In this document: piece after piece, positions 1 through 64,000 of the stretch | Layout of the letters: each line of letters opens with the position of its first letter | How positions within the stretch are numbered: position 1 is the first letter of the stretch | IMG/VR virus record: IMGVR_UViG_3300020213_000001 | Length of the DNA: 64,000 bases | Reading direction: 5' to 3' (one strand) | DNA from: a virus | Notes under the pieces: model-generated | What the model was told of the DNA's origin: nothing | Seen by the model: only the letters and a program-made list of their open reading frames with translations | The model's database searches: none | Position numbers and translations under genes: made by a program

Positions 1-1
1 C

Positions 2-118
2 TATTGGGTGTTGCGTAAGAAATACGGAAAAGACTGGCTAAATCAAGTATGCTCTATTTATTTCTGGCAAGAAGAAACATCGCCTATTAGAGAGTTGGCT
101 AAGGGTTTAGACCTGTAG
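2..118 (+). CDS. 3' end of a gene entering the window (partial, hypothetical)
   Basis: Open frame YWVLRKKYGKDW...LDL ends in TAG at 116-118, just before the GGAG RBS of the next gene. Confidence 0.5.
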   Translation, partial: YWVLRKKYGKDWLNQVCSIYFWQEETSPIRELAKGLDL

Positions 119-135
119 ACTTCCTTGGAGTAATC

Positions 136-600
136 ATGATTGACTGGACTAATTCAGAACAAAAAATCTCTAAATACTTTAAAGTCAAGGAAGTTCTTCT
201 TCTTCCTAGTTGGGGCGTTTACCATGTTCCATCTGAACAGGAAAAAGAAGAAATTGTAAAGCTAGCCCAAATAATGGACATCATTAGAGAGAAATTTAAT
301 GCAAGCATATCGGTGCATTGCTGGATAAGACCTACATCTGCAAACTGCCCTGGATCACGGTATCACGGTAAAAACTACAACCTAGAGGTAGGAAGTACTA
401 GTACTAAGTCAGGCCATATATTCGGAATGGCGATTGATTTCCACGTAAAGGGTTACGAAGGTAAAGACGGCTGTGCTAAAGTCAGAGCAGCTTTAGAGCC
501 TATTTTAGAAAGTCTAGATATTCGTATGGAAGACATAGACGGAAGCTGGGTCCATGTTGATACAAAACCAGTGATAAGTAAGAGGTTTTTTAAGCCCTAG
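136..600 (+). CDS. Peptidase M15A-like Zn peptidase (candidate endolysin)
   Basis: Motifs WIRP, SGHIFGMAIDF (H-x6-D) and WVHVD; GGAG RBS. Confidence 0.8.
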   Translation: MIDWTNSEQKISKYFKVKEVLLLPSWGVYHVPSEQEKEEIVKLAQIMDIIREKFNASISVHCWIRPTSANCPGSRYHGKNYNLEVGSTSTKSGHIFGMAIDFHVKGYEGKDGCAKVRAALEPILESLDIRMEDIDGSWVHVDTKPVISKRFFKP

Positions 601-633
601 AGTCGCTTACAATCGCACTAATTGATATCCTAA

Positions 634-1671
634 TCATTTCCCACTATATCCAACGTATACTTCCCTATCCATCAAGTCAACAAGATTTTGAAGCATAATC
701 ACTTCATTGTTGTAGTTTTCAACACCTGTGACTGATAGGTAGGCTTTTTTAATACCCAAGGGGTGTTTTCTAAGGACACGAGCAAAAAGCTGATTGCGAT
801 TGTCTAAGTCATTGCTTTTCTTCATATCTACCAGACAAGTGATACTTTCATCTGAAAATCCCAACACTCCCTTACCGACTACAATCAACACACCAGCACT
901 AGCCTTCTTAAAGGCCTCTATTTGCTCATTAGAGGCATCGTTGTGACTAGTGCTAAGAAAGGTATGATTACCCAGCTCTAGCAGCTTATTGTTGATTTTA
1001 CGGGCTTGAGCAATCGTTTTACATGCCCACATCACCTTACGCATGTCATACCCTTGTTTTTTAGCGTGAGCATATACCGCTCCAACATCACTGTCTTCAG
1101 CCTTAACAACATCTAGGTCTACAGCACTGAACACATCGTTATCCACTAGATCAGAAGCCGCAATGAAGTAAATCCCGAATTTCTTGGTGTTTTCGTAGGA
1201 GCTATCCACTTCGTTGTTATAATTAATGAAACAAGAAGGGCTGCCTGTCATGAGTATTTGATGCTTAGGCTTATGTTTAGAGATGATTGAGTTAACCATA
1301 GGTGCAGAGTAATACTGGTGAGCCTCATCTATTACCAGAAGATCGATGGAATCAATTTTGCTAGCATTGACTGGAATGCCAACTTCAACCTGTGAGTTAG
1401 ATGCGAATAAACCGAATGTGAAGTTTGGCTTAACATGAGCGTTGGTGAAGTTTTCAATCAACTGAGACTTAAGACAGGTTTGATTGTGAGCTAGAACTTT
1501 ACACTTAGCATTTGGGAAAAGCTTAAAAAAATCATTCAGGATCAGGATCAGGATAGTACTTTTACCACTACCCGGGCACGCTCCAAGAACAGCGGCTTCG
1601 TACTTATTTGAAAGCGCCATGCTAAGAGTGGCTTTTGCGGCTTTAATCTGGAAGTCATAGTTACCTTTCAT
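634..1671 (-). CDS. Superfamily 2 DExH helicase/ATPase
   Basis: Walker A PGSGKST, Walker B LVIDEAH, motif III MTGSP, motif VI QLFARVLR. Confidence 0.8.
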   Translation of the reverse strand: MKGNYDFQIKAAKATLSMALSNKYEAAVLGACPGSGKSTILILILNDFFKLFPNAKCKVLAHNQTCLKSQLIENFTNAHVKPNFTFGLFASNSQVEVGIPVNASKIDSIDLLVIDEAHQYYSAPMVNSIISKHKPKHQILMTGSPSCFINYNNEVDSSYENTKKFGIYFIAASDLVDNDVFSAVDLDVVKAEDSDVGAVYAHAKKQGYDMRKVMWACKTIAQARKINNKLLELGNHTFLSTSHNDASNEQIEAFKKASAGVLIVVGKGVLGFSDESITCLVDMKKSNDLDNRNQLFARVLRKHPLGIKKAYLSVTGVENYNNEVIMLQNLVDLMDREVYVGYSGK

Positions 1672-1745
1672 GTTATTATAATAGCACGATTTTACAGATA
1701 GTGGTATCTGTATTTGTAACTACTACTTAGCGTAAGTAGTTGTAT

Positions 1746-2567
1746 TCATACATTTTTTTTGTTTTTCTTGCTGCGGCTTATTTTAGCTGGGACATTGGGA
1801 AGTCCGTATTTTCCACGCTGTTCTTCAAACCCGTCGTAGTCTGGAGAAATATAGCTTATCTTACCATCAACATGTCCGAAACCCTTAGCTAAGTACGTGA
1901 TACGACAGCGGCAATTAATATGGAGTCCACATAGACTTGGAAACTGTCCACCTGGAGTGTAATAGGAAGACGTAATTTCGGATAGTTTCCAGTACCTAGG
2001 TGTTATCCTGTCCGGCAGCGTATGCAGGATGTATTCATAAGGTCCTGTAACCTCGTCGTGTACAACAATGAAAAACACCGTTGGGTCATTGTTTCCTGCC
2101 ACTTTTCCAATTTTAGAGATATTAAGGGCGGTACCTGTGTTTCCAGAGCGTTGTGACTCTGCATTTGCTATCAATCTTACGTGATTGTTGGATAAATCCA
2201 ACTCCTTTTGTACGATTTCCTTAATATCACTAGCTTTTAGTGACTTGTTCCCCATCACTAGCTCCTGAGAGTGAGCAGTTACTTCGTTTACAACTCTAGC
2301 TACGGTTTTAGTTTTAATAGCTTCCATGTAACTATTGGCTACATTCAAAAGCCCTTTAAGAACTTCTTCTTCGTCTCTGTCAGCCTTGCGATCACCCAAG
2401 GCTTGAAAAAAAAGAGAGGTTAAGCTGTTTTTGTTGCTTGAAATAGTTAGTTTTTTGTCTTTAGATATTTTAGGGATAATCCCTAGAAAATCCATAGTAA
2501 CGCTATCAAATTTAGCGCCCACTAGCTGAGCTATTTTTTGAATAAGGTCGAAGGAGATGTTTCTCAT
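1746..2567 (-). CDS. Head morphogenesis protein (Mu gpF/SPP1 gp7-like)
   Basis: C-terminal LHINCRC motif; lies downstream of portal. Confidence 0.7.
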   Translation of the reverse strand: MRNISFDLIQKIAQLVGAKFDSVTMDFLGIIPKISKDKKLTISSNKNSLTSLFFQALGDRKADRDEEEVLKGLLNVANSYMEAIKTKTVARVVNEVTAHSQELVMGNKSLKASDIKEIVQKELDLSNNHVRLIANAESQRSGNTGTALNISKIGKVAGNNDPTVFFIVVHDEVTGPYEYILHTLPDRITPRYWKLSEITSSYYTPGGQFPSLCGLHINCRCRITYLAKGFGHVDGKISYISPDYDGFEEQRGKYGLPNVPAKISRSKKNKKNV

Positions 2568-3145
2568 TATTTGATTTCAATATTAAGACCAGAATCTTCA
2601 ATCAACTTGTCAATACCGGAGCCAGCACTTGAGGACTCTTTAGCCCATTTATCAAGAATACTATTTACTAATGTTTTCTGAGCAGAGATAACCTTTGTGG
2701 AATTGTCTTTAAACGCTCTTTCTTTTTGAGTTTTGCGCAAAATAGCAATTGCCTCTACTGCTTTACGCATATCAATAACCGAAGGCTTTTCGCCTTTTTG
2801 AACTAAGCTGGCTAGTTCATTAATATGCTGATCAAGTTCGCTCTGACCTTCTTCCGTAGGCATTTCTTCGCCGGACATTTCCTGCCCTTCTTCCATAGGA
2901 GCGCCCTGAGCATTTGGATCTTGAGCATTTGGATCTTGACTAGGATCAATAGGTTGACCGTTTTCGTCAACCTGCTGTCCCATCATGGCAGCTTCCTGTG
3001 CGGCTTGCTGCTGCATTTGCTGCTGCATTTGCTGCATTTGAGAGTCTTTCATTCCCTGCTCATAGCCCAAACGGAATGCAACGTCTTTTACTTCAAGAAA
3101 TTGACCACGAATGTCCATGTACTTTTTTTTCCAATCCGCTGACAT
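2567..3145 (-). CDS. Hypothetical head-region protein with Gln-rich/acidic linker
   Basis: ORF with GGAG RBS between portal and gpF-like gene; QMQQQ and DPNAQ repeats. Confidence 0.6.
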   Translation of the reverse strand: MSADWKKKYMDIRGQFLEVKDVAFRLGYEQGMKDSQMQQMQQQMQQQAAQEAAMMGQQVDENGQPIDPSQDPNAQDPNAQGAPMEEGQEMSGEEMPTEEGQSELDQHINELASLVQKGEKPSVIDMRKAVEAIAILRKTQKERAFKDNSTKVISAQKTLVNSILDKWAKESSSAGSGIDKLIEDSGLNIEIK

Positions 3146-3160
3146 ATTAGCTCCTATTTA

Positions 3161-4924
3161 TTAATTTTCTGTATCGTCCATCATATCTTTTATTAACATA
3201 TCCAAAATCTCCATAGCGTCTGGACGAGTAGCATAGTAAGCTGCGACAGCCGCTGGATTATACTGAGTCAGAGCTTGCATGTTTGTACTCCAGAACTGAT
3301 CACGCCTATATCTTAGGGTAGGATCAACACCGGCGGCTGGAGATTCATTGAAAGTATGAATAATATCAGAAACATTGTTGTAAGCGTCTAACGTTTGTCT
3401 ATATCCGGGGTTAAGTGGGATTTTAGGAGACAGACCTGGAGAAATCGGATCTTTTTGAACTTCACTAAGAACATCTGCATAGCTCATGTGTATGCTCATT
3501 TCTGAAGTAATTCGTTGTGATTCCTTTTCTCTGCTTTCGGCATCTAATCCAGACAGCGTAATTTCGCAAATTTCTGCCAATTCTGGGTCGATGAGTGGAA
3601 GGATTTTGTAGTTAAGGAATGTTTGCCAATGATTAATAAGGGGTTTTAGGGAAATATCACGGGCGGCGGTTAGTTTCCATTCATTGTTACTCTCAGACAT
3701 TGACTGATTGTTTGTACCCTTGGATAAGTGTGCAAATCCAGGCAACTCGTCTGGAGACATGCCGAATGCTGAAAGGATATTTCTTGTAGTTTGATCAAAT
3801 AGATATTCAAACTCTCCGTCTTTCTTGTTGGGAGTAGTTTGTATCCATTCAACGTTCTCTTCTTTTCCTACGCCAAAGATAGGTGTTCTGAAAGAATTGT
3901 CTACGTTGTTAATGCTTGCTTGAAAATTCTGCTTAATATCTTCAATATCTTCCTTATTGATATCGTCAGACTTAATAACAAGCATACCCTTGGCTGCCTT
4001 GCCGTTCTGAAAGTAAAGCTTATTGTAAACTTCAATAGAACTGTGAGTAGTAACGGCTGTGATAATAGTGTCTAGCGGAGTGACTGGGTAGCCGTTATGC
4101 TCAATATCTGTGCTTGGGTATAGATTGTGAACTACCATCTCATCAGGTGAAAATGCCTGTGTTGGAATTCCTTCAATAACCTGTACCCAGTCATACTGGT
4201 CTTTTTCAATCATTTCAGGATTAATCTTTACACCAGTTAGGTTTTGCAACAGTGCTATTGAGCCTCTTCTGATACTGGTATGAGCGTCACTGCTTTTTAC
4301 AGCGTGATAGATTGTTCCCGCATCTACAGGGCGAAACCTGTTAAATACTTTATTTTCTGTATCTGAATAGATGATCTCTGTAGAGAACTGACCAAAACTA
4401 AGACCGTTTATAGTTTGCGAATAGAAGAATTCAGAAAGAGTCATCTTCTCTTTCTCTCCGAGTCCTTCTGTAAGTCCGCAATTCAAGAGAATTTTATTAG
4501 CTCTATCAATTCTTTCTTGAATCTTAATCATCTGTTCTGGTTCAACTATCTTTTTAAACTCTTCCCTCAAAACAGTTCTAATACCTACATCAAACCTATC
4601 CGCTTGGATTTTACCAAACATGCTCATTACGTTTCCGCGAGCGCGCATGATACCTGCGATTAACAGGTTACCAACCCTGATTTGCTTGATAACATAGGGA
4701 GGAAGTAGCCTGCGCCTTATCTTATAAACACCAGCATAACTATCGTTTTGCCTAGGGTTTTCTGTAACCGATAGCCTTGGAACTTTACGGCTTTTGTTGG
4801 CAGACCCCATTGCGTTTTTTATAAGGTCGTTATAAAAAGCAGGAGACTGAGCAATGGGCATATTCATAGTATCAGCACTATTAAATATGATTGGTTTTCT
4901 TACTGTTTTAGTTTCGTCAGTCAT
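3161..4924 (-). CDS. Portal protein
   Basis: 587 aa; YFQNGKAAKGML and ILSAFGMSPDEL portal-like motifs; near terminase. Confidence 0.8.
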   Translation of the reverse strand: MTDETKTVRKPIIFNSADTMNMPIAQSPAFYNDLIKNAMGSANKSRKVPRLSVTENPRQNDSYAGVYKIRRRLLPPYVIKQIRVGNLLIAGIMRARGNVMSMFGKIQADRFDVGIRTVLREEFKKIVEPEQMIKIQERIDRANKILLNCGLTEGLGEKEKMTLSEFFYSQTINGLSFGQFSTEIIYSDTENKVFNRFRPVDAGTIYHAVKSSDAHTSIRRGSIALLQNLTGVKINPEMIEKDQYDWVQVIEGIPTQAFSPDEMVVHNLYPSTDIEHNGYPVTPLDTIITAVTTHSSIEVYNKLYFQNGKAAKGMLVIKSDDINKEDIEDIKQNFQASINNVDNSFRTPIFGVGKEENVEWIQTTPNKKDGEFEYLFDQTTRNILSAFGMSPDELPGFAHLSKGTNNQSMSESNNEWKLTAARDISLKPLINHWQTFLNYKILPLIDPELAEICEITLSGLDAESREKESQRITSEMSIHMSYADVLSEVQKDPISPGLSPKIPLNPGYRQTLDAYNNVSDIIHTFNESPAAGVDPTLRYRRDQFWSTNMQALTQYNPAAVAAYYATRPDAMEILDMLIKDMMDDTEN

Positions 4925-4927
4925 ATT

Positions 4928-5872
4928 TTACTCTGCGCTTGTATAAAATACAGATGCTACGTCTGTAGATTTATTAGTAATACTGGCACTAAAGGTTTCG
5001 CCGCTTTTTAGGAAAACACCCTTTTTTGCCTTAATACCGGCGCGCATTGGGTTAATTTCAATAGCGGCAGTTCCATTAAGGACTAGTTCTAGTTTTTTAT
5101 CCGATTCAATATAGAGGAAGTTCTTTGAATTGTTATAAATGTAAAGACGTGTTTGAATATTTGTTTCTTCAGGTAGGGAGTTGATGCTATACACTTCCAA
5201 ATACTCTGGGTTTACATCGGTAATTTCATAAGTATTAAAAGTAACGGAACTAAAACCGCTTGTAATTTTAACCTTATCGCCAATCTGAACACCGGCAGAC
5301 CCAAAGTTTTGCAAATCAGTGGCAAAATCTGCACCAAGAACAACAACTTCTTCAGCACCGGCTAAGTTTTTAACTTGAAAGCTAGTAGCGTTGAAGGCTA
5401 AAACAGTGAATCGACCCTGATTAGCCGTGTTAAACCCCTCACCAAGCCTGACATCGTCTCCTACTAGCATACCGTTGCTGATTAGGTCTAGAGCTGTTCC
5501 AGCAGTGCTAGTAAAGGTCAAAATAGGCCCGTTCTTGGTTACTGTTATCTCTGTAGTGGCATCAGCGCCTGGGAAATTAGCACTTCTAAAATCAGGAGCG
5601 GTACCGGAATTGTTTTTGATAATATAGGTGCTTGAGGTATTGGGTTTTAGCGATATATCGTAAGTAGTTGTATTGTCGTCGGAGATTGCAATAACACCAC
5701 TAAAAAGCTCTAGAGTCTGTCCCGCTTGTAATTTCAGCAACTTAGAGTAAATTTCACTAGCATCTAAAGCTTGCTCGTCGTGCGTCCATCGTGATACATT
5801 CTTTGTACTGCTATTTGTGGGACTAACGTCATCATATCCTGAAATATGGACGAGTAGGTTGATTTTGCTCAT
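4928..5872 (-). CDS. Putative virion structural protein (beta-rich)
   Basis: T/S/G-rich ORF between terminase and portal; ATG 5872 has a GGAGA RBS. Confidence 0.55.
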   Translation of the reverse strand: MSKINLLVHISGYDDVSPTNSSTKNVSRWTHDEQALDASEIYSKLLKLQAGQTLELFSGVIAISDDNTTTYDISLKPNTSSTYIIKNNSGTAPDFRSANFPGADATTEITVTKNGPILTFTSTAGTALDLISNGMLVGDDVRLGEGFNTANQGRFTVLAFNATSFQVKNLAGAEEVVVLGADFATDLQNFGSAGVQIGDKVKITSGFSSVTFNTYEITDVNPEYLEVYSINSLPEETNIQTRLYIYNNSKNFLYIESDKKLELVLNGTAAIEINPMRAGIKAKKGVFLKSGETFSASITNKSTDVASVFYTSAE

Positions 5873-5977
5873 TATTTTCTCCAAGATTATCTATAATACC
5901 ATTAAAAGATTGCAGTTTTTCCCCATTTAAGCAGCAAGTATGGTATTTTATAACCGTTTGTTGTAAAAACAGCTTTT

Positions 5978-7852
5978 TTACCACACAATCTGGCGTTTTG
6001 GAATAATAGCATCTGTTTTTGGCTTACCCTTGTCGTCAGACGCAAGATTGGTGATAATCCTTTCCATGGCTTGTTTGGTAGCAGCAAGAACTGTTTCTTG
6101 AGGAGCAAGCTCTTTTACGATAAGGGGTTTACGGCTAGTGTCGATCTGACCCGCAGTAGATAGCATGATTTTTTTATTAGAACCAAAAATTTGACTAATA
6201 GGGTATCTTAGAGAGTCCATTTGGTCGCTTATTGCAGTCCCGTCTTTATCGTGATAAGGGACTTCCGTTGGATCTCCCTTGGCATCAAGCTTCCACCTAT
6301 ATACTCCAAATGCATCAATAAATTTCTGAGTTTCTGGCCTTTTTACAATGAATAGGCGGCGCTTACTAGATGAGTCTATTATTGCAGATTGAACAGAGGC
6401 AATCCCTTCTTTTACATCTTTAACGAAATCAGGAACTTGCAGTCCACCTTTTTTTAAACTCTTTACCAAGTCAGGTCTGTTTTGATCTACATACCACTTA
6501 GACATATTCCATTTTTGTTGAAAATCATTACAAACTTTGATAACATCACTTGTTTCAAGTTCATTTTCCAGAAAACAATCAAGCACCCAAAACTCTCCAT
6601 TGGGCATAATAGCTATAGCCAACAAAGATGTGAAGTCGGTAAAACCCCAATCTGCTCCACCAATAATGCTGACGCCTAGAGTGTTAAGGTAGTCTTTTAG
6701 GTATTCAAAGGAGACGCTGATTGGCCTATCACCTGTGATTTTTTCAATCGCCTGCTCTGGTGTAAGCGTATTTAGGCTTACTTCAAAACGAGGATAAACC
6801 AACCCCGAGGTTGATGGTTTTTCACATAGTAACTGTGCTGTAGCAGTTGGTGTGTCAATCTTTCTAAATAAGTTACGTACTTGCTTTACGGTTTTATAAA
6901 GACCACCAACATCATCTTCTGGCCTATCTACAAGCATATTTTTCATAACAGGTAGTAGTGGGTGTTCGGCGATACCAGCATATGCGTTAAACTGCTCGTA
7001 TCTGTTTTTTTCTTTATCCGTTAGTGTTTCAAACTCTTCTGGAGATAGATTCGACATTGGTAGTTGAGTGGTGATATAGCGCAAAACCTTAGGCTCACTA
7101 ATTAAAGCCTCTTCGTTGGGGATTTTTTGGGTTATATCAATAATATTCCAACGTAAAACCTTTCCTCCAGATTTTTCCACTGCCTTTAGGGTTTTCTCCA
7201 TAAGGCCACCTGAGAATTTCCTGGTACTTAAATAAACTGTAAGTGGCTGATACCTCTTATAGCTAGAGGGAATCATTTTAGCTTCCTCTAGTGCTTTTGG
7301 GTTTGCAATAACATCAATTTCATCACAAAACAACATCGGTGTGTGCTCAGAGTTAGCTCCAGCGACGGTAGCGATTACAACCTTAATGTAAATCTCCTCA
7401 CCCTCATCTGTAAGCCATGAGATGTGTCTAGTGTTCTCTGTGCTTTGTTTCCATCCATGAGCCTTTAGATATGGTGTGATTTTACGAAAAAAGTTAGACA
7501 AGTAACTTACTGATTTAGCTGATTGTGAGCTAATTGCTGATAGAATACAGGCACTTAATCTAAGGTGAATTAAACATATAACCGCCGCCGCCGCTGCTGC
7601 TAGTGACTTACCAGAGTCACGGCTAGATAGCATGACTATTTCAGGACAATCTACGCTTTCTCCAGTCAACATTAGTCGGTAAATTTCATATATAGCGTCA
7701 CAGGGGCCGTGCGTAGACTCTGGGCAGACTACACCGGCTGGAAAACGGATATCAAAATACACATCAAGCCAATCCTGCATTTCTTCTACAGAATTTAGTT
7801 TTTTAAATATGTTTTCCGTTTTTATTTTTTCAATTTGCTCTTCTTCGGTCAT
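5978..7852 (-). CDS. terL: Terminase large subunit
   Basis: Walker A SRDSGKS, Walker B LFCDEID, nuclease motifs GADWGFTD and DQMDSLRY. Confidence 0.85.
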   Translation of the reverse strand: MTEEEQIEKIKTENIFKKLNSVEEMQDWLDVYFDIRFPAGVVCPESTHGPCDAIYEIYRLMLTGESVDCPEIVMLSSRDSGKSLAAAAAAVICLIHLRLSACILSAISSQSAKSVSYLSNFFRKITPYLKAHGWKQSTENTRHISWLTDEGEEIYIKVVIATVAGANSEHTPMLFCDEIDVIANPKALEEAKMIPSSYKRYQPLTVYLSTRKFSGGLMEKTLKAVEKSGGKVLRWNIIDITQKIPNEEALISEPKVLRYITTQLPMSNLSPEEFETLTDKEKNRYEQFNAYAGIAEHPLLPVMKNMLVDRPEDDVGGLYKTVKQVRNLFRKIDTPTATAQLLCEKPSTSGLVYPRFEVSLNTLTPEQAIEKITGDRPISVSFEYLKDYLNTLGVSIIGGADWGFTDFTSLLAIAIMPNGEFWVLDCFLENELETSDVIKVCNDFQQKWNMSKWYVDQNRPDLVKSLKKGGLQVPDFVKDVKEGIASVQSAIIDSSSKRRLFIVKRPETQKFIDAFGVYRWKLDAKGDPTEVPYHDKDGTAISDQMDSLRYPISQIFGSNKKIMLSTAGQIDTSRKPLIVKELAPQETVLAATKQAMERIITNLASDDKGKPKTDAIIPKRQIVW

Positions 7853-7893
7853 CTTCTATAATCCACGTATTTATCTCAAGAACTTAGACATGA

Positions 7894-9636
7894 TTACTTT
7901 TTACCTACACTTTCAATACTTCTGTTGAAATCATTATTATCATAGGTATCCTGCCTCTCTAGTTGGTTATCCCTGGGATAGGCTACGATACCACCCAAAG
8001 TACCCATTACAGACGAAATACTAACGGCGTTGATTAGTGCCTGCTTTACTGCTTCTGTAGCATCAAAAACATCTGTTTCCTTGATTTTATCATATTGGTT
8101 ATTTTCAATGTCATAAACCAATTTAGGGTCGTCAATCAATGTCTGCAGTACTTTCTTAATCTCATCTCCATTGTGGCCTGAGTTATCCAAAAGCCTATAG
8201 ATGGGAGAAAACAGGCTTGGTACTATTACTTCTTTAATGATAGAGCTATCTTCTTTCTGAAGTTCTAGAGCAAGATTGATTAAAACCCTACCTCCACCCG
8301 GTAAACACCCGCTTTTAATAGTAGCCCTAACGGCGCAAACAGCATCTTCAGCCCTGTCAGCCTTCTCTTTAAGCTCTCCATCACTAGATCCATAAACCTT
8401 AAGCTGTGCAATTCCAGAGGTTAGAATACCAAGACTCTCTTCTAGTAGAGATTTTTCTAGCTTACTTTCAGACTGTTCAATTCTAGCCTTAAGTTCATCA
8501 GCCCTAACCTCTACATTAGTTGAGTCTGGATTACCTACAATTGTAGTCCTGAAGCGATAGATGTCAATCTTTTCAGCGCCAGAGCCTAGGTCTTCTATTT
8601 TAAGTTCCGAAAGAGGATTTTGCATATCGAAAATCTTAGCACCCGTAAACGCCGAAACATCCATTAGAAAATTTAACTCTGAGTTAATCAAGGCGTTGAT
8701 TGGAACACGAACTGGAACTGCTTTAACTGCAGATTCGGCATTAGAGAAGTTAAAGGTTAGAAAGTTAAGAACATTTTCTGTAAAGGCATGGGCGAAAATA
8801 ACAACGTTTCCGTTTTCAAGTTGTTTGTCATTGAACTTATAACCAACAAACCTAAGAGCATCTACAATTTGACTAGGATCTGACAATCGCCCATCAAACA
8901 ACACATAGTGGGGTTTTTCTAGAGAACAACGTTGATAGCCCTGATCGTTTATGAAGGAGGCGTGGAATTTACCACAAGACTCCTCATAACCACGGTTTAC
9001 TGGAAACCCTTCGACCAGAGAGGTTTCATATTTATCAGACATACCCGATAGCTCTTGAATTGTAACGTGTGATGATCCAGAAAAACCAGTGATTTCAAAG
9101 GCTTTCATAACTGCCTCTGACATAAGGGTGTCTCCGTTTGCAGATACCCTAGCAACCTTTTCCAGCAAGTCTTGATTTTTAACGCCTACTTTGATAGAAG
9201 ATTTTTCAATAAATGGTAGCATCTTATCATTTAAGAGCCTGGTGATGGTTCTAGCCACTTTCTGTGGGCTATTTTTGGGATATTTTTTGCAGTAAGCAAA
9301 TAGGTTTTGGATAAAGCTGCTTAGCAGGATAGAACAAGTGGTAGTTCCATCTCCAGCCTCTCCAGCTACTTTGATTGCAGAGCCCATTAGTTGATTAAGT
9401 ATAAGATGCTCATAGGCATCAAAAGCGCCTAATGATTTGAAAACTGTCATCCCGTCCTTAGTGTTAGAACTGGGAATATTGGGTAGATCACTTTCAATAA
9501 GTACACACTTGCCGCCAGGACCTAGTGTAGATCCTACAATTTCGCTAACTCTTTTTGTAACCCTCAAAATCAAGCTTTCTAAGAATTCCGGGTCTGAAGA
9601 GAATATTTTAGGTGAAGTTTTTACTTTACGGGTCAT
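7894..9636 (-). CDS. groEL: Phage GroEL-like chaperonin
   Basis: STLGPGG, TKDGMTV, AGDGTTT, EDAVCAVRA, LPGGG chaperonin motifs; 580 aa; no GGM tail. Confidence 0.9.
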   Translation of the reverse strand: MTRKVKTSPKIFSSDPEFLESLILRVTKRVSEIVGSTLGPGGKCVLIESDLPNIPSSNTKDGMTVFKSLGAFDAYEHLILNQLMGSAIKVAGEAGDGTTTCSILLSSFIQNLFAYCKKYPKNSPQKVARTITRLLNDKMLPFIEKSSIKVGVKNQDLLEKVARVSANGDTLMSEAVMKAFEITGFSGSSHVTIQELSGMSDKYETSLVEGFPVNRGYEESCGKFHASFINDQGYQRCSLEKPHYVLFDGRLSDPSQIVDALRFVGYKFNDKQLENGNVVIFAHAFTENVLNFLTFNFSNAESAVKAVPVRVPINALINSELNFLMDVSAFTGAKIFDMQNPLSELKIEDLGSGAEKIDIYRFRTTIVGNPDSTNVEVRADELKARIEQSESKLEKSLLEESLGILTSGIAQLKVYGSSDGELKEKADRAEDAVCAVRATIKSGCLPGGGRVLINLALELQKEDSSIIKEVIVPSLFSPIYRLLDNSGHNGDEIKKVLQTLIDDPKLVYDIENNQYDKIKETDVFDATEAVKQALINAVSISSVMGTLGGIVAYPRDNQLERQDTYDNNDFNRSIESVGKK

Positions 9637-9672
9637 GGTTTCTCCTGATATATTACCTATAATACCACGTTA

Positions 9673-9843
9673 TTACTCCAGCTCCCGTGATTTCTTGTTA
9701 AAACACTCTTCACAATATGTAGTATCCCTACTACCTTCTTCTCTTTTTTTGGGATTTGGGTCGTATTTGCTAAAGAGACATAGCTCCTCATGTTTACTTG
9801 CTTTGTATTTAGGACAGGTGCAGCATTCCCATTCAGTCGTCAC
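9673..9843 (-). CDS. Small Cys-rich (zinc-ribbon-like) protein, 56 aa, absent from the ORF track
   Basis: GTG start after GGAGG; MTTEWECCTCPK...YCEECFNKKSRELE with two CxxC pairs; fills the gap between the ATPase and GroEL genes. Confidence 0.6.
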   Translation of the reverse strand: MTTEWECCTCPKYKASKHEELCLFSKYDPNPKKREEGSRDTTYCEECFNKKSRELE

Positions 9844-9859
9844 GTATATCCTCCATATA

Positions 9860-10855
9860 TCAGCTTAACCCCAGTTTACGTGAAGGTTTCTTACTAAACG
9901 ATTCTTTAAATCTTTTCTTATGTTCAACAAGCTGTTCAGTAGCCTGTTTAACGGTAATGTTGTCAATTTTAGATCTGACTACGATTTCTTGCAAATGGGC
10001 GATTGAAAATTCATTTGAGGCAGCAAGGGTGGCAGATGCGGCTTCTTCTTCAGATAACACATCCTTTTCAAGGATAAAGCCAAGAAGTTCCGCACATTCC
10101 TTAGCACTTGGTGTTTTCATTTCAATCACCCTGTCAAACCTACCGGGGCGGTCAATTAGAGCACCCACAGATCTTTCTGGATTATTGGTAGTCCCTATGA
10201 TGAAAGTGGGAACGCTAGAGAAAGAAGTTCCTACTCCGTCCAATAGATTAAGTAGGCTAGAGCTGGAACGCCTTGTAGATCCCTCATGCCCATCTGAGGA
10301 AGACCCCTCGATGTCTTCAATAATCAGAATAAGTTTTTCGACATCTTTAAAATTAGAATCAAGCTGAAAGAAATTATTAACATCTGAAGCATCAATTGAG
10401 GAGGTGTCCCAAATAATTACGCACGTTCCTGGCATTTTTAGGAAAGTTTTGGCTACTTCGTTGATTGCACTAGACTTCCCAACTCCTGGTGGGGAACATA
10501 GCAACAAAGCACGCTTAGGTTCTCTTTTAAGCTCTTTATATACATGAAGTCTATTGAAAAAATTGTTGCCTTCCTCGATTATCTGGCTAGTGTTGTCAAT
10601 TGTCTTTAATAGATTATAGTTTTTAAGTTCAAGCTTATCCAGTGCAATACCTAAAGATGTATTAACTATACAGAAACATCCTGGTTTGACTTTATACTTT
10701 TCCCTGTCTTTTTCTTCTTCTAAAAACTCAAACTGGATCAATTCCTTTTCAGTCTGAACAGACAAGTCTGATTCTGGTATCTCTACCTCGTAACCACCAG
10801 CCAAATCTTCCAGTCTAGTTACTTTTATAACTTTGAATTTACCTGTTTTTAACAT
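9860..10855 (-). CDS. AAA+ ATPase
   Basis: Walker A SPPGVGKS, Walker B IIEDIE, sensor TTNN, arginine finger DRPGRFD. Confidence 0.85.
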   Translation of the reverse strand: MLKTGKFKVIKVTRLEDLAGGYEVEIPESDLSVQTEKELIQFEFLEEEKDREKYKVKPGCFCIVNTSLGIALDKLELKNYNLLKTIDNTSQIIEEGNNFFNRLHVYKELKREPKRALLLCSPPGVGKSSAINEVAKTFLKMPGTCVIIWDTSSIDASDVNNFFQLDSNFKDVEKLILIIEDIEGSSSDGHEGSTRRSSSSLLNLLDGVGTSFSSVPTFIIGTTNNPERSVGALIDRPGRFDRVIEMKTPSAKECAELLGFILEKDVLSEEEAASATLAASNEFSIAHLQEIVVRSKIDNITVKQATEQLVEHKKRFKESFSKKPSRKLGLS

Positions 10856-10857
10856 TT

Positions 10858-11070
10858 TTATCCCTTAATTTTTGTTCTTCTTTTACTAATCTTATGCTCA
10901 AGACTGTTCAGTTTTTCTCTTCTCAAGTCTGTACCGCTAAAGCAACTTTTTTCTTTTAGGTAAAACTCATTGCTATCAAAAAGATTGTTTTTTTTATTAA
11001 TGTCACTCCATTCCCTTTTACTCTCATGGAGAAACAAATTAGATAAATATTTATCATATCTACAAATCAT
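10858..11070 (-). CDS. Hypothetical protein
   Basis: ORF with AGGA RBS in operon context. Confidence 0.5.
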   Translation of the reverse strand: MICRYDKYLSNLFLHESKREWSDINKKNNLFDSNEFYLKEKSCFSGTDLRREKLNSLEHKISKRRTKIKG

Positions 11071-11130
11071 AGCTGTTCCTTTTTCATTTATACAGGACTA
11101 CTCACGATCCGACCATGGAGAAGAGGTATA

Positions 11131-11556
11131 TTAAAGATTCTCTTTTTTATTACTAGCCTGCTTCCTTTTTTCTAAAACCTTGTCAAAATCAATATCCATT
11201 ATTTCTTTTTCAGCATAGGCGGCGTCTTCCTGTCTGTTTTTGACTGTTTTTTCAATCTTTTCAAGTATCTGTTTTTCCTCAGTTTCGTATTGCTCTCGTA
11301 TAAGTGCTTGAATTTTAATCAACTCGTCTCCCCAAAACTTAAGTTCAATGCGGGCTAATTCAAGCATTTTAAATGCCCTGTTAGCCTTGATTTCAATCTC
11401 TGTGGTTTCCTTACCTTCCTTATACGCAGCGTACTCGGGACTGCATGGTGAGCTGTTAGCCCAATTGTGTAGTAAGTCACTATCGTTACATTTCAATGCC
11501 TTACCCGTGTGTCTTGCCTGTAAATCTAGATAAATGCACTTACGTTCATTTCCCAT
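11131..11556 (-). CDS. Hypothetical protein with coiled-coil C-terminus
   Basis: ORF; ATG 11556 chosen because an extended -10 (TGGTATTAT) overlaps the longer start. Confidence 0.55.
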   Translation of the reverse strand: MGNERKCIYLDLQARHTGKALKCNDSDLLHNWANSSPCSPEYAAYKEGKETTEIEIKANRAFKMLELARIELKFWGDELIKIQALIREQYETEEKQILEKIEKTVKNRQEDAAYAEKEIMDIDFDKVLEKRKQASNKKENL

Positions 11557-11620
11557 GCTAGATAATACCATAGATTTTACAGTTGACTAGAAATGGAAGC
11601 AGCATCCTTTCATAAAAAGG

Positions 11621-11649
11621 AAATAAAAAAGGCTACCGAAGTAGCCTTT
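11621..11649 (-). terminator. Rho-independent terminator after the major capsid gene
   Basis: Minus strand AAAGGCTAC-TTCG-GTAGCCTTT followed by a T-tract; C(UUCG)G tetraloop. Confidence 0.85.
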
Positions 11650-11679
11650 CTTATTAAGTGTTTTTTAGAAACTTAAGGA

Positions 11680-13056
11680 CTAGAGTTGACCGTTGATGTT
11701 CTCAAAGATCACGTTCTTGCGGGGCTGCTTGGAGATCAAGCACTTGAAAGAAAAGTGACACTCGGGGAGTGACAAATCGTTCATAGGAAGCTTGATTTTC
11801 TGATAAGGAGCAAGCTGAGCAAAGCTACAGGTTTCAGACTGTAGTAGTACTGCAGTAACAGAGCCGGGGCTACGGTTACCCAAGTCGGTAAATACGGTAG
11901 TACCAGCGCCAGAATCCTTAACGCGGCCGATGAACTTAGAAGAAGCTGAGTTACCGCCAGATTCAGAACGATAAACGTTATAAAGAGCAGCACCAGAAAC
12001 CTGGGTAATGGTCAAAACACCAGCATCGCCAGCAGCTACGGCAACACTGTAGTCAGCACTCTTTGGGCCTTCGCCACGAATGTTTTCAGCAGTAACGTAG
12101 TAGTTATAAGTACCAGCAGCAAGGATGGAGGAAGCGTTAACTGGCGAAGTAGGAGTGGCAGAGGCAGCAGCCAAAGCGTTCGAAGCTTCATCGGGCTGGG
12201 TCTTGCCAGCTAGGAAGCGTGAGGAATCCAGAGTAACGACACCGTTAGAAGTCCACTGGGTGCGTAGATTTGCACCAGTAGCTTCTTGAGCAGAACCAGC
12301 AAGATTGATACGCTCTTTAGCGTGGGCAATCTTGTTGTACTGAGAAAGACTGATAGGATCGGTCATCAACTTGTCGGCATCGCCGTGTTGCATGGCAGAC
12401 TTAACAGCTCCGTCTTCAACATAAGACTGAGTAAGAACACCGTTAACACCGAGAGTAACCGACTGATTGGAGCCGTAGGCTGCAAACATAGCGTCTTGGG
12501 TGGTGGCGATGGAGTCAGACTCGCGGATTTGAGCGAAAACACCACGCATACCGGGCATTTCGGCCTGAAGAGCGGGATTTCCATCAAAAACACCAGCGTT
12601 TGAATAGTCATCTTGTCCACGGAAAGAATCGAATTCCATGTCAGATGCTAGGGAGATAGCTGCATCGCGCTCAGAACGGTCTTCAGCAGAAACACCGTCA
12701 AAGGTAGCTACCATGTTAGCAGCTAGGCCAACACGACGATATTGTGCGTAGAATGCCATGGGCACACCAACACGGGCATACTTAGAAGTTTGCTCTTCGC
12801 CAATTCCGTTTTGGAATTGAGCACTCCTACGCATTTTGCCGTAGGAAAGTTGGCGATTGAATTGCACCAACATAGTCTTAGCATCTTCAGTCTTCAAAAG
12901 TTTTTGAAGCTTAATGTGCTTGTCGCTGATACAGAGGTTCTCCATAACAGGAGAGAGATTCTCAATCTGTAGTGCAGAATGTTGAGTCAAGGAAGTAGGA
13001 GCGGAATCATAACCGCCAGCTTCCAAGGCCTTTACTAGATCGTTAATTGCTTGCAT
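11680..13056 (-). CDS. Major capsid protein with Ig/FN3-like insertion
   Basis: 458 aa; N-terminal LVKA...ALQIENL resembles SPO1/Twort-type capsids; YYVTAEN...YNVYRS...FTD insertion; follows the scaffold gene and precedes a strong terminator. Confidence 0.8.
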   Translation of the reverse strand: MQAINDLVKALEAGGYDSAPTSLTQHSALQIENLSPVMENLCISDKHIKLQKLLKTEDAKTMLVQFNRQLSYGKMRRSAQFQNGIGEEQTSKYARVGVPMAFYAQYRRVGLAANMVATFDGVSAEDRSERDAAISLASDMEFDSFRGQDDYSNAGVFDGNPALQAEMPGMRGVFAQIRESDSIATTQDAMFAAYGSNQSVTLGVNGVLTQSYVEDGAVKSAMQHGDADKLMTDPISLSQYNKIAHAKERINLAGSAQEATGANLRTQWTSNGVVTLDSSRFLAGKTQPDEASNALAAASATPTSPVNASSILAAGTYNYYVTAENIRGEGPKSADYSVAVAAGDAGVLTITQVSGAALYNVYRSESGGNSASSKFIGRVKDSGAGTTVFTDLGNRSPGSVTAVLLQSETCSFAQLAPYQKIKLPMNDLSLPECHFSFKCLISKQPRKNVIFENINGQL

Positions 13057-13065
13057 TACATCCTC

Positions 13066-13755
13066 CTATAATAGATGTTTAATTTTTTCGACACCGATCT
13101 TACGGTAACAAAATTGGTTAATAAGTTCGTCTTCACCTTTCTTGAGATCACCAGAACGTACTTTTTCAGTAAGTTTCTTGATGATTTGGTCATGAGAAAG
13201 ATTAACTTCCTTTTCGGGAGCGGTTTCGGCTTCAGATTTCTTGATAAAACCAACACCTTCAAGGCTAGTTACTGCTTTACGCTTAGGTGCAGAAATGAAT
13301 TTACCCATTGCTCCAACTAGTTTTTCTACGTTCTTTTTAAGCTCTTCGTTTTCCTTAGAGGAACCTTCAAGTTGGGTCTTGATGGTAGCCAATTCAGACT
13401 TAAGAAGATCGGTCTCTTCTTCTTTTTTGAAAAGTTCAGACTTAAGAAGGACTGATTCACTGGAATCTTCAGACTTTTTAATTTCTGTTTCTTCTTTAAC
13501 GAACAATCCACAAATAGCTTCGTAGTGTGCAGTAACTTCAGACTTGCTCATTGAACTGTACATTTCGTTCATTTCAGCAATGTCTTCTTGATCGTAAGCA
13601 ACCTCTGTCGCTTTCTGTTCTTTTTCGGTAGCGTCAACTTCTTCAGATTTAGCCAGCACTGTTTCTTCTTTCTTTTCAGTTTTAGCCAAATGTGCGTGAA
13701 ATTCTGTTTCCACTTCCGAAATCAATTTCGCCATGTCGCTTTCATTGAATTTCAT
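13066..13755 (-). CDS. Capsid scaffolding protein
   Basis: Glu/Lys coiled coil directly upstream of the capsid gene; repeated [LMI]xKSE motifs. Confidence 0.7.
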   Translation of the reverse strand: MKFNESDMAKLISEVETEFHAHLAKTEKKEETVLAKSEEVDATEKEQKATEVAYDQEDIAEMNEMYSSMSKSEVTAHYEAICGLFVKEETEIKKSEDSSESVLLKSELFKKEEETDLLKSELATIKTQLEGSSKENEELKKNVEKLVGAMGKFISAPKRKAVTSLEGVGFIKKSEAETAPEKEVNLSHDQIIKKLTEKVRSGDLKKGEDELINQFCYRKIGVEKIKHLL

Positions 13756-13788
13756 ATTATCCTTATGGTTAAGGGTTAGTGGTTAGAA

Positions 13789-14187
13789 TTACTGAGCTTT
13801 AGTTGGCCAACGAACACTTACTTGAACCTTGGTACCAGATGCAGCTTCAGCAGTAGCAAGAACGGTAGCGTGATTCTTTACGATTAGGTCAATTCCAAGC
13901 TTTGCGGCTTCTTGCATAATTTGACAAATCTTAAGAGTGGTCATACCATCGTCACGCGATGCAAAAGCAAGGGTGTGAGGGGTTAGAGCATTTAGGTCAT
14001 TTCCAAACACGTCTTTGGAAATTGCAGAAACAACGTCAAAAGCCAAGGAGGCCTCATCGGTATTCAAAGTTAGCTTGGGCATACCTGAAGCGTCAGAACT
14101 CTGAGAAACTTCGAAACCACGGAACTGAAGAGCTTCTTTAAGGTCGCGAGCCCAACTTTCTGATTTAGCTGTCGATTTATAAGCCAT
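13789..14187 (-). CDS. Hypothetical head-operon protein
   Basis: ATG 14187 with GGAGG RBS; first gene of the capsid operon. Confidence 0.55.
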   Translation of the reverse strand: MAYKSTAKSESWARDLKEALQFRGFEVSQSSDASGMPKLTLNTDEASLAFDVVSAISKDVFGNDLNALTPHTLAFASRDDGMTTLKICQIMQEAAKLGIDLIVKNHATVLATAEAASGTKVQVSVRWPTKAQ

Positions 14188-14388
14188 TGTATCCTCCAAA
14201 AATACAAACCAGCCTAACTGCTGGTTTTTAAACAATATAGGGGTAAAGATAGTCATTCTGTATAACTTATCAACGATATCACCTAGTTATTTGCATGTTT
14301 TGTTATAATCTTTTATTTAAAAATAACAACTTAGAAGGTGTATAGCAAAAGGCAATCTTTACATTACGCATTTGTTAACAGGAAAATC

Positions 14389-15612
14389 ATGTCAAAAGAA
14401 AAAAATAAAGCAACATTAATTGACGGAATAGCAAGCTCGGTAGCTCTTGATTCAAGCGGCGAACGTGTTGACCTAGCAGGAATGGACATTAGCACTCTAG
14501 CCGTAACTGGAACTGTAACTTGGGATCATGAGCTTACCAAAACTTCAACCAATGTTGTTGGTAAGATCTTATTTGCTAAAAAAATATTTGAAGAAAAAGA
14601 ATGCTCAAACAGTCGCGAAAAGTATTACTGGAAAAAAGTAGGAATGCCATTTTTGTACCTTATATGCTCTCTTTTTGACAATTTTGGACACTCTGGAGCG
14701 AAAGATATTGTTGCTATGTTGGATTTTGACGAAGAGCTAGACAATGAAAAAGTTCGCCAGACAGTGTTTTTCTCTATTGAAGGCTCTCGTTTGGGTAAAA
14801 ACGTAGGAGAAAAGGTGGCGGCGTGTATAGCCAGAAAGGTTACTATTACCAATTTTCCATGCAATCACACTTGTGTTGCTGAAAAGCTAGTGGTTCCTCC
14901 CAAAGACCTTCCTAAAACATCTTCAAAACAAGCCCAAGAAATCCTGTCTAAATTCACAGCCAGTATGCTTAAAACCGAGCAAATTGCTGTTGAAATCATT
15001 AATTCCGAATACTTAAACTCTATTGGTATCAAAAAAGCCGAACTATCCATGAAAATGGTTACTAGAGTAAAAGAGCCAACCACAAAATCTACAAATCCAC
15101 GTCCAAAGAATGGCGCAATAGCCGGTGATAAATTTCCGTATACAAAACCCAAGCCAAAAACAGGTGCGGACATATACAACAACCCAAATACCTGGAAAAA
15201 CGATCCATATGTAAGCAACATGCGTAAGGCAATCGCTAAAAGCTGTGCTCCCGGTAGCCTTGCAGGTCTGGAGCCCTTATCTAAAGAGAAAATACTAAAA
15301 CACCTAGCCAGTGAGGCGTGGGATAATTTTAGCAAAAAAGAAGAGATTCTTGATTTTCTTATGAGAAAAGAGAAAGAAGTAGAGCTGTGTAATACCTTTG
15401 ACGCCAGGATTTGGTCTGAAGAATTCATGAAAATTAAAGAGAAAAACCCAGGATTAGAGAACGATGAGGGAGCCATGTTGGCGTGGTTTGCCGCTAGCAT
15501 AATGGCTGGGTATGACCATGCTCGTAAGCTTAATAAAAACGAAGCCTTAGCAATCGCTAAAACATATGCCTATTTACAACAACTTAAGCTTGAAAAAAAG
15601 CTATTAGAATGA
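14389..15612 (+). CDS. Prohead maturation protease with long C-terminal extension
   Basis: IDGIAS..LDSSGE, WDH, FSIEG, VTITNFPCN motifs typical of HK97/U35-type prohead proteases; ATG 14389 follows AGGA. Confidence 0.75.
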   Translation: MSKEKNKATLIDGIASSVALDSSGERVDLAGMDISTLAVTGTVTWDHELTKTSTNVVGKILFAKKIFEEKECSNSREKYYWKKVGMPFLYLICSLFDNFGHSGAKDIVAMLDFDEELDNEKVRQTVFFSIEGSRLGKNVGEKVAACIARKVTITNFPCNHTCVAEKLVVPPKDLPKTSSKQAQEILSKFTASMLKTEQIAVEIINSEYLNSIGIKKAELSMKMVTRVKEPTTKSTNPRPKNGAIAGDKFPYTKPKPKTGADIYNNPNTWKNDPYVSNMRKAIAKSCAPGSLAGLEPLSKEKILKHLASEAWDNFSKKEEILDFLMRKEKEVELCNTFDARIWSEEFMKIKEKNPGLENDEGAMLAWFAASIMAGYDHARKLNKNEALAIAKTYAYLQQLKLEKKLLE

Positions 15613-15998
15613 AAAGAGTAGCAATAGCCCTTATTCAGGACTGGAAGCAAGATATTCTCATGGGGCGAAGGTCAGATAATGGCTTGATGTCACAACCTGG
15701 CGGGCATTGCGAAAGAGGTGAATGCCCATATGAGAGCTGTGTTAGAGAGGTTAAGGAAGAGACTGGCCTAGATCCTAAGACCGTAAAGCTAGTCAAGGTT
15801 AAAATGGGCGGCAAAGACGGTAAGGTAATGATCTATCTATTTGAAGTTACAGTAGATCCAGAACAACAAGTTGATACGTCTAACGATCCAGATAAAGAAT
15901 TCAAACACTTAGAGTATGTAGACCCGTCCACAGTTATGGACGAGCTACATGTACCCATTGAATATAACACTCTTCTTCAATACTGGATGGACAATTAA
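15609..15998 (+). CDS. Nudix hydrolase
   Basis: Nudix box GGHCERGECPYESCVREVKEETG. Confidence 0.85.
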   Translation: MKRVAIALIQDWKQDILMGRRSDNGLMSQPGGHCERGECPYESCVREVKEETGLDPKTVKLVKVKMGGKDGKVMIYLFEVTVDPEQQVDTSNDPDKEFKHLEYVDPSTVMDELHVPIEYNTLLQYWMDN

Positions 15999-16228
15999 GC
16001 GGCTTCTTCGCCGTCGTGGCTGTAAAGAAAACAACCACCACCACCGAATTCAGCAACAACATTTCCGTTAGACGCCATGTTTTGAATAGCCAAATGCACT
16101 TCTTCTGCATCCATTCCTGCTTGACATGCTTTTTTAACAATATCAGATAGTTGGCCTTCCCAGGCACCACCAATAGTGTGAAACTCGTACAACCCCTTGG
16201 AATTAAACTTGATCCTAAACATAAACAC
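15995..16228 (-). CDS. Hypothetical protein
   Basis: ORF with AGGGGG RBS. Confidence 0.5.
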   Translation of the reverse strand: MFMFRIKFNSKGLYEFHTIGGAWEGQLSDIVKKACQAGMDAEEVHLAIQNMASNGNVVAEFGGGGCFLYSHDGEEAA

Positions 16229-16266
16229 CCCCTGTATTTCTATTCTAACCCAGATTTAAGGGAATG

Positions 16267-16863
16267 TCAACACGGACTCTTAATTTGATATTTTTTTGCT
16301 ATTAAGTCTATAATTTTATTATGAACCTGAAGCATGTTTTCTTTTCCGTTAATATTGATAGATTCAAAATCCATGTTGAAAGATAGGACGTTGTTGTTAA
16401 ACCTACTCAAGCCAAGTGATGTGGCGCTATTCCTTTCATGATTAAATTCAGTTTTAGTGCCATTAAGCTTATCCCTATCATACAGTCTTTTTTTGCAGAA
16501 TTCCATGTTTAGCGGATTAAGAATTATGTTAGAAATGTTATAGTTAGAGTTTAGTTCCCTGTATATCCTAATTAATTCGTTGTATTTTTTAAACAGTTCG
16601 TCTTGATGTGTGTTGTCTACTATGTCTCGGACTATGTGAGAGGCAATGCTACCCTCACATATTACGATTCCGTCTTTGTGAAGACGAAGTAAAGACTGAA
16701 TATCTAGAATATTAACCATAATGTCTTCACTGTTTGATGAGCTAAAGTTTACCTTAAAGCACTCAATATTGTGAGATTTCAATAGGTTATACAAAAGCCC
16801 AGTTTGACTGGACTTACCCACTCCGCTTATTCCATCTATACAGATTACGTTTAATTGGCCCAT
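16267..16863 (-). CDS. Thymidylate/dNMP kinase-like P-loop protein
   Basis: N-terminal ICIDGISGVGKSSQ; about 200 aa. Confidence 0.65.
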   Translation of the reverse strand: MGQLNVICIDGISGVGKSSQTGLLYNLLKSHNIECFKVNFSSSNSEDIMVNILDIQSLLRLHKDGIVICEGSIASHIVRDIVDNTHQDELFKKYNELIRIYRELNSNYNISNIILNPLNMEFCKKRLYDRDKLNGTKTEFNHERNSATSLGLSRFNNNVLSFNMDFESININGKENMLQVHNKIIDLIAKKYQIKSPC

Positions 16864-16911
16864 GTGTTATACTACCATAAAAGCAATCTTTTACTTAAAA
16901 TAGGGATAAAT

Positions 16912-17358
16912 ATGCGTTTAAATGCTAAAGTCTTAAAAAATGTAATCGATGTAAATCACTTCCAATGGGTAGGACAGGCCTATATTCAAGAAGGAAACTC
17001 CAACGATCTTTACATTCAACTTGTAAACCTGGATTGGTCTATCTCCGAAACAACCTACCAACCAGTGGGGCCCTTTCAGTCAACCTCTTCTGTAAGTACA
17101 CCAAACAGGTACATATCACAGGCTGCAGTTATTTCTGTTTCAGCTTATTTTGATAGCATTGATGATTCTGAACAATTCTCCATTATTGGTAGTCAGCCGT
17201 TTGCGGGTGATAAGTCTATTTGGAAATTCAGCCTGACAAACGTACAGACTCCAAGCACCGGCAATTTGAAAATTACAGTTACAGAAGACTCAGTGTCTAA
17301 AACCTTTATCATCAAACAAGCAATTTCTGTACAAAGCCTAAATCAAGGCGGGTGTTAA
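16912..17358 (+). CDS. Putative structural protein
   Basis: ATG 16912 after AGGGA and a GCAATCTTTT motif; beta-rich. Confidence 0.55.
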   Translation: MRLNAKVLKNVIDVNHFQWVGQAYIQEGNSNDLYIQLVNLDWSISETTYQPVGPFQSTSSVSTPNRYISQAAVISVSAYFDSIDDSEQFSIIGSQPFAGDKSIWKFSLTNVQTPSTGNLKITVTEDSVSKTFIIKQAISVQSLNQGGC

Positions 17359-18180
17359 GTGGCTGATTTTACCGACTCAAAATCAATTATAAACAACGCC
17401 TATCCGGTTCAATCTGTTGAAACCAGCAATCTCCTATCTAGGATAGAGCCTCTACTGACTCCACCTCAGCTCATTAGCCGTTACCTGAAGGGTGTTCCCT
17501 TGCCTGCCTACACAGACGAAGAACTTAAAGACGAAATCATGAGGGCTATCAATAAGATGGAGCTGATGACTAATCTTGTTTTCACTCGCACTCAGTTCCA
17601 GGAAACAATGCCATATGATGATCGCCTTTATAAAAATTCCATTCACACTGTGGTAAATCGCCGTCCTGTTATCAGTGTAGAAGAGCTAGGTTTTATCAAC
17701 GCAGACCAAAATGACCCTCTTTTCTACAAAATCCCGGCTAAATTCATTGCAATGGGATTGGCGCATAGAGGACAGATTAACATAACTCCATATGGAACAT
17801 TTTTCGGTGGAGCAAGTAATAATAATTTCAATGGAAGCTCAGGGTTTGTTGGCTTTTGGCGCTTTTTGGACGCTCCCTGGCATCCGCAGGCGCTTCGCAT
17901 AAAATACACTTCAGGACTTTGTAAAAACGATGGAGATGTACCTGTCGTTATAAATGAAATTATCGGCATGACTGCGGCAATTGATATATTAAGCGCAAGA
18001 CAGAATCTAAACTCCTACACTAGTCAGTCACTCAATCAGGACGGTTTGGGACAAAGTTCCGGTAGCAGTGGTCCCCAAATTTATCAAGCCAGGATTGAAT
18101 TTCTACACACCGAACGTGAACGTATGATTAACAGTATTAAAAACATTTTCTTCCAAAAACGATTTGTTTCTAATTTTTAA
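17359..18180 (+). CDS. Putative head-tail adaptor/neck protein
   Basis: Position; IKYTSG..DVP and SQSLNQDGLGQS patterns typical of myophage adaptors. Confidence 0.55.
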   Translation: MADFTDSKSIINNAYPVQSVETSNLLSRIEPLLTPPQLISRYLKGVPLPAYTDEELKDEIMRAINKMELMTNLVFTRTQFQETMPYDDRLYKNSIHTVVNRRPVISVEELGFINADQNDPLFYKIPAKFIAMGLAHRGQINITPYGTFFGGASNNNFNGSSGFVGFWRFLDAPWHPQALRIKYTSGLCKNDGDVPVVINEIIGMTAAIDILSARQNLNSYTSQSLNQDGLGQSSGSSGPQIYQARIEFLHTERERMINSIKNIFFQKRFVSNF

Positions 18181-18183
18181 TAT

Positions 18184-21100
18184 ATGAGCTATAAAAAAAC
18201 CTTTAAAAAACTTAAGAAAAAAGAAAGCGACCTAAATAAAGGCTCTCTGCAAAGAAAGATGCCCTTTGACCCTAAAACAGACGTATCTTTAGAAGATCAC
18301 GTTAAAACAGAGGGGTGGCAGTGGGGTGGGAAAGACGTTAATCTAGAGAAGTATACATACCCTAGAGAAAACACTCCTCGTATAGATGGCTCAGCACGTA
18401 AGCGTGCTATGCGTAGTCTTCACGGCAAGACAGAAGTTAGGAAACACCCCAAAACAGGCGAAAGAATGTTTCTACTGCATCGCGGACATCATAGCGATGA
18501 AAAAACAGGAAGTAGTGAAAAAAGCTCTTGGACTCCTAACCGTGTTGTAGCTGAAGATTTTGCCAATCAATATCGCGATTTAAAAGGAGAAGAAGAAATA
18601 ATAGAAGGAACCGTCTCTTCTGCCTGGATACCAGAAGGTCAAATTCACCACATTCCTAAACAATTCGGGGCTTCTACTGATATAAACAGCGTGAATCTTT
18701 ACGCAAGTCAAGATAATACCCCTGAACAGTATAAAAAGATATTAAACAGTGCTTCAAATATTAAAAAGCAAGGTTCTTCCAATTATAAAAGAGAGCATGA
18801 GGTTATTGTAAATCCTCATTCATTGATGCACGCAAAAGCAGGAGAATCTAAAACCTCCTTGGTTGATTCTAGGATAAATGAGAGGCAGCGTATTTCTGAA
18901 AATTCACATGAAGAAGGAAGTAAAAGAGCTAACCTTAAGAATTTTAATAAGCAACCGCTTCGACCTGTTGAAAAGTCAGAGATAATTGACTTAATTAAAA
19001 CACCTATCATTGCAGACCAAGATGAAGGGTTTGAGACAAATGTACTCTCTAGCGCACTATCAGACGTAGAAGTAAATGGCAAAAATCCCTCTAACGTAAA
19101 AACATACAAGCTTAAAAAAGACGGTAAATACTATCACAGAATCTCAAGAGGAAGTCAGACCTACCATGTGATCTCCCTACACCCAGACCCTAAGAAGGAA
19201 TACATATCGGTATTAGATGGTCACATAGTCGATCACCCAGAACATGGGGAGGTTTATACCGCAGCATATACAGGAACACATAAGGATCATCAATCTCAAG
19301 GGCTTGGATCTAGATTAAAAAAACTAGCAGCATATCATCATGGTAAAATCATAAGCGACGGCGCAATAAGTGGCTCAGAAGACGGAAGCTGGAAAAAGGT
19401 TTCCAAAGATCCCAACTTTAAAGTTTCTATCGCTCAAACGGCTGATCAGAACTCTCTAGAGGCAGAGTCTAAAGAAGAGTCAGACATGTTCAATAAAAGA
19501 CACGTTATAGAACATAAGTCAGCCGGTGGTAAAATAGCGGCCTCTGAAGCTATGAGTAATGACCTAAATAAAGGTTCTCTGCAAAGAAAGATGCCCTTTG
19601 ATCCACGAAGTGTTCCAGAAAAAGAAAGAAACTCCGTAGAAACCTGGACACAGACAAGAGATGGTAGGGATGAAATCCCAGAGATTTCCGATAAAAATGC
19701 CCTAAAAAGGGGTATACATAAGCTTCACGGCAAGACAGAAGTTAGGAAACACCCCAAAACAGGCGAAAGAATGTTTCTAATGCATCGAGGTGTTGAAGCC
19801 TTTGAGCACGACGATGTTAAAGAAAAAGGTGCTCATGATGCAAATTCATCCTGGAGCCCTAGCTACGACATAGCACATGGTTTTGCTAAGCAACACACCA
19901 GTGCTAACCATGATCGATCCAGAAAACCAGAGGTTTTATCCGCATGGATATCTGAAAATCAAATTCACCACATCCCAAGCAGTATCGGAGAGAAAAAGTC
20001 TGATTCTAGCATAAAAAATTCAAAGTTTAAGGGAGAACACGAGGTTATCGTAAAACCTCACGGGTTGACCTTCTCCAGTCCTATAAAGAGAAATATGTCA
20101 AATGAAGTTGAAGACGTTAGTCTAGACGGCAGAATTAACGAAAGAACACCCAATACTTTTGTTGAATCTAAGAAAAATAAACTAGCAGCAAGTGAAAAAG
20201 AGACGAACGATCTAGCTAAAATGTCTCAACCTACTATAACATTCCCTAAGCTAGGAACAAACTCTAGACCCGACTCAGAAGTGCAAGTAGTTGAAACCCC
20301 TAGACAAAAGAAAATATTTGCAAGAAAATCGGTAATTTCTTATTTTAACGATAAGGGAGGAGGCGCTAAACCTACACCTACATCTACAATCGACAGGGAA
20401 TCTAAAAGAATCGAGAATAGTCTTGGCAAAAGGTACCTGGGTGTTAGTGTAGGATCTAAGACGGCTGCCGTGGGTGGCAAGGCAATGTCTGCTTTTGAAA
20501 AGCCGAGTGGGGATAATTTAGATAAACTAAAAGACCATATGGAAAAAAGAAACAAAGTAGTCAGAGACTATAACGATTCCTATTTGGGCTGGAAAGAAAA
20601 AGAAAAAGAGCTAGCATCTCAAGCCGGTACATCGGACGGTCACGCTGCCTGGTTAAAGCATAGAACATCCAAGCCTGATAGACCTAAGTTACCTAGAAAA
20701 CCCTCAGCTAAAAAGCTGGATAATTCTGAAATCTCTCCTAAAGAACTGGAGTATAGAGGTAAAAGAATAGAGGCAACTAAACAGCATGAAGGGTTACACA
20801 ACACCCTACACACCATCAAGAAGAAATACGGTAAAGATGCGTTTGCTACCGTAATATCTAAAATGGTTTCAAAATTGCCAGAAAATACGTTGGAGGCACT
20901 GAACTCTCACATCAAAGATAAAGGCTATAAGAGCGGCGATTACGAAGAAGTTTTAACTCACGCTAGGGATATATTGACTGATCCTAAAACTAGAGATCAA
21001 TTTAAGTTAAAGAATAAAGATGCTGACAGTCATATAAAAAACATAAAACAAGCCCATAAGAACATGTATCAATATGCTAAAAACCTAACGCCTAAGGATA

Positions 21101-21663
21101 TCGGGCATTCTGAGCAGTCTAACGAAGACTTAAAGATAGCTGCAAAAACAGACATGAATAAGGGCGAAATCGGCAACGCCGTTAAGGGCACTGTAATCGC
21201 ACTAGGTCTTGCTTCTGGCATGGACCAAGTACTTGACAGAAATCAGTATAAAGCGCCAGTTAGACAGCCTACCTCCGTAGTTTCTGAAAAAACAGAGCCG
21301 GAAAAGGCTTATGACAGTGCTAAGGTAGATGCAAACGAAATTATCAGCCGAAACGACAAAAAATGGTTTTTAGGTAAATTCGGTAAAGAACTAAGCACAG
21401 TCGTATATAAGCAGTCTATTAAATCAGACCCAGAATTGAATCAGAAATACGGGTACACAAACAATCTAAGTCCTAGTGCGTTTAAGGAACTTATAAATCA
21501 TAACCCAGAAATCAGACAAGATGTATCTGGAAAACACTATGAGGGGCTTCACCAACAGTTCGGTGGGGATCATGAAAAAATACTAGGTGCCTGGAGAAAC
21601 GGCGTAAAGGCTACAAGGGTTAAGTTTAGCAACACCCAACCTATTGATATTAAAGAAAAATAG
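18184..21663 (+). CDS. Multidomain polyvalent protein: 2x ADP-ribosyltransferase-like, GNAT-like, HExxH metallopeptidase-like, C-terminal lysozyme/SLT-like
   Basis: Two HRG..SSW[TS]..A..FA..EHEVIV (R-S-E) units; QSQGLG acetyl-CoA motif; HEGLH; internal DNA duplication. Confidence 0.65.
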   Translation: MSYKKTFKKLKKKESDLNKGSLQRKMPFDPKTDVSLEDHVKTEGWQWGGKDVNLEKYTYPRENTPRIDGSARKRAMRSLHGKTEVRKHPKTGERMFLLHRGHHSDEKTGSSEKSSWTPNRVVAEDFANQYRDLKGEEEIIEGTVSSAWIPEGQIHHIPKQFGASTDINSVNLYASQDNTPEQYKKILNSASNIKKQGSSNYKREHEVIVNPHSLMHAKAGESKTSLVDSRINERQRISENSHEEGSKRANLKNFNKQPLRPVEKSEIIDLIKTPIIADQDEGFETNVLSSALSDVEVNGKNPSNVKTYKLKKDGKYYHRISRGSQTYHVISLHPDPKKEYISVLDGHIVDHPEHGEVYTAAYTGTHKDHQSQGLGSRLKKLAAYHHGKIISDGAISGSEDGSWKKVSKDPNFKVSIAQTADQNSLEAESKEESDMFNKRHVIEHKSAGGKIAASEAMSNDLNKGSLQRKMPFDPRSVPEKERNSVETWTQTRDGRDEIPEISDKNALKRGIHKLHGKTEVRKHPKTGERMFLMHRGVEAFEHDDVKEKGAHDANSSWSPSYDIAHGFAKQHTSANHDRSRKPEVLSAWISENQIHHIPSSIGEKKSDSSIKNSKFKGEHEVIVKPHGLTFSSPIKRNMSNEVEDVSLDGRINERTPNTFVESKKNKLAASEKETNDLAKMSQPTITFPKLGTNSRPDSEVQVVETPRQKKIFARKSVISYFNDKGGGAKPTPTSTIDRESKRIENSLGKRYLGVSVGSKTAAVGGKAMSAFEKPSGDNLDKLKDHMEKRNKVVRDYNDSYLGWKEKEKELASQAGTSDGHAAWLKHRTSKPDRPKLPRKPSAKKLDNSEISPKELEYRGKRIEATKQHEGLHNTLHTIKKKYGKDAFATVISKMVSKLPENTLEALNSHIKDKGYKSGDYEEVLTHARDILTDPKTRDQFKLKNKDADSHIKNIKQAHKNMYQYAKNLTPKDIGHSEQSNEDLKIAAKTDMNKGEIGNAVKGTVIALGLASGMDQVLDRNQYKAPVRQPTSVVSEKTEPEKAYDSAKVDANEIISRNDKKWFLGKFGKELSTVVYKQSIKSDPELNQKYGYTNNLSPSAFKELINHNPEIRQDVSGKHYEGLHQQFGGDHEKILGAWRNGVKATRVKFSNTQPIDIKEK

Positions 21664-21694
21664 ACATAACTCCCGTTCTGTGGTAATATAGAAC

Positions 21695-22279
21695 ATGGGA
21701 GATGTTATGAAAACAGTTATTATTCTTATTGGCCTTATCCCTAACCTGTGTTGGTCAATAGACTGTAATGAGAAGCCTATCGTTTGTCAGATTATGAAAA
21801 ATGGACAAACAGTGGGTGGTAAGTATACAATCAAAAAAGAAAAAGCAGAACAACTAGCTAAAATCATTAAGAAAGTTAGCAAAAAGCACAATATTCCTGC
21901 TAATCTGTTTGCTGCAATTCTAGCCCAAGAAAGCCTATACAACGTAGCCGCCAAGAATTGTCAAAAAGGCTTTGTAACCCCATATAGGGCTCCTGCCGGT
22001 GTAAGCACAATCTCTAGCGATATAGAAGTAAGGGTTTGCAGTGATTTTGGAATCAGCCAGATTCACTATAAAACAGTAGAGCTTTATAAGTTTGACATAA
22101 ATCGTCTCTTGTCAGATGTAGAATACTCAGTTGAGGCAGGAGCGATTGTTCTTAGCTGGTTTATTAAGACGTACAAACACGAAGAGGACGCCTTTACCCG
22201 TTATAATTGCGGACTTAAGGGTAACACAGATAGAAAAACCTGTCAGGAATATAAAAAGCTAGTAGAGCGTTTCATGTGA
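21695..22279 (+). CDS. Lytic transglycosylase (SLT) with signal peptide
   Basis: AILAQES, DFGISQI, YNCG motifs; hydrophobic N-terminus (true start may be 21707). Confidence 0.8.
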   Translation: MGDVMKTVIILIGLIPNLCWSIDCNEKPIVCQIMKNGQTVGGKYTIKKEKAEQLAKIIKKVSKKHNIPANLFAAILAQESLYNVAAKNCQKGFVTPYRAPAGVSTISSDIEVRVCSDFGISQIHYKTVELYKFDINRLLSDVEYSVEAGAIVLSWFIKTYKHEEDAFTRYNCGLKGNTDRKTCQEYKKLVERFM

Positions 22280-22605
22280 GGAATATGTCTAAAACAAAAA
22301 AAATGAATTGGGAAGAACTCACTCAGACCATTATAAACCTTGAAATTAAAAAATCTAACACAAAGCACCGCCTAAAAAAGAAAGACCTTAATAGTTTCAA
22401 TAAGTTAATCGCATCCTGTGAAAAAAACAAAAAAAAATTAATGAAAGACAGTGAGGGAAGGGGCCGCCTTTTGAACAACCTAAAATACGGTGTAGAGTAC
22501 GCTGCAAGTTGGGTAGATAGCATTGATGATTCGGTAGAGCCTGAAGACGATATATTAAAAGAAATTTCAAGCTGGCTAGACAGTACAAGTGATTGGAATG
22601 ACTAG
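22276..22605 (+). CDS. Hypothetical protein
   Basis: ORF overlapping the SLT stop. Confidence 0.5.
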   Translation: MRNMSKTKKMNWEELTQTIINLEIKKSNTKHRLKKKDLNSFNKLIASCEKNKKKLMKDSEGRGRLLNNLKYGVEYAASWVDSIDDSVEPEDDILKEISSWLDSTSDWND

Positions 22606-22659
22606 ATAATCATTGCAAAAACACCTTTAAAATAGCAATCTTTTAGCTACGAGGTGTGT

Positions 22660-23190
22660 ATGGTTATTCAAGAAAGTGAAATCAAAGAAATCAAAACAAT
22701 AGGTACCCTAAACGGTCAAGACGTAAAGGTAATTATCACTAAGGGTGGTTTCTGTGCTGGATTGGGCCTTAAAAGACCTAACTCACAGCCAGAGGCATTG
22801 GCTGCTGCAGCTCATCCAGGAATCGTAAAATATCAAATTGAAAAAGCTTATGGGAGCGCCTTTAAGGCTGCTCTTTGTAAGTCCGAGTCGCAACAGTCCT
22901 ACGATGTTGAAGACAAAACACACACACTACCCGAAATGGTCAAGAAAGCTGGATTTGAACTTTATGTTTTGAGCAAATCCAATGAAGTAGACTTCATTAT
23001 CAGCAAAAATGGAATAAGCATTGCTAAATATGAAACCTATCTAGCCGATAATCAACTGGTTATCAGTAAATACGAATTTAAAGATTTCATATCTCCCAAT
23101 CGTTTTGTTTCAGATGTACTAGGAAAAACCATTGCAGATAAGGCTAAACAGCTAGGTGCAACGAGCATTACCAATGACCAATCTAGTTGA
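22660..23190 (+). CDS. Hypothetical, probably virion-associated protein
   Basis: ATG after GAGGTG and GCAATCTTTT; internal LCKSE motif. Confidence 0.55.
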   Translation: MVIQESEIKEIKTIGTLNGQDVKVIITKGGFCAGLGLKRPNSQPEALAAAAHPGIVKYQIEKAYGSAFKAALCKSESQQSYDVEDKTHTLPEMVKKAGFELYVLSKSNEVDFIISKNGISIAKYETYLADNQLVISKYEFKDFISPNRFVSDVLGKTIADKAKQLGATSITNDQSS

Positions 23191-23374
23191 GATTACAAAA
23201 ATAATCAATAAAAAGAAAGAAGATGATTTCATAAGGAAATTAGATCTTCAAGCATCTTATGTTGCCCTTGAAATGTGTCTAAAAACTATTGAAATCAATA
23301 GCTTACCAGAGTTGAAAAGTATTAAAGAGTCAATTAAGAAAACCATGAAATTATTGGCTAGTAAGGAAAGATGA
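23174..23374 (+). CDS. Hypothetical protein
   Basis: Short ORF coupled to both neighbours. Confidence 0.45.
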   Translation: MTNLVEITKIINKKKEDDFIRKLDLQASYVALEMCLKTIEINSLPELKSIKESIKKTMKLLASKER

Positions 23375-24288
23375 GTAACGTACCTGCCAAGGGCAATCAA
23401 CTAATAACACTTCCCGTGTCTCCATTTGAATTGGAGCAGATTAGCTTTAACACCGAAAAGATGAATCAACTCATTACGTCTCACGGTGTTACGTTTCAAC
23501 ACTATAGGGCTATCCCATCTCCAATTGGTCTAAAGGACCGTGGCGATTACAGACGCAGCGAAACCCTAGACACTATATCAGAAAACGGCTTTATTTATAA
23601 AAAGTGTGGTATTTTCAATGGAGTGATGCTCTCCAACAACAAAAGCAAGCCAGATATTGAGGGTGGAACTTTCGACGCTTCTCACGCTAGAGTTACCCTG
23701 CCCATGTACTACAGAGAGGACTCTCCAGAACACGCTAATGAGAGAATTCACCTAGCTCCAGGCGATAGACTCTTTTTCGCCGAAGTAGCCCAGGAAGAGC
23801 AGGACGTGGTTAACTATCAAAAGGTTAACTACAACTCATTTGGAGACGATTTCCTTCAGTTTCCAGCTACTTGCGTTGAATTTATAATAGACTCCCTAGG
23901 GCGTGAATATAAGTACGGATTTGATTTTACGACATCTAAGGACGGAAATATACGCTGGATTGACGGGGCTAAAAATCCAGGGATAGATCCTGACACCGGC
24001 AAGGGCCGTGTTTATGGGATTAGATACAGATATGCCGCTTATTACTACATAACGTCAATTGTAAATGAAGTCAGGATAGGGAAGACCACAGAGGGTGGAA
24101 TAAGAAAAGACACACGTTTTCCATACCAGATTACTATTCAGAGGGAATACTGTTTCCATAATAGGGTTAACGGAGACTCTGTAAGTTCCAGTAAAGAGAC
24201 AAAAACAGAGAGAACTGTAGCCAAACCAGAAGAGAACATTGACCCTGTCAGGAACGTAATAAAAGTGAACGTAAGCAGTTTCGAATAA
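23371..24288 (+). CDS. Putative neck/head-closure protein
   Basis: Size and position in the structural operon; ENGFIY and YGIRY patterns. Confidence 0.5.
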   Translation: MSNVPAKGNQLITLPVSPFELEQISFNTEKMNQLITSHGVTFQHYRAIPSPIGLKDRGDYRRSETLDTISENGFIYKKCGIFNGVMLSNNKSKPDIEGGTFDASHARVTLPMYYREDSPEHANERIHLAPGDRLFFAEVAQEEQDVVNYQKVNYNSFGDDFLQFPATCVEFIIDSLGREYKYGFDFTTSKDGNIRWIDGAKNPGIDPDTGKGRVYGIRYRYAAYYYITSIVNEVRIGKTTEGGIRKDTRFPYQITIQREYCFHNRVNGDSVSSSKETKTERTVAKPEENIDPVRNVIKVNVSSFE

Positions 24289-24317
24289 ACGCAATCTTTT
24301 AGTAAATTGGAGTATAT

Positions 24318-24797
24318 ATGAGCACTAAAGCCGCTAAAAATGTAATGATGAGGAACACTTCCTATAATTGGGTATCGGACGATATCCAGAATCTTATTTT
24401 CAATCACGCAGTAGGTGCTCAAAAAAATATTTCAGTTGAACCTGTAATTAAGAGTACTTACACAGCTAGCGATATCGTTCCATTCGGATCTTTGGTAAAA
24501 CTGAACGCCGCCGCTACTTCCTATAACATGCTATGTCTTGGGCGCGCTTTTTCTGGCGCATCTTCTTATAGGATTGGAAACATAGTAACACAGGGTGGAA
24601 ACATCTACATTGCCAACGTTGATATCCAAATCGGTCACGCTTTTACGGCTACCGAGTGGATTTTGGTTGCATCGGCGACTATTTCAGGAATTCCGGTTAC
24701 TGGCGGCTCTACAGTTTGTGTTGGTAAATATCACAACGCAGTGAGTGAGGCAGGGTTTCTAGTTGAAGACGACAGCACCTTTGGACAGCGCAGATAA
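24318..24797 (+). CDS. Putative structural protein with a small carbohydrate-binding-like module
   Basis: FSGASSYRIGNIVTQGGNIYIA...W resembles CBM5/12-type repeats. Confidence 0.45.
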   Translation: MSTKAAKNVMMRNTSYNWVSDDIQNLIFNHAVGAQKNISVEPVIKSTYTASDIVPFGSLVKLNAAATSYNMLCLGRAFSGASSYRIGNIVTQGGNIYIANVDIQIGHAFTATEWILVASATISGIPVTGGSTVCVGKYHNAVSEAGFLVEDDSTFGQRR

Positions 24798-25753
24798 TGA
24801 ATAAAATTCTTTGCGTTGAAGTGGTCAAAAAACTACTTGGCGATGACTTTTTCACTGAGTTTAAAAAATCCGAACTAGGAAGTTTGGGTATTTATAAAGA
24901 GTCCAGTAAGACTTCATTAGATCCAGAAGAGATTAAAATTGCACTACAGATTGTGCCTAAGACCATTCTAAGCTGGCTAATACACAATCTAAGGCCATTG
25001 CCAGAAAGAGGTATAGCGAAGCTAGTCCTTCCGTTTGTTAACGCCACATTGAGCCTTAACAAGATATCAAACGATGTTTATAGCGGTGAAGTGATTAAAG
25101 ACGGTATAATTTTAAATAAATTTAAATACAGGTCACTACCAGGTATCGGTTTAATTTTAATGAGTACCTTTGAGCTTTACGATATCCAAACCATCGAACC
25201 AGCTCCCAAAGAGCACTCTGCGTCTTTGCAGGATATGATTGACGAAAGGATTAAGCTAAACTCACTAATCCAAAGCGTTGTTGATAAAAAACTAAGTGAG
25301 AGAGATGCTATTCAGCAAATTATAAACGACCGTTTAAACGACCACTTCAGCCAGCAAGAACATTCTGAAGACGAAAAACAAGAAGACGGCGAAGAAGACG
25401 GCGAAGAAGACGGAGAAGAGCCAGAAGTAGACGACTTAGAGGTTGTCAGTGATTCTGGTGATGATATTATGAATTCAGACAAAAAAAGTAAACTAAAAAC
25501 ATTCCTTGAAGGGCGTGAAAAAAAACGTAAAGAAAAGGTTGATTTAGGTAAGTCTATTGACTGTATTGATTGTGGCACTAAGTTGTATAAGGGGTTGCAA
25601 TCAATAAACCTGTGTATCTGTTATGGTGATTTCTTTAATAAAAACATCAAAATCAAGAAAACAGAAGACGGGTCTATAAAGCTAAAGTTTCCAAAGGATT
25701 TTAGTAACGATAATGTAGACATGTTGCTAAACACTATAAAAAATAATAAGTAA
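24797..25753 (+). CDS. Hypothetical protein with acidic linker and C-terminal Cys cluster
   Basis: EDGE repeats; CIDC...CIC; FKKSE and LGKS motifs. Confidence 0.55.
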   Translation: MNKILCVEVVKKLLGDDFFTEFKKSELGSLGIYKESSKTSLDPEEIKIALQIVPKTILSWLIHNLRPLPERGIAKLVLPFVNATLSLNKISNDVYSGEVIKDGIILNKFKYRSLPGIGLILMSTFELYDIQTIEPAPKEHSASLQDMIDERIKLNSLIQSVVDKKLSERDAIQQIINDRLNDHFSQQEHSEDEKQEDGEEDGEEDGEEPEVDDLEVVSDSGDDIMNSDKKSKLKTFLEGREKKRKEKVDLGKSIDCIDCGTKLYKGLQSINLCICYGDFFNKNIKIKKTEDGSIKLKFPKDFSNDNVDMLLNTIKNNK

Positions 25754-25764
25754 CTGGAGTATAT

Positions 25765-27387
25765 ATGGGTTTTGTTTATTTAAATTTGAACGGCGACGAA
25801 ATTGGCGAAAACATTGGCAATGCAGTAGCCTCTAATGATGAAGAAGGCCTTGGCCAAATGAGCAACACTCTTAAAGATGCCCACCGGGCTTTTGAAGAGT
25901 GGATAGAATCTGTAGGAGGAATGGTTATCGTTTCCAGCGGTGACGAGTCACTTTGTAAGATTCCTGCAGAAGCCTATAATGAAGAAACTATTGAAGGTCT
26001 TCGTCAACAATACGAGCAAATGACAGGACACACAGCTACCGTTGGCGTTGGCAATAGCATGTCTGAGGCAGCCAAAGCCCTTATCTACGGTAAAATGAAC
26101 GAAAAGAATCAGGTTGTTCAATACGATCCTATGATTGAGGATTATATCAATTCAGACGAGGAAGCTTCTGAACAAGTAGAGGATATCGTTTCCGCTGAAG
26201 GACAGGCCGGAGGACAGGCTGAAGGACAGGCTGAAGGACAGGCCGGAGGCTATCCCGTTGATGAAGAGTTTCAAAACAACAATATTGCTCAAAATTCACC
26301 AGACGAGTCAACACAGAGTCAAATGCCAGATGAAAGTCTAATGGATGAAGGGCAGATGTCAGAAGAAGACGCATCTGTAAGCCCTGAAGATAAGCTAAAA
26401 CAATTTGTAGCTGCCGATGTTGATGGCGACGGAGATATCGACGACGTTGCTGAAGTTAGTGATCAAGACGGAGATGGCGATATCGATCAAGAAGACGCCT
26501 CATCTTTGGTTAGCGATATGATTCACGCCAACATGGGTGGAGATGAAGATCAGGAAATGGAAGGTCAGGAAATGGAAGGCCAGGAGATGGGCGAAGAGGA
26601 ACTGGACGAAGAGGAAATTTCTCAAGCAATTCAAGAATTAAGTCAGGAAGATTTGGCTGAAGGTCATAGCTTTGAAGATGAAGAGCAGTCTGAAGAAGGC
26701 ATGGACGATCAGCTAAAACAAGATATCATGAACTCTCTTTCTGCCTTTAAAGATAATCAACAGATGCTAGAGCAGGCTAAGGAGCAAAACCCAAGTCTTT
26801 ATAGTGCTACCATTACGATGCTTCGCGCTATGATTGAAATGGCAAAGCGCCTTAGTGTAAACCCTGCACCTGAACTTGAAGAAGGCATGGAAGAAGATTT
26901 GGATCAAATGGGAGATGAAGGGCAGATGCCTGAGCAGGAAATGTCCGGCGAAGAAGAAATGCTTATGGAAGACGAAGATTCTGCTTATGACAAACCCTTC
27001 TCAGGTGAGGAAGGCACGGAAGAAAGCACGGAAGAAGGCATGGAAGAAGAGTCTGAAGAGCCCACTGAAGAGATGGAAGAAGAAAGCGAAGAACCTAAGA
27101 AAGAAAATAAAAAGCCAGCCTTCATGAAAAATGAAGAAATGAATAAGCAAGAGAAGGGTGTAAATACAAATCTTGTATCGCAAGACGCTATGAAAAATAA
27201 GGGAGAGTCTGACGCTGGTAGAAACGTCAGAAGAGCAGCAAAATTCAAAAAAATCGGTCTACATGATGTAGCTAAAGAACAAAAAAATGCAGCAAAAAGA
27301 TTTGGTAAGTGGGCCTTAGATGATTTAAAATCTCAAAAAAAGCCAAACCTTCCTAAGAGTGAGGAAGCGTCTTCCTCAAAAAAGTAA
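25765..27387 (+). CDS. mCpol-like (Cas10/GGDEF-type palm) domain fused to a long acidic region with EF-hand-like loops
   Basis: YLNLNGDEIG...GGMVIVSSGDE...TATVGVG..MSEA.KAL.YGK..KNQV; DVDGDGDID and DQDGDGDID loops. Confidence 0.65.
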   Translation: MGFVYLNLNGDEIGENIGNAVASNDEEGLGQMSNTLKDAHRAFEEWIESVGGMVIVSSGDESLCKIPAEAYNEETIEGLRQQYEQMTGHTATVGVGNSMSEAAKALIYGKMNEKNQVVQYDPMIEDYINSDEEASEQVEDIVSAEGQAGGQAEGQAEGQAGGYPVDEEFQNNNIAQNSPDESTQSQMPDESLMDEGQMSEEDASVSPEDKLKQFVAADVDGDGDIDDVAEVSDQDGDGDIDQEDASSLVSDMIHANMGGDEDQEMEGQEMEGQEMGEEELDEEEISQAIQELSQEDLAEGHSFEDEEQSEEGMDDQLKQDIMNSLSAFKDNQQMLEQAKEQNPSLYSATITMLRAMIEMAKRLSVNPAPELEEGMEEDLDQMGDEGQMPEQEMSGEEEMLMEDEDSAYDKPFSGEEGTEESTEEGMEEESEEPTEEMEEESEEPKKENKKPAFMKNEEMNKQEKGVNTNLVSQDAMKNKGESDAGRNVRRAAKFKKIGLHDVAKEQKNAAKRFGKWALDDLKSQKKPNLPKSEEASSSKK

Positions 27388-27401
27388 TTAGGCAAGACTC
27401 T

Positions 27402-27722
27402 TTGGCTAAGAGTATTTTGCCTAATGTTACTTTGCCTAAGATTTATTTGCCTAAGATTGCTACCAAGCGAATCATCAAAAAGCCAGTCCCCATTGGGGCT
27501 ACTAAAAACGGTAAGACTAAGGTTATTAGCCTTGGCGGTAGAAGCAGTTGGCGTCAAACCTCTAAGGGTATCACTGGTATGGACGAAAGGAATATGCCGA
27601 CGACTAAAAAACCAGACATGTCTAATGTAAAGGCTAAACCTACACACAGAGTCCATAACGCGGCAGGTGCTAAATCAGGATCTACAGACACTGGCGATCA
27701 CCACACCAAACCGGCGGGGTAA
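27402..27722 (+). CDS. Small basic protein
   Basis: Lys-rich ORF whose stop overlaps the next start; TTG start uncertain. Confidence 0.45.
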   Translation: MAKSILPNVTLPKIYLPKIATKRIIKKPVPIGATKNGKTKVISLGGRSSWRQTSKGITGMDERNMPTTKKPDMSNVKAKPTHRVHNAAGAKSGSTDTGDHHTKPAG

Positions 27723-28486
27723 TGGCAAATTTAAAGTTTGAAATTGACGTTTCTTCGATAACCAGTCAGTTCCTTGAGTTAAAAAAAGAAGTAGAAACAA
27801 CCGTTAAAGAGGCTGCCGGTGGACTAGCCGCATCTACACATGCTAAATTGCTTGAATTGGCATCTACTGAGCTTGGATCACTATCAACTAAATATAAAGA
27901 TTCAATTACATTCGAACAGCTTGAAGAGGGTCTTTGGATCGTAAATCTAGACGCAAAAGCTGTTTGGATAGAAGATGGAAGAAAATCAGGTTTCCAGGAA
28001 GAGCTTCTTAGTGGCAAATCCTCCAAAAGGAACAAAAAAGGAGAGCGTTATGCCGTTATTCCTTTTGAACATTCTAAACCTCCATCTCAACAAAGTACTT
28101 CTGCCAAAGCCTTAACAGACCAGATTAGGGACTATTTAAAGAAAAATAACATAAACTACAAAAAGATTGAAAATAATGCCGATGGGAGCCCAAAGCTTGG
28201 GCTGGTTAAAAGGTTCAATGTTGAATCAGCAAAGCTAAAGCCTAATCATAAAGACAGTCCATTGCAAGGTGTTAGTATTTATCAGAGAATTGATAAGAAA
28301 ACAGGCAAAGTACAGAGAGATACCCTAACCTTTAGGATAATTAGCGAATCAATGCGCGGAACAGGTAAGTGGGAACATCCGGGAATGCAGGGCGCTCACC
28401 TAATGATCAAGACCTTAGCCTGGGCCGAGTACGAGTGGGAAACAAAAATTCTTCCAGCTATTATGGAAAAGTTTAACGGTAAATAA
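27722..28486 (+). CDS. Putative neck/tail-completion protein
   Basis: WIEDG, YAVIPFEH, TFRIISE, WEHPG patterns; upstream of the sheath gene. Confidence 0.55.
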   Translation: MANLKFEIDVSSITSQFLELKKEVETTVKEAAGGLAASTHAKLLELASTELGSLSTKYKDSITFEQLEEGLWIVNLDAKAVWIEDGRKSGFQEELLSGKSSKRNKKGERYAVIPFEHSKPPSQQSTSAKALTDQIRDYLKKNNINYKKIENNADGSPKLGLVKRFNVESAKLKPNHKDSPLQGVSIYQRIDKKTGKVQRDTLTFRIISESMRGTGKWEHPGMQGAHLMIKTLAWAEYEWETKILPAIMEKFNGK

Positions 28487-28489
28487 TAT

Positions 28490-29476
28490 ATGATAAGCAC
28501 TACTGAAACATTAATCAAAGAAATCATAGACTTAGCTGTTAATGATCTCAAAAACAATCTTTGGCTAGTCGAGGATATTCTATCTGATTTTATTGAAAAC
28601 CCTATCCTTTCACGTAAATTCGGCATGAAGGAAATTGACAGGTGTAAGGAGTGGCTAACAAACAACAAAATTCACTATTTTCAAAAACTTAGACAAGATT
28701 CTGAGCAATTTCCATGTGTTACAATCTCCATGGGAGAAAGTTTTGAGGATAAGTCGTTAACTACGCTCGGAGATGCTACGATTGATGTAATTGAATTAGA
28801 CCCCTCTAGCATATCAAAACCCATTGCATACATTGTAAAGCCTTTTCAGGTTGTCAGTTATAATCAAGCAACCGGCATAGTTAAAATACCAAACAACACT
28901 GACGGGGCTAAGTATATTTCAGAAGGCCAAATTGCAGTAGACCCAGAAACAGGTAACGGGTATGTCATTCTAGAGAAAAAAAGCAGCACTACATTTAAAA
29001 TAGAGCCAGGAACAGAGCTGGATGTTGATAGTTTGGCTATTATCCCTAAATATCAAATGTACAGGGCCCGCAGAGAGGGAATTATAACCCAGGAAACCTT
29101 CAATATTGGATGCCATGTCCATGGTGATCCATCCACACTGCTATTCCTTTTTGCTATTGTTAAATATGCCCTATTGCGCTATAGAGAGGGCTTGCTAGAG
29201 TACAACAATTTCCAGCTAAGCTCCTTAAGATTTTCAGACATGATCAAAAACGATGCTTTTGGTGCAGACAACGTCTATTCACGTTTTGTTGTGTTGTCCG
29301 GTCAAGTAGAGGAAAGTTGGCTAAAAACCCCATATAGAGTCGTGGAAGCTATTGATTTTACTTGCAGGGAGGCCCTAGACGGTAGCATAGGGTTAAATAT
29401 CCTCTCTAATCTTGATACTAGTGAAGATACGGACGAAGCAGACAACGGCGTTTGGCGAACTAAGAAAGACAATTAA
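28490..29476 (+). CDS. Putative tail terminator/completion protein
   Basis: FPCVTISM pattern; upstream of the sheath gene. Confidence 0.5.
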   Translation: MISTTETLIKEIIDLAVNDLKNNLWLVEDILSDFIENPILSRKFGMKEIDRCKEWLTNNKIHYFQKLRQDSEQFPCVTISMGESFEDKSLTTLGDATIDVIELDPSSISKPIAYIVKPFQVVSYNQATGIVKIPNNTDGAKYISEGQIAVDPETGNGYVILEKKSSTTFKIEPGTELDVDSLAIIPKYQMYRARREGIITQETFNIGCHVHGDPSTLLFLFAIVKYALLRYREGLLEYNNFQLSSLRFSDMIKNDAFGADNVYSRFVVLSGQVEESWLKTPYRVVEAIDFTCREALDGSIGLNILSNLDTSEDTDEADNGVWRTKKDN

Positions 29477-29491
29477 AACAATCTTATACCT

Positions 29492-29716
29492 ATGAAATAT
29501 AAAGAACAAGAATTAAAAATAATAGCCAAAAGCCTGTATAAGTCGGTTAAGAAACGTCTAAGTGATGAAAAACACATAATTAATGACTTCATGGATGCCG
29601 ACTACATAGCAGAAGAAAAGCACAGGGTTAAGCCTTCCAAGACAAAGAATTTATGGAAAGAAGAGAAGGGAACCAAGAAGCTAAAGAAATTTATAGAAAA
29701 AACAAGAAAAACTTAA
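29492..29716 (+). CDS. Small basic hypothetical protein
   Basis: ORF; KLKKFIEK is shared with the next protein. Confidence 0.5.
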   Translation: MKYKEQELKIIAKSLYKSVKKRLSDEKHIINDFMDADYIAEEKHRVKPSKTKNLWKEEKGTKKLKKFIEKTRKT

Positions 29717-29749
29717 TCTTTACACTATTGAAACTTATGAGGAAATGCT

Positions 29750-30535
29750 ATGTCTGAAAAATTTTACACCGCTAAAGAGATGGCCGTTGCTGCTCTTAAA
29801 AAGTATCAAGAACTATGTGAAAACAAAGACTTAAGTAAGGCCAACACTTCTCACGAAATTGAAGGCGGCGAAGAGCCTAACATTGAAGATGCTGAGTGTC
29901 CTGAACAGCTAGCCGCTGAAGGTACCGTTGGCATCAGTTCCAAGCCCAAGAAGAAAAACCCTGACGGTAGTGATTCTGAAGAAGACGAGGTAAGCGAAGG
30001 CGAATCTCAAGCTATGGAAGAAAGTGCTAAGGAAGAAGTCGGCGAACACGAAGACGAAATGCACGAAGAAAAAGAAAAGTCTGAAGAGTCTGAAAAGTCT
30101 GAAGAGCCTAAGAAAGAAAATAAAAAGCCAGCCTTCATGAAAAGTGAAGCAGCAAGCGTCAAGCCACTTAAGAAGTTCATTGAAAAGATGGAAATGAAGA
30201 AAGCCATTGTTGACGAAGGTAAGAGCGACAGTGATAAGGTGAAATCACGTAGTGAAAGAGGGAACCATAGTATCTCCAAAAAGATTTATGGTCAAGATAT
30301 TGGAATAAATAAACCCATTTCAGAAAAGGGAGGGGTTTCTCACGTTGGGCATTCGCTAAAAGTTGGTAAAAAACTTTTACCAGGAAGCTCTAAAGACATT
30401 GAACACGACGCAAAAAAGTACCATAAAGGTGTTATTTCTGAACAAAAAGGAATGAAGAAACCCAGCCTTCCTAAGTCTGAAGAAATGAATAAGTCCAGTA
30501 AAGTTGAACAATTCCTTGGTGTTGAGAAAAAATAA
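29750..30535 (+). CDS. Acidic/basic putative internal head protein
   Basis: Shares EEPKKENKKPAFMK and KKPxLPKSEE with the 25765-27387 protein. Confidence 0.55.
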   Translation: MSEKFYTAKEMAVAALKKYQELCENKDLSKANTSHEIEGGEEPNIEDAECPEQLAAEGTVGISSKPKKKNPDGSDSEEDEVSEGESQAMEESAKEEVGEHEDEMHEEKEKSEESEKSEEPKKENKKPAFMKSEAASVKPLKKFIEKMEMKKAIVDEGKSDSDKVKSRSERGNHSISKKIYGQDIGINKPISEKGGVSHVGHSLKVGKKLLPGSSKDIEHDAKKYHKGVISEQKGMKKPSLPKSEEMNKSSKVEQFLGVEKK

Positions 30536-30783
30536 TGGCTAAAAGAGAAGAAAAAAACACATTGCTAGAAGCTAAAGAAATGCGCAGGCTTGCTCATGAA
30601 CAAAAGCAAGTCTCTGTTAAAGAAGACACTAGGGAAGAGTTTCGTAAGTTTTTTGTAAAACTAAAAACTAAGTACGAGTTAGACGGGAAACTTGAAAATG
30701 TAATGTGGCTTCATTTTAAAGCCGCTGGTTTTGACAAAAAAGAAAAATTCCAAGACGGTGTTTTTCATTTTGGTCTACGATAG
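30535..30783 (+). CDS. Hypothetical protein
   Basis: Coupled ORF upstream of the sheath gene. Confidence 0.55.
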   Translation: MAKREEKNTLLEAKEMRRLAHEQKQVSVKEDTREEFRKFFVKLKTKYELDGKLENVMWLHFKAAGFDKKEKFQDGVFHFGLR

Positions 30784-30806
30784 AAAAATTTAGATAGGAG
30801 ATATAT

Positions 30807-32960
30807 ATGGTACAAAGAGTAACTACTTCATTCGGGACTTTCACTAAACCTGGCTTTTATTACAAGCAAAGCGTAAAATCTAACCCAGTAGGGGTCGCAG
30901 TTAGCGGTAATATCGTTATTATCGGTGAATCTTCTGGTGGAGCAAAATACACTGAAGAAACCCTCAAGGACAACTCCTTCTCTCCAGACCAGTTGGACAG
31001 GGTTATTGATAAATACACCTCAGGCCCTATCGTAGATGCATTTAGAGCCCTATCAAACCCCTCTTCTGACGCCAACATTACAGGTTCAGCAAATAGGATC
31101 TTCATCGTTAAAACTAACGGTGGTACTCAGGCCACCCATACAATTGCTAACTCTTACGGCTCTCTTACAGATAAGAATTACGGTACTGACGGTAATAAAT
31201 ACTTTTACCAAGTAACCTCTGTTCAAGATGAAACCGGCGCAGCCCATGAGGGCAGTGTAATTCCAGGCTACGATGTTGCCTTGACTGGTGTTGAGTTTGC
31301 AGTTAGAGTACAGGGTGGAGCGTCAATTGCAATTAACGTCTTTACTGGCGCTTCAACTGATTACGACACCAGGAGCGAAGTTATCGCTCTTATTGATGCC
31401 GCATTGCCCGCTGGTCTTAGCTGCGTAGCTGGGACTGCCGCCAATACTATTCGCATCGAGTCAGACCTAGATAGTCTTGCTAATCGCAAGGGTTATTCTA
31501 AGGCTTTTGAGCTAATAGACAGTACTCTAGGCGACCTAGCCGCCCTTGGTTTTGATGCAGGTCTTTATACCTCCTCTGCCGAACCCAAGTCTCAGATTGA
31601 TATCAAGCGTAGTGATATCAATCTAAATGAGTCTTTCGTTTCTGAAGCCGCTGTTGCTTTCGGAATCGGTTACGAAGGAACTACTGCTGTAATGACCATT
31701 AGCGCCACTTCCTTGAGCACTACCGTAACTGGTGGCTCCGGTGCTAACCTTTCACTACAACTATCTAACTACCCTACTGTTAAAGACCTTTCAGACTTCA
31801 TCAATAGCCAGACTGGTTATTCTGCAGATGTGAATTCAAACAGCACTCAATCTTCTCCCTTTGATTTAGATCAAGTCATTGCTTTGGGTATTGCCAGCAC
31901 TGATTCTGACATTACACCTGGCAAAGTTAAGCGTTCATTGGCTAATTTTGAAACTGGCATGTTGAATGCTTCTAGGCTTGATTTTGAAGCTACAGCGACT
32001 GCCGGACTACCTGACGAAACAGCATCTGTTAACTATCTAGTCGGTGGACTAAGGGGCGCAACATTGGCCGCCGATGTTGTCGGTGCAGTAAATATCTGTG
32101 AAACCGTTGATATCAACTTTGTATTGCCACTGTTCTCAAGGAACGCATCTTCAGACATTACTGATGGTTTAACCGATTCTGGCTCTACTTATACTATTGC
32201 CGCAATAAACGCATTGGTTAAGAATCACTGTTTAAAGATGGTTGATCCACATATCAAGAAACCACGCCAAGGCGCTTGTTCCTTTTGGGGAACTTATTCT
32301 GAAGCTAAAGACGCAATGGCACAACTAGGTGGTGGATTGTTTACTCTATGTTTCCAAAAATCTTCACAAGTTGACGGTTTTGGAGCGATTGTTAGCTTTC
32401 AACCTTGGCACACTGCCTGTATTGCCGTTGGTATGCAGACTGCTGGTTTCTATAAGAACATTGTTAACAAATACGCCAACGTAATTTCCTTTGAAGACCC
32501 AAGCGGTTTTGATTCTGGAAGTCCTGGAGATGTTGACGATGCACTAACCGCTGGCGGGCTTTTCCTTGAAAAAGACACCTTTGGTAATAAGTGGGTAAGC
32601 GATCAAACTACCTACGGTTTTGACGAAAACTTCGTCTATAACTCACTACAGGCTGTTTATACATCAAACCTAGTAGCCCTGGACCTTAACGATAGCTTCC
32701 AGAGAGCGTTTATCGGTCAATCACTTGCCGATGTTGACGCTAGCACTGGTCTATCCTTCCTAGCCTCTAAAATGGATGTTTACAAGAAACAGAAATTGAT
32801 TGGCACATCTGACGATGCACCCGCTGGTTATAAGAATGCAAAGATCGAAATTCAAGGGCCTGCCATTTATGTTTACGTTGAATATAAACTAGCTACAGGG
32901 CTTTATTTCGGAATTCTTGATTTGAAAATTTCTCAAATCAGCTCTAGCGCATCACAATAA
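30807..32960 (+). CDS. Contractile tail sheath protein
   Basis: 717 aa; N-terminal KPGFY..IVIIGESSGG and C-terminal SDQTTY; followed by a tube-sized gene. Confidence 0.85.
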   Translation: MVQRVTTSFGTFTKPGFYYKQSVKSNPVGVAVSGNIVIIGESSGGAKYTEETLKDNSFSPDQLDRVIDKYTSGPIVDAFRALSNPSSDANITGSANRIFIVKTNGGTQATHTIANSYGSLTDKNYGTDGNKYFYQVTSVQDETGAAHEGSVIPGYDVALTGVEFAVRVQGGASIAINVFTGASTDYDTRSEVIALIDAALPAGLSCVAGTAANTIRIESDLDSLANRKGYSKAFELIDSTLGDLAALGFDAGLYTSSAEPKSQIDIKRSDINLNESFVSEAAVAFGIGYEGTTAVMTISATSLSTTVTGGSGANLSLQLSNYPTVKDLSDFINSQTGYSADVNSNSTQSSPFDLDQVIALGIASTDSDITPGKVKRSLANFETGMLNASRLDFEATATAGLPDETASVNYLVGGLRGATLAADVVGAVNICETVDINFVLPLFSRNASSDITDGLTDSGSTYTIAAINALVKNHCLKMVDPHIKKPRQGACSFWGTYSEAKDAMAQLGGGLFTLCFQKSSQVDGFGAIVSFQPWHTACIAVGMQTAGFYKNIVNKYANVISFEDPSGFDSGSPGDVDDALTAGGLFLEKDTFGNKWVSDQTTYGFDENFVYNSLQAVYTSNLVALDLNDSFQRAFIGQSLADVDASTGLSFLASKMDVYKKQKLIGTSDDAPAGYKNAKIEIQGPAIYVYVEYKLATGLYFGILDLKISQISSSASQ

Positions 32961-32979
32961 TAAGTAATTAGGAGTTTAT

Positions 32980-33441
32980 ATGGCTAAGTCAAAAGTTTTT
33001 AATGGTGCTCGGGCCCTTGTATATGTAGACAACGTACTCGTGGGTTTGTTTGATTCATGTAATTATTCGGTAAATATCGGTGCAGAGGCTATCCACACCC
33101 TAGGTCGATTTGGGCCCCAAGAAATTACCCCCACTTCTTATGAAGCTGTGACAGTTAATTGCTCAGGATTTAGGATCATTGGAAACGGTGGACACATTCT
33201 ACCAAAATTCCCCAAGCTTCAAGATCTTTTGAATCTAGAGTCAATCACCCTAGCTATGACCGATAGGCAATCTCCTGCCGGTTCTGCTCCAGTTATGACT
33301 GTGGAAAACTGTATCCCTATCAGCTACGGGACAGGCGCTCAGGGTAAGGCTACCGGCCGTATCTCTGTAACTTACATGGGAACTAACGCTACAGATGAGT
33401 CTGGACCTCAGTCTGAAGGTGGAGCTGCCACTCTTCCTTAA
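32980..33441 (+). CDS. Tail tube protein
   Basis: 153 aa directly after the sheath gene; IHTLGRFGPQEI. Confidence 0.75.
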   Translation: MAKSKVFNGARALVYVDNVLVGLFDSCNYSVNIGAEAIHTLGRFGPQEITPTSYEAVTVNCSGFRIIGNGGHILPKFPKLQDLLNLESITLAMTDRQSPAGSAPVMTVENCIPISYGTGAQGKATGRISVTYMGTNATDESGPQSEGGAATLP

Positions 33442-33462
33442 GCCATATATCACGGTAGTGTT

Positions 33463-33846
33463 ATGAAAAATGAACAAATATTTGATCTACTTAAGGAAGT
33501 TAGAGAAGATCAAAAAGAGCTTAGAAATTCATTATCAGAACACCACGCCACATCTGTTGGTAACTCTAAAGAGTTGGGCTATTTTAAAGAAAACCTCAAC
33601 AAAAACAACCTGTTACTAGAACGCCTCACTAAAACCGTTGAATTACATGAGATGCGCTCTACTAGCTTAGAAAAAATCGTAAATGGCTCCAAAAGCAACA
33701 TCGGTCACTCTGATAGAATATCAGCCCTAGAAGTACCTGTTAAAGCCAAGGACTACTGGCTTAAATCATCTGTAAAATGGTCAGCACTAATAGCCAGTAT
33801 TATCGGTATCTTAGCTACAATAGCTAAGGTGTTGGGGCTAATCTAA
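33463..33846 (+). CDS. Coiled-coil protein with C-terminal transmembrane helix (holin/haemolysin-like)
   Basis: C-terminal WSALIASIIGILATIAKVLGLI. Confidence 0.45.
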   Translation: MKNEQIFDLLKEVREDQKELRNSLSEHHATSVGNSKELGYFKENLNKNNLLLERLTKTVELHEMRSTSLEKIVNGSKSNIGHSDRISALEVPVKAKDYWLKSSVKWSALIASIIGILATIAKVLGLI

Positions 33847-33905
33847 CAATCCCTTAAATTACAATCTTTTACTTGGGACACTAAGGGTAGTGTTACAGGG
33901 GTTTT

Positions 33906-34874
33906 ATGGCTATAGAGCGCAGTTGGAATGCAGTTCCAACACGTTTATTTATTCAAAATGGTGGAGCAGACGGATCTATTATCCTATCTACTGCTTCTGG
34001 ATTTAGAGTAAAGCAATACGTAAAAATAGAAAGCTCTTTAGTTTCTTCTGTAATACTAGAAGTCAAAAAAGTCATATCTGAAACTACAATCCTTGTAGGT
34101 CCTAGAGATAAAAACATAAACTCTCGAATAGACTTAAGTAATTTTTTAATTACCGATTCTGCCACTATTTCTGCAGAAGAGCAGAGAAAAGTGGTAGTAC
34201 CTAAGGATGACCAGGGGTTTTACACTTATGAGCAGGAGCCTGTAGTAGCCAGGCGAGTTATAAGTGTAGACGAATTTGGTAACTTTTACAGCACAGAAAA
34301 CCCACTATCTGTTAGGTTATCCGACGGATCTATCAGTATTGGGACGGTAAACGCAGAACTTGAAGTTCAATTGTCTCATCAAAACAATGTCCCCAACGCT
34401 GGAGATGTTGCAGATAGTGTCAGGATAGGTAATGGAACAAACGAATTAGCAATAAACCCAGACGGATCTATAAACGTTGGTGTTGTGCTGTTTCCAGCAG
34501 GGGCGGCTACTGAAGCAAAACAAGATACACAAATTGTTGCTTTAAATTCTATAGATACTAAATTAGATAATTTGGCAATAGAGGCCATGACAGAGGCTAC
34601 AAATCCTGACAATATAATGACCGTTGGAACACTAAACGGGCAAAAAGATTCAACAAAATACGGTTTTGTTAATAACATTAAAAATCAAATATTAGCCTCA
34701 CACGATAGGGTGCAAGCTGTTACTTATGTTGATTTTGGAAATAAAAATGAAAGAATTACAAAAATAGAATATAGCAGCCCGACATTTCCGGGAACTATAG
34801 CCTCTAAAAACATTGCTTATAGCTTAATTAGTAATAAATACAGAAGAGACTCAATAACTTGGGTTATCGTTTAA
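33906..34874 (+). CDS. Putative tail/fibre-associated structural protein
   Basis: DSVRIGNGTNELAINPDGSINV and AATEAKQD fibre-type segments. Confidence 0.5.
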   Translation: MAIERSWNAVPTRLFIQNGGADGSIILSTASGFRVKQYVKIESSLVSSVILEVKKVISETTILVGPRDKNINSRIDLSNFLITDSATISAEEQRKVVVPKDDQGFYTYEQEPVVARRVISVDEFGNFYSTENPLSVRLSDGSISIGTVNAELEVQLSHQNNVPNAGDVADSVRIGNGTNELAINPDGSINVGVVLFPAGAATEAKQDTQIVALNSIDTKLDNLAIEAMTEATNPDNIMTVGTLNGQKDSTKYGFVNNIKNQILASHDRVQAVTYVDFGNKNERITKIEYSSPTFPGTIASKNIAYSLISNKYRRDSITWVIV

Positions 34875-34884
34875 GGAGTATCAG

Positions 34885-36966
34885 ATGGGATATAAAAATT
34901 TAAATTTACTAGAAAGTGTCGTGACCACTTATGATCAAACAAAAACTACAGTTTTTGGAAGGGTTTCTGAGAGAACAGTGTTTGGAAGTCCGTCGCTAGG
35001 CCCCTCTGTTCCACATTTTGCAGATGTACTTGTGGAGTCTTCTGTTATTCCTTCTGGAGTAACCTTCCCATCTACCGTAGAAACAGGGGATATTGTTAGG
35101 GTATTTGCTATGGGAACCCCAATAGCCGGTTCAGTAGCTTTAATTCTATATAACAATAACATTAAATTGGGAACTCTTACTTATGTCGGAAAGTTGATCA
35201 TTTCCTCTCCAGATATTACTACAACCACTTCTTTTCGTGGACTAGAGGTATTGGATACTGGTACCACTGGTTGGAAAGTATTTTTTAGCTATACCAATGC
35301 AGTGCTTATTAACGGTGGGATTAGTCTTCTAAACAAAATTGATTTAGCCGACTTTACTCCGTTAGGAGCTGTTTCAATTGCGCCAGCCACCGGTGATGAC
35401 CAAAAAGCTAAATATTTTCTGCAAGATCCGGCTAATATTGGAGTAGGTCAATTAAACATAGCCTCTGTGGGTATGCTTTTAGATCAAGCCAATAATAAAG
35501 CCTATGTACATAACGGCACAGCAGCCACACATCAATACTATGTCTATGATACGTCAATAGCGCCTACTTTTACAGAATCTGCAATTACAGGCACAAACGC
35601 CGCGCCAGGAGTATTCACACTAACAGCCCACGGTTTTTTAAATAGCGATCCAATCTTATTTAAAACTACCGGATCTTATACGGGATTGATCACCAACACT
35701 GTTTACTTTGCAAGAAATATTACATCAAATACTTTTGAAATGTCCACTACCTCCGTCGGTGCTTCCATAAGCACGGTTGGTTCGCAAGCTGGAGTACACG
35801 TAATTGGCAGGGCATTTGGTACTACTGGGGGCAATTTTGTTACAAAAACTGGTAACTTGACCCCACTAGTCGGTGTACTACTGGCCAATAACGGTGAAAA
35901 CTACGCAAATCCTCAGCACGTATCTTATGGTGCCCTGGTAGGCAATGGTTGTGCGGCTTTTGGTACTACCACTAACCTATACATGGGTAAACTTAGTGAT
36001 TTAACAAGTGCCGCAACATCGTGGACTTCACTAACTACTTCAAATGTTTTAGGTAGTTTGAACGAGGTAACACTACCTACTGTTACATTTTGTCAATTTT
36101 CCAACACTTTGGATTTGTTTGTTCTTATATCAAACATATCTTTATATTACGGTAAGAGGCTGGTAAACAATGAATACCAGTTTAAAGGTGGGAGAACAAA
36201 TAATTCTTATTATGAGGCTATGTCAAATACCTTTGGATCGGTTAGATTTGGGCTAACAACTGTATCTGGTTTTAATATTGGTAGCGGGATTGCCATTATG
36301 GTGGGAACTACCATTGGTCAAAGAGGGTTTGTTTCTTTAGACATGTCAATTGATGAAAGAGTTGGTAGAGATAGTGTCATCACTAAAGTAATGGACACAC
36401 CAAACAGTATACTAAAGGCAGTTTCTGTTATTGATAAACTAGGAGCCCTTACAGATACATATTCTATTTATTATAGAACCAGTGGCTTTGGTTCCGCAAC
36501 CGGTGGTTGGGTACTTTGTGATAAAACTGAATTGAGTTCGTTAGTTATCCCTACACAAATACAACTAAAAATTACCTGGAACATACTTAAGGTTACATCT
36601 CAAACAGCATCTCAAATATCTGATATTGTTATTGTTACAGAATCTAACGACGACATCTCAGACAACTGGGAATACTCACATGATAGCTCAAGCAGTCTTT
36701 CCCCAACTAGAGTAGCATTTAGACTAAAGTTTGCATATGGCAGCTCAATTCCAAGCACCCTTCGTTTTAGATCTTACGACTTAGATGGAAATCTATTGCT
36801 TAATCAAACCATTACAAGCAATCCCGCCAATTTCCAGTACTCCGATGATGAAGGAGCTACTTGGCTATCTCTTGGGACTATTCCAAACGTAGTCGGCACG
36901 CTAGTTCGTTACACGTTTACATCACCTCCGGGAGTAGACATTAGACCAGCCTTGAGAGATAGTTAA
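34885..36966 (+). CDS. Putative tail fibre/receptor-binding structural protein
   Basis: 693 aa, T/G/S-rich; YSDDEGATW (BNR/Asp-box-like) motif. Confidence 0.5.
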   Translation: MGYKNLNLLESVVTTYDQTKTTVFGRVSERTVFGSPSLGPSVPHFADVLVESSVIPSGVTFPSTVETGDIVRVFAMGTPIAGSVALILYNNNIKLGTLTYVGKLIISSPDITTTTSFRGLEVLDTGTTGWKVFFSYTNAVLINGGISLLNKIDLADFTPLGAVSIAPATGDDQKAKYFLQDPANIGVGQLNIASVGMLLDQANNKAYVHNGTAATHQYYVYDTSIAPTFTESAITGTNAAPGVFTLTAHGFLNSDPILFKTTGSYTGLITNTVYFARNITSNTFEMSTTSVGASISTVGSQAGVHVIGRAFGTTGGNFVTKTGNLTPLVGVLLANNGENYANPQHVSYGALVGNGCAAFGTTTNLYMGKLSDLTSAATSWTSLTTSNVLGSLNEVTLPTVTFCQFSNTLDLFVLISNISLYYGKRLVNNEYQFKGGRTNNSYYEAMSNTFGSVRFGLTTVSGFNIGSGIAIMVGTTIGQRGFVSLDMSIDERVGRDSVITKVMDTPNSILKAVSVIDKLGALTDTYSIYYRTSGFGSATGGWVLCDKTELSSLVIPTQIQLKITWNILKVTSQTASQISDIVIVTESNDDISDNWEYSHDSSSSLSPTRVAFRLKFAYGSSIPSTLRFRSYDLDGNLLLNQTITSNPANFQYSDDEGATWLSLGTIPNVVGTLVRYTFTSPPGVDIRPALRDS

Positions 36967-36967
36967 T

Positions 36968-38068
36968 ATGCCAAATATATTTGCGTATGGAAGTGCCTAC
37001 CAGGGCACTTCCTCTCCAGTAGACAATCCATTAATATACCCTATATCCAGGGCGTATCAAGGTACATCTCAAGCATGTATTGTGGATCTAACTCTTCCAA
37101 TTTTTTCTGGAATAGTATCTCTTTCGTTACAACCACTAGGGCAAATAAGGGCAACATGGGGTACAGCGACAGACGCCTCTGCTCCTATAAGGTACGAAGT
37201 ATACATAAAGGCAGGAGATTCTATTAATCTTTTTTATCAGTCTAACATCGTTGTTATTACGGATAAATTACAGTTTGATATTTTTACTCTTCCTAACAGC
37301 GTGCTGCTTAGCTCAGGTGTAGTCTATTACATAGGCGTTAAAGCTGTTGACGCTGTAGGCAATAGAGATAATAACCTAGCATTCCTGGATATAGAATCTT
37401 CTGGCATATCATCTTCTGGATCATTGGGGTATGAAGTTGGAGGAATATTCACGATAGACGAGAACGAAAATTTTATAGGTAGCGTTTGGGCGTCAATAAA
37501 CAATGACATAATTACAGATGTTTTTAGATTAGGGACAGCCTCCTATGTTATCTACGATAAAAATTCAGACTTAGTAGCTGGAATGTCTGAAAGTGGCATA
37601 GCCCCTGACGCAAACGGGCAATTTTCCATAACACCTATCGCGTCTCTTTTAGATTTAACAGATAATTTTTACACAATAAAGGTAAGTATTATTGCTGATT
37701 CTTCTATGAGACATAATTACCTACCTATTTCGGGAATTTCTGAAAAATTAGGAGCCATTAATTACGAACCACGGGCTATCTTTTCTATAAATGCGTCTAA
37801 CCAGCTTCAGTGCTCTTTGTGGATGGCAAAAGATGGGCAGCAAATAAACTCCGGTCTTGGAACAGCATCCTTTACAATTTATGATAAAGATGGTGTGACG
37901 ACCGGAATTTCTCAAAGTGGTCTTGTTTCAGACGCAAATGGTGTTTTTAAAATGACTCCAGTTTCAGCTTCTTCTATTCTAGACTTAACTCATTACGTCG
38001 TTTTATTCACAGTTGATGTCGATTCGCAACCTAAAAAAGGGGCCGTAGGCATTACGGTAGCAGAATAA
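36968..38068 (+). CDS. FN3/Ig-like domain structural protein
   Basis: ATWGTATD..YEVY..YYIGVKAVDAVGN; two internally repeated C-terminal domains (LGTAS..IYDK...DANG). Confidence 0.6.
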   Translation: MPNIFAYGSAYQGTSSPVDNPLIYPISRAYQGTSQACIVDLTLPIFSGIVSLSLQPLGQIRATWGTATDASAPIRYEVYIKAGDSINLFYQSNIVVITDKLQFDIFTLPNSVLLSSGVVYYIGVKAVDAVGNRDNNLAFLDIESSGISSSGSLGYEVGGIFTIDENENFIGSVWASINNDIITDVFRLGTASYVIYDKNSDLVAGMSESGIAPDANGQFSITPIASLLDLTDNFYTIKVSIIADSSMRHNYLPISGISEKLGAINYEPRAIFSINASNQLQCSLWMAKDGQQINSGLGTASFTIYDKDGVTTGISQSGLVSDANGVFKMTPVSASSILDLTHYVVLFTVDVDSQPKKGAVGITVAE

Positions 38069-38613
38069 TGGCTTCAAGAAGGGTTAAATCTACAGTCAAT
38101 AACAACTATGTACAGCCATTAAAACTATGTTTTAAAAATAAGACTGTAGTCACTCCTTCTTGTAATTACAATTCTTTAATGACAAAGACCACACATAGGG
38201 GTTGTAATGAAAGTGATTATAAAATAAAAAGTTGGATGAAGTTCAATTCTGAAACTTTTGACGGAATACAGGTTATAGCCGGTCTATATAAGAACAATAA
38301 AACAAAAACGATAGGGACCTGTGATTTTAAGGTTTATTCCATAAGCATCGATGACAACTGGACAGAAACACTTCTTTTTTCTGGCAGCGGAACACCTCTG
38401 CCTAACGGTAGTTTTTCACTTGTAATTCCTGAAAACTCCATGTCTCCCTCCGATATTACTGGTGAAGTTTCTTTCAAATTAGAAGTAAGAATTGAAAGAG
38501 TTAATAAAAAATATGATGATTTTTACTATTTCAACCATATTGGGCTATACGGAAGTTTTATCAGACTTAAAAAAGAAGTGGAATTTTTAGATTTAACTAA
38601 GTTAGACGAATAA
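38068..38613 (+). CDS. Hypothetical structural-region protein
   Basis: Coupled ORF. Confidence 0.5.
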   Translation: MASRRVKSTVNNNYVQPLKLCFKNKTVVTPSCNYNSLMTKTTHRGCNESDYKIKSWMKFNSETFDGIQVIAGLYKNNKTKTIGTCDFKVYSISIDDNWTETLLFSGSGTPLPNGSFSLVIPENSMSPSDITGEVSFKLEVRIERVNKKYDDFYYFNHIGLYGSFIRLKKEVEFLDLTKLDE

Positions 38614-38623
38614 AGGGTAATTT

Positions 38624-39079
38624 ATGAAAAAATATGCACTTATACAAAATTATAAAGTAGTTGTGATTAAGGAAATTGAAGATGAAGATTTTCAAGGAAT
38701 TTCTAAGAATTACGAATCAATCGTAGACGTAACTGATTTTATCATCACACCTCAAGTTGGATGGCTCCTGGATGGAAACAAGGTAGTTCCAGACGCCCAA
38801 CACGCGATTACAATTAAACAGATGATAGTAGCAAAAATATTGTCGTACCAAAAGGTGTCCGCTGATCTTTTGACAGAGCTATATGCGGACAATACTTTAA
38901 CTGGAATGACGGTTTCCCAATCAAACGCTATGTTTGAAGAATATTCTGACGTTATTATTAGACTTTCCCAGGGAGCATTTCCAACGGCAATTTACAGCCT
39001 TCAACAAAAAACACCATCGGGTATTGTAACTCAAGAAAACATTGACAACTGGATAGCCAAAATTCAAATTCACCTATAG
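38624..39079 (+). CDS. Putative tail fibre assembly-type protein
   Basis: MKKYALI...PQVGW pattern; follows the fibre genes. Confidence 0.4.
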   Translation: MKKYALIQNYKVVVIKEIEDEDFQGISKNYESIVDVTDFIITPQVGWLLDGNKVVPDAQHAITIKQMIVAKILSYQKVSADLLTELYADNTLTGMTVSQSNAMFEEYSDVIIRLSQGAFPTAIYSLQQKTPSGIVTQENIDNWIAKIQIHL

Positions 39080-39092
39080 GTAATTAAAAACC

Positions 39093-39578
39093 ATGAAAAA
39101 AATAACAGTAGGGTTTTCCAAACCAAGCTCAAAATTTAAAATAGGTAGTCTTGCAATCAGATATTACATGGGTACCGAATACAGCCATGTTTATATTAAG
39201 TTTGAGGGTAAAGAAAGAGAGCTAATCTATGAATCGGTGGGTAGATCGGGTACCAGATTCATGGGGGCTAAGCTTTGGAGCGCGCACGCCGTAACAGTAA
39301 AATCCTTTAGTATTGAAGTAGAAGATTCTCAACACAGGGCTTTGATTAATTATTGCATAGATAGCGCGGGGCTAGAATACGGTTTTTGGCAAAATATAGG
39401 GCTAGTGATTGCAGATAGGTTTAAACTCAAAAATAACCCCTTTAAGAGCGGTAAAAACTGTTCAGAGGCAGTTGGAGAAGTTCTTGAATCTATTGGTTAT
39501 GTTTTTGATAAAGATTTTAATTTGCTGACGCCTAAGGATATTTTTTTAAAACTTAATAACGGGTTACAAAATGAATGA
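39093..39578 (+). CDS. Permuted papain-like (YaeF/YiiX-type NlpC/P60) enzyme
   Basis: N-terminal YSHV, C-terminal NCSE, terminal TPKD. Confidence 0.7.
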   Translation: MKKITVGFSKPSSKFKIGSLAIRYYMGTEYSHVYIKFEGKERELIYESVGRSGTRFMGAKLWSAHAVTVKSFSIEVEDSQHRALINYCIDSAGLEYGFWQNIGLVIADRFKLKNNPFKSGKNCSEAVGEVLESIGYVFDKDFNLLTPKDIFLKLNNGLQNE

Positions 39579-39867
39579 TTTATACGAAAAAATCCAGAAA
39601 AAAATGAAAGAGTGGCAGATAAGCGGTGTCCCTGTTTTTATGATAAGAGACGAGAGCAAGGGCGGGCCCAGTGTTAGTTTAACGATGATGCTTATATCGT
39701 TTACCCTATGTCTACTTGCTTTGATTAATAAATTTGCAAAGATTGTAGATGGCATGGACGTAGATAACACTCTGCAATTGTTTATGTTAACCGCAGGTCT
39801 GTATTTTTCTAGATCGATCGGGTTGGGCGGTAAAAAAGTAACTATCTCTAAAGAAGAAAAAGAATAG
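39571..39867 (+). CDS. Small two-TM membrane protein (holin candidate)
   Basis: Two hydrophobic helices and a charged C-terminal tail. Confidence 0.45.
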   Translation: MNDLYEKIQKKMKEWQISGVPVFMIRDESKGGPSVSLTMMLISFTLCLLALINKFAKIVDGMDVDNTLQLFMLTAGLYFSRSIGLGGKKVTISKEEKE

Positions 39868-39885
39868 CCATCCTTGGCCCAATTA

Positions 39886-40656
39886 CTAGTTGATAGTAAA
39901 GCTACAGTTATTTCCACCAGTTGACTGGTAATTGCCAGGAGTGATCAGAGCTAGAAAGGCTTGTTTTGCGTTAGGTGATCCGGGAGTTGTACCCCAATAC
40001 ACAGCAAACAGCTTGTCTCCTACCATTAGTCCGTATTCCGGGAAAGAAGTGTTGTCATTAGAGCAAAACTTTACCGGGGTAACGCTAGTACCTGCACTTC
40101 CATTAGAGCCGTTAGATCCGTTATTGCCTTGAGCACCTTGAGCACCTTGAGCACCTTGAGAGCCATTGTTACCATTGTTACCATTAGGTCCTTGTGGACC
40201 AGCGGGGCCTTGAAGTCCTGGAATACCCTGTACTCCTGCAATACCTTGAGCGCCGTTAGCTCCGTTCAAACCATTACAAAGAAGCGCGACCGTTTGAGAA
40301 CTGCTAGATGTGATTGTATAACCTCCGGTGGGGCAATCAAAACCAGCGGCTACAGACTGAACGGTAACCGATGCACTTGCCCCATCTTGACCTGCGACTC
40401 CGTTACACACTGTTTTGATAGCAACGACTGATTCGCCAGATTCAAGCAATCCGTTATCATTAGTGTCACGAAATGATGTTAGCCTTAGACCACCAGTAGA
40501 ACATGGTGAGCCAGCTTGAAGATCTTCAATGTCTAGACCAGCACTAACTCCGTTTTGTCCAGTGACTCCTGGTGTTCCCAAGACAAAATAAGTCCTTCGT
40601 TTTCCGCACGACATTGTTACCACAGATACAAGGATAAGACAGATGATTTTTTTCAT
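39886..40656 (-). CDS. Collagen-like lipoprotein
   Basis: Signal peptide with lipobox-like TMSC; Gly-X-Y tract; repeated CxTGG...CNG units. Confidence 0.7.
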   Translation of the reverse strand: MKKIICLILVSVVTMSCGKRRTYFVLGTPGVTGQNGVSAGLDIEDLQAGSPCSTGGLRLTSFRDTNDNGLLESGESVVAIKTVCNGVAGQDGASASVTVQSVAAGFDCPTGGYTITSSSSQTVALLCNGLNGANGAQGIAGVQGIPGLQGPAGPQGPNGNNGNNGSQGAQGAQGAQGNNGSNGSNGSAGTSVTPVKFCSNDNTSFPEYGLMVGDKLFAVYWGTTPGSPNAKQAFLALITPGNYQSTGGNNCSFTIN

Positions 40657-40697
40657 AAAACTCCAAAATTTTTATAGGTCTATTTTCAGTATAGCAC

Positions 40698-41093
40698 TTA
40701 TCTTCCCAACTGTCCAGCCCCCCACACCGCAAGAGCTGTAACAATAATACCAGCACCAAAGTATAGGTAATCATTGGCCCTAGACATTTTTTCTTGTTTC
40801 AACAACCTATCATATTGATTGTATGACTCTTCCCTGAAATTATTAACCCTTTCTTCTGATTTAGCAATCGCCAAGTCTTTGAATTCAATGGTTTTGCCTA
40901 AAGATTCTGCTTCTTTTTTGTATTCAGCAATAGCAGACTGTAACTCTTTGTTTTTATTAACCAATCGACCACTCTCTAGGAAACAACCCTCTGTATACAC
41001 ATAAGAGCCTCCAAGCTTTTTAATGTCTGTTTCCCAATTGCAGCTTGCAAATGATTGTGTTGAAATTAAAAAACATAGCACTAATTTTTTCAT
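40698..41093 (-). CDS. Exported coiled-coil protein with C-terminal TM (spanin-like candidate)
   Basis: MKKLVLCFLISTQSFA signal peptide; C-terminal hydrophobic helix. Confidence 0.45.
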   Translation of the reverse strand: MKKLVLCFLISTQSFASCNWETDIKKLGGSYVYTEGCFLESGRLVNKNKELQSAIAEYKKEAESLGKTIEFKDLAIAKSEERVNNFREESYNQYDRLLKQEKMSRANDYLYFGAGIIVTALAVWGAGQLGR

Positions 41094-41100
41094 AAAACCC

Positions 41101-41400
41101 CTATTTTTTCTTGTTCCAGTTAAGATCCACTTCTTCACTTTCCGCATTTTTCTCATGTTCTTTTGCTTTAGAATTATGTTCTTTTGCTTGTTTGATGTGA
41201 ATAGAGGCTTTTGCTTGAAGCTCTTCTTGCTCAGTCTTTAGCAGGGTATCTTTTTTTTCAGCTTTATCTAGGTCTTTTTTTGCTCCATATAGGTTAAACT
41301 GCATGATCAGTTTCATGATTGCAGCCGCCACCACTAGAGGAATTAGTAGATAAAATAAAATCTTGCTGGTTTTTTTTAGGTTTAGTAGTTTTTCTAGCAT
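41101..41400 (-). CDS. N-terminal TM plus coiled coil (i-spanin-like candidate)
   Basis: ILFYLLIPLVVAAAIM followed by a Lys/Glu coil. Confidence 0.45.
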   Translation of the reverse strand: MLEKLLNLKKTSKILFYLLIPLVVAAAIMKLIMQFNLYGAKKDLDKAEKKDTLLKTEQEELQAKASIHIKQAKEHNSKAKEHEKNAESEEVDLNWNKKK

Positions 41401-41496
41401 TTAATTGTCCTTTTTTAGTATGCGTTTTTAGCCCAATAGGGCCTTTCAGTTCCGTTAATAGCCCAGGAGGCAGAATAAACTTCCGCAGCAAACATA

Positions 41497-41982
41497 TCAT
41501 TTAAAGAGCTTCCCACTTTGTGACATTCTAGACAAAATAGCTTCAGTCCAATTTTCATCAAACTTCATTTTAGACCAGGCGACTATTAGAGATTGCCTGT
41601 CCATGTATCTAACGGTACCGTAGGTTTCTTTGCCCCTTGCTTCGTATTTTACTACCTCTCTAGTGTCTAGGTTTAGGGTTTCCCTGTAATACTCAAATAG
41701 ATTAGATTCAAACTCGTCAATTATGCTCTTGCTCCAACCTTTATATTTGCCCTGTCCCTTACGTCCTTCGTTTGTGACCATAAATTCCAGGACTTTTTTA
41801 CCGAATGTTTGGGCAACTTCATAATCTATCTTATAGATAAAAAACTGCTCACATAGCTCAGCTAGAGGTTCCTCCCTGTCCTTTTGAGTATACCTGCTTT
41901 TACCCAACTCTTTATTTACGGAATTCTTCCAGTGCGTAAAGACTTTTTCTGGATCTGCTTTATTTTTTTCGTTCATTTTCAA
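41497..41982 (-). CDS. Hypothetical protein
   Basis: ORF with AGGAGG RBS. Confidence 0.55.
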   Translation of the reverse strand: MKMNEKNKADPEKVFTHWKNSVNKELGKSRYTQKDREEPLAELCEQFFIYKIDYEVAQTFGKKVLEFMVTNEGRKGQGKYKGWSKSIIDEFESNLFEYYRETLNLDTREVVKYEARGKETYGTVRYMDRQSLIVAWSKMKFDENWTEAILSRMSQSGKLFK

Positions 41983-42559
41983 ACTCCTCCTTTAGAGTTT
42001 TATTCATCCTTTCCTTTATCCTTTCCTTCATGGTTAGACCTTCGATTGTTTTATGGTCTTTTTCTGTTTTATTATTTTCTTTAGATTTCCTGTCTATAAA
42101 AAACAATACTTCACTCATTTGTTTTTCAGCATCTACCTGTAACAAACTAAGAAAAAAAGGCTCTATAACCTTAAAAACCATAGTCTTCTTTGACTTATTT
42201 TCTGGAAAGACTATCTCCTCTATTATGTTGTTTTTACACAACAATCCTATAATTTTCCTATAATTTTCGTTTCTAAACCCTACCCTTGTTTTCCAATTCT
42301 TATCGGAAGATACTATATTTTTTACCGATTCCCTGGTTAAAACAAAAACCACCCTACGCTGATAAAGTATTGAATTCAGTACAGAACATACGTTTTTAGT
42401 TACAGCTTCTAGCTTCTTTTCTTTACATATATTGTACTGTCTAAACATATAACCCCACTCCGCTAGTGAGTCAATATCTATCTGACTTATCTCTTTAGTG
42501 TTTTTCAATACAACTCTAAATGTATGTCCTTTTTCTTGAATTCTGTCTAAATCAATCAT
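41960..42559 (-). CDS. Hypothetical protein, possible winged-helix DNA-binding/replication initiator
   Basis: Basic; YRKIIGLLCKNNIIEE helix-wing-like pattern; next to the origin-like region. Confidence 0.35.
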   Translation of the reverse strand: MIDLDRIQEKGHTFRVVLKNTKEISQIDIDSLAEWGYMFRQYNICKEKKLEAVTKNVCSVLNSILYQRRVVFVLTRESVKNIVSSDKNWKTRVGFRNENYRKIIGLLCKNNIIEEIVFPENKSKKTMVFKVIEPFFLSLLQVDAEKQMSEVLFFIDRKSKENNKTEKDHKTIEGLTMKERIKERMNKTLKEEFENERKK

Positions 42560-43178
42560 TTTACCCCTATTGCACTATATTACCACTTTATCATCCGTCT
42601 CATTAAAAGCGACTTTCAAGTAAAAAATTAAACACTAAAAAACGTGGAAAAAATAAAAAAAAACATGCCGTATCATTTTTTGTGAAAAAAAACGATTTTT
42701 TTAGAGGGGAAATGTTTTATAAAACAGGTAACCTAAGTATAGAGTATTGTTGATATTTTTAAGATGAGACGGATAATGAGACGGATAAGTGAGACACAGA
42801 GGGTAGAGAGTAGAAGATAGAAGGGAGAGGGTAGAGGTTAGAAGAGAGAAGTTAACAAGATATATCAAAAAACAATTTTTATTTTTTAGAACACACAGAG
42901 TTATCAATTCTCTGGTAGAAACAAAAAGAATAACTCAAGTGGTGCCAAAGTCTGTGGTATTATTAAAATGCTAGTTTTTTCTTTTTAAATAGACTTTTAA
43001 TGAAAATGAGCTGGTTTTGTAAAAAGCAAAAGCCAACGGTGTTGGAATAGCCCACCAAAACCCTTTAAATGCCGTTTAAAGCTATTTGGAATGTTTTTGC
43101 GGTAGAGATGTTAGGTAAATACAAAAAAGCCTTTAAAACGGCTATAAAGCCCTTTAAACGACCGAATGGAGAAATAAA
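42560..43178. other. AT-rich intergenic region with iteron-like repeats (candidate origin)
   Basis: TGAGACGGATAA at 42765-42776 and 42777-42788; inverted partial copy at 42593-42602; purine-rich tract 42791-42860; genes diverge here. Confidence 0.4.
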
Positions 43179-43664
43179 ATGTCCGACTTTACTTTTGAGG
43201 GATCTATTGCATCTACAGATTATTCAGGAATTGGCGAAAGTTCTGGAGAAACATTTATTGGCCGTTTTAGTTTTAAATGCGTCCTAAGCCCTTTTGACCG
43301 CATTAGAGCCGATTCTAAGCGTCGTGAGCTTTTAGGCAGTACAAACCCTCACCTAGCGTCAAAAGAGGCCCAGAATGCGTCGTTTGCCCTGTCTGAACTC
43401 AAGTTTAGAGTTGTTGCTTCTCCCGATTTCTACAAAAATCGAGAAATTGATGGAGGCCATCTAGATTACAACATAATTATCGAGCTAATTAATATGGCAA
43501 TTGACGCAGAAGAAAGGTTTAAAGTTAAGCAACAAGAGCGACTCGAAGCCACTCAAAAAAGACTAGCCAGCGCAATTCGTAAGAAAAAGATTAAAAAAGA
43601 AGAAGCTGGTATTGCTGAAGAGGTTTCCCCAGAAAATGTAATGGAAGTAGATTTGGATGAATAA
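43179..43664 (+). CDS. Putative tail assembly chaperone
   Basis: Size and GxFxFK..LS...R..LLG pattern recalling myophage tail chaperones. Confidence 0.4.
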   Translation: MSDFTFEGSIASTDYSGIGESSGETFIGRFSFKCVLSPFDRIRADSKRRELLGSTNPHLASKEAQNASFALSELKFRVVASPDFYKNREIDGGHLDYNIIIELINMAIDAEERFKVKQQERLEATQKRLASAIRKKKIKKEEAGIAEEVSPENVMEVDLDE

Positions 43665-44098
43665 TGTCTAAAGTTTATACAGAGTACACTTTTGCACAAA
43701 CCGAAGCCATTTCAGAAGCTTTGGAATATTCCGACATGGGTTTTTTTAGAAAAGTATGCCGGTGGTTTTCCTCTACTTTTCACATGCCACTAAATGAAGT
43801 TATGAACGGCGATAAAATTACCTGGGATTCGGTTTTACTGCATTACTACGAATCAAACCTAGAGAAGGTAAACTACAATCAAATTTACGATATTGCTTGT
43901 GAAGAATATTTGCCGGAACTAGCCGAACAAAATGAAAGGGAAAATCAGGAAATAGCTGATAGCTACATAATTGAACAAAAACGAACACTTAATGTAAAAA
44001 ATAAAAAAGTAGTTGAAAAAGTAGTTGAAAAAAAACCAGAACAGGATAGAATGAAAGTAAGCCCGATAAACATGATATTTGAGGATGAGGAGGTATGA
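43664..44098 (+). CDS. Hypothetical protein (possible second tail chaperone)
   Basis: Coupled ORF; RWFSSTFHMP. Confidence 0.4.
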   Translation: MSKVYTEYTFAQTEAISEALEYSDMGFFRKVCRWFSSTFHMPLNEVMNGDKITWDSVLLHYYESNLEKVNYNQIYDIACEEYLPELAEQNERENQEIADSYIIEQKRTLNVKNKKVVEKVVEKKPEQDRMKVSPINMIFEDEEV

Positions 44099-44283
44099 AC
44101 AATCAGATTTTTATAGCAGTCTTAGGATCTATTACGGGACTTTTCTCGGTTTATGTTATTAAGTTAATCCCCGATCATAAGACAAGATTTATTTACAGGC
44201 TAGGGATGGTATTAGCACAAACTAACATAGCACTCAGTGTCGGCCTTTTGGGTGTTTTAATAATCTCAGGAGTTATCAAGTGA
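44095..44283 (+). CDS. Small two-TM membrane protein
   Basis: Two hydrophobic segments; GGAGG RBS. Confidence 0.55.
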   Translation: MNNQIFIAVLGSITGLFSVYVIKLIPDHKTRFIYRLGMVLAQTNIALSVGLLGVLIISGVIK

Positions 44284-44567
44284 AAAAAGTAATCACGCTA
44301 GATATCATTAAAAAAGTTGTTTCTTCCAACATAGAGCTGGTTGGTTTTAAAAGTAACGTAACATACGTAAAGTTCAAAAACGGCACTTTGTATTCTTATG
44401 ACAAAACATCTATGCAGGATTTCGAATCTCTGCTAAAATCAGAGTCAATCGGAAAGTATTTTAATTCCTCATTTAAAAATTCATTTGAGTTTTCTAAACT
44501 AGATGATGTTGAGGTTAAGGCTAAAGAAGAGCCCAAGGTGGAATTAAAAAAAGAGCCTACCGAGTAG
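44280..44567 (+). CDS. KTSC-domain protein
   Basis: VSSNI..VGF...VKFKNG..Y.Y....F..LL.SES.GKYFN. Confidence 0.75.
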   Translation: MKKVITLDIIKKVVSSNIELVGFKSNVTYVKFKNGTLYSYDKTSMQDFESLLKSESIGKYFNSSFKNSFEFSKLDDVEVKAKEEPKVELKKEPTE

Positions 44568-44595
44568 TTTTAACGATCTATAAAAATAATCTTTA

Positions 44596-44624
44596 TTGAC
44601 TCACAACTTTTTTTGTGATACTAT
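44596..44624 (+). promoter_or_regulatory. Sigma70-type promoter with palindromic spacer
   Basis: TTGACT-N17-TACTAT; TCACAA-N6-TTGTGA at 44601-44618. Confidence 0.65.
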
Positions 44625-44653
44625 GTACTTAGGAAACAGGTTGAGGGGGATTT

Positions 44654-44890
44654 ATGACTATTAAAGAATTCTACAAGCTACTAAATTCGCACGACTGGTA
44701 TTTTCATTACTCAGACGATTCAAGGGTTAACACTAGTGGCCAGAAAGAGCTGGATTTGCTTAAAAAAGTAGCAAACAGTGAGGGCGGAATGTTTTGTGAT
44801 TTGCTTGATAAATATGAATCCTATATCTTCTCCGGGCCATCATATGGAACTGTTAGAAAAATTAAGCCAGAATTGGAGGAGTTTGTATGA
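44654..44890 (+). CDS. Hypothetical phage protein
   Basis: HDWYFHYSDD motif; own promoter and RBS. Confidence 0.6.
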   Translation: MTIKEFYKLLNSHDWYFHYSDDSRVNTSGQKELDLLKKVANSEGGMFCDLLDKYESYIFSGPSYGTVRKIKPELEEFV

Positions 44891-45084
44891 AAATCAACAG
44901 ACATTTCATTAAAGACTTTCCTAAATACAAAGTGATTGGAAAGAGCTACATTGTTAAATTAGTCAAGGCTTATAAAACCGACAACGGGCTTTTTTTTACG
45001 GCTGAAATTGTTTCTGGGGATGGGATCGGCAAATGGACAAGTGTAAATAAGAAAGAACTCAAGGGAGTGACCAGTGACCAGTGA
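44887..45084 (+). CDS. Hypothetical protein
   Basis: GGAGG RBS; ATGA overlap. Confidence 0.55.
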   Translation: MKINRHFIKDFPKYKVIGKSYIVKLVKAYKTDNGLFFTAEIVSGDGIGKWTSVNKKELKGVTSDQ

Positions 45085-45340
45085 ACAGTTTCTTAAATCT
45101 GCTCAAGCTGCCCTTAAGGGTTTCAAATATGAAAGGATTGAGGTGTTTTTAGAGGAAGATGATGTTTTTCTTATTGAAATTATTTCAGACGAGTTTAAAG
45201 GGGTAAGTCTAAATAATCGAATTAACATGATGATTAGTAAATTCATGAGGTTATCGATGTCCATCGGTGATTATCAAATAGTCTACGGCCCCTTAACTGT
45301 TAATGAAAAAGATAGCGGAATTAGCGAAAGCAAGCTATAA
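45074..45340 (+). CDS. BolA-like small protein
   Basis: IEIISDEFKGVSL.NR...PLT..E. Confidence 0.5.
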   Translation: MTSEQFLKSAQAALKGFKYERIEVFLEEDDVFLIEIISDEFKGVSLNNRINMMISKFMRLSMSIGDYQIVYGPLTVNEKDSGISESKL

Positions 45341-45348
45341 TAGGTTTT

Positions 45349-45825
45349 ATGGTGAAAGTGTTATTCCTGGATATAGATGGCGTTTTAAACTCTAAGCAGT
45401 CAGCTAGGTACTACAAAAGACAGGGCAAGCGTCCATATAAAAACCTCTGCCCAATTGCAAGCTCTAATCTTCAATTTTTAATGGAACTTATCCCCGATAT
45501 TAAAATAGTAATATCATCTACATGGAGAATCTCAAGCTCTTTGGGGGAACTAAGGAAACTATTAAATTGTGTAGGGATTCCCAAGGAATCTGTTATAGGG
45601 GTTACCCCTAAAGGCTCCGATAGGGGTATCGAACGGGGCCATGAAATACAGGGTTGGTTGGATTTGCATACAGATGTTAAGAATTTTGTTATTTTAGACG
45701 ATGACTCGGATATGTTGCATTTAAGTGACCATTTGATCCAGACCGAAACAAGCCATGGTTTAATGTATGAAGATATGCTTAAAATTGTTAATAAATTCAA
45801 GGTATTTGGAGCAACTATCCGGTAA
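45349..45825 (+). CDS. HAD-family phosphatase (Swiss-army-knife RNA-repair type)
   Basis: LFLDIDGVLN, VISSTWR, RG.EI..WL, FVILDD. Confidence 0.8.
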   Translation: MVKVLFLDIDGVLNSKQSARYYKRQGKRPYKNLCPIASSNLQFLMELIPDIKIVISSTWRISSSLGELRKLLNCVGIPKESVIGVTPKGSDRGIERGHEIQGWLDLHTDVKNFVILDDDSDMLHLSDHLIQTETSHGLMYEDMLKIVNKFKVFGATIR

Positions 45826-45891
45826 TTCCAGATAGTTCAAATGTTAGTTGATTCCAGTGTCACACTGTGTTAATGTTTATTCAACGGAGAC

Positions 45892-46161
45892 GTGATATTA
45901 CTTGCGTTTCCTGGCGCAAACCATGGGGATATAGCATATGAAAAAGTAACAATTAGCCTTGATGATATTTTCACCTATAGGCTAAGGGATGAATCAGAAA
46001 CATTGGAAGTGTTCGGTGAAGCATATTTAGATGAAATGGGCATTGAAGTACCGGCCGAATTGCTTTCCGAATACAGATCGGTTATGGTTAAATACGCCGC
46101 CCTACAAGTAAATCTTAAAAAACATCAAGAAGAAAAAGAAAAAGAGCTGTACGACTGGTAG
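45892..46161 (+). CDS. Hypothetical protein
   Basis: GGAGA RBS; TTGATT-N17-TAATGT promoter at 45848-45876. Confidence 0.5.
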   Translation: MILLAFPGANHGDIAYEKVTISLDDIFTYRLRDESETLEVFGEAYLDEMGIEVPAELLSEYRSVMVKYAALQVNLKKHQEEKEKELYDW

Positions 46162-46188
46162 TGTTAGGGGTTAACTAAAAAATAAAAT

Positions 46189-46551
46189 ATGAAGATAAAG
46201 TTTATTAAATTAGCTCAAAAAATGTCAAAGCTTAGTACTCACTCAAAAGCGCGCATAGGCGCGGTAATTGCAAACGGATCTAGAGAAGTGTCCAGAGGGT
46301 ATAATTCGATAAAAACTCATACCCGCAGCAATACTCCATATGAGGATCTACACGCTGAAGCATCTGCAATTGTTAACGCAGGTTTTAGGGAAATCAGGGG
46401 TTGTGATATCTACGTATATCGTGAAAACAAAAACGGTGAAATGGCCATTAGTAAGCCATGTATTTATTGCCAGGACCTTATTAAGCGATCAGGAATAAGG
46501 CGAGTTATCTACACTACAGAATGCGGTATTGTTCAAGAAAAAGTAGTGTAA
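46189..46551 (+). CDS. Zn-dependent cytidine/dCMP deaminase-like protein
   Basis: HAE and PCIYC motifs. Confidence 0.8.
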   Translation: MKIKFIKLAQKMSKLSTHSKARIGAVIANGSREVSRGYNSIKTHTRSNTPYEDLHAEASAIVNAGFREIRGCDIYVYRENKNGEMAISKPCIYCQDLIKRSGIRRVIYTTECGIVQEKVV

Positions 46552-46622
46552 TTTCAAATAGTTTTTAAACGGTAGGCATTTTGATTTCATAACAGCGGCT
46601 AGCTCTCGCATCTACCCTTTAG

Positions 46623-47026
46623 TTATACCTCAAACAAGTCAGGGGTTTTAATAATGATATCCATCCTGGCAACCACACCTTCTACACTGTTATCATAGTC
46701 TTTCCACTCATTACTAAATAGGAAATTCCAAGTATCATTACCGTCTGCAATATTAAAAAGGCGTTCGGAATATGAAAAAAACATAACTCTGGTATACCGA
46801 AAAATCCACCTGGATAAAATTCAACTGGTTCGGGTTCCAATCCCTTAACAAATGGTGCCCAACCAAGGGCGCAACCGATGGTACCGCATATATTTTTAGT
46901 AGTAAAACTACAAGATGTGTCTACATCAAGAGTTTTGCTACGAAAATCTCCCATATCAAATTTATCTTGCGTTACATGCTTTTCCAAATAGTTGCGTAGC
47001 TTTTTAAGATTGGTTACATTAATCAC
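46623..47026 (-). pseudogene. Hypothetical phage gene interrupted by a -1 shift at a T7 run
   Basis: CGTIGCALGW frame; after the T7 run (46775-46781) the -1 frame continues SYSERLF..WNFLF..W..DNSVEGVVARM to a stop at 46623. Confidence 0.5.
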
Positions 47027-47123
47027 GCACACCTCATAAAATGGCATCAGATATTGATGCATTGTTAAATTATAATCTAAAATGTTTATTAAAGCAAGTG
47101 GTTTTTAAAAAGTTAATAAAACA

Positions 47124-47702
47124 CTACAAGCTAGTCACTTGCTTAAGAAACTGAATGTTAAGAGCTTGCTGGTTATTCCCGGCAGCGCTGACATCTTCAC
47201 CGGCATTTCTGGCAGCATAGGCGGCACTATAGGCGGCATTGTTGGCAGTATGTATGGCATAGTTGGCGGCACCAGAGGCAGCTCGGGCGGAATTATAGGT
47301 GGCATAGTGGACAGCGGTGGCGGCATAGGCGACGCAATCGGTGGCATAGCTGACTTGAATAATATCTAAGTGTCTTTTAATCTCCGACTTTTCAATATCG
47401 TTCAAGTTATTAAAATCCTTAACTGTTTTAAGAAAATTGATGCAATCTCTAGGGCGTTTATCTTTTGGGTATTTTTTCTCAAAAATATGTAATACGCTTT
47501 CAGCACAAAGAACAGACCAAATCACAGCTTGGTTTTGGGTTAAAATCTTTTCTGCAACCCAAGTTTTATCATCATAGTCAAGATTAGTTAAGTCTAGGAA
47601 ATCATTAAAGCTTCCATCAAAATTAGCGTTATTCTCTAGGAAATGTTCATACCTATCAAAGCAAGGATTTAGGCTTTTCAGTACTTCTTTATTGATCTGC
47701 AT
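47124..47702 (-). CDS. Imm5-like paralog, copy A
   Basis: MQINKE..PC.DRY N-terminus; W..LCAESV.HIFE.KYP.DKRPR; Ala/Tyr core; LNIQFLKQV. Confidence 0.75.
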   Translation of the reverse strand: MQINKEVLKSLNPCFDRYEHFLENNANFDGSFNDFLDLTNLDYDDKTWVAEKILTQNQAVIWSVLCAESVLHIFEKKYPKDKRPRDCINFLKTVKDFNNLNDIEKSEIKRHLDIIQVSYATDCVAYAATAVHYATYNSARAASGAANYAIHTANNAAYSAAYAARNAGEDVSAAGNNQQALNIQFLKQVTSL

Positions 47703-47714
47703 ATGGAGTCCTTT

Positions 47715-48323
47715 TCAAACACTAGTTACTTGTTTAAGAAACTGAATGTTAAGCTCTTTCTGTTTTTGCTTGGCAGAACGGGCAGCATTAGAGGCATAGA
47801 AAGCATCTTCATCGGCAAAGGTGGCTTCGGTGGCATGGAAGGCAGCAAGGGTGGCATAGGAAACAGCTTCAGAAGTACGAACAGCACAGGCGGCCCGGAT
47901 GGCATAATAGGCAGCATCGGAGGTAGCACGGACTGCATGGGTATTATAGTAGTGAATAGGGGTATTGCTGGCAGTACGGTAGATCGCTTCATGCCTTTCA
48001 ATCTCCAATACTTGAGCATCGGTCAAACTATTGAAATCCTTAACTGTTTTAAGGTATCGAATACAATTACTAATGTATCTATCATCTGGATACTTTGCTT
48101 CAAAAATATGCACAACACTTTCGACACAAAGTATTGACCAGTTAATAGCTTGGTGTTTAGTTAATACATTTTTGGTAACCCAAATTTTATCGGCGTACTC
48201 AAGATTAGGTAAGTCCAGGAATTCGATAAAACTACCGTTAAACTCAGCGTGATGCTCTAGATAATTCTCATACCTGCTAGCGCAAGGCTCTAGGCTTCTC
48301 AAGAATTCTTTGTTAATTTGCAT
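47715..48323 (-). CDS. Imm5-like paralog, copy B
   Basis: Same architecture; own promoter (-35 at 48378-48383). Confidence 0.75.
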   Translation of the reverse strand: MQINKEFLRSLEPCASRYENYLEHHAEFNGSFIEFLDLPNLEYADKIWVTKNVLTKHQAINWSILCVESVVHIFEAKYPDDRYISNCIRYLKTVKDFNSLTDAQVLEIERHEAIYRTASNTPIHYYNTHAVRATSDAAYYAIRAACAVRTSEAVSYATLAAFHATEATFADEDAFYASNAARSAKQKQKELNIQFLKQVTSV

Positions 48324-48383
48324 AAAGTGTCTCCTGTGTTGTTGCTCTTAACCCATTGTTGCATATAGGGCCAGGCTTGTCAA

Positions 48384-49013
48384 CTATAAACTAATCACTT
48401 GCTTAAGAAATTGAATGTTGAGTTCTTCTTGATTTTGTTGAGCGGCATTTTTAGTAGAATCGCTGACAGAATAAGTGGTAGGGTTGGCGGCATAGTGGGC
48501 GGCACTAGTGGCATAGTTGGCACAGCGGACGGCATTGTATGCGGCATCGGCGATCAAGCGGACGGCAGCACAGACAGCATAGAGGGCATTGGCGGCATAG
48601 ACGGCATAGAGGGCATAATAGTTGGCACGGACAGCGGAGCGGGAAGCTCGGGCGGTACAACAGTCTCCAATAATATCCCTGTGCTTTTCAATCTCCTCTC
48701 TTTCAGTATCAGTCAAGTTATCAAAATCATTAATAGTCTTGAGGAAATTGATGCAATTGTTAAGAATCTTGTCGTCTGTATTCTTAGCTTCAAACATATG
48801 AACTACACTTTCAGCACAAAGAGTTGCCCAGCTAACGGCTTGATTTTGGGTTAACACCTTTTCTGCAACCCAAACTTTATCAGAGTAAGCAAGATTAGGT
48901 AAGTCTAGGAATTCACTAAGGCTTCCATCAAAGCTAGCATTGTGTTTTAGAAAATGCTTATATCTATCAGCACAAGGATTTAGGCTTTTCAGTACTTCTT
49001 TATTAATCTGCAT
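48384..49013 (-). CDS. Imm5-like paralog, copy C
   Basis: Same architecture; TTGACT-N17-TATTCT promoter. Confidence 0.75.
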   Translation of the reverse strand: MQINKEVLKSLNPCADRYKHFLKHNASFDGSLSEFLDLPNLAYSDKVWVAEKVLTQNQAVSWATLCAESVVHMFEAKNTDDKILNNCINFLKTINDFDNLTDTEREEIEKHRDIIGDCCTARASRSAVRANYYALYAVYAANALYAVCAAVRLIADAAYNAVRCANYATSAAHYAANPTTYSVSDSTKNAAQQNQEELNIQFLKQVISL

Positions 49014-49080
49014 AAAGTGTCTCCTGTGGTTTATCAGAGAATAGCATATAAAACTAAACTAGTCAACTATAGTATTAACA

Positions 49081-49803
49081 CTAAAATATTTTCATCCTAT
49101 ACATATCTAAGCTAACGACTTCAAGTGATTTTAAAACATCAGACCTAACCTCCTTAATGGTCATGCTAGTATTTTTTTCATCATTCGGAACATTCCAGCT
49201 ATAGGTGTTAGTAAATTTAAGGAAAATCCAGTTAACGTTAAACCCTAACAATTTGAGCTTATTGTAATCCTTGACTAGACGTAGATAGCTAGGCGCACCT
49301 GGATGTAACACCTTGTTAACATCTGGATCGGTTGAACAATATACTAGATTAATGTTTACACCCCTATCTAGCTGCTCAATATATTCATCGTGAGCTATTA
49401 GATCGGACCTAGTATAGATAATTTTAGCATGTTTGAGTATATTCAACGTGATGGCATACTTTTGGTCCATCCAAATAAACGCATCTGGTCCGCCACCATC
49501 TGTAATTATATCCGCACCTAGTATAGCCTGTGGTAAACATTTACCATTAGGAACCGGGAAGCGGAGCTTGTTGCTGGTAAAATATGTATACGGTTGATAA
49601 ACCGTACCATGTGTACACCCGACATAGGGGAACGGATAGTTACTAGTTTGACAAGCCTTAATATACGCTACATCACCCTTACTATCAGAATAGCGTTGAA
49701 TTAGATCGTTGATCTCATCGCGCCGATCAGGAGAAGGGTTTACCTCACACGCGACACTACTAGATACCACGGTACGCGATTTAAAACAAATAACGTTACT
49801 CAC
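49081..49803 (-). CDS. Degenerate radical-SAM-like protein (SPL/Rv2578c-like)
   Basis: PYVGCTHGTVY (degenerate CxxxCxxC); KYAIT, TRSDLI, LHPGAPS..RL. Confidence 0.55.
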   Translation of the reverse strand: MSNVICFKSRTVVSSSVACEVNPSPDRRDEINDLIQRYSDSKGDVAYIKACQTSNYPFPYVGCTHGTVYQPYTYFTSNKLRFPVPNGKCLPQAILGADIITDGGGPDAFIWMDQKYAITLNILKHAKIIYTRSDLIAHDEYIEQLDRGVNINLVYCSTDPDVNKVLHPGAPSYLRLVKDYNKLKLLGFNVNWIFLKFTNTYSWNVPNDEKNTSMTIKEVRSDVLKSLEVVSLDMYRMKIF

Positions 49804-49812
49804 GGTAACCCC

Positions 49813-50007
49813 CTACTCTACATTGCTTAAACGACTAAGTAACAATTCATTGGTAACCCTTACAAGGAATTCTTGTAAATCTCGGATGCTTTCAGGGTTT
49901 AGTGCTAGGCTTTTAGTAGTGTTGCCGTTACCGTCAGTAATTTTAATAGTATATTCAAACACGGAAGGTTTGAGATTGCTAAGTTGTGACTTGTAATAAC
50001 TATCCAT
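49813..50007 (-). CDS. Small hypothetical protein, paralog of 59000-59188
   Basis: YYKSQLSNLKPS...TIKITDGNGNTTK shared. Confidence 0.7.
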   Translation of the reverse strand: MDSYYKSQLSNLKPSVFEYTIKITDGNGNTTKSLALNPESIRDLQEFLVRVTNELLLSRLSNVE

Positions 50008-50016
50008 TGTACCGTC

Positions 50017-50094
50017 CTATAGTAAGTAGTAAATAACTGAAACTGTTACGCCAACCGGGACAAGACTGTAAGCTAGTGTTTGTAATGCATTCAT
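50017..50094 (-). CDS. 25-aa hydrophobic peptide, probably leaderless
   Basis: MNALQTLAYSLVPVGVTVSVIYYLL; ATG 7 nt after the -10 of TTGACA-N17-TATACT. Confidence 0.45.
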   Translation of the reverse strand: MNALQTLAYSLVPVGVTVSVIYYLL

Positions 50095-50133
50095 ATATCA
50101 CAGTATATAGCATAAAACTAAGATTGTCAAGCC

Positions 50134-50736
50134 TTACAAACTACATGCCATTCTCAGAAACTGAATGTTGAGTTCTTCTTGACTTTCTTGAGCAGCAATT
50201 TTATTAGAATCACTAGCAGCATTGGCGGCATAGGAGGCATAGGTGGCGGCATAGGAGGCATAGGTGGCAGCATTGGTGGCAGCTCGGATGGCATTGTATG
50301 CGGCAACACAGAGGGCATAGCGGGCAGCATGGGCCGCATAGCGGGCAGCAAGGGCGGCATAGTAGGCAGCATTGGTGGCATAGCAGTCTCCAATAATATC
50401 CCTATGCTTTTCGATCTCCTCTGTTTCAGTATCAGTCAAGTTATTAAAATCCTTAACAGTCTTAAGAAAATCGATGCAATCACTAAAACGTTTATCTTCT
50501 GGATACTTTTCTTCAAAAATATGAGCTACGCTTTCGGCACAAAGAACTGCCCAGCTAACGGCTTGATTTTTGGTTAACACCTTTTCTGCAACCCAAATTT
50601 TATCGTCGTAGTTGACATTAGGTAATTCCATGAAATCACTAAGGCTTCCGCTAAAATTAGCGTGATGCTCTAGGAAATGCTCATACCTATCAAAGCAAGG
50701 ATTTAGGCTTTTCAGTACTTCTTTATTAATCTGCAT
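50134..50736 (-). CDS. Imm5-like paralog, copy D
   Basis: Same architecture; FLRMACSL C-terminal type. Confidence 0.75.
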   Translation of the reverse strand: MQINKEVLKSLNPCFDRYEHFLEHHANFSGSLSDFMELPNVNYDDKIWVAEKVLTKNQAVSWAVLCAESVAHIFEEKYPEDKRFSDCIDFLKTVKDFNNLTDTETEEIEKHRDIIGDCYATNAAYYAALAARYAAHAARYALCVAAYNAIRAATNAATYASYAATYASYAANAASDSNKIAAQESQEELNIQFLRMACSL

Positions 50737-50792
50737 AAAGTGTCTCCTGTAGTTTACCAGAGAATAGCATATAAAACTAAACTAGTCAAGCT

Positions 50793-51449
50793 TTACAAAC
50801 TAGTCACTTGTTTAAGAAACTGAAGATTAAGGGCTTCTTGTTTTTGTTGAGCGGCATCACCAGGGGAAGCACAGATTGAAAGGGCAGCATGGGCGGCAGA
50901 ACGGGCGGCATATTCGGCAGCACAGCGGGCAGAAATGGTGGCAGAATGGTATGCACAGCGGGCAGAAATGGTGGCAGAATGGTATGCATAGGTGGCATAG
51001 GTGGTGGCGGCATTGGCAGAGCCGGCAGCATAGGCGGCAGCATAGGCGGCAGCATAGGCGGCAGCATAGGCGGCAGCATCGGTGGTGGCGTAGTGGACGA
51101 CATAGACGGCACTTTCATGCCTTTTAATCTCTAATACTTGGGCATTTGTCAAGTTATTAAAATCATTAACTGTTTTAAGGTAGTTGATGCAATCACTAAA
51201 ACGTTTATCTTTTGGATATTCTTTTTCAAATATATACATAACACTGTCAGCACAAAAAATTGCCCACTTAACAGCTTGATTTTGGGTTAATACCCTTTTT
51301 GCAACCCAGGTTTTATCTTCATAGCTAATATTTGGTAAGTCCATGAATTCGCTAAGACTACCGTTAAACTCACCGTGATGCCTTAGATAATTCTCATATC
51401 TATCAACACAAGGCTCTAGGATTTTCAATACGTCTTTATTGATTTGCAT
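50793..51449 (-). CDS. Imm5-like paralog, copy E
   Basis: Same architecture; (AAAY)x4 and (AYHSATISARC)x2. Confidence 0.75.
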   Translation of the reverse strand: MQINKDVLKILEPCVDRYENYLRHHGEFNGSLSEFMDLPNISYEDKTWVAKRVLTQNQAVKWAIFCADSVMYIFEKEYPKDKRFSDCINYLKTVNDFNNLTNAQVLEIKRHESAVYVVHYATTDAAAYAAAYAAAYAAAYAAGSANAATTYATYAYHSATISARCAYHSATISARCAAEYAARSAAHAALSICASPGDAAQQKQEALNLQFLKQVTSL

Positions 51450-51561
51450 AAAGCTTCCCTGGTTGTTGATCTTAACCCATTATTACATATAATGCTAAGC
51501 TTGTCAAGGTAAATCCCAATAGCTCAATTTTTCAGTCCTTACCTCGAATGATTACAGTATC

Positions 51562-51867
51562 TTACTCGGATTCGCATTCTTGCTCGAAAAAATCCCACGC
51601 TTTATCAATTTCAGATTCTTCATAGAACACGTCGTCAACTTCAACATATTCGGCGGTGTAATCATTAAACCCGCATCTATATGCAGTAGGATCGACATTT
51701 CTCAATATATCACTAGGATCATAGGCGCAACCGCCTACTTTATAAGGCTCGTGGCATTCATCAAGCATTGCATCGAATGCTTGTTCCATTTCCTTCTCAC
51801 TACGCCCGGTAACGTTTTCCTCCAAGAATTCCAAAAACGCCTTATTTTTTAAATCATAGCTGCTCAT
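51562..51867 (-). CDS. Acidic hypothetical early protein
   Basis: True ATG 51867 after the cassette promoter; DPTAYRCGFNDY. Confidence 0.65.
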   Translation of the reverse strand: MSSYDLKNKAFLEFLEENVTGRSEKEMEQAFDAMLDECHEPYKVGGCAYDPSDILRNVDPTAYRCGFNDYTAEYVEVDDVFYEESEIDKAWDFFEQECESE

Positions 51868-52583
51868 ATAAAATCCCTTGGTTAATGCTCTTACCTCATA
51901 ATACACTAGATAAGGAAGCTTGTCAAGCTAAAATTCTTTTGTAACAAATAGAAAACTTATCAGTCTCATTTAAAAGTGTATTACGTATCTTCTGGTGTAC
52001 CAGCTAACAAGTGGTGCCTGTTCGCCGGTGTTGGTTAAACGATGAGTACCACTATTATCGCATCTACTAGAACTATACTAGGAGACGTGCGGTTGTATGA
52101 AACGGTTACACGCTGTGAACAACTATTAAACAATTTGTAAAACTGGTAAATACACCAGAGTAAATGGTGTAACTGTTTGATATTGTAGAGTAATTTATTA
52201 GAGAGAAGAATGGTAAGGATTCACACTTGTAAAAACAAGCACTTACGTAACATTATAACATAGATGTGTTACTATGACGTTTTTTCTGTTAATAGTGTTT
52301 TTTTTGATTCACGGCATAGCTTCGCTCTACCTAGGAATTTCCTAAGTACACTATGCAGGAGATCTTGTCAAATATAATGCAATTAGTGCTACATTTAAGC
52401 CAAATACTTGAAATCATTCAATAACAATATACTCGAAGGCAATCTTACATTGCAAGAAGTAGCCCTATTGCCGCTAATTGCCTTATTTTCCATTACACCA
52501 TAACTATTGATTTCAGTATTATAGTTGACAAGCCTGGTCTTATATGTAATAATGGGTTAAGAGTAAAACGCAGGAGACACTTT

Positions 52584-53204
52584 ATGCAAATTAACAAAGA
52601 AGTACTGAAAAGACTTAAACCCTGTGCTGACAGGTATGAGCATTTCCTAGAGCATCACGCTGAGTTTAACGGTAGTCTTAGCGAATTCATGGACTTACCT
52701 AATCTTGAGTACGCCGATAAAATTTGGGTTGCAAGGAAGGTATTAACCAAGAATAAACGGGTTAAATGGGCTATTCTTTGCGCTGAAAGCGTTATGTATA
52801 TTTTTGAGGCAAAGTATCCAGATGATAAAAGCCTTAGTGATTGCATCAACTACCTTAAAACAGTTAATGATTTCGACGACTTGACATATGCTGAAAAGTC
52901 GAAGATTGAAAAGCACTTAGATATTATCGAAAAAGCTTTACCTACCTATGCCTCCTATGCCACCGGCGATGTCAACTATGCCGCCCATTCTGCCATCTAT
53001 GCTGCCTACTATGCTGCCACCAGTGCCACCACCAGTGATACCACCAGTGCTAGTAGTGCCGCCCAAGCTGCCCGCTTTGCCACCGAATTTGCCACCGAAT
53101 CTGCTTTCTATGCTGCCAAAAATGCCGGTGAAAATTTTACCGCTGCCAAGCATAACCAGCTAGAGCTTAACATTAAGTTTCTTAAGCAAGTGATTAGTCT
53201 GTAA
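52584..53204 (+). CDS. Imm5-like paralog, copy F
   Basis: Same architecture; promoter at 52525. Confidence 0.75.
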   Translation: MQINKEVLKRLKPCADRYEHFLEHHAEFNGSLSEFMDLPNLEYADKIWVARKVLTKNKRVKWAILCAESVMYIFEAKYPDDKSLSDCINYLKTVNDFDDLTYAEKSKIEKHLDIIEKALPTYASYATGDVNYAAHSAIYAAYYAATSATTSDTTSASSAAQAARFATEFATESAFYAAKNAGENFTAAKHNQLELNIKFLKQVISL

Positions 53205-53266
53205 GGGTTGACAAGCCTTCCTTATCTAGTGTACTATGGGTTAAGAGCAAAAACCAAGAGGTCTTT

Positions 53267-53860
53267 ATGCATATCAATAAAGAAGTACTGAAAAGCCTTA
53301 AGCCTTGCGCTGACAGATATGAGAATTATCTAAGGCATCACGCTAATTTTGATGGAAGCTTTGGTGAATTCCTAGACTTACCCAATATTAGCTATAGTGA
53401 TAAGGTTTGGATTGCTGAAAAGGTATTAACCAAGAATAAACGGGTTAAGTGGGCAATTCTTTGTGCTGAAAGCGTAGTACATGTTTTTGAAAAAGAATAC
53501 CCGGATGAAAGATGCATTAGTAATTGTATTCGATACCTTAAAACAGTTAAGGATTTTAATAGTTTGACTGATACTGAAAGAGAGGAGATCGAAAGGCACT
53601 TAGATATTATCCAAAAAGCTTTACCTGCCTATGCCGCCTTTGCAGCCCACTATGCCGTCCGTGCTGCCGCCTATGCCGCCCATTCTGCCATCTATGCCAC
53701 CAGTGCTGTTTCCTATGCCATCTATGCCACCAGTGCTGTTTCCTATGCCACCCTTGCTGCCTTCCATGCCACCGCCGATGCCGGTGAAGATGCTGATGGT
53801 GCCAGGAATAACCAGCGAGAGCTTAACATTCAGTTTTTGAGAATGGCATGTAGTTTGTAG
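53267..53860 (+). CDS. Imm5-like paralog, copy G
   Basis: Same architecture; 30-nt tandem duplication; FLRMACSL. Confidence 0.75.
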   Translation: MHINKEVLKSLKPCADRYENYLRHHANFDGSFGEFLDLPNISYSDKVWIAEKVLTKNKRVKWAILCAESVVHVFEKEYPDERCISNCIRYLKTVKDFNSLTDTEREEIERHLDIIQKALPAYAAFAAHYAVRAAAYAAHSAIYATSAVSYAIYATSAVSYATLAAFHATADAGEDADGARNNQRELNIQFLRMACSL

Positions 53861-53923
53861 TTGACAAGCCTGGCATTATATGTAATAATGAATAAGAGCA
53901 GTAAAGCTCTAAGAGGGAATTAG

Positions 53924-54319
53924 GTGAAAACAATACTTATCGCCATTATGGCGCTGTTTCTTATCGGTTGTTGTAAAAAATCTAATAAGTCTACACCTAT
54001 TATCACAAGTAAGCCTGTTGTGGAGTATAAACTTGCAGAGTCTTACTCTTTTTCAGCCCCAAATGGAGAGGCTTCCATTTTTGGTATGTTGCTAGGTTAT
54101 AACGAAATACATACCAGGATAGGTGTAATAGATTCAACTACTTGCTTGTTTAAAACTGTATTATACAAAAGCGTTCACCCTAATCCATACTTATTGCACG
54201 TATATGGTTCAAATCAGTTTGCATCAAATGTAGAGGTATGTTCGGAGTTGGAAGGTATCTACAGTTTTGAGTTAACCTCAGATTCGTCGGCGAATTTTAG
54301 AGTGATCGAAACATATTAG
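53924..54319 (+). CDS. Putative lipoprotein
   Basis: MKTILIAIMALFLIGC lipobox; cassette promoter at 53861. Confidence 0.65.
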   Translation: MKTILIAIMALFLIGCCKKSNKSTPIITSKPVVEYKLAESYSFSAPNGEASIFGMLLGYNEIHTRIGVIDSTTCLFKTVLYKSVHPNPYLLHVYGSNQFASNVEVCSELEGIYSFELTSDSSANFRVIETY

Positions 54320-54675
54320 GTCCTGGCGATAAGTATTTTGTTGTATTTTTTGAAGCATAGAGATAGAATCTTATAGGAGGTCGGCGTATTGGTACTAACA
54401 CGTCGGCTCTTATTGAATGATTTCAAGCAGTTGGCTTAAATGCAATGGCTTAGTACAATCTATGTACCAAGAAATATATAAAAACTCAAAAAGAGGTATA
54501 TTTTTTAATATAGATTTTACATTGCAGGATATATCTACAAGATTTCAACTACTTAGCTTACTCCCAGAAAATAAACAGTTCTTTTTTTAGCATACTTTTA
54601 GTATGCTTTTTGCGTTTGACATATAAATGTAATTAGTGCATAGTGGGTATAGGAATAAAACATAGGGAGACATAA

Positions 54676-55284
54676 ATGCTTAACGAAAATAAACAACTGG
54701 TTATTGATCGTTTAAATAGTGCCCTAAAAAGCCTATATCACAATGCGACTCCCAATTACCCTAATGCTCAAAATGATTATGAGGCACAGCTAATTCAAGA
54801 CTGGTTTCAAGATGCTGCTAGTGATGAGATTGATTACATTAACGATGGTGGAGCGAATGGTACTGGCACTAGTACCGCTGATTTCGTCGCATCTAAGTTT
54901 AAAACGGTTAAAGCTCAAAGCATGGCTAGAAAATTCTATATTAAGAAAGTGGCTAGCGAACGTGCAAGTTATGCTCCATGGGAGAATGTCAGAAAGTATG
55001 GTGAACTATTCCAGCATGGACGAGGTGGCCGCACCCTTGCACCCGAATCCCTAGTTAAGTCCCATGGTGCAAGCTTTACGGTTAAAACCGTAGATGATTT
55101 AGACCTTAACATGTCCTCCATGATCGAATTGATTTTGATTCTTGAATCCTTTAACTCGCATGTAAGCGGTTGGAATAGCTGTGTACCGGAGCAATGGGCC
55201 GATAATAAGGCGAATAGCGACCTTCAAGCCGAAATTGACGCGCACGACGGAATGAGCCCGCATAATACGGTTGTTTGGCGGTAA
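54676..55284 (+). CDS. Hypothetical early protein
   Basis: Promoter at 54616; GGGAGA RBS; GRGGR motif. Confidence 0.65.
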   Translation: MLNENKQLVIDRLNSALKSLYHNATPNYPNAQNDYEAQLIQDWFQDAASDEIDYINDGGANGTGTSTADFVASKFKTVKAQSMARKFYIKKVASERASYAPWENVRKYGELFQHGRGGRTLAPESLVKSHGASFTVKTVDDLDLNMSSMIELILILESFNSHVSGWNSCVPEQWADNKANSDLQAEIDAHDGMSPHNTVVWR

Positions 55285-55340
55285 TTGACAAGCCTTCCTG
55301 TATGGTGTATAATAGGGTAAGAACATAACAGGAGCTAAAA

Positions 55341-55799
55341 GTGGATATCAAATTCAAGACTATGCTTGTCGGTGCCGTCTTTAAGCCGTGGGAATCTATT
55401 AAGTTTATCTGTACCATCAACGGTCAAGATTTTGGATACAGCCTAGGCATGGGATATGTAGTAAAGTTTGATGATAGGGAACATAATCAGACGAACTATC
55501 CTGATTGGGCGCGCAAGGTGTTGGTCGATGGATATGAGACTAGTGTCGATCTAGGGCGCAATGGTTGCGGAAAAGTAAAGCGGCCCGTGCTTGAAAATGT
55601 ACTGAATTCACTATTTATGGATTCAACCGCCCATGAACTTAGTTTTGTTGACTGGTGTAGTGAATTTGGTTATAATAATGATAGCATTAGCGATAGAAAA
55701 ACTTATGATGGGTGCATCGATAACCACTTTAAGCTTAAAAAAGCTCTAGGCTATAAATATGGTGATGTAAAAGCTGAAATTGAGGCGCTAGGACTGTAG
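55341..55799 (+). CDS. Hypothetical early protein
   Basis: Promoter at 55285; FVDWCSEFGY..DS motif. Confidence 0.65.
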   Translation: MDIKFKTMLVGAVFKPWESIKFICTINGQDFGYSLGMGYVVKFDDREHNQTNYPDWARKVLVDGYETSVDLGRNGCGKVKRPVLENVLNSLFMDSTAHELSFVDWCSEFGYNNDSISDRKTYDGCIDNHFKLKKALGYKYGDVKAEIEALGL

Positions 55800-55841
55800 T
55801 TGACTATATGCTATTCTCTGATAAACCACAGGAGACACTTT

Positions 55842-56481
55842 ATGCAAATTAACAAAGAATTCCTGAAAAGACTTAAACCCTTGCGCTGACAGATATAAGA
55901 ATTTTCTAAAACACAATGCTGATTTTAGCGGAAGTCTTAGTGAATTCATGGACTTACCTACTGTTGCTTACTCTGATAAAATTTGGGTTGCAGAAAAGGT
56001 GTTAACCCAAAATCAAGCCGTTAGCTGGGCAACGCTATGCGCTGAAAGTGTTGTGTCTATTTTTGAAGCGAAATACCCAAAAGACAAGCGCCTTAGCAAT
56101 TGCATGGAGTTTCTTAAGTCTGTTAATGATTTCAATAGCTTGACAATTGATCAAGCATTAGAGGTTAGGAGGCATGAAAGTGCCGCCCGTGCTGCATGTG
56201 TTTCTAGTGGCACTAGTGGTGCCGATGGTGTAATTGCTGCCCGTGGTGCTAGTGGTGCCAGTGTTTTTGAATCTGCCCACGCTGTCCATGCAGCCGCCTA
56301 TGCTGCCACCGCCAGCCATGACGCCCATGCCACCAGTGCTGCCGTCCGTTCTGCCACCTGTGCCGCCAATGCTGCCTTCCATGCTGCTTTCTATGCTGAT
56401 CTTGATTCTAATAAAATTGCTGCTTTTAAAAATCAAGAAGCTCTTAACCTTCAGTTTTTGAGAATGGCATGTAGTCTGTAA
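55842..56481 (+). pseudogene. Imm5-like paralog, copy H (frameshifted)
   Basis: MQINKEFLKRLKP start at 55842; an extra base near 55880 gives an early TGA; the rest is the 55948-56481 ORF; promoter spacer shortened by 11 nt. Confidence 0.75.
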
Positions 56482-56539
56482 AGGTTGACAAGTTTAATCC
56501 TATATGCTATTCTCTGATAACACTAACCGGAGTTAAATC

Positions 56540-57598
56540 ATGGGTTCATTTTCGCAAATTTTCGCAAAAAATTATGTTAAAGTTATTCCTGTTGACGCTA
56601 AGTATAAAACAGTAAAGGGTAAAAAAATCCGTATTAAACATGTATTCGATAACTCACAGGTTGCTCACGTTTGGGCACAACAAACTCAAGAATTTGGACG
56701 CAATGGTAAAGAGACTATCTATTTCGACGGAGATAGCATTTATAGCTACGGTCCCCACTACCTCGCGGGGAAAATTCATGAGGTTGATGGGAAAAGGATA
56801 GCATTGATCAATAGTAAATCCTATAGCGTGTCCACAACTAGACACGTTTCATACGTTAGACGTTCTGTTAGGGGGCTTATTCCTCATTTCGAGGTGCCTA
56901 ATCCATCTGAATTGAAACACGTTGACAACGTTAATCATTTTTATAATGAGGTATTTAATGCTATTAGCCGTATCTTTAGCACCTCTAAAGTTACAAGTGC
57001 TTGCGGTGTTAAATATCCGATCAATAACATCAACACTATTGTAAAAAACGCTAACGCCTATTTTAACATCATTGGAGTTAAACCCATTATAGTTGACCAG
57101 GGCACTATGGAGGCAATCAAAGCGCATTTGAAAAAACGTTTTGCGCGTTATCTTGAGTTAAATAGTCCCGAAATTGTTGCTGACCGGGTAAGGGTTAAAC
57201 GCGAACTATTCGAGAAATATAATGCTATACGTATAGCGACGCTTAATGACCGTCTTGAGGAGTGGAAGTCCGGTAAATCTGTGTTATCTTACGTAGATGC
57301 GCGACTGTTAAATCTTAAATATGATCTAATCCGAGTACGTAACAACACTATTGAAACCAGCGGCGGCGCTAGTGTACCTCTAAACGATGCAATTGTAATG
57401 TATAAGGCGTTGGCGGCCGGTATGGCCAAGTCTGGCATGGGCGTTGGTAATTTTAAACTCACGTCTATCGACAAATGCGGTAGTGATACGATTGTTACAG
57501 TTGGTTGTCACAAGTTTTTACTAAGTGACATTGCGTCAACCATTGATGCCCATCTAAACAGAAATGAAGAAATTACCTGTAATGTTCTTCCTCTCTAA
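56540..57598 (+). CDS. Hypothetical early protein, 352 aa
   Basis: Promoter at 56485; VAHVWA, IYSYG.H and C-terminal VGCH motifs. Confidence 0.7.
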   Translation: MGSFSQIFAKNYVKVIPVDAKYKTVKGKKIRIKHVFDNSQVAHVWAQQTQEFGRNGKETIYFDGDSIYSYGPHYLAGKIHEVDGKRIALINSKSYSVSTTRHVSYVRRSVRGLIPHFEVPNPSELKHVDNVNHFYNEVFNAISRIFSTSKVTSACGVKYPINNINTIVKNANAYFNIIGVKPIIVDQGTMEAIKAHLKKRFARYLELNSPEIVADRVRVKRELFEKYNAIRIATLNDRLEEWKSGKSVLSYVDARLLNLKYDLIRVRNNTIETSGGASVPLNDAIVMYKALAAGMAKSGMGVGNFKLTSIDKCGSDTIVTVGCHKFLLSDIASTIDAHLNRNEEITCNVLPL

Positions 57599-57720
57599 AT
57601 GTTTTTTAAAATATTGACGACAAGCGTAGTAATATAAAATTGAGGCGCTAGAGGTTTATCTTGACAAGCCTGGCATTATATGTAATAATGGGTTAAGAGC
57701 AGCAACACAGGAGACTCCAT

Positions 57721-58320
57721 ATGCAGATCAATAAAGAAGTACTGAAAAGCCTAAATCCTTGTGCTGATAGGTATGAACATTTCCTAGAGCATTACGGAGA
57801 GTTTAACGGAAGTCTTAGTGATTTCCTAGACTTACCTAATCTTGACTACGATGATAAAGTTTGGGTTGCTATGAGGGTTTTAACCAAGAATCAAGCTATT
57901 AGCTGGGGAGTTCTTTGTGCTGAAAGCGTAGTGCATATTTTTGAAGCAAAACGCCCGGATGATAAACGCCTTATCAATTGCATCAATTTTCTTAAATCTA
58001 TTAATGATTTCAGTAGTTTGACAATTGATCAAGCATTAGAGATTAAGAGGCATGAATCTGACACCGATGATGTCATTGCTTCCAATTCTGCCGACGATGC
58101 TGCCTACTATGCCTCCTATGCTGCCTATGCAGCCGCCTATAGTGCCACCTTTGCTGCCAGTGTTTCCGAAGATGTCTATGCTGCCGCCTATGCCACCAAA
58201 CATGCCACCTATGCTGCCCGCTTTGCTTTCCATGCTGCCAGCAATTCTATTAATGATGACGCCGAGCAAAAACAAAAATACATCAACCTGCAATTTCTAA
58301 AACAAGTAGTTAGTTTATAG
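57721..58320 (+). CDS. Imm5-like paralog, copy I
   Basis: Same architecture; promoter at 57661. Confidence 0.75.
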   Translation: MQINKEVLKSLNPCADRYEHFLEHYGEFNGSLSDFLDLPNLDYDDKVWVAMRVLTKNQAISWGVLCAESVVHIFEAKRPDDKRLINCINFLKSINDFSSLTIDQALEIKRHESDTDDVIASNSADDAAYYASYAAYAAAYSATFAASVSEDVYAAAYATKHATYAARFAFHAASNSINDDAEQKQKYINLQFLKQVVSL

Positions 58321-58378
58321 TTGACAAGCCTGGCATTATATGTAATAATGGGTTAAGAGCAAACTACAGGAGTCATTT

Positions 58379-58939
58379 ATGCAGATTAATAAAGAATTCT
58401 TGAAAAGCCTAAAGCCTTGTGCTGACAGGTATAAGGTTTTTCTAAAACATCACGCTGATTTTGATGGAAGCCTTAGTGAATTCCTAGACTTACCTAATCT
58501 TGAATATGGCGATAAAGCTTGGGTTGCTGAAAGGGTATTAAACAAAAATCAAGCTATTAACTGGGCAATTCTATGCGCTGAAAGTGTTGTTCATATTTTT
58601 GAAGAACAGTGCCCAGGCAATAAACACCCTAGAGATTGCATCGATTTTCTTAAGACTGTTAATGATTTCAATAACTTAACTGAAACTGAAAAGTTGGAGA
58701 TCGAAAAGCACAAGGATATTATTGGAGACTACTATTCCACCAGTGCTGCCAACTATGCCACCAGTGCAGCCCACTATGCCCTCTATAGTGATGTATACAA
58801 TGCCGCCTTTGCAGCCCACTATGCCGTCTATGCTGCCACCCATTCTGCCAATGCTGCTAGTGATTCTATTGAAAGTGATGCTAAACAAAAACAAGAAGCC
58901 TTAAATCTTCAGTTTCTTAAACAAGTGATTAGCCTGTAA
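58379..58939 (+). CDS. Imm5-like paralog, copy J
   Basis: Same architecture; promoter at 58321. Confidence 0.75.
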   Translation: MQINKEFLKSLKPCADRYKVFLKHHADFDGSLSEFLDLPNLEYGDKAWVAERVLNKNQAINWAILCAESVVHIFEEQCPGNKHPRDCIDFLKTVNDFNNLTETEKLEIEKHKDIIGDYYSTSAANYATSAAHYALYSDVYNAAFAAHYAVYAATHSANAASDSIESDAKQKQEALNLQFLKQVISL

Positions 58940-58999
58940 GGCTTGACAAGCTCCCTTGGTTAGTGTATAATGGGTTAAGAGCATTAACCAAGGGATTTT

Positions 59000-59188
59000 A
59001 TGAGTAACTTCCAGTTGTATTACAAGTCACAACTTAGCAACCTCAAACCTTCCGAGTATGAATATACTATAAAAATTACTGACGGCAATGGCAACACTAC
59101 TAAACACCTATCGCTAAACGCTGAAAGCATCCAAGATTTGCAAGATTTTCTTGTAAGGGTTGCCGATGAATTGCTACTTAATCGCTAA
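59000..59188 (+). CDS. Small hypothetical protein, paralog of 49813-50007
   Basis: Near-identical protein; promoter at 58943. Confidence 0.7.
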   Translation: MSNFQLYYKSQLSNLKPSEYEYTIKITDGNGNTTKHLSLNAESIQDLQDFLVRVADELLLNR

Positions 59189-59212
59189 CTGATTGATTTT
59201 ACATACTTGACA
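59180..59212 (+). promoter_or_regulatory. IHF-consensus site fused to a -35 box (also 60754-60786, 61532-61564, 61848-61880)
   Basis: TAACTGATTGATT is the reverse complement of AATCAA-TCAG-TTA, matching WATCAANNNNTTR. Confidence 0.6.
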
Positions 59213-59264
59213 AGCCTCTCTGCATAGTGTATAATGGGTTAAGAGCAACAACCAAGGAAACTTT

Positions 59265-59864
59265 ATGCAAATTAACAAAGAATTCCTGAAAAGCCTAAAT
59301 CCTTGTGCTGATAGATATAAGCATTTTCTAAAACACCACGGTGAGTTTAACGGAAGCTTTAGCGAATTCATGGACTTACCTAATCTTGACTATGAAGATA
59401 AAATCTGGGTTGCTGTGATAGTTTTAACCAAGAATCAACTAGTTAAATGGTCAATTCTCTGCGCTGAAAGTGTCATACATATTTTTGAGGCTAATTATCC
59501 AGGCAATAAAAGCCTTAGCAATTGCATCAATTGCATCAATTACCTTAAATCTATTAATGATTTTAATAACTTGACCGATGCCCAATCATTAGAGATTAAG
59601 AGGCATTTAGGTATTATCAGAGACTACTGTACCGCCCATGCCAACTATGCTGCCCTTGCTGCCAATCACTCCACCATTGCTGCCACCCTTACTGCCATCC
59701 TTACTGCCACCCATGCTGCCACCTATGCCTCCGACGCTGCCCGCTCTGCCACCGTTTCTGCCCGCTGTGCCACCGAATCTGCCGACTATGCCGGTGAAGA
59801 TGCTGCCAAGCATAGCCAGCAAGCTCTTAACCTGCAATTTCTTAAGCAAGTGATTAGCCTGTAA
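59265..59864 (+). CDS. Imm5-like paralog, copy K
   Basis: Same architecture; NCINCIN 9-nt duplication. Confidence 0.75.
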   Translation: MQINKEFLKSLNPCADRYKHFLKHHGEFNGSFSEFMDLPNLDYEDKIWVAVIVLTKNQLVKWSILCAESVIHIFEANYPGNKSLSNCINCINYLKSINDFNNLTDAQSLEIKRHLGIIRDYCTAHANYAALAANHSTIAATLTAILTATHAATYASDAARSATVSARCATESADYAGEDAAKHSQQALNLQFLKQVISL

Positions 59865-59926
59865 AGCTTGACAAGTTCCCTTGGTTGATGTATAATGGGT
59901 TAAGACCAACAACCAAGGGATTTTGT

Positions 59927-60304
59927 ATGAGTAACTTTCAGTTGTATTACAATACTACTTGTTGCCCCGATTATTTCCGGGGCCATAGTGGTCTAGTTCT
60001 CGCCGTACCAGTTCACCACGGCATGATGTACACTGAACTGTTTGGGGAGCTAAAGCGCGAATTAATCGCATGTGATTATGGCCTTGAGGCATATGGCTTT
60101 ACGTGGGAGATGCTGCACAATATGGTAGATGCCTGGATTAAAGGCACTAAAGCTGATATCGAGGGCGAGACGGGCCTGGACGCTTGTACCACAAGCTTTT
60201 ATGAAAACTCTGAACACGACGAGCAAGACGACGATGCAGACGACTACGGCATGGACCAGGGCGATTCCTGTTTCGCATACTTTATCGTGACGGATGCAGA
60301 CTAG
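59927..60304 (+). CDS. Acidic hypothetical early protein
   Basis: True ATG 59927 after the cassette promoter; first 8 codons shared with the 59000 gene. Confidence 0.65.
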   Translation: MSNFQLYYNTTCCPDYFRGHSGLVLAVPVHHGMMYTELFGELKRELIACDYGLEAYGFTWEMLHNMVDAWIKGTKADIEGETGLDACTTSFYENSEHDEQDDDADDYGMDQGDSCFAYFIVTDAD

Positions 60305-60408
60305 GTCGATCGTTCGTTCTGGTTTAGTCGTTAAACAAGGAACTATAGCTTGACAAGCTCCCTTGGTTGGTGTATAATGGGTTAAGACCAACAACCAAGG
60401 GATTTTGT

Positions 60409-60564
60409 ATGGGCAAGTACCGCATAACAGGCTGGAATCAGGAAGATTGCTTAAAGGGCAAGACTTTTGAAACCTTCGAGGAAGCCTGTGCATTTGTTCG
60501 CGAACTGGAAAAAGACGAAACTAATTCTTGGCAGGAATATTCAGTAGAGAGGTGTAAATCATGA
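60409..60564 (+). CDS. Small hypothetical early protein
   Basis: ATG after the cassette promoter; KTFETFEEA. Confidence 0.6.
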   Translation: MGKYRITGWNQEDCLKGKTFETFEEACAFVRELEKDETNSWQEYSVERCKS

Positions 60565-60755
60565 GCAGGGAAAAGTTTTTATTCGATCACGCTTACAATG
60601 CGGTTTACGTTCACATTGATAAATTTTCGTATGATGCGGACGGTGAATATCAGTATTGTGGAAAATTGAACGGGCGTACTGAATCGGAATTCATTCGAGA
60701 TTACGAGACGGAGGAGCCGGGGCACTGGACGAGAGGCGCAACCTTTGAAGATTAA
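60561..60755 (+). CDS. Small hypothetical early protein
   Basis: GAGGTG RBS; ATGA overlap. Confidence 0.6.
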   Translation: MSREKFLFDHAYNAVYVHIDKFSYDADGEYQYCGKLNGRTESEFIRDYETEEPGHWTRGATFED

Positions 60756-60839
60756 TCGCTAACTGATTGATTTTACATGCTTGACAAGATCTCCTGCATA
60801 GTGTACTATGAGTTAAGAGCAAAAACAAAGAGGTAATAT

Positions 60840-61103
60840 ATGCTTGACGTAACTATTTGGGATAAGCTTGATTGTAAAATTAAATCGATGATCTTTAAAA
60901 ATGGGTTAACTCCGGAACTAATTAAATCCAGCGTTATCGGCGAATTAAATGAGATGGTAATTAAAATATCTGATAACTGTTACGAGGTACTATTTTACGG
61001 TAACGGTGAGGCCCATATAGATGTAGACGTTGACGGCGTGGACTACTCTTTTGTGTACGTTGTGGATAATTACGGAAATGGACCTAGACTAGTAAACTAT
61101 TAA
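60840..61103 (+). CDS. Hypothetical early protein
   Basis: Promoter at 60781; GAGGT RBS. Confidence 0.6.
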   Translation: MLDVTIWDKLDCKIKSMIFKNGLTPELIKSSVIGELNEMVIKISDNCYEVLFYGNGEAHIDVDVDGVDYSFVYVVDNYGNGPRLVNY

Positions 61104-61116
61104 AATGAGGTGGTAT

Positions 61117-61521
61117 ATGTTCGAAATTAAATCTCTAGTGGGACGAGTACACGACACTAGTTTCGGCGGTTACCCATTTAAAATTATCGCCACCATAACC
61201 ATCACAACTAAAGAATTCAATAAGTTACCTGTACTACGGCGTGAAGCTGCTAGTATGTTTGGAGGTGCCCGCGTCGTCCGTAAACTTGGCGAGCTTGTCG
61301 TGGCGGTCAATAACAAGGTTTATGCCGTTAACAATAACATTCCCGCATATCATCCGAGCATTGATTCCGAGGGCAGTAAGCGGGCGGTCAAGGGCATTAA
61401 AACCATGGTATTCGAGTATTTTATTAAAAACTTTGAAACTGCTGAAAGACTTGGTTTTAATGTTGATCTTAAGCGCCAACTTATTAAATCGAATGATATG
61501 ATTGACTTTCTCTCTAAGTAG
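61117..61521 (+). CDS. Hypothetical early protein
   Basis: ATG after GAGGTG. Confidence 0.6.
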   Translation: MFEIKSLVGRVHDTSFGGYPFKIIATITITTKEFNKLPVLRREAASMFGGARVVRKLGELVVAVNNKVYAVNNNIPAYHPSIDSEGSKRAVKGIKTMVFEYFIKNFETAERLGFNVDLKRQLIKSNDMIDFLSK

Positions 61522-61618
61522 TCAAGGTCCTAGTCGCTAACTGATTGATTTTACATGCTTAACAAGGAAGCTTGACTAGTGTACTATGGGTTAAGAGAAC
61601 AAAACCAAGGGATTTTAT

Positions 61619-61828
61619 ATGAGCAAGGACAAGAATAAAACTGTTATAGTCTGGGCCGTAATGCCGCACGATATGGAGTATAGTGTGCAATATTGCAATA
61701 CTAAAGAGCAAGCGGATGCCTGGGCCTTGACATATAAGTCAGGGGCGACGGTTGAGCAGGTGGAGCAATTGGAGCGGGTTGTCGAACGGAAGGGGCGAGA
61801 CACCGCCCGACGTGGTTATCGCCTTTAA
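61619..61828 (+). CDS. Small hypothetical early protein
   Basis: Cassette promoter at 61559. Confidence 0.6.
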   Translation: MSKDKNKTVIVWAVMPHDMEYSVQYCNTKEQADAWALTYKSGATVEQVEQLERVVERKGRDTARRGYRL

Positions 61829-61933
61829 TACCGTGTCAAAGCGTCCTAATCGTTAACTGATTGATTTTACATGCTTGACAAGCTCCCTTGGTTGATGTAT
61901 AATGGGTTAAGAGCAACAACCAAGGGATTTTAT

Positions 61934-62302
61934 ATGATAACTCGTGCACAAATTAAAGCTAAGATTCAGAACGACGTACGCTATACCCTCACCGCCGAAC
62001 GTGAAGATGCTATACCGTCTGAATATCTCGAATATACTGAAGATATCGAAAGTATCAATAGAGCGGTCGATCGTGGAGAACTTTGGGCATGGTGTATGGT
62101 TACGGTTACAGCATCTGTTTCACTCCTTGATTATAATTATGAGGGGCGCGAGTACCTAGGAGCTTGCTCATACGATGGTGAATCTGATTTTAAATCGGGC
62201 GGCTACTACAATGAGATGAAAGACCGGGCCTTGGATGAGCTGGCCGACGCTATACTTGAGACTATTACTCGTAGTGAAAAACTAGTTAACTACTTGAAGT
62301 AA
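61934..62302 (+). CDS. Hypothetical early protein
   Basis: True ATG 61934 after the cassette promoter; YLGACSY motif. Confidence 0.65.
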   Translation: MITRAQIKAKIQNDVRYTLTAEREDAIPSEYLEYTEDIESINRAVDRGELWAWCMVTVTASVSLLDYNYEGREYLGACSYDGESDFKSGGYYNEMKDRALDELADAILETITRSEKLVNYLK

Positions 62303-62345
62303 GACTAGTATTGCGCTCCGCCAATCGTTAACCAAGAGGTAATAT

Positions 62346-62639
62346 ATGAGCATTGATCAAGTTTGGGCGGCGTTGGATATCAGTAACGCTCAATATACAG
62401 GTGTACTTGAGTTTCAAGATGATAAAGATGAGTGGCACAATTTCGTGATTTTAAAGACGTGCACTAGATTGTTATTCGGTAGTGCCTGTAACGTTGGGTT
62501 TCTAGTGTCAGGTTATATGATGCTGGATGAGAATGCTCATCTAGGCGAAAATTTGCAGGAGTTGTTAGTAGACTTAGAGACGTTTTATAACGATGGCCCG
62601 AGCTATACAAGAAAGATCGTGTTCAATGAGCGCATGTAA
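62346..62639 (+). CDS. Hypothetical early protein
   Basis: GAGGT RBS; LLFGSACNVGFL.SGY. Confidence 0.6.
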   Translation: MSIDQVWAALDISNAQYTGVLEFQDDKDEWHNFVILKTCTRLLFGSACNVGFLVSGYMMLDENAHLGENLQELLVDLETFYNDGPSYTRKIVFNERM

Positions 62640-62726
62640 TCAAGACAAGCATGGCCAATAGTCTTAGCTTGACAAGATCTACTACATGCTGTACTATGGG
62701 TTAAGAGAACAAAACCAAGGAGCTTT

Positions 62727-62966
62727 ATGCTTGTATTGCTACAACTGATTAATATCATGGGCTTACAGTGCATGGAAAGTGAGATCAGTGAGATCATGGA
62801 AGAAGGCACCGTAAACCTTGACCATCTGCTAAATTTCTTTGATTTTATCTATAGTGAACATGATATTCAATTGAGCGAATCACAACGCTTGCTTTTCAAG
62901 AGGGTATTGATAACCGGTAAATATAAGTCTTGTCTTGGTATGTCCAAGCTGATTAATGTTGCTTGA
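62727..62966 (+). CDS. Hypothetical early protein
   Basis: Cassette promoter at 62669. Confidence 0.55.
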   Translation: MLVLLQLINIMGLQCMESEISEIMEEGTVNLDHLLNFFDFIYSEHDIQLSESQRLLFKRVLITGKYKSCLGMSKLINVA

Positions 62967-63021
62967 CAAGCCTTACTGCATAGTGTACTATGGGTATAAC
63001 ACCAAAGAAAAAGTGGGTATT

Positions 63022-63231
63022 ATGAAACGTGTACTGATAAGCTTTGCCGCATCTTTAAGCTATGTACCTGATAATACTGAGAGAACTGCTAAGAAAATGT
63101 CAGACTTTGACGTAGTATATCAGACGTGGCCTAGTCGCAAGGCCATGGCTAAGGAGATTCGCTTGCAGCAATCACGCCCGCATAGGTCTGATAATTGGAC
63201 ATCATGCATTCCGCTTAAGGATAATGAGTAG
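63022..63231 (+). CDS. Hypothetical early protein
   Basis: ATG after promoter at 62963. Confidence 0.55.
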   Translation: MKRVLISFAASLSYVPDNTERTAKKMSDFDVVYQTWPSRKAMAKEIRLQQSRPHRSDNWTSCIPLKDNE

Positions 63232-63286
63232 AATTAGCTTGACAAGCCTTCCGTCTAGTGTTACAATAAGGTAACAGGAGAAGGAC

Positions 63287-63760
63287 ATGGCTATATTTAA
63301 CCGCGTCACTGGTGAGAGAACATACATTGGTCTGATTATCTCTGAAAGAGGCACGTTCAGATTAGACACGTCTATGGACGAAGTAGTAGTTTGGAACGTC
63401 CAAAAGCAGCACGCTGAGACTATTTATCTCGGTCAAGGCGATGAGCATGTCGAGCGTGGCCAGGACCTTAGCCCTGAAAATTTAGAGCAGTATAACCAAT
63501 ACACAAGAAGGCAGCACGATTTACGCATGCTCGCCAATGCAGACCGCTTGGTCAGGACCTTGGCAATAGGCTCTACAATCAGAGTAGTACATGGTCGAAA
63601 CGTTCCAATAAACACTATTGGCGTGGTGAATAGAATACTTAAGGCGTCAAAGTTTATCCAGTTGGTATTTGTTGACAAAGAGGGAGTTGAGTTCAAGACG
63701 TATGCCCGAAATATTGAGATGCAAGTAAATGGAGAGTTTACAGACGAATTTAACGATTAA
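63287..63760 (+). CDS. Hypothetical early protein with SH3/KOW-like C-terminus
   Basis: IGSTIRVVHGRNVP..TIGVV; promoter at 63239. Confidence 0.6.
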   Translation: MAIFNRVTGERTYIGLIISERGTFRLDTSMDEVVVWNVQKQHAETIYLGQGDEHVERGQDLSPENLEQYNQYTRRQHDLRMLANADRLVRTLAIGSTIRVVHGRNVPINTIGVVNRILKASKFIQLVFVDKEGVEFKTYARNIEMQVNGEFTDEFND

Positions 63761-63799
63761 CCTTGCAATGCTATGGGATATAGTGTAAGATGTACTATA

Positions 63800-63985
63800 A
63801 CAGGGTATAAGCGTTTTGCTAAACACAATGGAGAGTTTAACGCTAGTCTTAGTGATTTCCTGTGCTTACCTAGTATTGCCTATGAATACAAGGTTTGGCC
63901 AGTAGAGAGGTTATTGACCAGGAGTTAGCCGTTAAGCGATTGCATCAACATTAAGTTTCTAAACAGGCGATTGATTAGTATTTAG
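63800..63985 (+). pseudogene. Eroded remnant of the Imm5-like paralog (copy L)
   Basis: YKRFAKHNGEFNASLSDFLCLPSIAYEYKVW..., stop, then LSDCIN fused to NIKFL; no start codon; variable core deleted. Confidence 0.7.
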
Positions 63986-64000
63986 CTTGACAAGCTTGGT

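Follow-up and report, generated by a model that had tools for sequence, protein, structure and literature searches.

Gene, modules and genomic setting

The DNA analysed here (the window, 64,000 nucleotides) belongs to an uncultured 155-kb phage, a relative of Myxococcus phage Mx1, and carries among its virion genes one long frame in which five modules follow a short leader.

18184..21663, plus strand: polyprotein ORF P0001, a single open frame without interruption, 1159 aa, 130 kDa at full length
18184..18240, plus strand: basic leader at the N-terminus (aa 1-19) with DLNK as its last residues; candidate pro-peptide or capsid-targeting sequence
18241..18987, plus strand: Module 1, predicted ADP-ribosyltransferase (aa 20-268); R100 in HRG, S115, S146, E204-x-E206
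19000..19548, plus strand: Module 2, GNAT-family acetyltransferase-like (aa 273-455); motif A is QSQGLG
19573..20196, plus strand: Module 3, predicted ADP-ribosyltransferase (aa 464-671); R535 in HRG, S556, S586, E618-x-E620
20221..21150, plus strand: Module 4, zincin-like (aa 680-989); HEGLH at 868-872, E921/E922, helical-hairpin insert at ~aa 775-845
21163..21660, plus strand: Module 5 (aa 994-1159); hydrophobic helix at its start, AW-x-NG near its end

The initial annotation had read 18184-21663 as one ORF, and the unbroken 1159-aa frame bears this out. Its motif positions also proved correct: DLNKG at 18229 and 19561, DLIKT at 18988, DLAKM at 20209 and DMNKG at 21151; KIAA at 19531 and 21133 and KLAA at 20179; HRG at 18478 and 19783, SSW at 18523 and 19846 and EHE at 18793 and 20035 for the R-S-ExE pattern; and QSQGLG at 19291, HEGLH at 20785 and ILGAWRNG at 21580.

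As a whole, the polyprotein matched nothing in Pfam, PHROGs or a PDB sequence search, and a set of 50,697 phage records yielded no match by megablast or tblastn. Literature searches found no description of the family or of its junction linker. The ORF has 420 or more mosaic relatives (E<=1e-3). Across the 150 that were mapped, the five module types are found in any order and in any number of copies, single-module genes included, from which we conclude that the modules are independent units. Partner domains in relatives include SAM lyase, NUDIX, mCpol, VTC, kinase-like and LPD1 domains. These partners back an effector reading, as SAM lyase is of a counter-defence type and NUDIX, mCpol and LPD1 are conflict-associated. 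The leader is likewise not peculiar to this protein, with leaders of the type MYKK..LKKSE heading many relatives.

Capsid, protease, portal, terminase and virion-structural PHROG matches surround the gene, in support of the earlier proposal of a modular polyvalent protein within a virion gene cluster. The slot between virion genes is kept across relatives, while its module content differs; in Mx1 it is filled by a 1479-aa 'NUDIX' protein. The genes that flank the ORF (16855-18180 and 22654-24288) are without a firm head assignment, and one of them matches a 'tail fiber' PHROG.

Identity of the modules

Modules 1 and 3 are paralogous ADP-ribosyltransferases (ARTs) by family and predicted fold; the two are 46% identical. 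The duplication first described as 57 identical nucleotides at 18418-18474 and 19723-19779 was found at exactly these coordinates, and was detected independently as one stretch of 78 nt (92% identity) and another of 44 nt (95%). Codon identity between the two paralogues is uneven, and this patchiness suggests gene conversion between them. Across 50 ART-module sequences the residues L, H, R, S, S, E and E are invariant, among them R85, S106, S136, E168 and E170, whose order fits Arg, Ser (the STS position) and Glu-x-Glu. Structure models for fold comparison were those of Modules 3 and 4. In the AF2 model of the ART module (Module 3, pLDDT 81) the catalytic-type residues lie where strand 79-87 ends, within strand 105-108 and immediately ahead of strand 171-173. 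In a VIA-wide structural search with this model, nearly all of the top 50 matches were ARTs (Z 4-6.1, <=127 aligned residues), Vis being one of them (Z 6.0 over 127 aa). Foldseek against the PDB gave no significant match for the Module 3 model, and PDB profile searches with Modules 1 and 3 gave chance-level matches only. Thus, the predicted fold and the ordered Arg, Ser and Glu-x-Glu resemble those of the R-S-E clade ARTs (Vis, iota/CPILE-a, C3, ExoS, VIP2), whereas identity to them is only 10-16%, Z only 5-6, and no Pfam ART model matches either module. The ART assignment made initially is supported by the invariant R/S/ExE residues together with the ART-dominated structural matches.

Module 2 is a member of the GNAT family, with a predicted acetyltransferase function. 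PF00583 is matched by 10/12 members of the module-2 family (best 2.4e-07), and all top matches in the PDB profile search were GNATs, at 6e-4 and below. The copy in the polyprotein itself matches PF00583 weakly (E 0.07), though QSQGLG is present, so that the GNAT identity first proposed is supported at the level of the family.

Module 4 is probably a zinc protease. The residues H197, E198, H201 and E251 (HExxH plus Glu) are invariant across 38 sequences of its family, and its model (pLDDT 90.7) places three strands before the HExxH helix (181-211), which is followed by the Glu helix (249-261). Its zincin fold is weakly supported: the sole zincin structural match was PPEP-1 (Z 4.0 over 123 aa), with the Foldseek and VIA lists dominated by the coiled-coil helical-hairpin insert. 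Foldseek against the PDB returned no significant match, a BFVD search returned one uncharacterised phage protein, no Pfam MPTase model matched, and the PDB profile search gave chance-level matches only. ESM-Atlas offered an LPD23 lead at an 18% share, below 0.9. Of the metallopeptidase originally suggested, the invariant motif and a fitting predicted topology therefore stand, whereas structural confirmation comes down to the PPEP-1 match.

Module 5 had been called SLT-like, a call that we reject. In relatives the type is found both on its own, as a separate gene, and as the C-terminal module of longer proteins. It had no Pfam match even at E 1, its family has no invariant Glu of the kind that is catalytic in PF01464, and hhalign against the family of the neighbouring true SLT gene gave a probability under 1%. 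Pfam scans of Module 5 variants with ES/GLM-like motifs gave no SLT match, and the PDB profile search gave chance-level matches only. The only hint of an SLT was an ESM-Atlas lead (0.85).

Junction motifs and head maturation genes

The joints between modules are built from short, recurring peptides.

18967..18999, plus strand: junction 1-2, VEKSE, two residues, then DLIK; scaffold-type K-S-E in place of LAASE
19531..19572, plus strand: junction 2-3, K-IAASE, five residues, then DLNK
20179..20220, plus strand: junction 3-4, K-LAASE, five residues, then DLAK
21133..21162, plus strand: junction 4-5, K-IAAKT then DMNK; degenerate LAASE

Throughout the family, [D/E]-L-x-K precedes module starts irrespective of module type, often after K-[LM]-A-A-S-E. 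Leucine at -3 and lysine at -1 are found at 84-95% of 131 Module 3-type starts and 72-88% of 75 Module 4 starts, and also ahead of Module 2 starts; Module 4 begins directly after L-x-K with the conserved peptide MSRPRITFP. Among 153 family proteins there are 125 instances of [LMIV]AA[SNAT]E, where shuffled sequences gave a mean of 2.8 (maximum 8). Several relatives terminate exactly at ...DLKK or right behind LAASE, and a short leader with Phi-x-K at its end is retained by those stand-alone modules that were examined.

The same kind of motif is found in the scaffold-like and capsid genes upstream, near which the candidate protease is also encoded.

11680..13056, minus strand: major capsid protein (phrog_752), 47% identity to the Mx1 capsid protein; N-terminus ..NDLVK then ALEAGG
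13066..13755, minus strand: scaffold-like acidic protein, 8 copies of Phi-x-K-[STAGN]-E
14338..15612, plus strand: prohead protease (phrog_1028); the N-terminal ~190 aa form the protease part (domain 14338-14949, presumed active-site Ser in SIEGS) and a tail follows; candidate processing enzyme

Within the window, Phi-x-K-[STAGN]-E is nearly restricted to head-cluster genes, and in the scaffold-like ORF the 8 copies compare with 0.45 expected, an enrichment of ~18-fold. The scaffold-like ORFs of 14 relatives have 6-11 copies of Phi-x-K-small-E (about 0.4 expected), and their capsid proteins begin with a variable leader that is followed by an invariant L-x-K and then ALEAG. Mx1 carries matching scaffold and capsid motifs. 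The prohead protease is 36% identical to the N-terminus of the Mx1 protein annotated as 'putative prohead protease', and was found in 5/5 relatives checked. A motif shared by the polyprotein, the scaffold and the probable capsid maturation sites is what would be expected of prohead-protease substrates. The initial suggestion that the linkers contain maturation-protease sites is thus strengthened, since in this phage, as in 14 relatives, the motif crowds the scaffold and is also present at the N-terminus of the capsid protein. The scissile bond could lie after K, after the A of LAA (ahead of SE) or after E, and LAASE, having no lysine, may not be a cut site at all.

Comparison with known systems

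Iyer, Burroughs, Anand, de Souza & Aravind (2017; PMC5512222) described the polyvalent proteins that phages and conjugative elements encode, and propose autoprocessing by the MPTase; the word 'linker' is absent from their paper. The present ORF resembles these proteins in its many unrelated effector domains per chain, with an ART beside a GNAT and a zincin-like domain, in its late or virion gene context and in extensive domain shuffling, with Pfam LPD1 in one relative. It can be placed among them as a phage ORF of >=2 unrelated domains with mosaic architectures and a virion neighbourhood. In contrast, none of the Pfam polyvalent-protein models matches the modules, and the joints here carry a sharply conserved peptide common to scaffold and capsid, which points to the prohead protease.

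T4 Alt and the T4 internal proteins are packaged in the head, and their capsid-targeting leader is removed by the prohead protease gp21; these T4 proteins are encoded by separate genes and are cut once, after Glu. The polyprotein would share with Alt the presence of an ART in the head, and its short N-terminal leader, like those of the T4 proteins, finishes in a motif of protease type whose P3 residue is hydrophobic (PMC9503650). Unlike in T4, five modules lie in one chain, Lys (or Ala) replaces Glu and the protease is of another lineage; no sequence similarity of the polyprotein to Alt was found. In the giant phages phiKZ, 201phi2-1 and SPN3US, the prohead protease cuts ejection or inner-body proteins at several A/S/G-x-E sites (PMC5694885, PMC10052503). 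The likeness lies in several motif-defined sites, here putatively cut, and in the presence of the motif in scaffold-like proteins as well. However, most of the giant-phage proteins are non-enzymatic or lack an assigned function and form no shuffled enzyme array, and the cut motif and phage lineage differ.

A probable head-loaded polyprotein and its alternatives

Since its joints share the lysine motif that crowds the scaffold protein, we think it probable that the gene encodes an effector polyprotein of the polyvalent kind that is taken up into the head, cleaved there by the prohead protease and injected in pieces. The polyprotein would be synthesised late, alongside the virion proteins, and its short basic N-terminal leader and/or its K-LAASE tails would bring it into the prohead core with the scaffold. 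The serine prohead protease, which would also strip the N-terminal leader from the capsid protein and cut the scaffold between Phi-x-K and a small residue, would then cleave the polyprotein at its junctions: after DLNK19, DLIK272, DLNK463, DLAK679 and DMNK993, and probably also inside VEKSE and LAASE. The products would be two R-S-ExE ADP-ribosyltransferases, a GNAT acetyltransferase, a zincin-like protein and one further module (Module 5). These pieces would remain in the capsid, enter the host with the DNA and, at an early stage of infection, modify targets there. Directly observed are the boundaries between modules, the identities of the ART and GNAT modules, the junction motif that runs through the family, its enrichment in the scaffold and at the capsid N-terminus and the conserved position in the virion cluster; from these observations we infer packaging, cleavage and its exact bond, injection and action on host targets.

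The polyprotein might instead work uncleaved as a large multi-domain polyvalent protein, its junctions serving as flexible linkers and as homologous-recombination joints for module shuffling. The near-identical nucleotides at the 5' ends of Modules 1 and 3 (the 44-nt stretch) and the gene conversion indicated by their uneven codon identity speak for this, and the conserved nucleotide sequence at module 5' ends would fit mere recombination joints equally. There is also a precedent in the N4 virion RNA polymerase, which is packaged unprocessed (Iyer et al., PMC5512222). Recombination joints nevertheless leave unexplained why the motif is enriched in the unrelated scaffold protein and recurs in 14 phages at the N-terminus of the capsid protein, why genes of a single module still carry a leader with Phi-x-K at its end and why some proteins terminate exactly at the motif, so that we judge this explanation unlikely.

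Two further explanations concern the location of the protein and the identity of the protease. The 'tail fiber' match, which belongs to the gene upstream of the polyprotein, may leave room for a tail location: the polyprotein would be virion-associated in the tail or baseplate, or released at lysis, and act on the cell envelope at entry. The true SLT transglycosylase encoded downstream and the hydrophobic helix that opens Module 5 would suit such a role, but the ART and GNAT modules require the cytoplasmic cofactors NAD+ and acetyl-CoA and the junction motif links the polyprotein to head-maturation substrates, making this reading improbable. We hold it more improbable still that the Module 4 zincin, rather than the prohead protease, cuts the polyprotein. 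Such autoprocessing is the published hypothesis for polyvalent proteins (PMC5512222), and it accords with the invariance of HExxH and Glu and with the start of Module 4 directly behind L-x-K. Against it, Module 4 (E<=1e-3) was missing from five complete (CheckV 100%) relatives that keep the junctions, in a search that detected it in 3/3 positive records, and on these grounds Module 4 was rejected as the general processing enzyme. A zincin would moreover leave the motif in scaffold and capsid proteins unexplained, and the fold of Module 4 is itself only weakly confirmed.

Implications

Phage polyvalent proteins and head-packaged ARTs were already known, and the published proposal for their separation is a built-in autoprocessing zincin. 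What is new here is a directly testable alternative, a junction peptide common to scaffold and capsid maturation sites and kept in phages that have no zincin. If head loading and cutting by the prohead protease were confirmed, they would provide a rule for predicting the proteins that a phage injects and the sites at which these are cleaved, would establish a large ART family, so far uncharacterised, and a family of zincin-like proteins as early-acting effectors, and would point to a natural tag by which cargo could be loaded into phage heads.

More tentatively, Mx1-like phages may possess a portable grammar for loading and cutting, consisting of the basic leader, joints of [D/E]-L-x-K followed by a small residue, and K-LAASE tails. 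Any enzyme module could then be recombined into the fixed slot in the virion operon, carried into the prohead and freed by the head protease. L-A-A before S-E would in that case be a site of the herpesvirus-assemblin type (hydrophobic-x-Ala before Ser), used beside the Lys-type sites by the same protease. Were this grammar true, the slot would be a plug-in arsenal of effectors, the content of which could be read from sequence.

Polyprotein gene and its modules

The polyprotein is encoded at 18184-21663 (+) in one open frame of 1159 codons, which begins four bases downstream of the stop codon of the gene before it and lies, in the protein collection, on a 154,932-bp contig. The features reported in the initial annotation were confirmed: five D[LM]xK motifs (18229, 18988, 19561, 20209 and 21151), three K[IL]AA motifs ahead of junctions, HRG, SSW and EHE in modules 1 and 3, the motifs QSQGLG, HEGLH (20785) and ILGAWRNG, and a duplication of 57 identical nucleotides between modules 1 and 3 (18418-18474 and 19723-19779). 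A repeat finder detected this duplication independently (78 nt at 92% and 44 nt at 95%).

The surrounding window is phage DNA, encoding a large terminase, portal, Cpn60-type chaperonin, major capsid protein and head-maturation protease, as well as a NUDIX protein, an SLT transglycosylase and an mCpol-domain protein. Myxococcus phage Mx1 is the nearest cultured phage (47% capsid identity), and the capsid protein is also distantly similar to those of SPO1-like phages. The chaperonin gene (Cpn60/TCP-1 family; 7894-9636, -) adjoins the terminase gene, a small NUDIX gene (15609-15998, +) overlaps the stop of the protease gene, and the mCpol-domain gene (25765-27387, +) has a very acidic tail.

The polyprotein occupies a defined slot, in the order 16855, 17359, polyprotein, SLT, 22654, 23371, 24318, 24797, mCpol, 27722 (numbered genes are named by start coordinate). 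Its flanks are kept in Mx1 and a dozen related contigs, while the slot itself holds between one and eight modules, in some cases distributed over two or three genes. NUDIX and mCpol, separate cluster genes in the window, form one fused chain with GNAT and module 4 in the relative P0008, and in Mx1 NUDIX lies inside the slot's polyprotein.

Searching 1.84 billion representatives with HMMER returned 420 relatives at E<=1e-3, including 98 at E<=1e-30. When the five modules were mapped onto the best 150 of the 420, they were found in all orders and copy numbers, within proteins ranging from ~200 to 2,900 residues, along with single-module genes and a short form of module 4 lacking the middle third. 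Extra domains in the relatives comprised strong GNAT matches (2e-24), S-adenosylmethionine lyase, NUDIX, VTC, PI3/4-kinase-like, DUF5661, DUF3293, mCpol and LPD1, the last being a domain defined on polyvalent proteins. By this distribution, the modules behave as real, mobile units.

Predicted functions of the modules

Modules 1 and 3 share 46% amino acid identity, and a 50-sequence alignment of their family has invariant Leu, His, the Arg of HRG, two Ser and Glu-x-Glu. In the module 3 model from AlphaFold (pLDDT 81, pTM 0.73) the Arg ends a strand, the following strand bears the first Ser and ExE immediately precedes a later one. Foldseek gave no significant match to this model; in an independent search of 48,161 chains, ADP-ribosyltransferases filled nearly all of the top 50 matches. 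The best 50 listed include Vis (Z 6.0, 127 residues), with CPILE-a, ExoS, VIP2, C3, Tre1, Tpt1/KptA, diphtheria and pertussis toxins and PARPs also matched, at individually modest Z values. Because the match list is uniform and the R-S-ExE residues are invariant, the prediction that both modules are ADP-ribosyltransferases, as originally proposed, is firm. Codon identity between them (18241-18987 and 19573-20196) is patchy and includes stretches of 7 and of 19 successive codons that are identical, which in a pair otherwise so diverged suggests gene conversion between the modules within the gene.

The proposed GNAT identity of module 2 holds at the family level. Ten of 12 members individually match Pfam GNAT models (best 2.4e-07) and the family profile retrieves a PDB list headed solely by GNAT structures; the copy in the window retains motif A (QSQGLG) and scores poorly alone.

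Module 4, annotated as a metallopeptidase, is probably zincin-like. All 38 aligned sequences share HExxH and, 50 residues downstream, a Glu, and the confident model (pLDDT 90.7) combines three short strands with a long helical hairpin, the HExxH helix and a later helix bearing the Glu, matching the core topology of zincin-like MPTases described by Iyer et al. (PMC5512222). The hairpin dominated the structure searches, in which PPEP-1 (Z 4.0, 123 residues) was the sole zincin found. This hairpin insert (about 20500-20720, aa ~775-845) lies between the small sheet and the HExxH helix and is missing from the short-form module 4 of many relatives.

The SLT-like reading of module 5 was not borne out. 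The module opens with a hydrophobic helix and carries a conserved AW-x-NG close to its C-terminus. It has no Pfam match and no invariant Glu in its family, and its profile similarity to the true SLT encoded by the neighbouring gene is below 1%. ESM-Atlas pointed to SLT clusters at 0.85, a value within the range reached by shuffled sequences.

Junction peptides and head genes

The residues directly ahead of module starts are alike across module families, giving an L-x-K signature.

Residues conserved around module starts, by position
Module 3-type starts (n=131): L 84% at -3; K 95% at -1; G 100% at 0
Module 4 starts (n=75): L 72% at -3; K 88% at -1; M 88% at 0
Module 2 starts (n=14): L 71% at -4 in that register; K 79% at -2

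Often upstream of this signature, at a spacing of 0-1 or 5 residues, is K-[LM]-A-A-[SN]-E, the LAASE element, found 125 times across 153 proteins where shuffles give 2.8; the Lys precedes it in 101 of the 125. Junction 1|2 of the window carries VEKSE where the others have LAASE, and the two elements therefore appear interchangeable. Several relatives end exactly in DLKK or DMKK, or a few residues past LAASE, and in the stand-alone modules examined a short leader ending in Phi-x-K (Phi, hydrophobic residue) is still present. Two conserved leader types recur at polyprotein N-termini, including those of the relatives P0004, P0009, P0022, P0042, P0049 and P0077: MYKK..LKKSE (MYKK-x-L-K-x-L-KKSE), to which the window's MSYKKTFKKLKKKES belongs, and M-x-x-K-H-Y-R-R...E-L...Phi-x-K. 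Both families are candidate capsid-targeting peptides.

For a link to head maturation, Phi-x-K-[STAGN]-E was counted in the window against 300 shuffles. A scaffold-like ORF (13066-13755, -; 229 aa, acidic, coiled-coil) carries eight copies where 0.45 are expected, a count reached in 0/300 shuffles. The rest fall mainly in head-cluster genes (capsid protein, protease tail, 22654, 24797, mCpol and 29750), and the roughly 40 ORFs at 30-64 kb hold just two. Fourteen related phages have an ORF upstream of the capsid gene with 6-11 copies (about 0.4 expected), at non-identical positions. The Mx1 scaffold-like gene contains LAKSE and LAKAE, and its 1479-aa 'NUDIX hydrolase', in the same slot as the polyprotein, has LKKSE-type motifs. 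The genes at 25765-27387 and 29750-30535 share near-identical short segments near their C-termini (..KPAFMK[NS]E.. and ..KP[NS]LPKSEE..), with K-S-E type motifs as in the scaffold.

The leader of the window's capsid protein (11680-13056, -) ends in NDLVK, followed by ALEAGG. In the 14 related phages (loci L028-L041) this leader varies in length and sequence, followed by invariant L-[MV]-K and ALE[AV]G. Such a pattern is expected of a removed pro-peptide, and the capsid leader is likely a short one, with a predicted cut site after L-[MV]-K.

Candidate processing enzyme

Iyer et al. (PMC5512222) proposed that built-in zincins process polyvalent proteins. As a general explanation for the junctions this does not fit five genomes, all complete (CheckV 100%), in which the polyproteins retain junctions: module 4 was not found in them at E<=1e-3, in a search that recovered it from 3/3 positive controls. 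Since junctions persist there without module 4, the prohead protease is the better candidate cutter. The N-terminal 190 residues of the window's protease are 36% identical to the start of the 1239-aa 'putative prohead protease' of Mx1, and the domain was present in 5/5 relatives checked. Protease ORFs of related loci (L043-L047; L027:7285-11004) span 392 to 1239 aa, with the domain N-terminal. Their C-terminal extensions differ so widely in length that the protease itself may carry cargo.

Cleavage after a Lys is known from the capsid protein of HK97, and the herpesvirus protease assemblin acts at hydrophobic-x-Ala|Ser. By analogy, L-x-K|G and L-A-A|S-E could both be sites of one enzyme, whose specificity could be hydrophobic at P3, Lys or Ala at P1 and small at P1'.

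Comparison with known systems

The polyprotein belongs to the class of polyvalent proteins (PMC5512222) and is consistent with what is described for myovirus ARTs packaged in the head (PMC9503650). In T4 and phiKZ-like phages, the prohead protease is known to cut head-internal proteins at multiple sites (PMC5694885, PMC10052503). New relative to those papers are a sharply defined junction peptide that is independent of module family, the fact that it matches the motif of the scaffold and capsid proteins, and two families absent from Pfam, one a large family of ARTs and the other zincin-like; the literature searched yielded no description of the peptide, this match or these families. The polyprotein with its junction peptides is well supported as a real variant of polyvalent proteins, with putative cleavage, packaging and injection.

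Follow-up and report, generated by a model that had tools for sequence, protein, structure and literature searches.

An array of Imm5-like genes with conserved ends around a variable, repeat-encoded core in an uncultured phage

Imm5 (PF14423) and Imm5_like (PF21805) are families of predicted immunity proteins of polymorphic toxin systems, and the role of Imm5 is a prediction in bacteria too; Zhang et al. (2012) described Imm5 as mostly alpha-helical with a conserved D and R, and tied it to DYW deaminase and CdiA-C toxins (PMC3482391). A structurally characterized immunity protein, SsdA-I of Pseudomonas syringae (PDB 7JTU chain B), is exclusively alpha-helical and about 190 amino acids long, and blocks the active site of the T6SS ssDNA deaminase toxin SsdA (PMC7901873), one of the DYW deaminases with which Zhang et al. 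associate Imm5. Tunable repeat proteins in phages have experimental support from the mycobacteriophage Tweety, whose tetrapeptide-repeat counter-defence protein gp54 (with Che8 gp57 and PMC gp51) allows escape from the Phrann gp29/gp30 defence through changes in its repeat number (PMC2884959, PMC9262239). Searching the literature, we found no paper on phage Imm5-like proteins and no experimental study of Imm5-like proteins. Here we describe an array of genes for such proteins in a phage, which is real and unstudied.

The array lies at positions 47124-63985 of the window, a 64,000-nt stretch of an uncultured phage of ~155 kb. By ORF listing and tblastn we found ten intact copies (encoding 186-218 amino acids), one frameshifted copy and one remnant, with five on a left, minus-strand arm and seven, remnant included, on a right, plus-strand arm–the same count as in an earlier note made from the DNA sequence. 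No copy was found by tblastn at positions 1-47000. The features are:

47124-47702, minus strand: copy 1, 192 aa; PF21805 score 27.1 bits; without its own promoter; begins 12 nt behind copy 2.
47715-48323, minus strand: copy 2, 202 aa; promoter 48355-48383.
48384-49013, minus strand: copy 3, 209 aa; promoter 49038-49066; strain-variable tract 48681-48749.
50134-50736, minus strand: copy 4, 200 aa; promoter 50761-50789; the copy modelled with AF2 (pLDDT 91).
50793-51449, minus strand: copy 5, 218 aa; its core is the longest and has exact repeats of 12 nt x 4.8 and 33 nt x 2.1; promoter 51479-51507.
51930-52520, no strand: inter-arm gap, ~600 bp of non-coding DNA between the divergently transcribed arms, in which we found no ORF longer than 37 aa, no repeats and no Rfam match.
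52584-53204, plus strand: copy 6, 206 aa; promoter 52525-52553; strain-variable conversion tract 52619-52742.
53267-53860, plus strand: copy 7, 197 aa; promoter 53208-53237; core with an exact 30-nt x 2.2 repeat.
55842-56481, plus strand: copy 8, with a frameshift near codon 10 (additional A at 55871); promoter spacer collapsed.
57721-58320, plus strand: copy 9, 199 aa; promoter 57661-57689; strain-variable tract 57726-57879.
58379-58939, plus strand: copy 10, 186 aa; its core is the shortest; promoter 58321-58349.
59265-59864, plus strand: copy 11, 199 aa; promoter 59207-59235, matching the consensus at 12/12 positions.
63719-63985, plus strand: remnant (tblastn match 63719-63937, E = 8e-12), decayed and with in-frame stops; ~45 N-terminal codons are fused to the C-terminal tail, the middle being deleted.

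The array, of which the earlier note counts twelve members, is not confined to the window: near-identical strain contigs carry 4-9 additional copies directly past the window end, the nearest intact ones after the remnant lying just beyond it. We put the copy number of the whole genome at about 20 or more. Related phages, in which the earlier note had proposed that copies be counted, have 0, 1 or 2 copies of the gene. In their conserved part the paralogs share 65-82% nucleotide identity, with dS ~0.83, and the copies are old. The array is a phage accessory gene family that has expanded in this lineage, and it belongs to the Imm5/Imm5_like superfamily of predicted toxin-immunity proteins.

The source of the window is a short-read metagenome contig, so we considered whether assembly might have produced the array, or its mosaicism, artefactually. 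Copy 8 has some appearance of this: its frameshift, which is specific to the window, sits where a chimeric join could, at the edge of a tract (55867-55980) that one of the paralogs in the downstream cluster matches at 100% identity, and the gene is intact (212 aa) in strain contigs L005, L006 and L014. However, the gene order and the copies recur at 99-99.8% identity in independent JGI, ENA and Logan assemblies from at least 6 samples, which rules out the worry, voiced in the earlier note, that the array itself is an assembly artefact. Moreover, paralogs with 65-82% DNA identity are too different to be collapsed or duplicated by an assembler. We regard an artefactual origin as extremely improbable, while some mosaic tracts could be chimeras that arose when short reads from mixed strains were assembled.

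All ten intact copies match the Imm5_like domain PF21805 at 18-27 bits (18.4-27.1). Five exceed the curated cut-off of 25 bits (25.2-27.1) and the others score 18.4-23.8. Taken singly, the Pfam scores of the copies are marginal. The close relatives L001 and L002 are above the cut-off, at 42.4 and 33.3 bits (at the DNA level, 44.1 and 36.8), and among diverse representatives of the family 65 of 90 match PF21805 at E <= 0.001 (best 7.7e-13) and 24 of 90 match PF14423. The nearest Atlas clusters are Imm5_like and 88-100% viral (Uroviricota), and the window copies match phrog_38757, phrog_18326 and phrog_21347. A family profile search retrieved 2,106 clusters at 50% identity, and the representatives include polyproteins–for example, P0156 with 9 units and P0158 with 12 units–whereas each copy in the present array is a gene of its own. 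Imm5-like proteins are a very large phage family.

The resemblance to Imm5_like and Imm5 extends over residues ~55-180, the part covered by the HMMs, and includes a mostly alpha-helical make-up, a W..CAE..V...FE...P.D.R motif followed by Ala-rich helices (the conserved D and R of Imm5 appear here in the consensus KYP.DKR / YP.D.R) and an arrangement in toxin-less tandem arrays that resembles polyimmunity loci. Unlike those proteins, the array family is phage-encoded and has an extra N-terminal head of ~55 residues and a conserved C-terminal Q..LN.QFL helix, and its genes have their own early-type promoter and a core of tandem DNA repeats that changes between strains.

No PDB chain was matched by sequence profile searches of the family. 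The AF2 model of copy 4 (pLDDT 91, pTM 0.88) is all-alpha with 11 helices, and its top structural match among 48,161 PDB chains is SsdA-I (7jtu_B), with a Z score of 11.5, which is below the Z of ~13 that helical bundles may reach by chance. The alignment spans the whole protein (154 of 193 residues, rmsd 4.0) at a sequence identity of only 9%. The next matches are DUF416 (Z 9.6 and 9.3), after which scores fall to 7.4 and below. SsdA-I differs from the array proteins in being encoded by a single gene beside its toxin. With both PF21805 matches and an all-helical model whose nearest fold is an immunity protein, the Imm5-like assignment made in the earlier note holds. The model of copy 5, the longest copy, has a poor core (pLDDT 30-68).

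The aligned copies share a conserved stretch of ~113 residues at the N-terminus and another of ~13-22 residues at the C-terminus, with 27 invariant columns. The constant N-terminal part consists of the ~55-aa head followed by helices with the pattern W..LCAESV..IFE..YP.D.R, and the constant C-terminal end is the Q..LN.QFL helix. Between them lies a middle of 51-83 residues that differs in length and sequence in every copy; mean column entropy is 2.12 in this core and 1.18 in the N-part, which bears out the design of a constant frame around a variable core. Alanine frequency along the core has a sharp period of 3.6-3.67 residues. The core consists of long helices with alanine on the packing face and variable residues on the other faces; by the periodicity and the AF2 model it is not disordered, a possibility for which the earlier note had allowed. 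Its DNA is made of in-frame tandem repeats with periods of 9, 12, 21, 30, 33 and 42 nt. Four-fold sites are 95% C/T in the core versus 61% elsewhere, so the core DNA is not drifting freely.

NNY codons make up 89-97% of core codons, and the residues found (A, Y, S, T, I, V, D, N, H, R, C, G, L and F) are the set reachable from AAY, as would be expected if a DGR diversified the cores by adenine mutagenesis of AAY template codons. Against this, no reverse transcriptase was found among the larger window ORFs that we scanned and tblastn found no template-like copy, core lengths differ, and strains are distinguished by repeat-unit indels and paralog conversion tracts instead of A-specific substitutions. 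From the window and the strain comparisons we therefore rejected the DGR variable proteins as a class for these genes, and consider diversification by a DGR very improbable.

Tweety gp54 resembles the array proteins in its organization, with unique N- and C-terminal parts around Ala-Ala-x-x repeats of high G+C, a repeat number that varies among related phages, and fixed third codon positions with variation at the first and second. The array cores, too, have Ala-rich in-frame repeats that vary in number among close relatives, with orthologs differing by 1-46 codons between strains that are 99% identical. Tweety gp54 differs in being a single 374-aa gene with 48 near-identical repeats; the array cores are shorter and more degenerate. 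We detected no homology between gp54 and the array family (hhalign probability 0.65%, E = 0.088; gp54 has no Pfam match, and the window copies have no match to phrog_3416, the phrog of gp54-type proteins), and so rejected gp54 as a relative and treat it as an analogue.

Comparison of strains at 99% identity locates nearly all of their differences in the array genes–for example, L014 and the window have 114 differences, and 94 of these fall inside copies. Orthologous cores differ between strains by in-frame indels of 46, 18, 9, 4, 3 and 1 codons. Copy 11 is lengthened to 217 aa in L005 by the tandem duplication of 18 codons at 59703, and L014 has a protein of 222 aa at the position of copy 5. 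Gene-conversion tracts that distinguish strains are 100% identical to another paralog, as in the tract of copy 3 (48681-48749), whose L014 version is identical to a segment of copy 4. The tracts are mostly in the conserved part. The core thus changes through gain and loss of repeats, while the constant part is shuffled among paralogs by short gene-conversion tracts. The proposal that the array diversifies is upheld by this rapid change, and the comparison to an antibody-like repertoire is an analogy, since the variation is germ-line (between paralogs and strains) and not somatic. In-frame repeat slippage and gene conversion between paralogs offer a route to diversify a panel without a dedicated mutator, and we see here an extreme case in which old paralogs are the main site of strain-level change in a phage genome.

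Estimated by region, dN/dS gave a clear answer for the frame only: a value of ~0.25 in the N-part, at dS ~0.83, points to purifying selection, whereas the value of ~0.9 in the core comes from a poor alignment and fits diversifying selection as well as relaxed constraint. The core value would also fit a slippage-prone spacer that drifts neutrally.

Activity might reside in the conserved head and scaffold, with the Ala-rich core a tolerant, slippage-prone and nearly neutral spacer and the many copies retained because they add dosage or differ slightly in their conserved part. The contrast in dN/dS between core and N-part, the low-complexity tandem repeats of the core and the concentration of conversion tracts in the conserved part are all consistent with this, as is a resemblance of the first 55 residues to a head (YdhT_N, a lead only) that is joined in phages to very dissimilar tails, MORN and bactofilin among them. 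We nevertheless think it unlikely. Amplification for dosage does not fit paralogs that are old (dS ~0.8) yet intact; frame and conserved C-terminal helix are kept in 10 of 10 intact copies and through all strain indels of 1-46 codons; the Ala positions keep a strict helical periodicity; and the C/T bias of core four-fold sites speaks against free drift.

Nine of the 11 copies, the remnant aside, have their own near-consensus sigma-70 promoter (TTGACA-N17-TAtAAT), in agreement with the claim that almost all have a strong one, and these nine have a leader and Shine-Dalgarno site in common. The exceptions are copy 1, which has none, and copy 8, where the spacer between -35 and -10 is down to 6 nt. 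In a scan we found 72 promoter-like sites, compared with 45.9 +/- 6.6 in shuffled sequences; 15 sites agree with the sigma-70 consensus in at least 11 of 12 positions, six of them perfectly, and all are rightly placed and oriented. We infer transcription at the start of infection solely from these consensus promoters.

The repeat-encoded middle changes even between near-identical strains, so the array is most likely a fast-evolving panel of binders in phage-host conflict. Specifically, we give an about even chance to its being a panel of early-transcribed, stoichiometric helical binders directed against host or competitor proteins, most probably toxin-type effectors. The host's sigma-70 RNA polymerase would transcribe the copies from their individual consensus promoters as infection begins, and each product would bind and block a different host or competitor protein. 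The likeliest targets would be toxin-type effectors of abortive-infection and other defence systems or of polymorphic toxin systems, with a mode of action like that of immunity proteins in bacteria; SsdA-I, for one, acts by plugging the active site of the deaminase SsdA. A repertoire of this kind would let the phage neutralise a wider range of effectors. That the proteins inhibit toxins or defence effectors is something we infer; if they do, new defence/counter-defence pairs could be sought with the array as a ready-made panel, and its constant frame with a repeat-encoded variable helical surface is a natural binder design.

We found no toxin domains in the array neighbours that we scanned. 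No toxin gene adjoins the array, and the context that defines a toxin-immunity pair is therefore absent. Bacterial polyimmunity loci likewise have no toxin neighbour, being toxin-less tandem arrays of immunity genes in which Imm5 is a common component (PMC3482391), and the array resembles a homogeneous polyimmunity locus, yet sits in a putative early region of a phage. It could accordingly shield the virocell from contact-dependent or secreted toxins of its neighbours (T6SS, CDI, Rhs) in dense communities instead of acting against the host's anti-phage defences, and the evidence from family and fold applies equally to both explanations. We find this role rather improbable, because a lytic infection is short and gains less obviously from protection against neighbours than from blocking defence effectors, the family is overwhelmingly viral (88-100% Uroviricota in the Atlas clusters), and individual early-type promoters fit a role in take-over.

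If the array is a binder panel in phage-host conflict, it is also possible, though we advance it tentatively, that the phage keeps a germ-line library that renews itself, made up of 20-30 or more binders with the immunity fold, each with its own early promoter. Its DNA would be built for evolvability, with GC-rich repeats of NNY codons prone to in-frame slippage, and with conserved flanks through which paralogs exchange segments by gene conversion, and the phage population could quickly make new specificities against host toxins and defence effectors. Such a library would be a phage counterpart, for counter-defence, of contingency loci and variant-surface-gene families. The copies occupy ~6.6 kb of this 17-kb region, and more past the window.

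The window belongs to a 154,932-bp contig from an uncultured tailed phage. Judged by the capsid protein, the cultured phage nearest to it is Myxococcus phage Mx1 (46.9% amino acid identity); megablast queries of 17 kb and 20 kb taken from the window had no match in 50,697 phage records. From 47.1 kb to its end, the window consists of small genes in a divergently transcribed region, and by ORF listing and tblastn of the copies against the window we found 11 paralogs of 186-218 aa there, one of them frameshifted, plus a decayed remnant. The same searches found no copy in the first 47 kb. The earlier note's count of twelve members on two arms is therefore correct. We number the paralogs 1 to 11 along the window. 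Coordinates of the array and of other genes in the window are:

3161-4924, portal
5978-7852, large terminase
7894-9636 (-), GroEL-like chaperonin (phrog_5725, E 3e-73)
11680-13056, major head protein
45349-45825 (+), HAD domain of the 'Swiss Army Knife' RNA-repair type (PF18143, 95 bits)
47124-51449 (-), five paralogs (copies 1-5)
52584-59864 (+), six paralogs (copies 6-11)
55842-56481, copy 8, with a normal start (MQINKEFLKRLKP) and a frame shift thereafter
63719-63937, decayed remnant, about 45 N-terminal codons fused to the C-terminal tail, with in-frame stops

Beyond the window end the array continues in near-identical strain contigs, after a 157-aa gene (window 63287-63760) and the remnant, and the content of these downstream copies varies from strain to strain:

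L007, copies of 200, 192, 199 and 200 aa, running beyond the contig end
L008, copies of 246, 199, 200 and 199 aa, running beyond the contig end
L005, copies of 246, 192, 199 and 200 aa, running beyond the contig end
L004, nine copies, then genes for a DNA ligase and a SET-domain protein

The last two genes, 3' of the extended array in related strains (L004 8872-10436), code for an ATP-dependent DNA ligase and a protein with a SET domain, a methyltransferase fold uncommon among phages. Copies are few in more distant relatives (two in a 35%-complete contig, one in a 79-kb genome that is 93% complete and, by either the family profile or PF21805, none in Mx1), and the expansion of the array is therefore lineage-specific. 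A tblastn search with copy 4 found nothing at E <= 0.001 in the 50,697 phage records.

The resemblance to Imm5-like immunity proteins that had been proposed from the sequence was borne out by profile searches. All 10 intact copies match Imm5_like (PF21805) at 18.4-27.1 bits, five of them above the 25-bit cut-off, and relatives on an IMG/VR contig match it at 33-44 bits; most copies also match Imm5 (PF14423) weakly, and the copies match three PHROGs of unknown function. The family profile recovered 2,106 clusters (50% identity, E <= 0.001) among 1.84 billion representatives, and in a set of 90 diverse representatives PF21805 was matched by 65 (best 7.7e-13), PF14423 by 24 and DUF6931 by seven. 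The nearest clusters in the Atlas protein cluster resource are Imm5_like and 88-100% viral. Two of the proteins found by the family profile are very long, one (P0156) of 3,069 aa with 9 units and the other (P0158) of 2,410 aa with 12, so elsewhere in metagenomic sequence the family unit also forms polyproteins. The Pfam family, viral members included, is already catalogued, and our literature search found no paper on phage Imm5-like proteins. Searches of PDB chains with two sequence profiles of the family (A2 and A4) gave low-complexity chance matches only, and PADLOC and NCBIfam searches with four copies and four interspersed genes gave no matches.

An alignment of the copies shows conservation over the first ~113 residues (the N-part), where 27 columns are invariant and the motifs PCADRY, DK.WVA, W..LCAESV..IFE and YP.DKR..CI.FLK occur. 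The C-terminal ~13-22 residues are conserved too (Q..LN.QFLKQV.SL). Between them lies a core of 51-83 residues that is unlike in every copy, in both length and sequence. The paralogs are old: their conserved part has 65-82% nucleotide identity and dS of ~0.83, and its dN/dS of ~0.25, like that of the C-terminal tail (~0.19), reflects purifying selection. The first 55 residues may resemble a YdhT_N-type head that phages also fuse to MORN or bactofilin-like tails, a lead that comes from the Atlas; Pfam found no match to the first 60 residues alone.

The core is written in tandem repeats that keep the reading frame, their periods being 9, 12, 21, 30, 33 and 42 nt. Several are exact, among them 12 nt x4.8 and 33 nt x2.1 (copy 5) and 30 nt x2.2 (copy 7). 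The core consists of 35% Ala and 11% Tyr, the remainder being mostly Ser, Thr, Ile, Val, Asp, Asn, His and Arg, and has a G+C content of 49-61% versus 32-40% in the N-part. Codons ending in C or T (NNY) make up 89-97% of the core, and the Ala codon is GCC in 177 of 257 cases. At four-fold degenerate sites C or T is present in 95% of cases (63% C), compared with 61% in other phage genes (Fisher p ~1e-57). This NNY/GCC preference is a constraint or bias at the nucleotide level, and it leaves the antisense and +1 frames open, which accounts for the many Gly/Ile-rich shadow ORFs in the ORF list.

Comparison of strains shows how the copies change. The region recurs at 97-99.8% identity in assemblies made independently from other samples, which rules out an assembly artefact for the array, an explanation to which we attach a negligible probability. 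Between the window and the near-identical contig L014 there are 114 differences over 16.15 kb, 94 of which fall within the Imm5-like copies (~39% of the length), while other protein genes have 0-1 differences each. The differences in copies 6 and 9 are clustered in tracts of ~125 nt and ~150 nt, respectively. In copy 3 there is an 81-nt tract that in L014 agrees at every position with the corresponding part of copy 4, and copy 8 has a 114-nt tract that in the window agrees at every position with a downstream-cluster paralog, with the frameshift at the tract edge. These tracts look like gene conversion between paralogs. The copy 8 tract in the window may instead come from a chimeric assembly; three other assemblies have this copy as an intact ORF of 212 aa. 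From strain to strain, orthologous cores also show indels of 46, 18, 9, 4, 3 and 1 codons, all in frame, several of which are plain tandem duplications (such as ATNAVSAAN x2 and, in copy 11, an 18-residue unit x2). The repeat-encoded helical core is the fastest-changing part of the genome, and the family diversifies by in-frame slippage and conversion between paralogs. Diversification by a DGR is very improbable: the NNY bias is what mutagenesis of AAY codons would leave, but the scanned ORFs of the window yielded no reverse transcriptase, tblastn against the window gave no template-like copy, and the strain-level changes, repeat indels and conversion tracts, are of another kind. A second strain-variable hotspot, outside the Imm5-like family, is a 143-aa gene of unknown function (window 61871-62302, +), which has 48 substitutions relative to L004 while its neighbours have 1-3.

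By structure prediction the core is not disordered, which removes one of the arguments that the earlier note listed against its proposal. Copy 4 was modelled with AF2 from an alignment of 70 sequences; the model is confident (pLDDT 91, pTM 0.88) and all-helical except for a small N-terminal beta pair, and its core forms long helices at residues 123-140, 147-174 and 179-198. For copy 5, the longest, the scaffold models well and the core poorly (pLDDT 30-68). Per-column Ala frequency in the core is sharply periodic, repeating every 3.6-3.67 residues (power ~1.0-1.3, versus <= 0.1 at other periods), and mean column entropy is 2.12 in the core versus 1.18 in the N-part; Ala therefore lies on one helix face and the other faces are variable. 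Alternatively, function might reside in the conserved head and scaffold, with the core as a near-neutral repeat spacer. The core dN/dS of ~0.9, which comes from a poor alignment, would fit such a spacer, and the only core with point differences but no indels has 5 nonsynonymous and 0 synonymous changes, a number too small to carry weight; we regard the spacer as unlikely.

A structural search of 48,161 PDB representatives gave 7jtu_B as the best match (rmsd 4.0, 154 residues aligned across the whole protein), with a Z of 11.5 that is within the range helical bundles attain by chance, followed by two DUF416 proteins at Z 9.6 and 9.3 and then a drop to 7.4. Foldseek against the PDB found nothing at E <= 0.001, with 7jtu_B second (E 0.42), and the top match in a library of viral models was an 'Imm-5-like domain-containing protein' of an uncultured phage (TM 0.67). 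Chain B of 7JTU is SsdA-I, an immunity protein made up of helices only, which acts by blocking the SsdA active site; SsdA is a T6SS deaminase toxin of the DYW group (PMC7901873). Imm5 is associated with DYW deaminase and CdiA-C toxins (Zhang et al. 2012, PMC3482391), and the modeled match to SsdA-I appears to agree with this association. A 120-aa zinc deaminase gene (window 46189-46551, +) lies 570 nt from the array and is kept in L014. Its product matches dCMP_cyt_deam_1 at 56.7 bits and the MafB19-like toxin deaminase family at 29.5 bits, above the family cut-off. The adjacency is curious because Imm5 and SsdA-I are linked to deaminase toxins; a predicted complex of copy 4 with this deaminase scored 0.00, which is evidence neither way.

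Most copies have individual consensus promoters. A TTGACA-N17-TA.AAT promoter, a shared leader (GGGTTAAGAGCAAC...) and an AGGAG ribosome site precede nine of the 11. Copy 1 is promoterless and lies 12 nt behind copy 2, and in the copy 8 promoter the spacer has shrunk to 6 nt, so that its transcription would have to depend on a promoter at 55285. Most other small genes in the region are driven by the same promoter-leader cassette; at least 20 small genes in window 49000-64000 have it in common (TTGACAAGC..N..TATAATGGGTTAAGAGCAAC..AGGAG). A consensus scan found 72 promoter-like sites, compared with 45.9 +/- 6.6 in shuffles, and no enrichment of terminator-like sites. Fifteen sites match the sigma-70 consensus at 11/12 or better, all of them upstream of genes and correctly oriented, and six match at 12/12. 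The shared cassette and its perfect promoters argue for a host with canonical sigma-70 recognition and a large early regulon. Early transcription by the host sigma-70 RNA polymerase is a reasonable inference from these sites.

The array is thus an expanded, old family of Imm5_like-type helical proteins under purifying selection. Its members may be produced early in infection and act, in the manner of immunity proteins, as stoichiometric binders that block toxin-type effectors from host defence or competing bacteria, with specificity set by the variable helical faces; we hold the case for this role to be evenly balanced. That the copies instead shield the infected cell against toxins of its neighbours seems to us improbable. 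A useful experimental analogue is gp54 of Mycobacteriophage Tweety, in which the number of Ala-Ala-x-x repeats tunes counter-defence (PMC9262239) and, as in the Imm5-like cores, third codon positions are fixed (PMC2884959). No homology between gp54 and the Imm5-like family is detectable. Polyimmunity arrays are already known in bacteria; what the phage locus adds is the scale of the expansion, a layout of one promoter per gene on two arms, a strong NNY/GCC bias in its codons, and exact evidence that strains differ by conversion and by in-frame changes in the repeats.

Scans for Rfam families, tRNAs and repeats across the array and the gap between its arms found nothing. This ~600-bp gap (window 51930-52520), which has no ORFs, repeats or Rfam matches, could be a regulatory region or an origin. 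Inside the array, a gene at window 53924-54319 (+) codes for a 131-aa protein with a lipoprotein-like signal (MKTILIAIMALFLIGCC), which might be a superinfection-exclusion or envelope factor.
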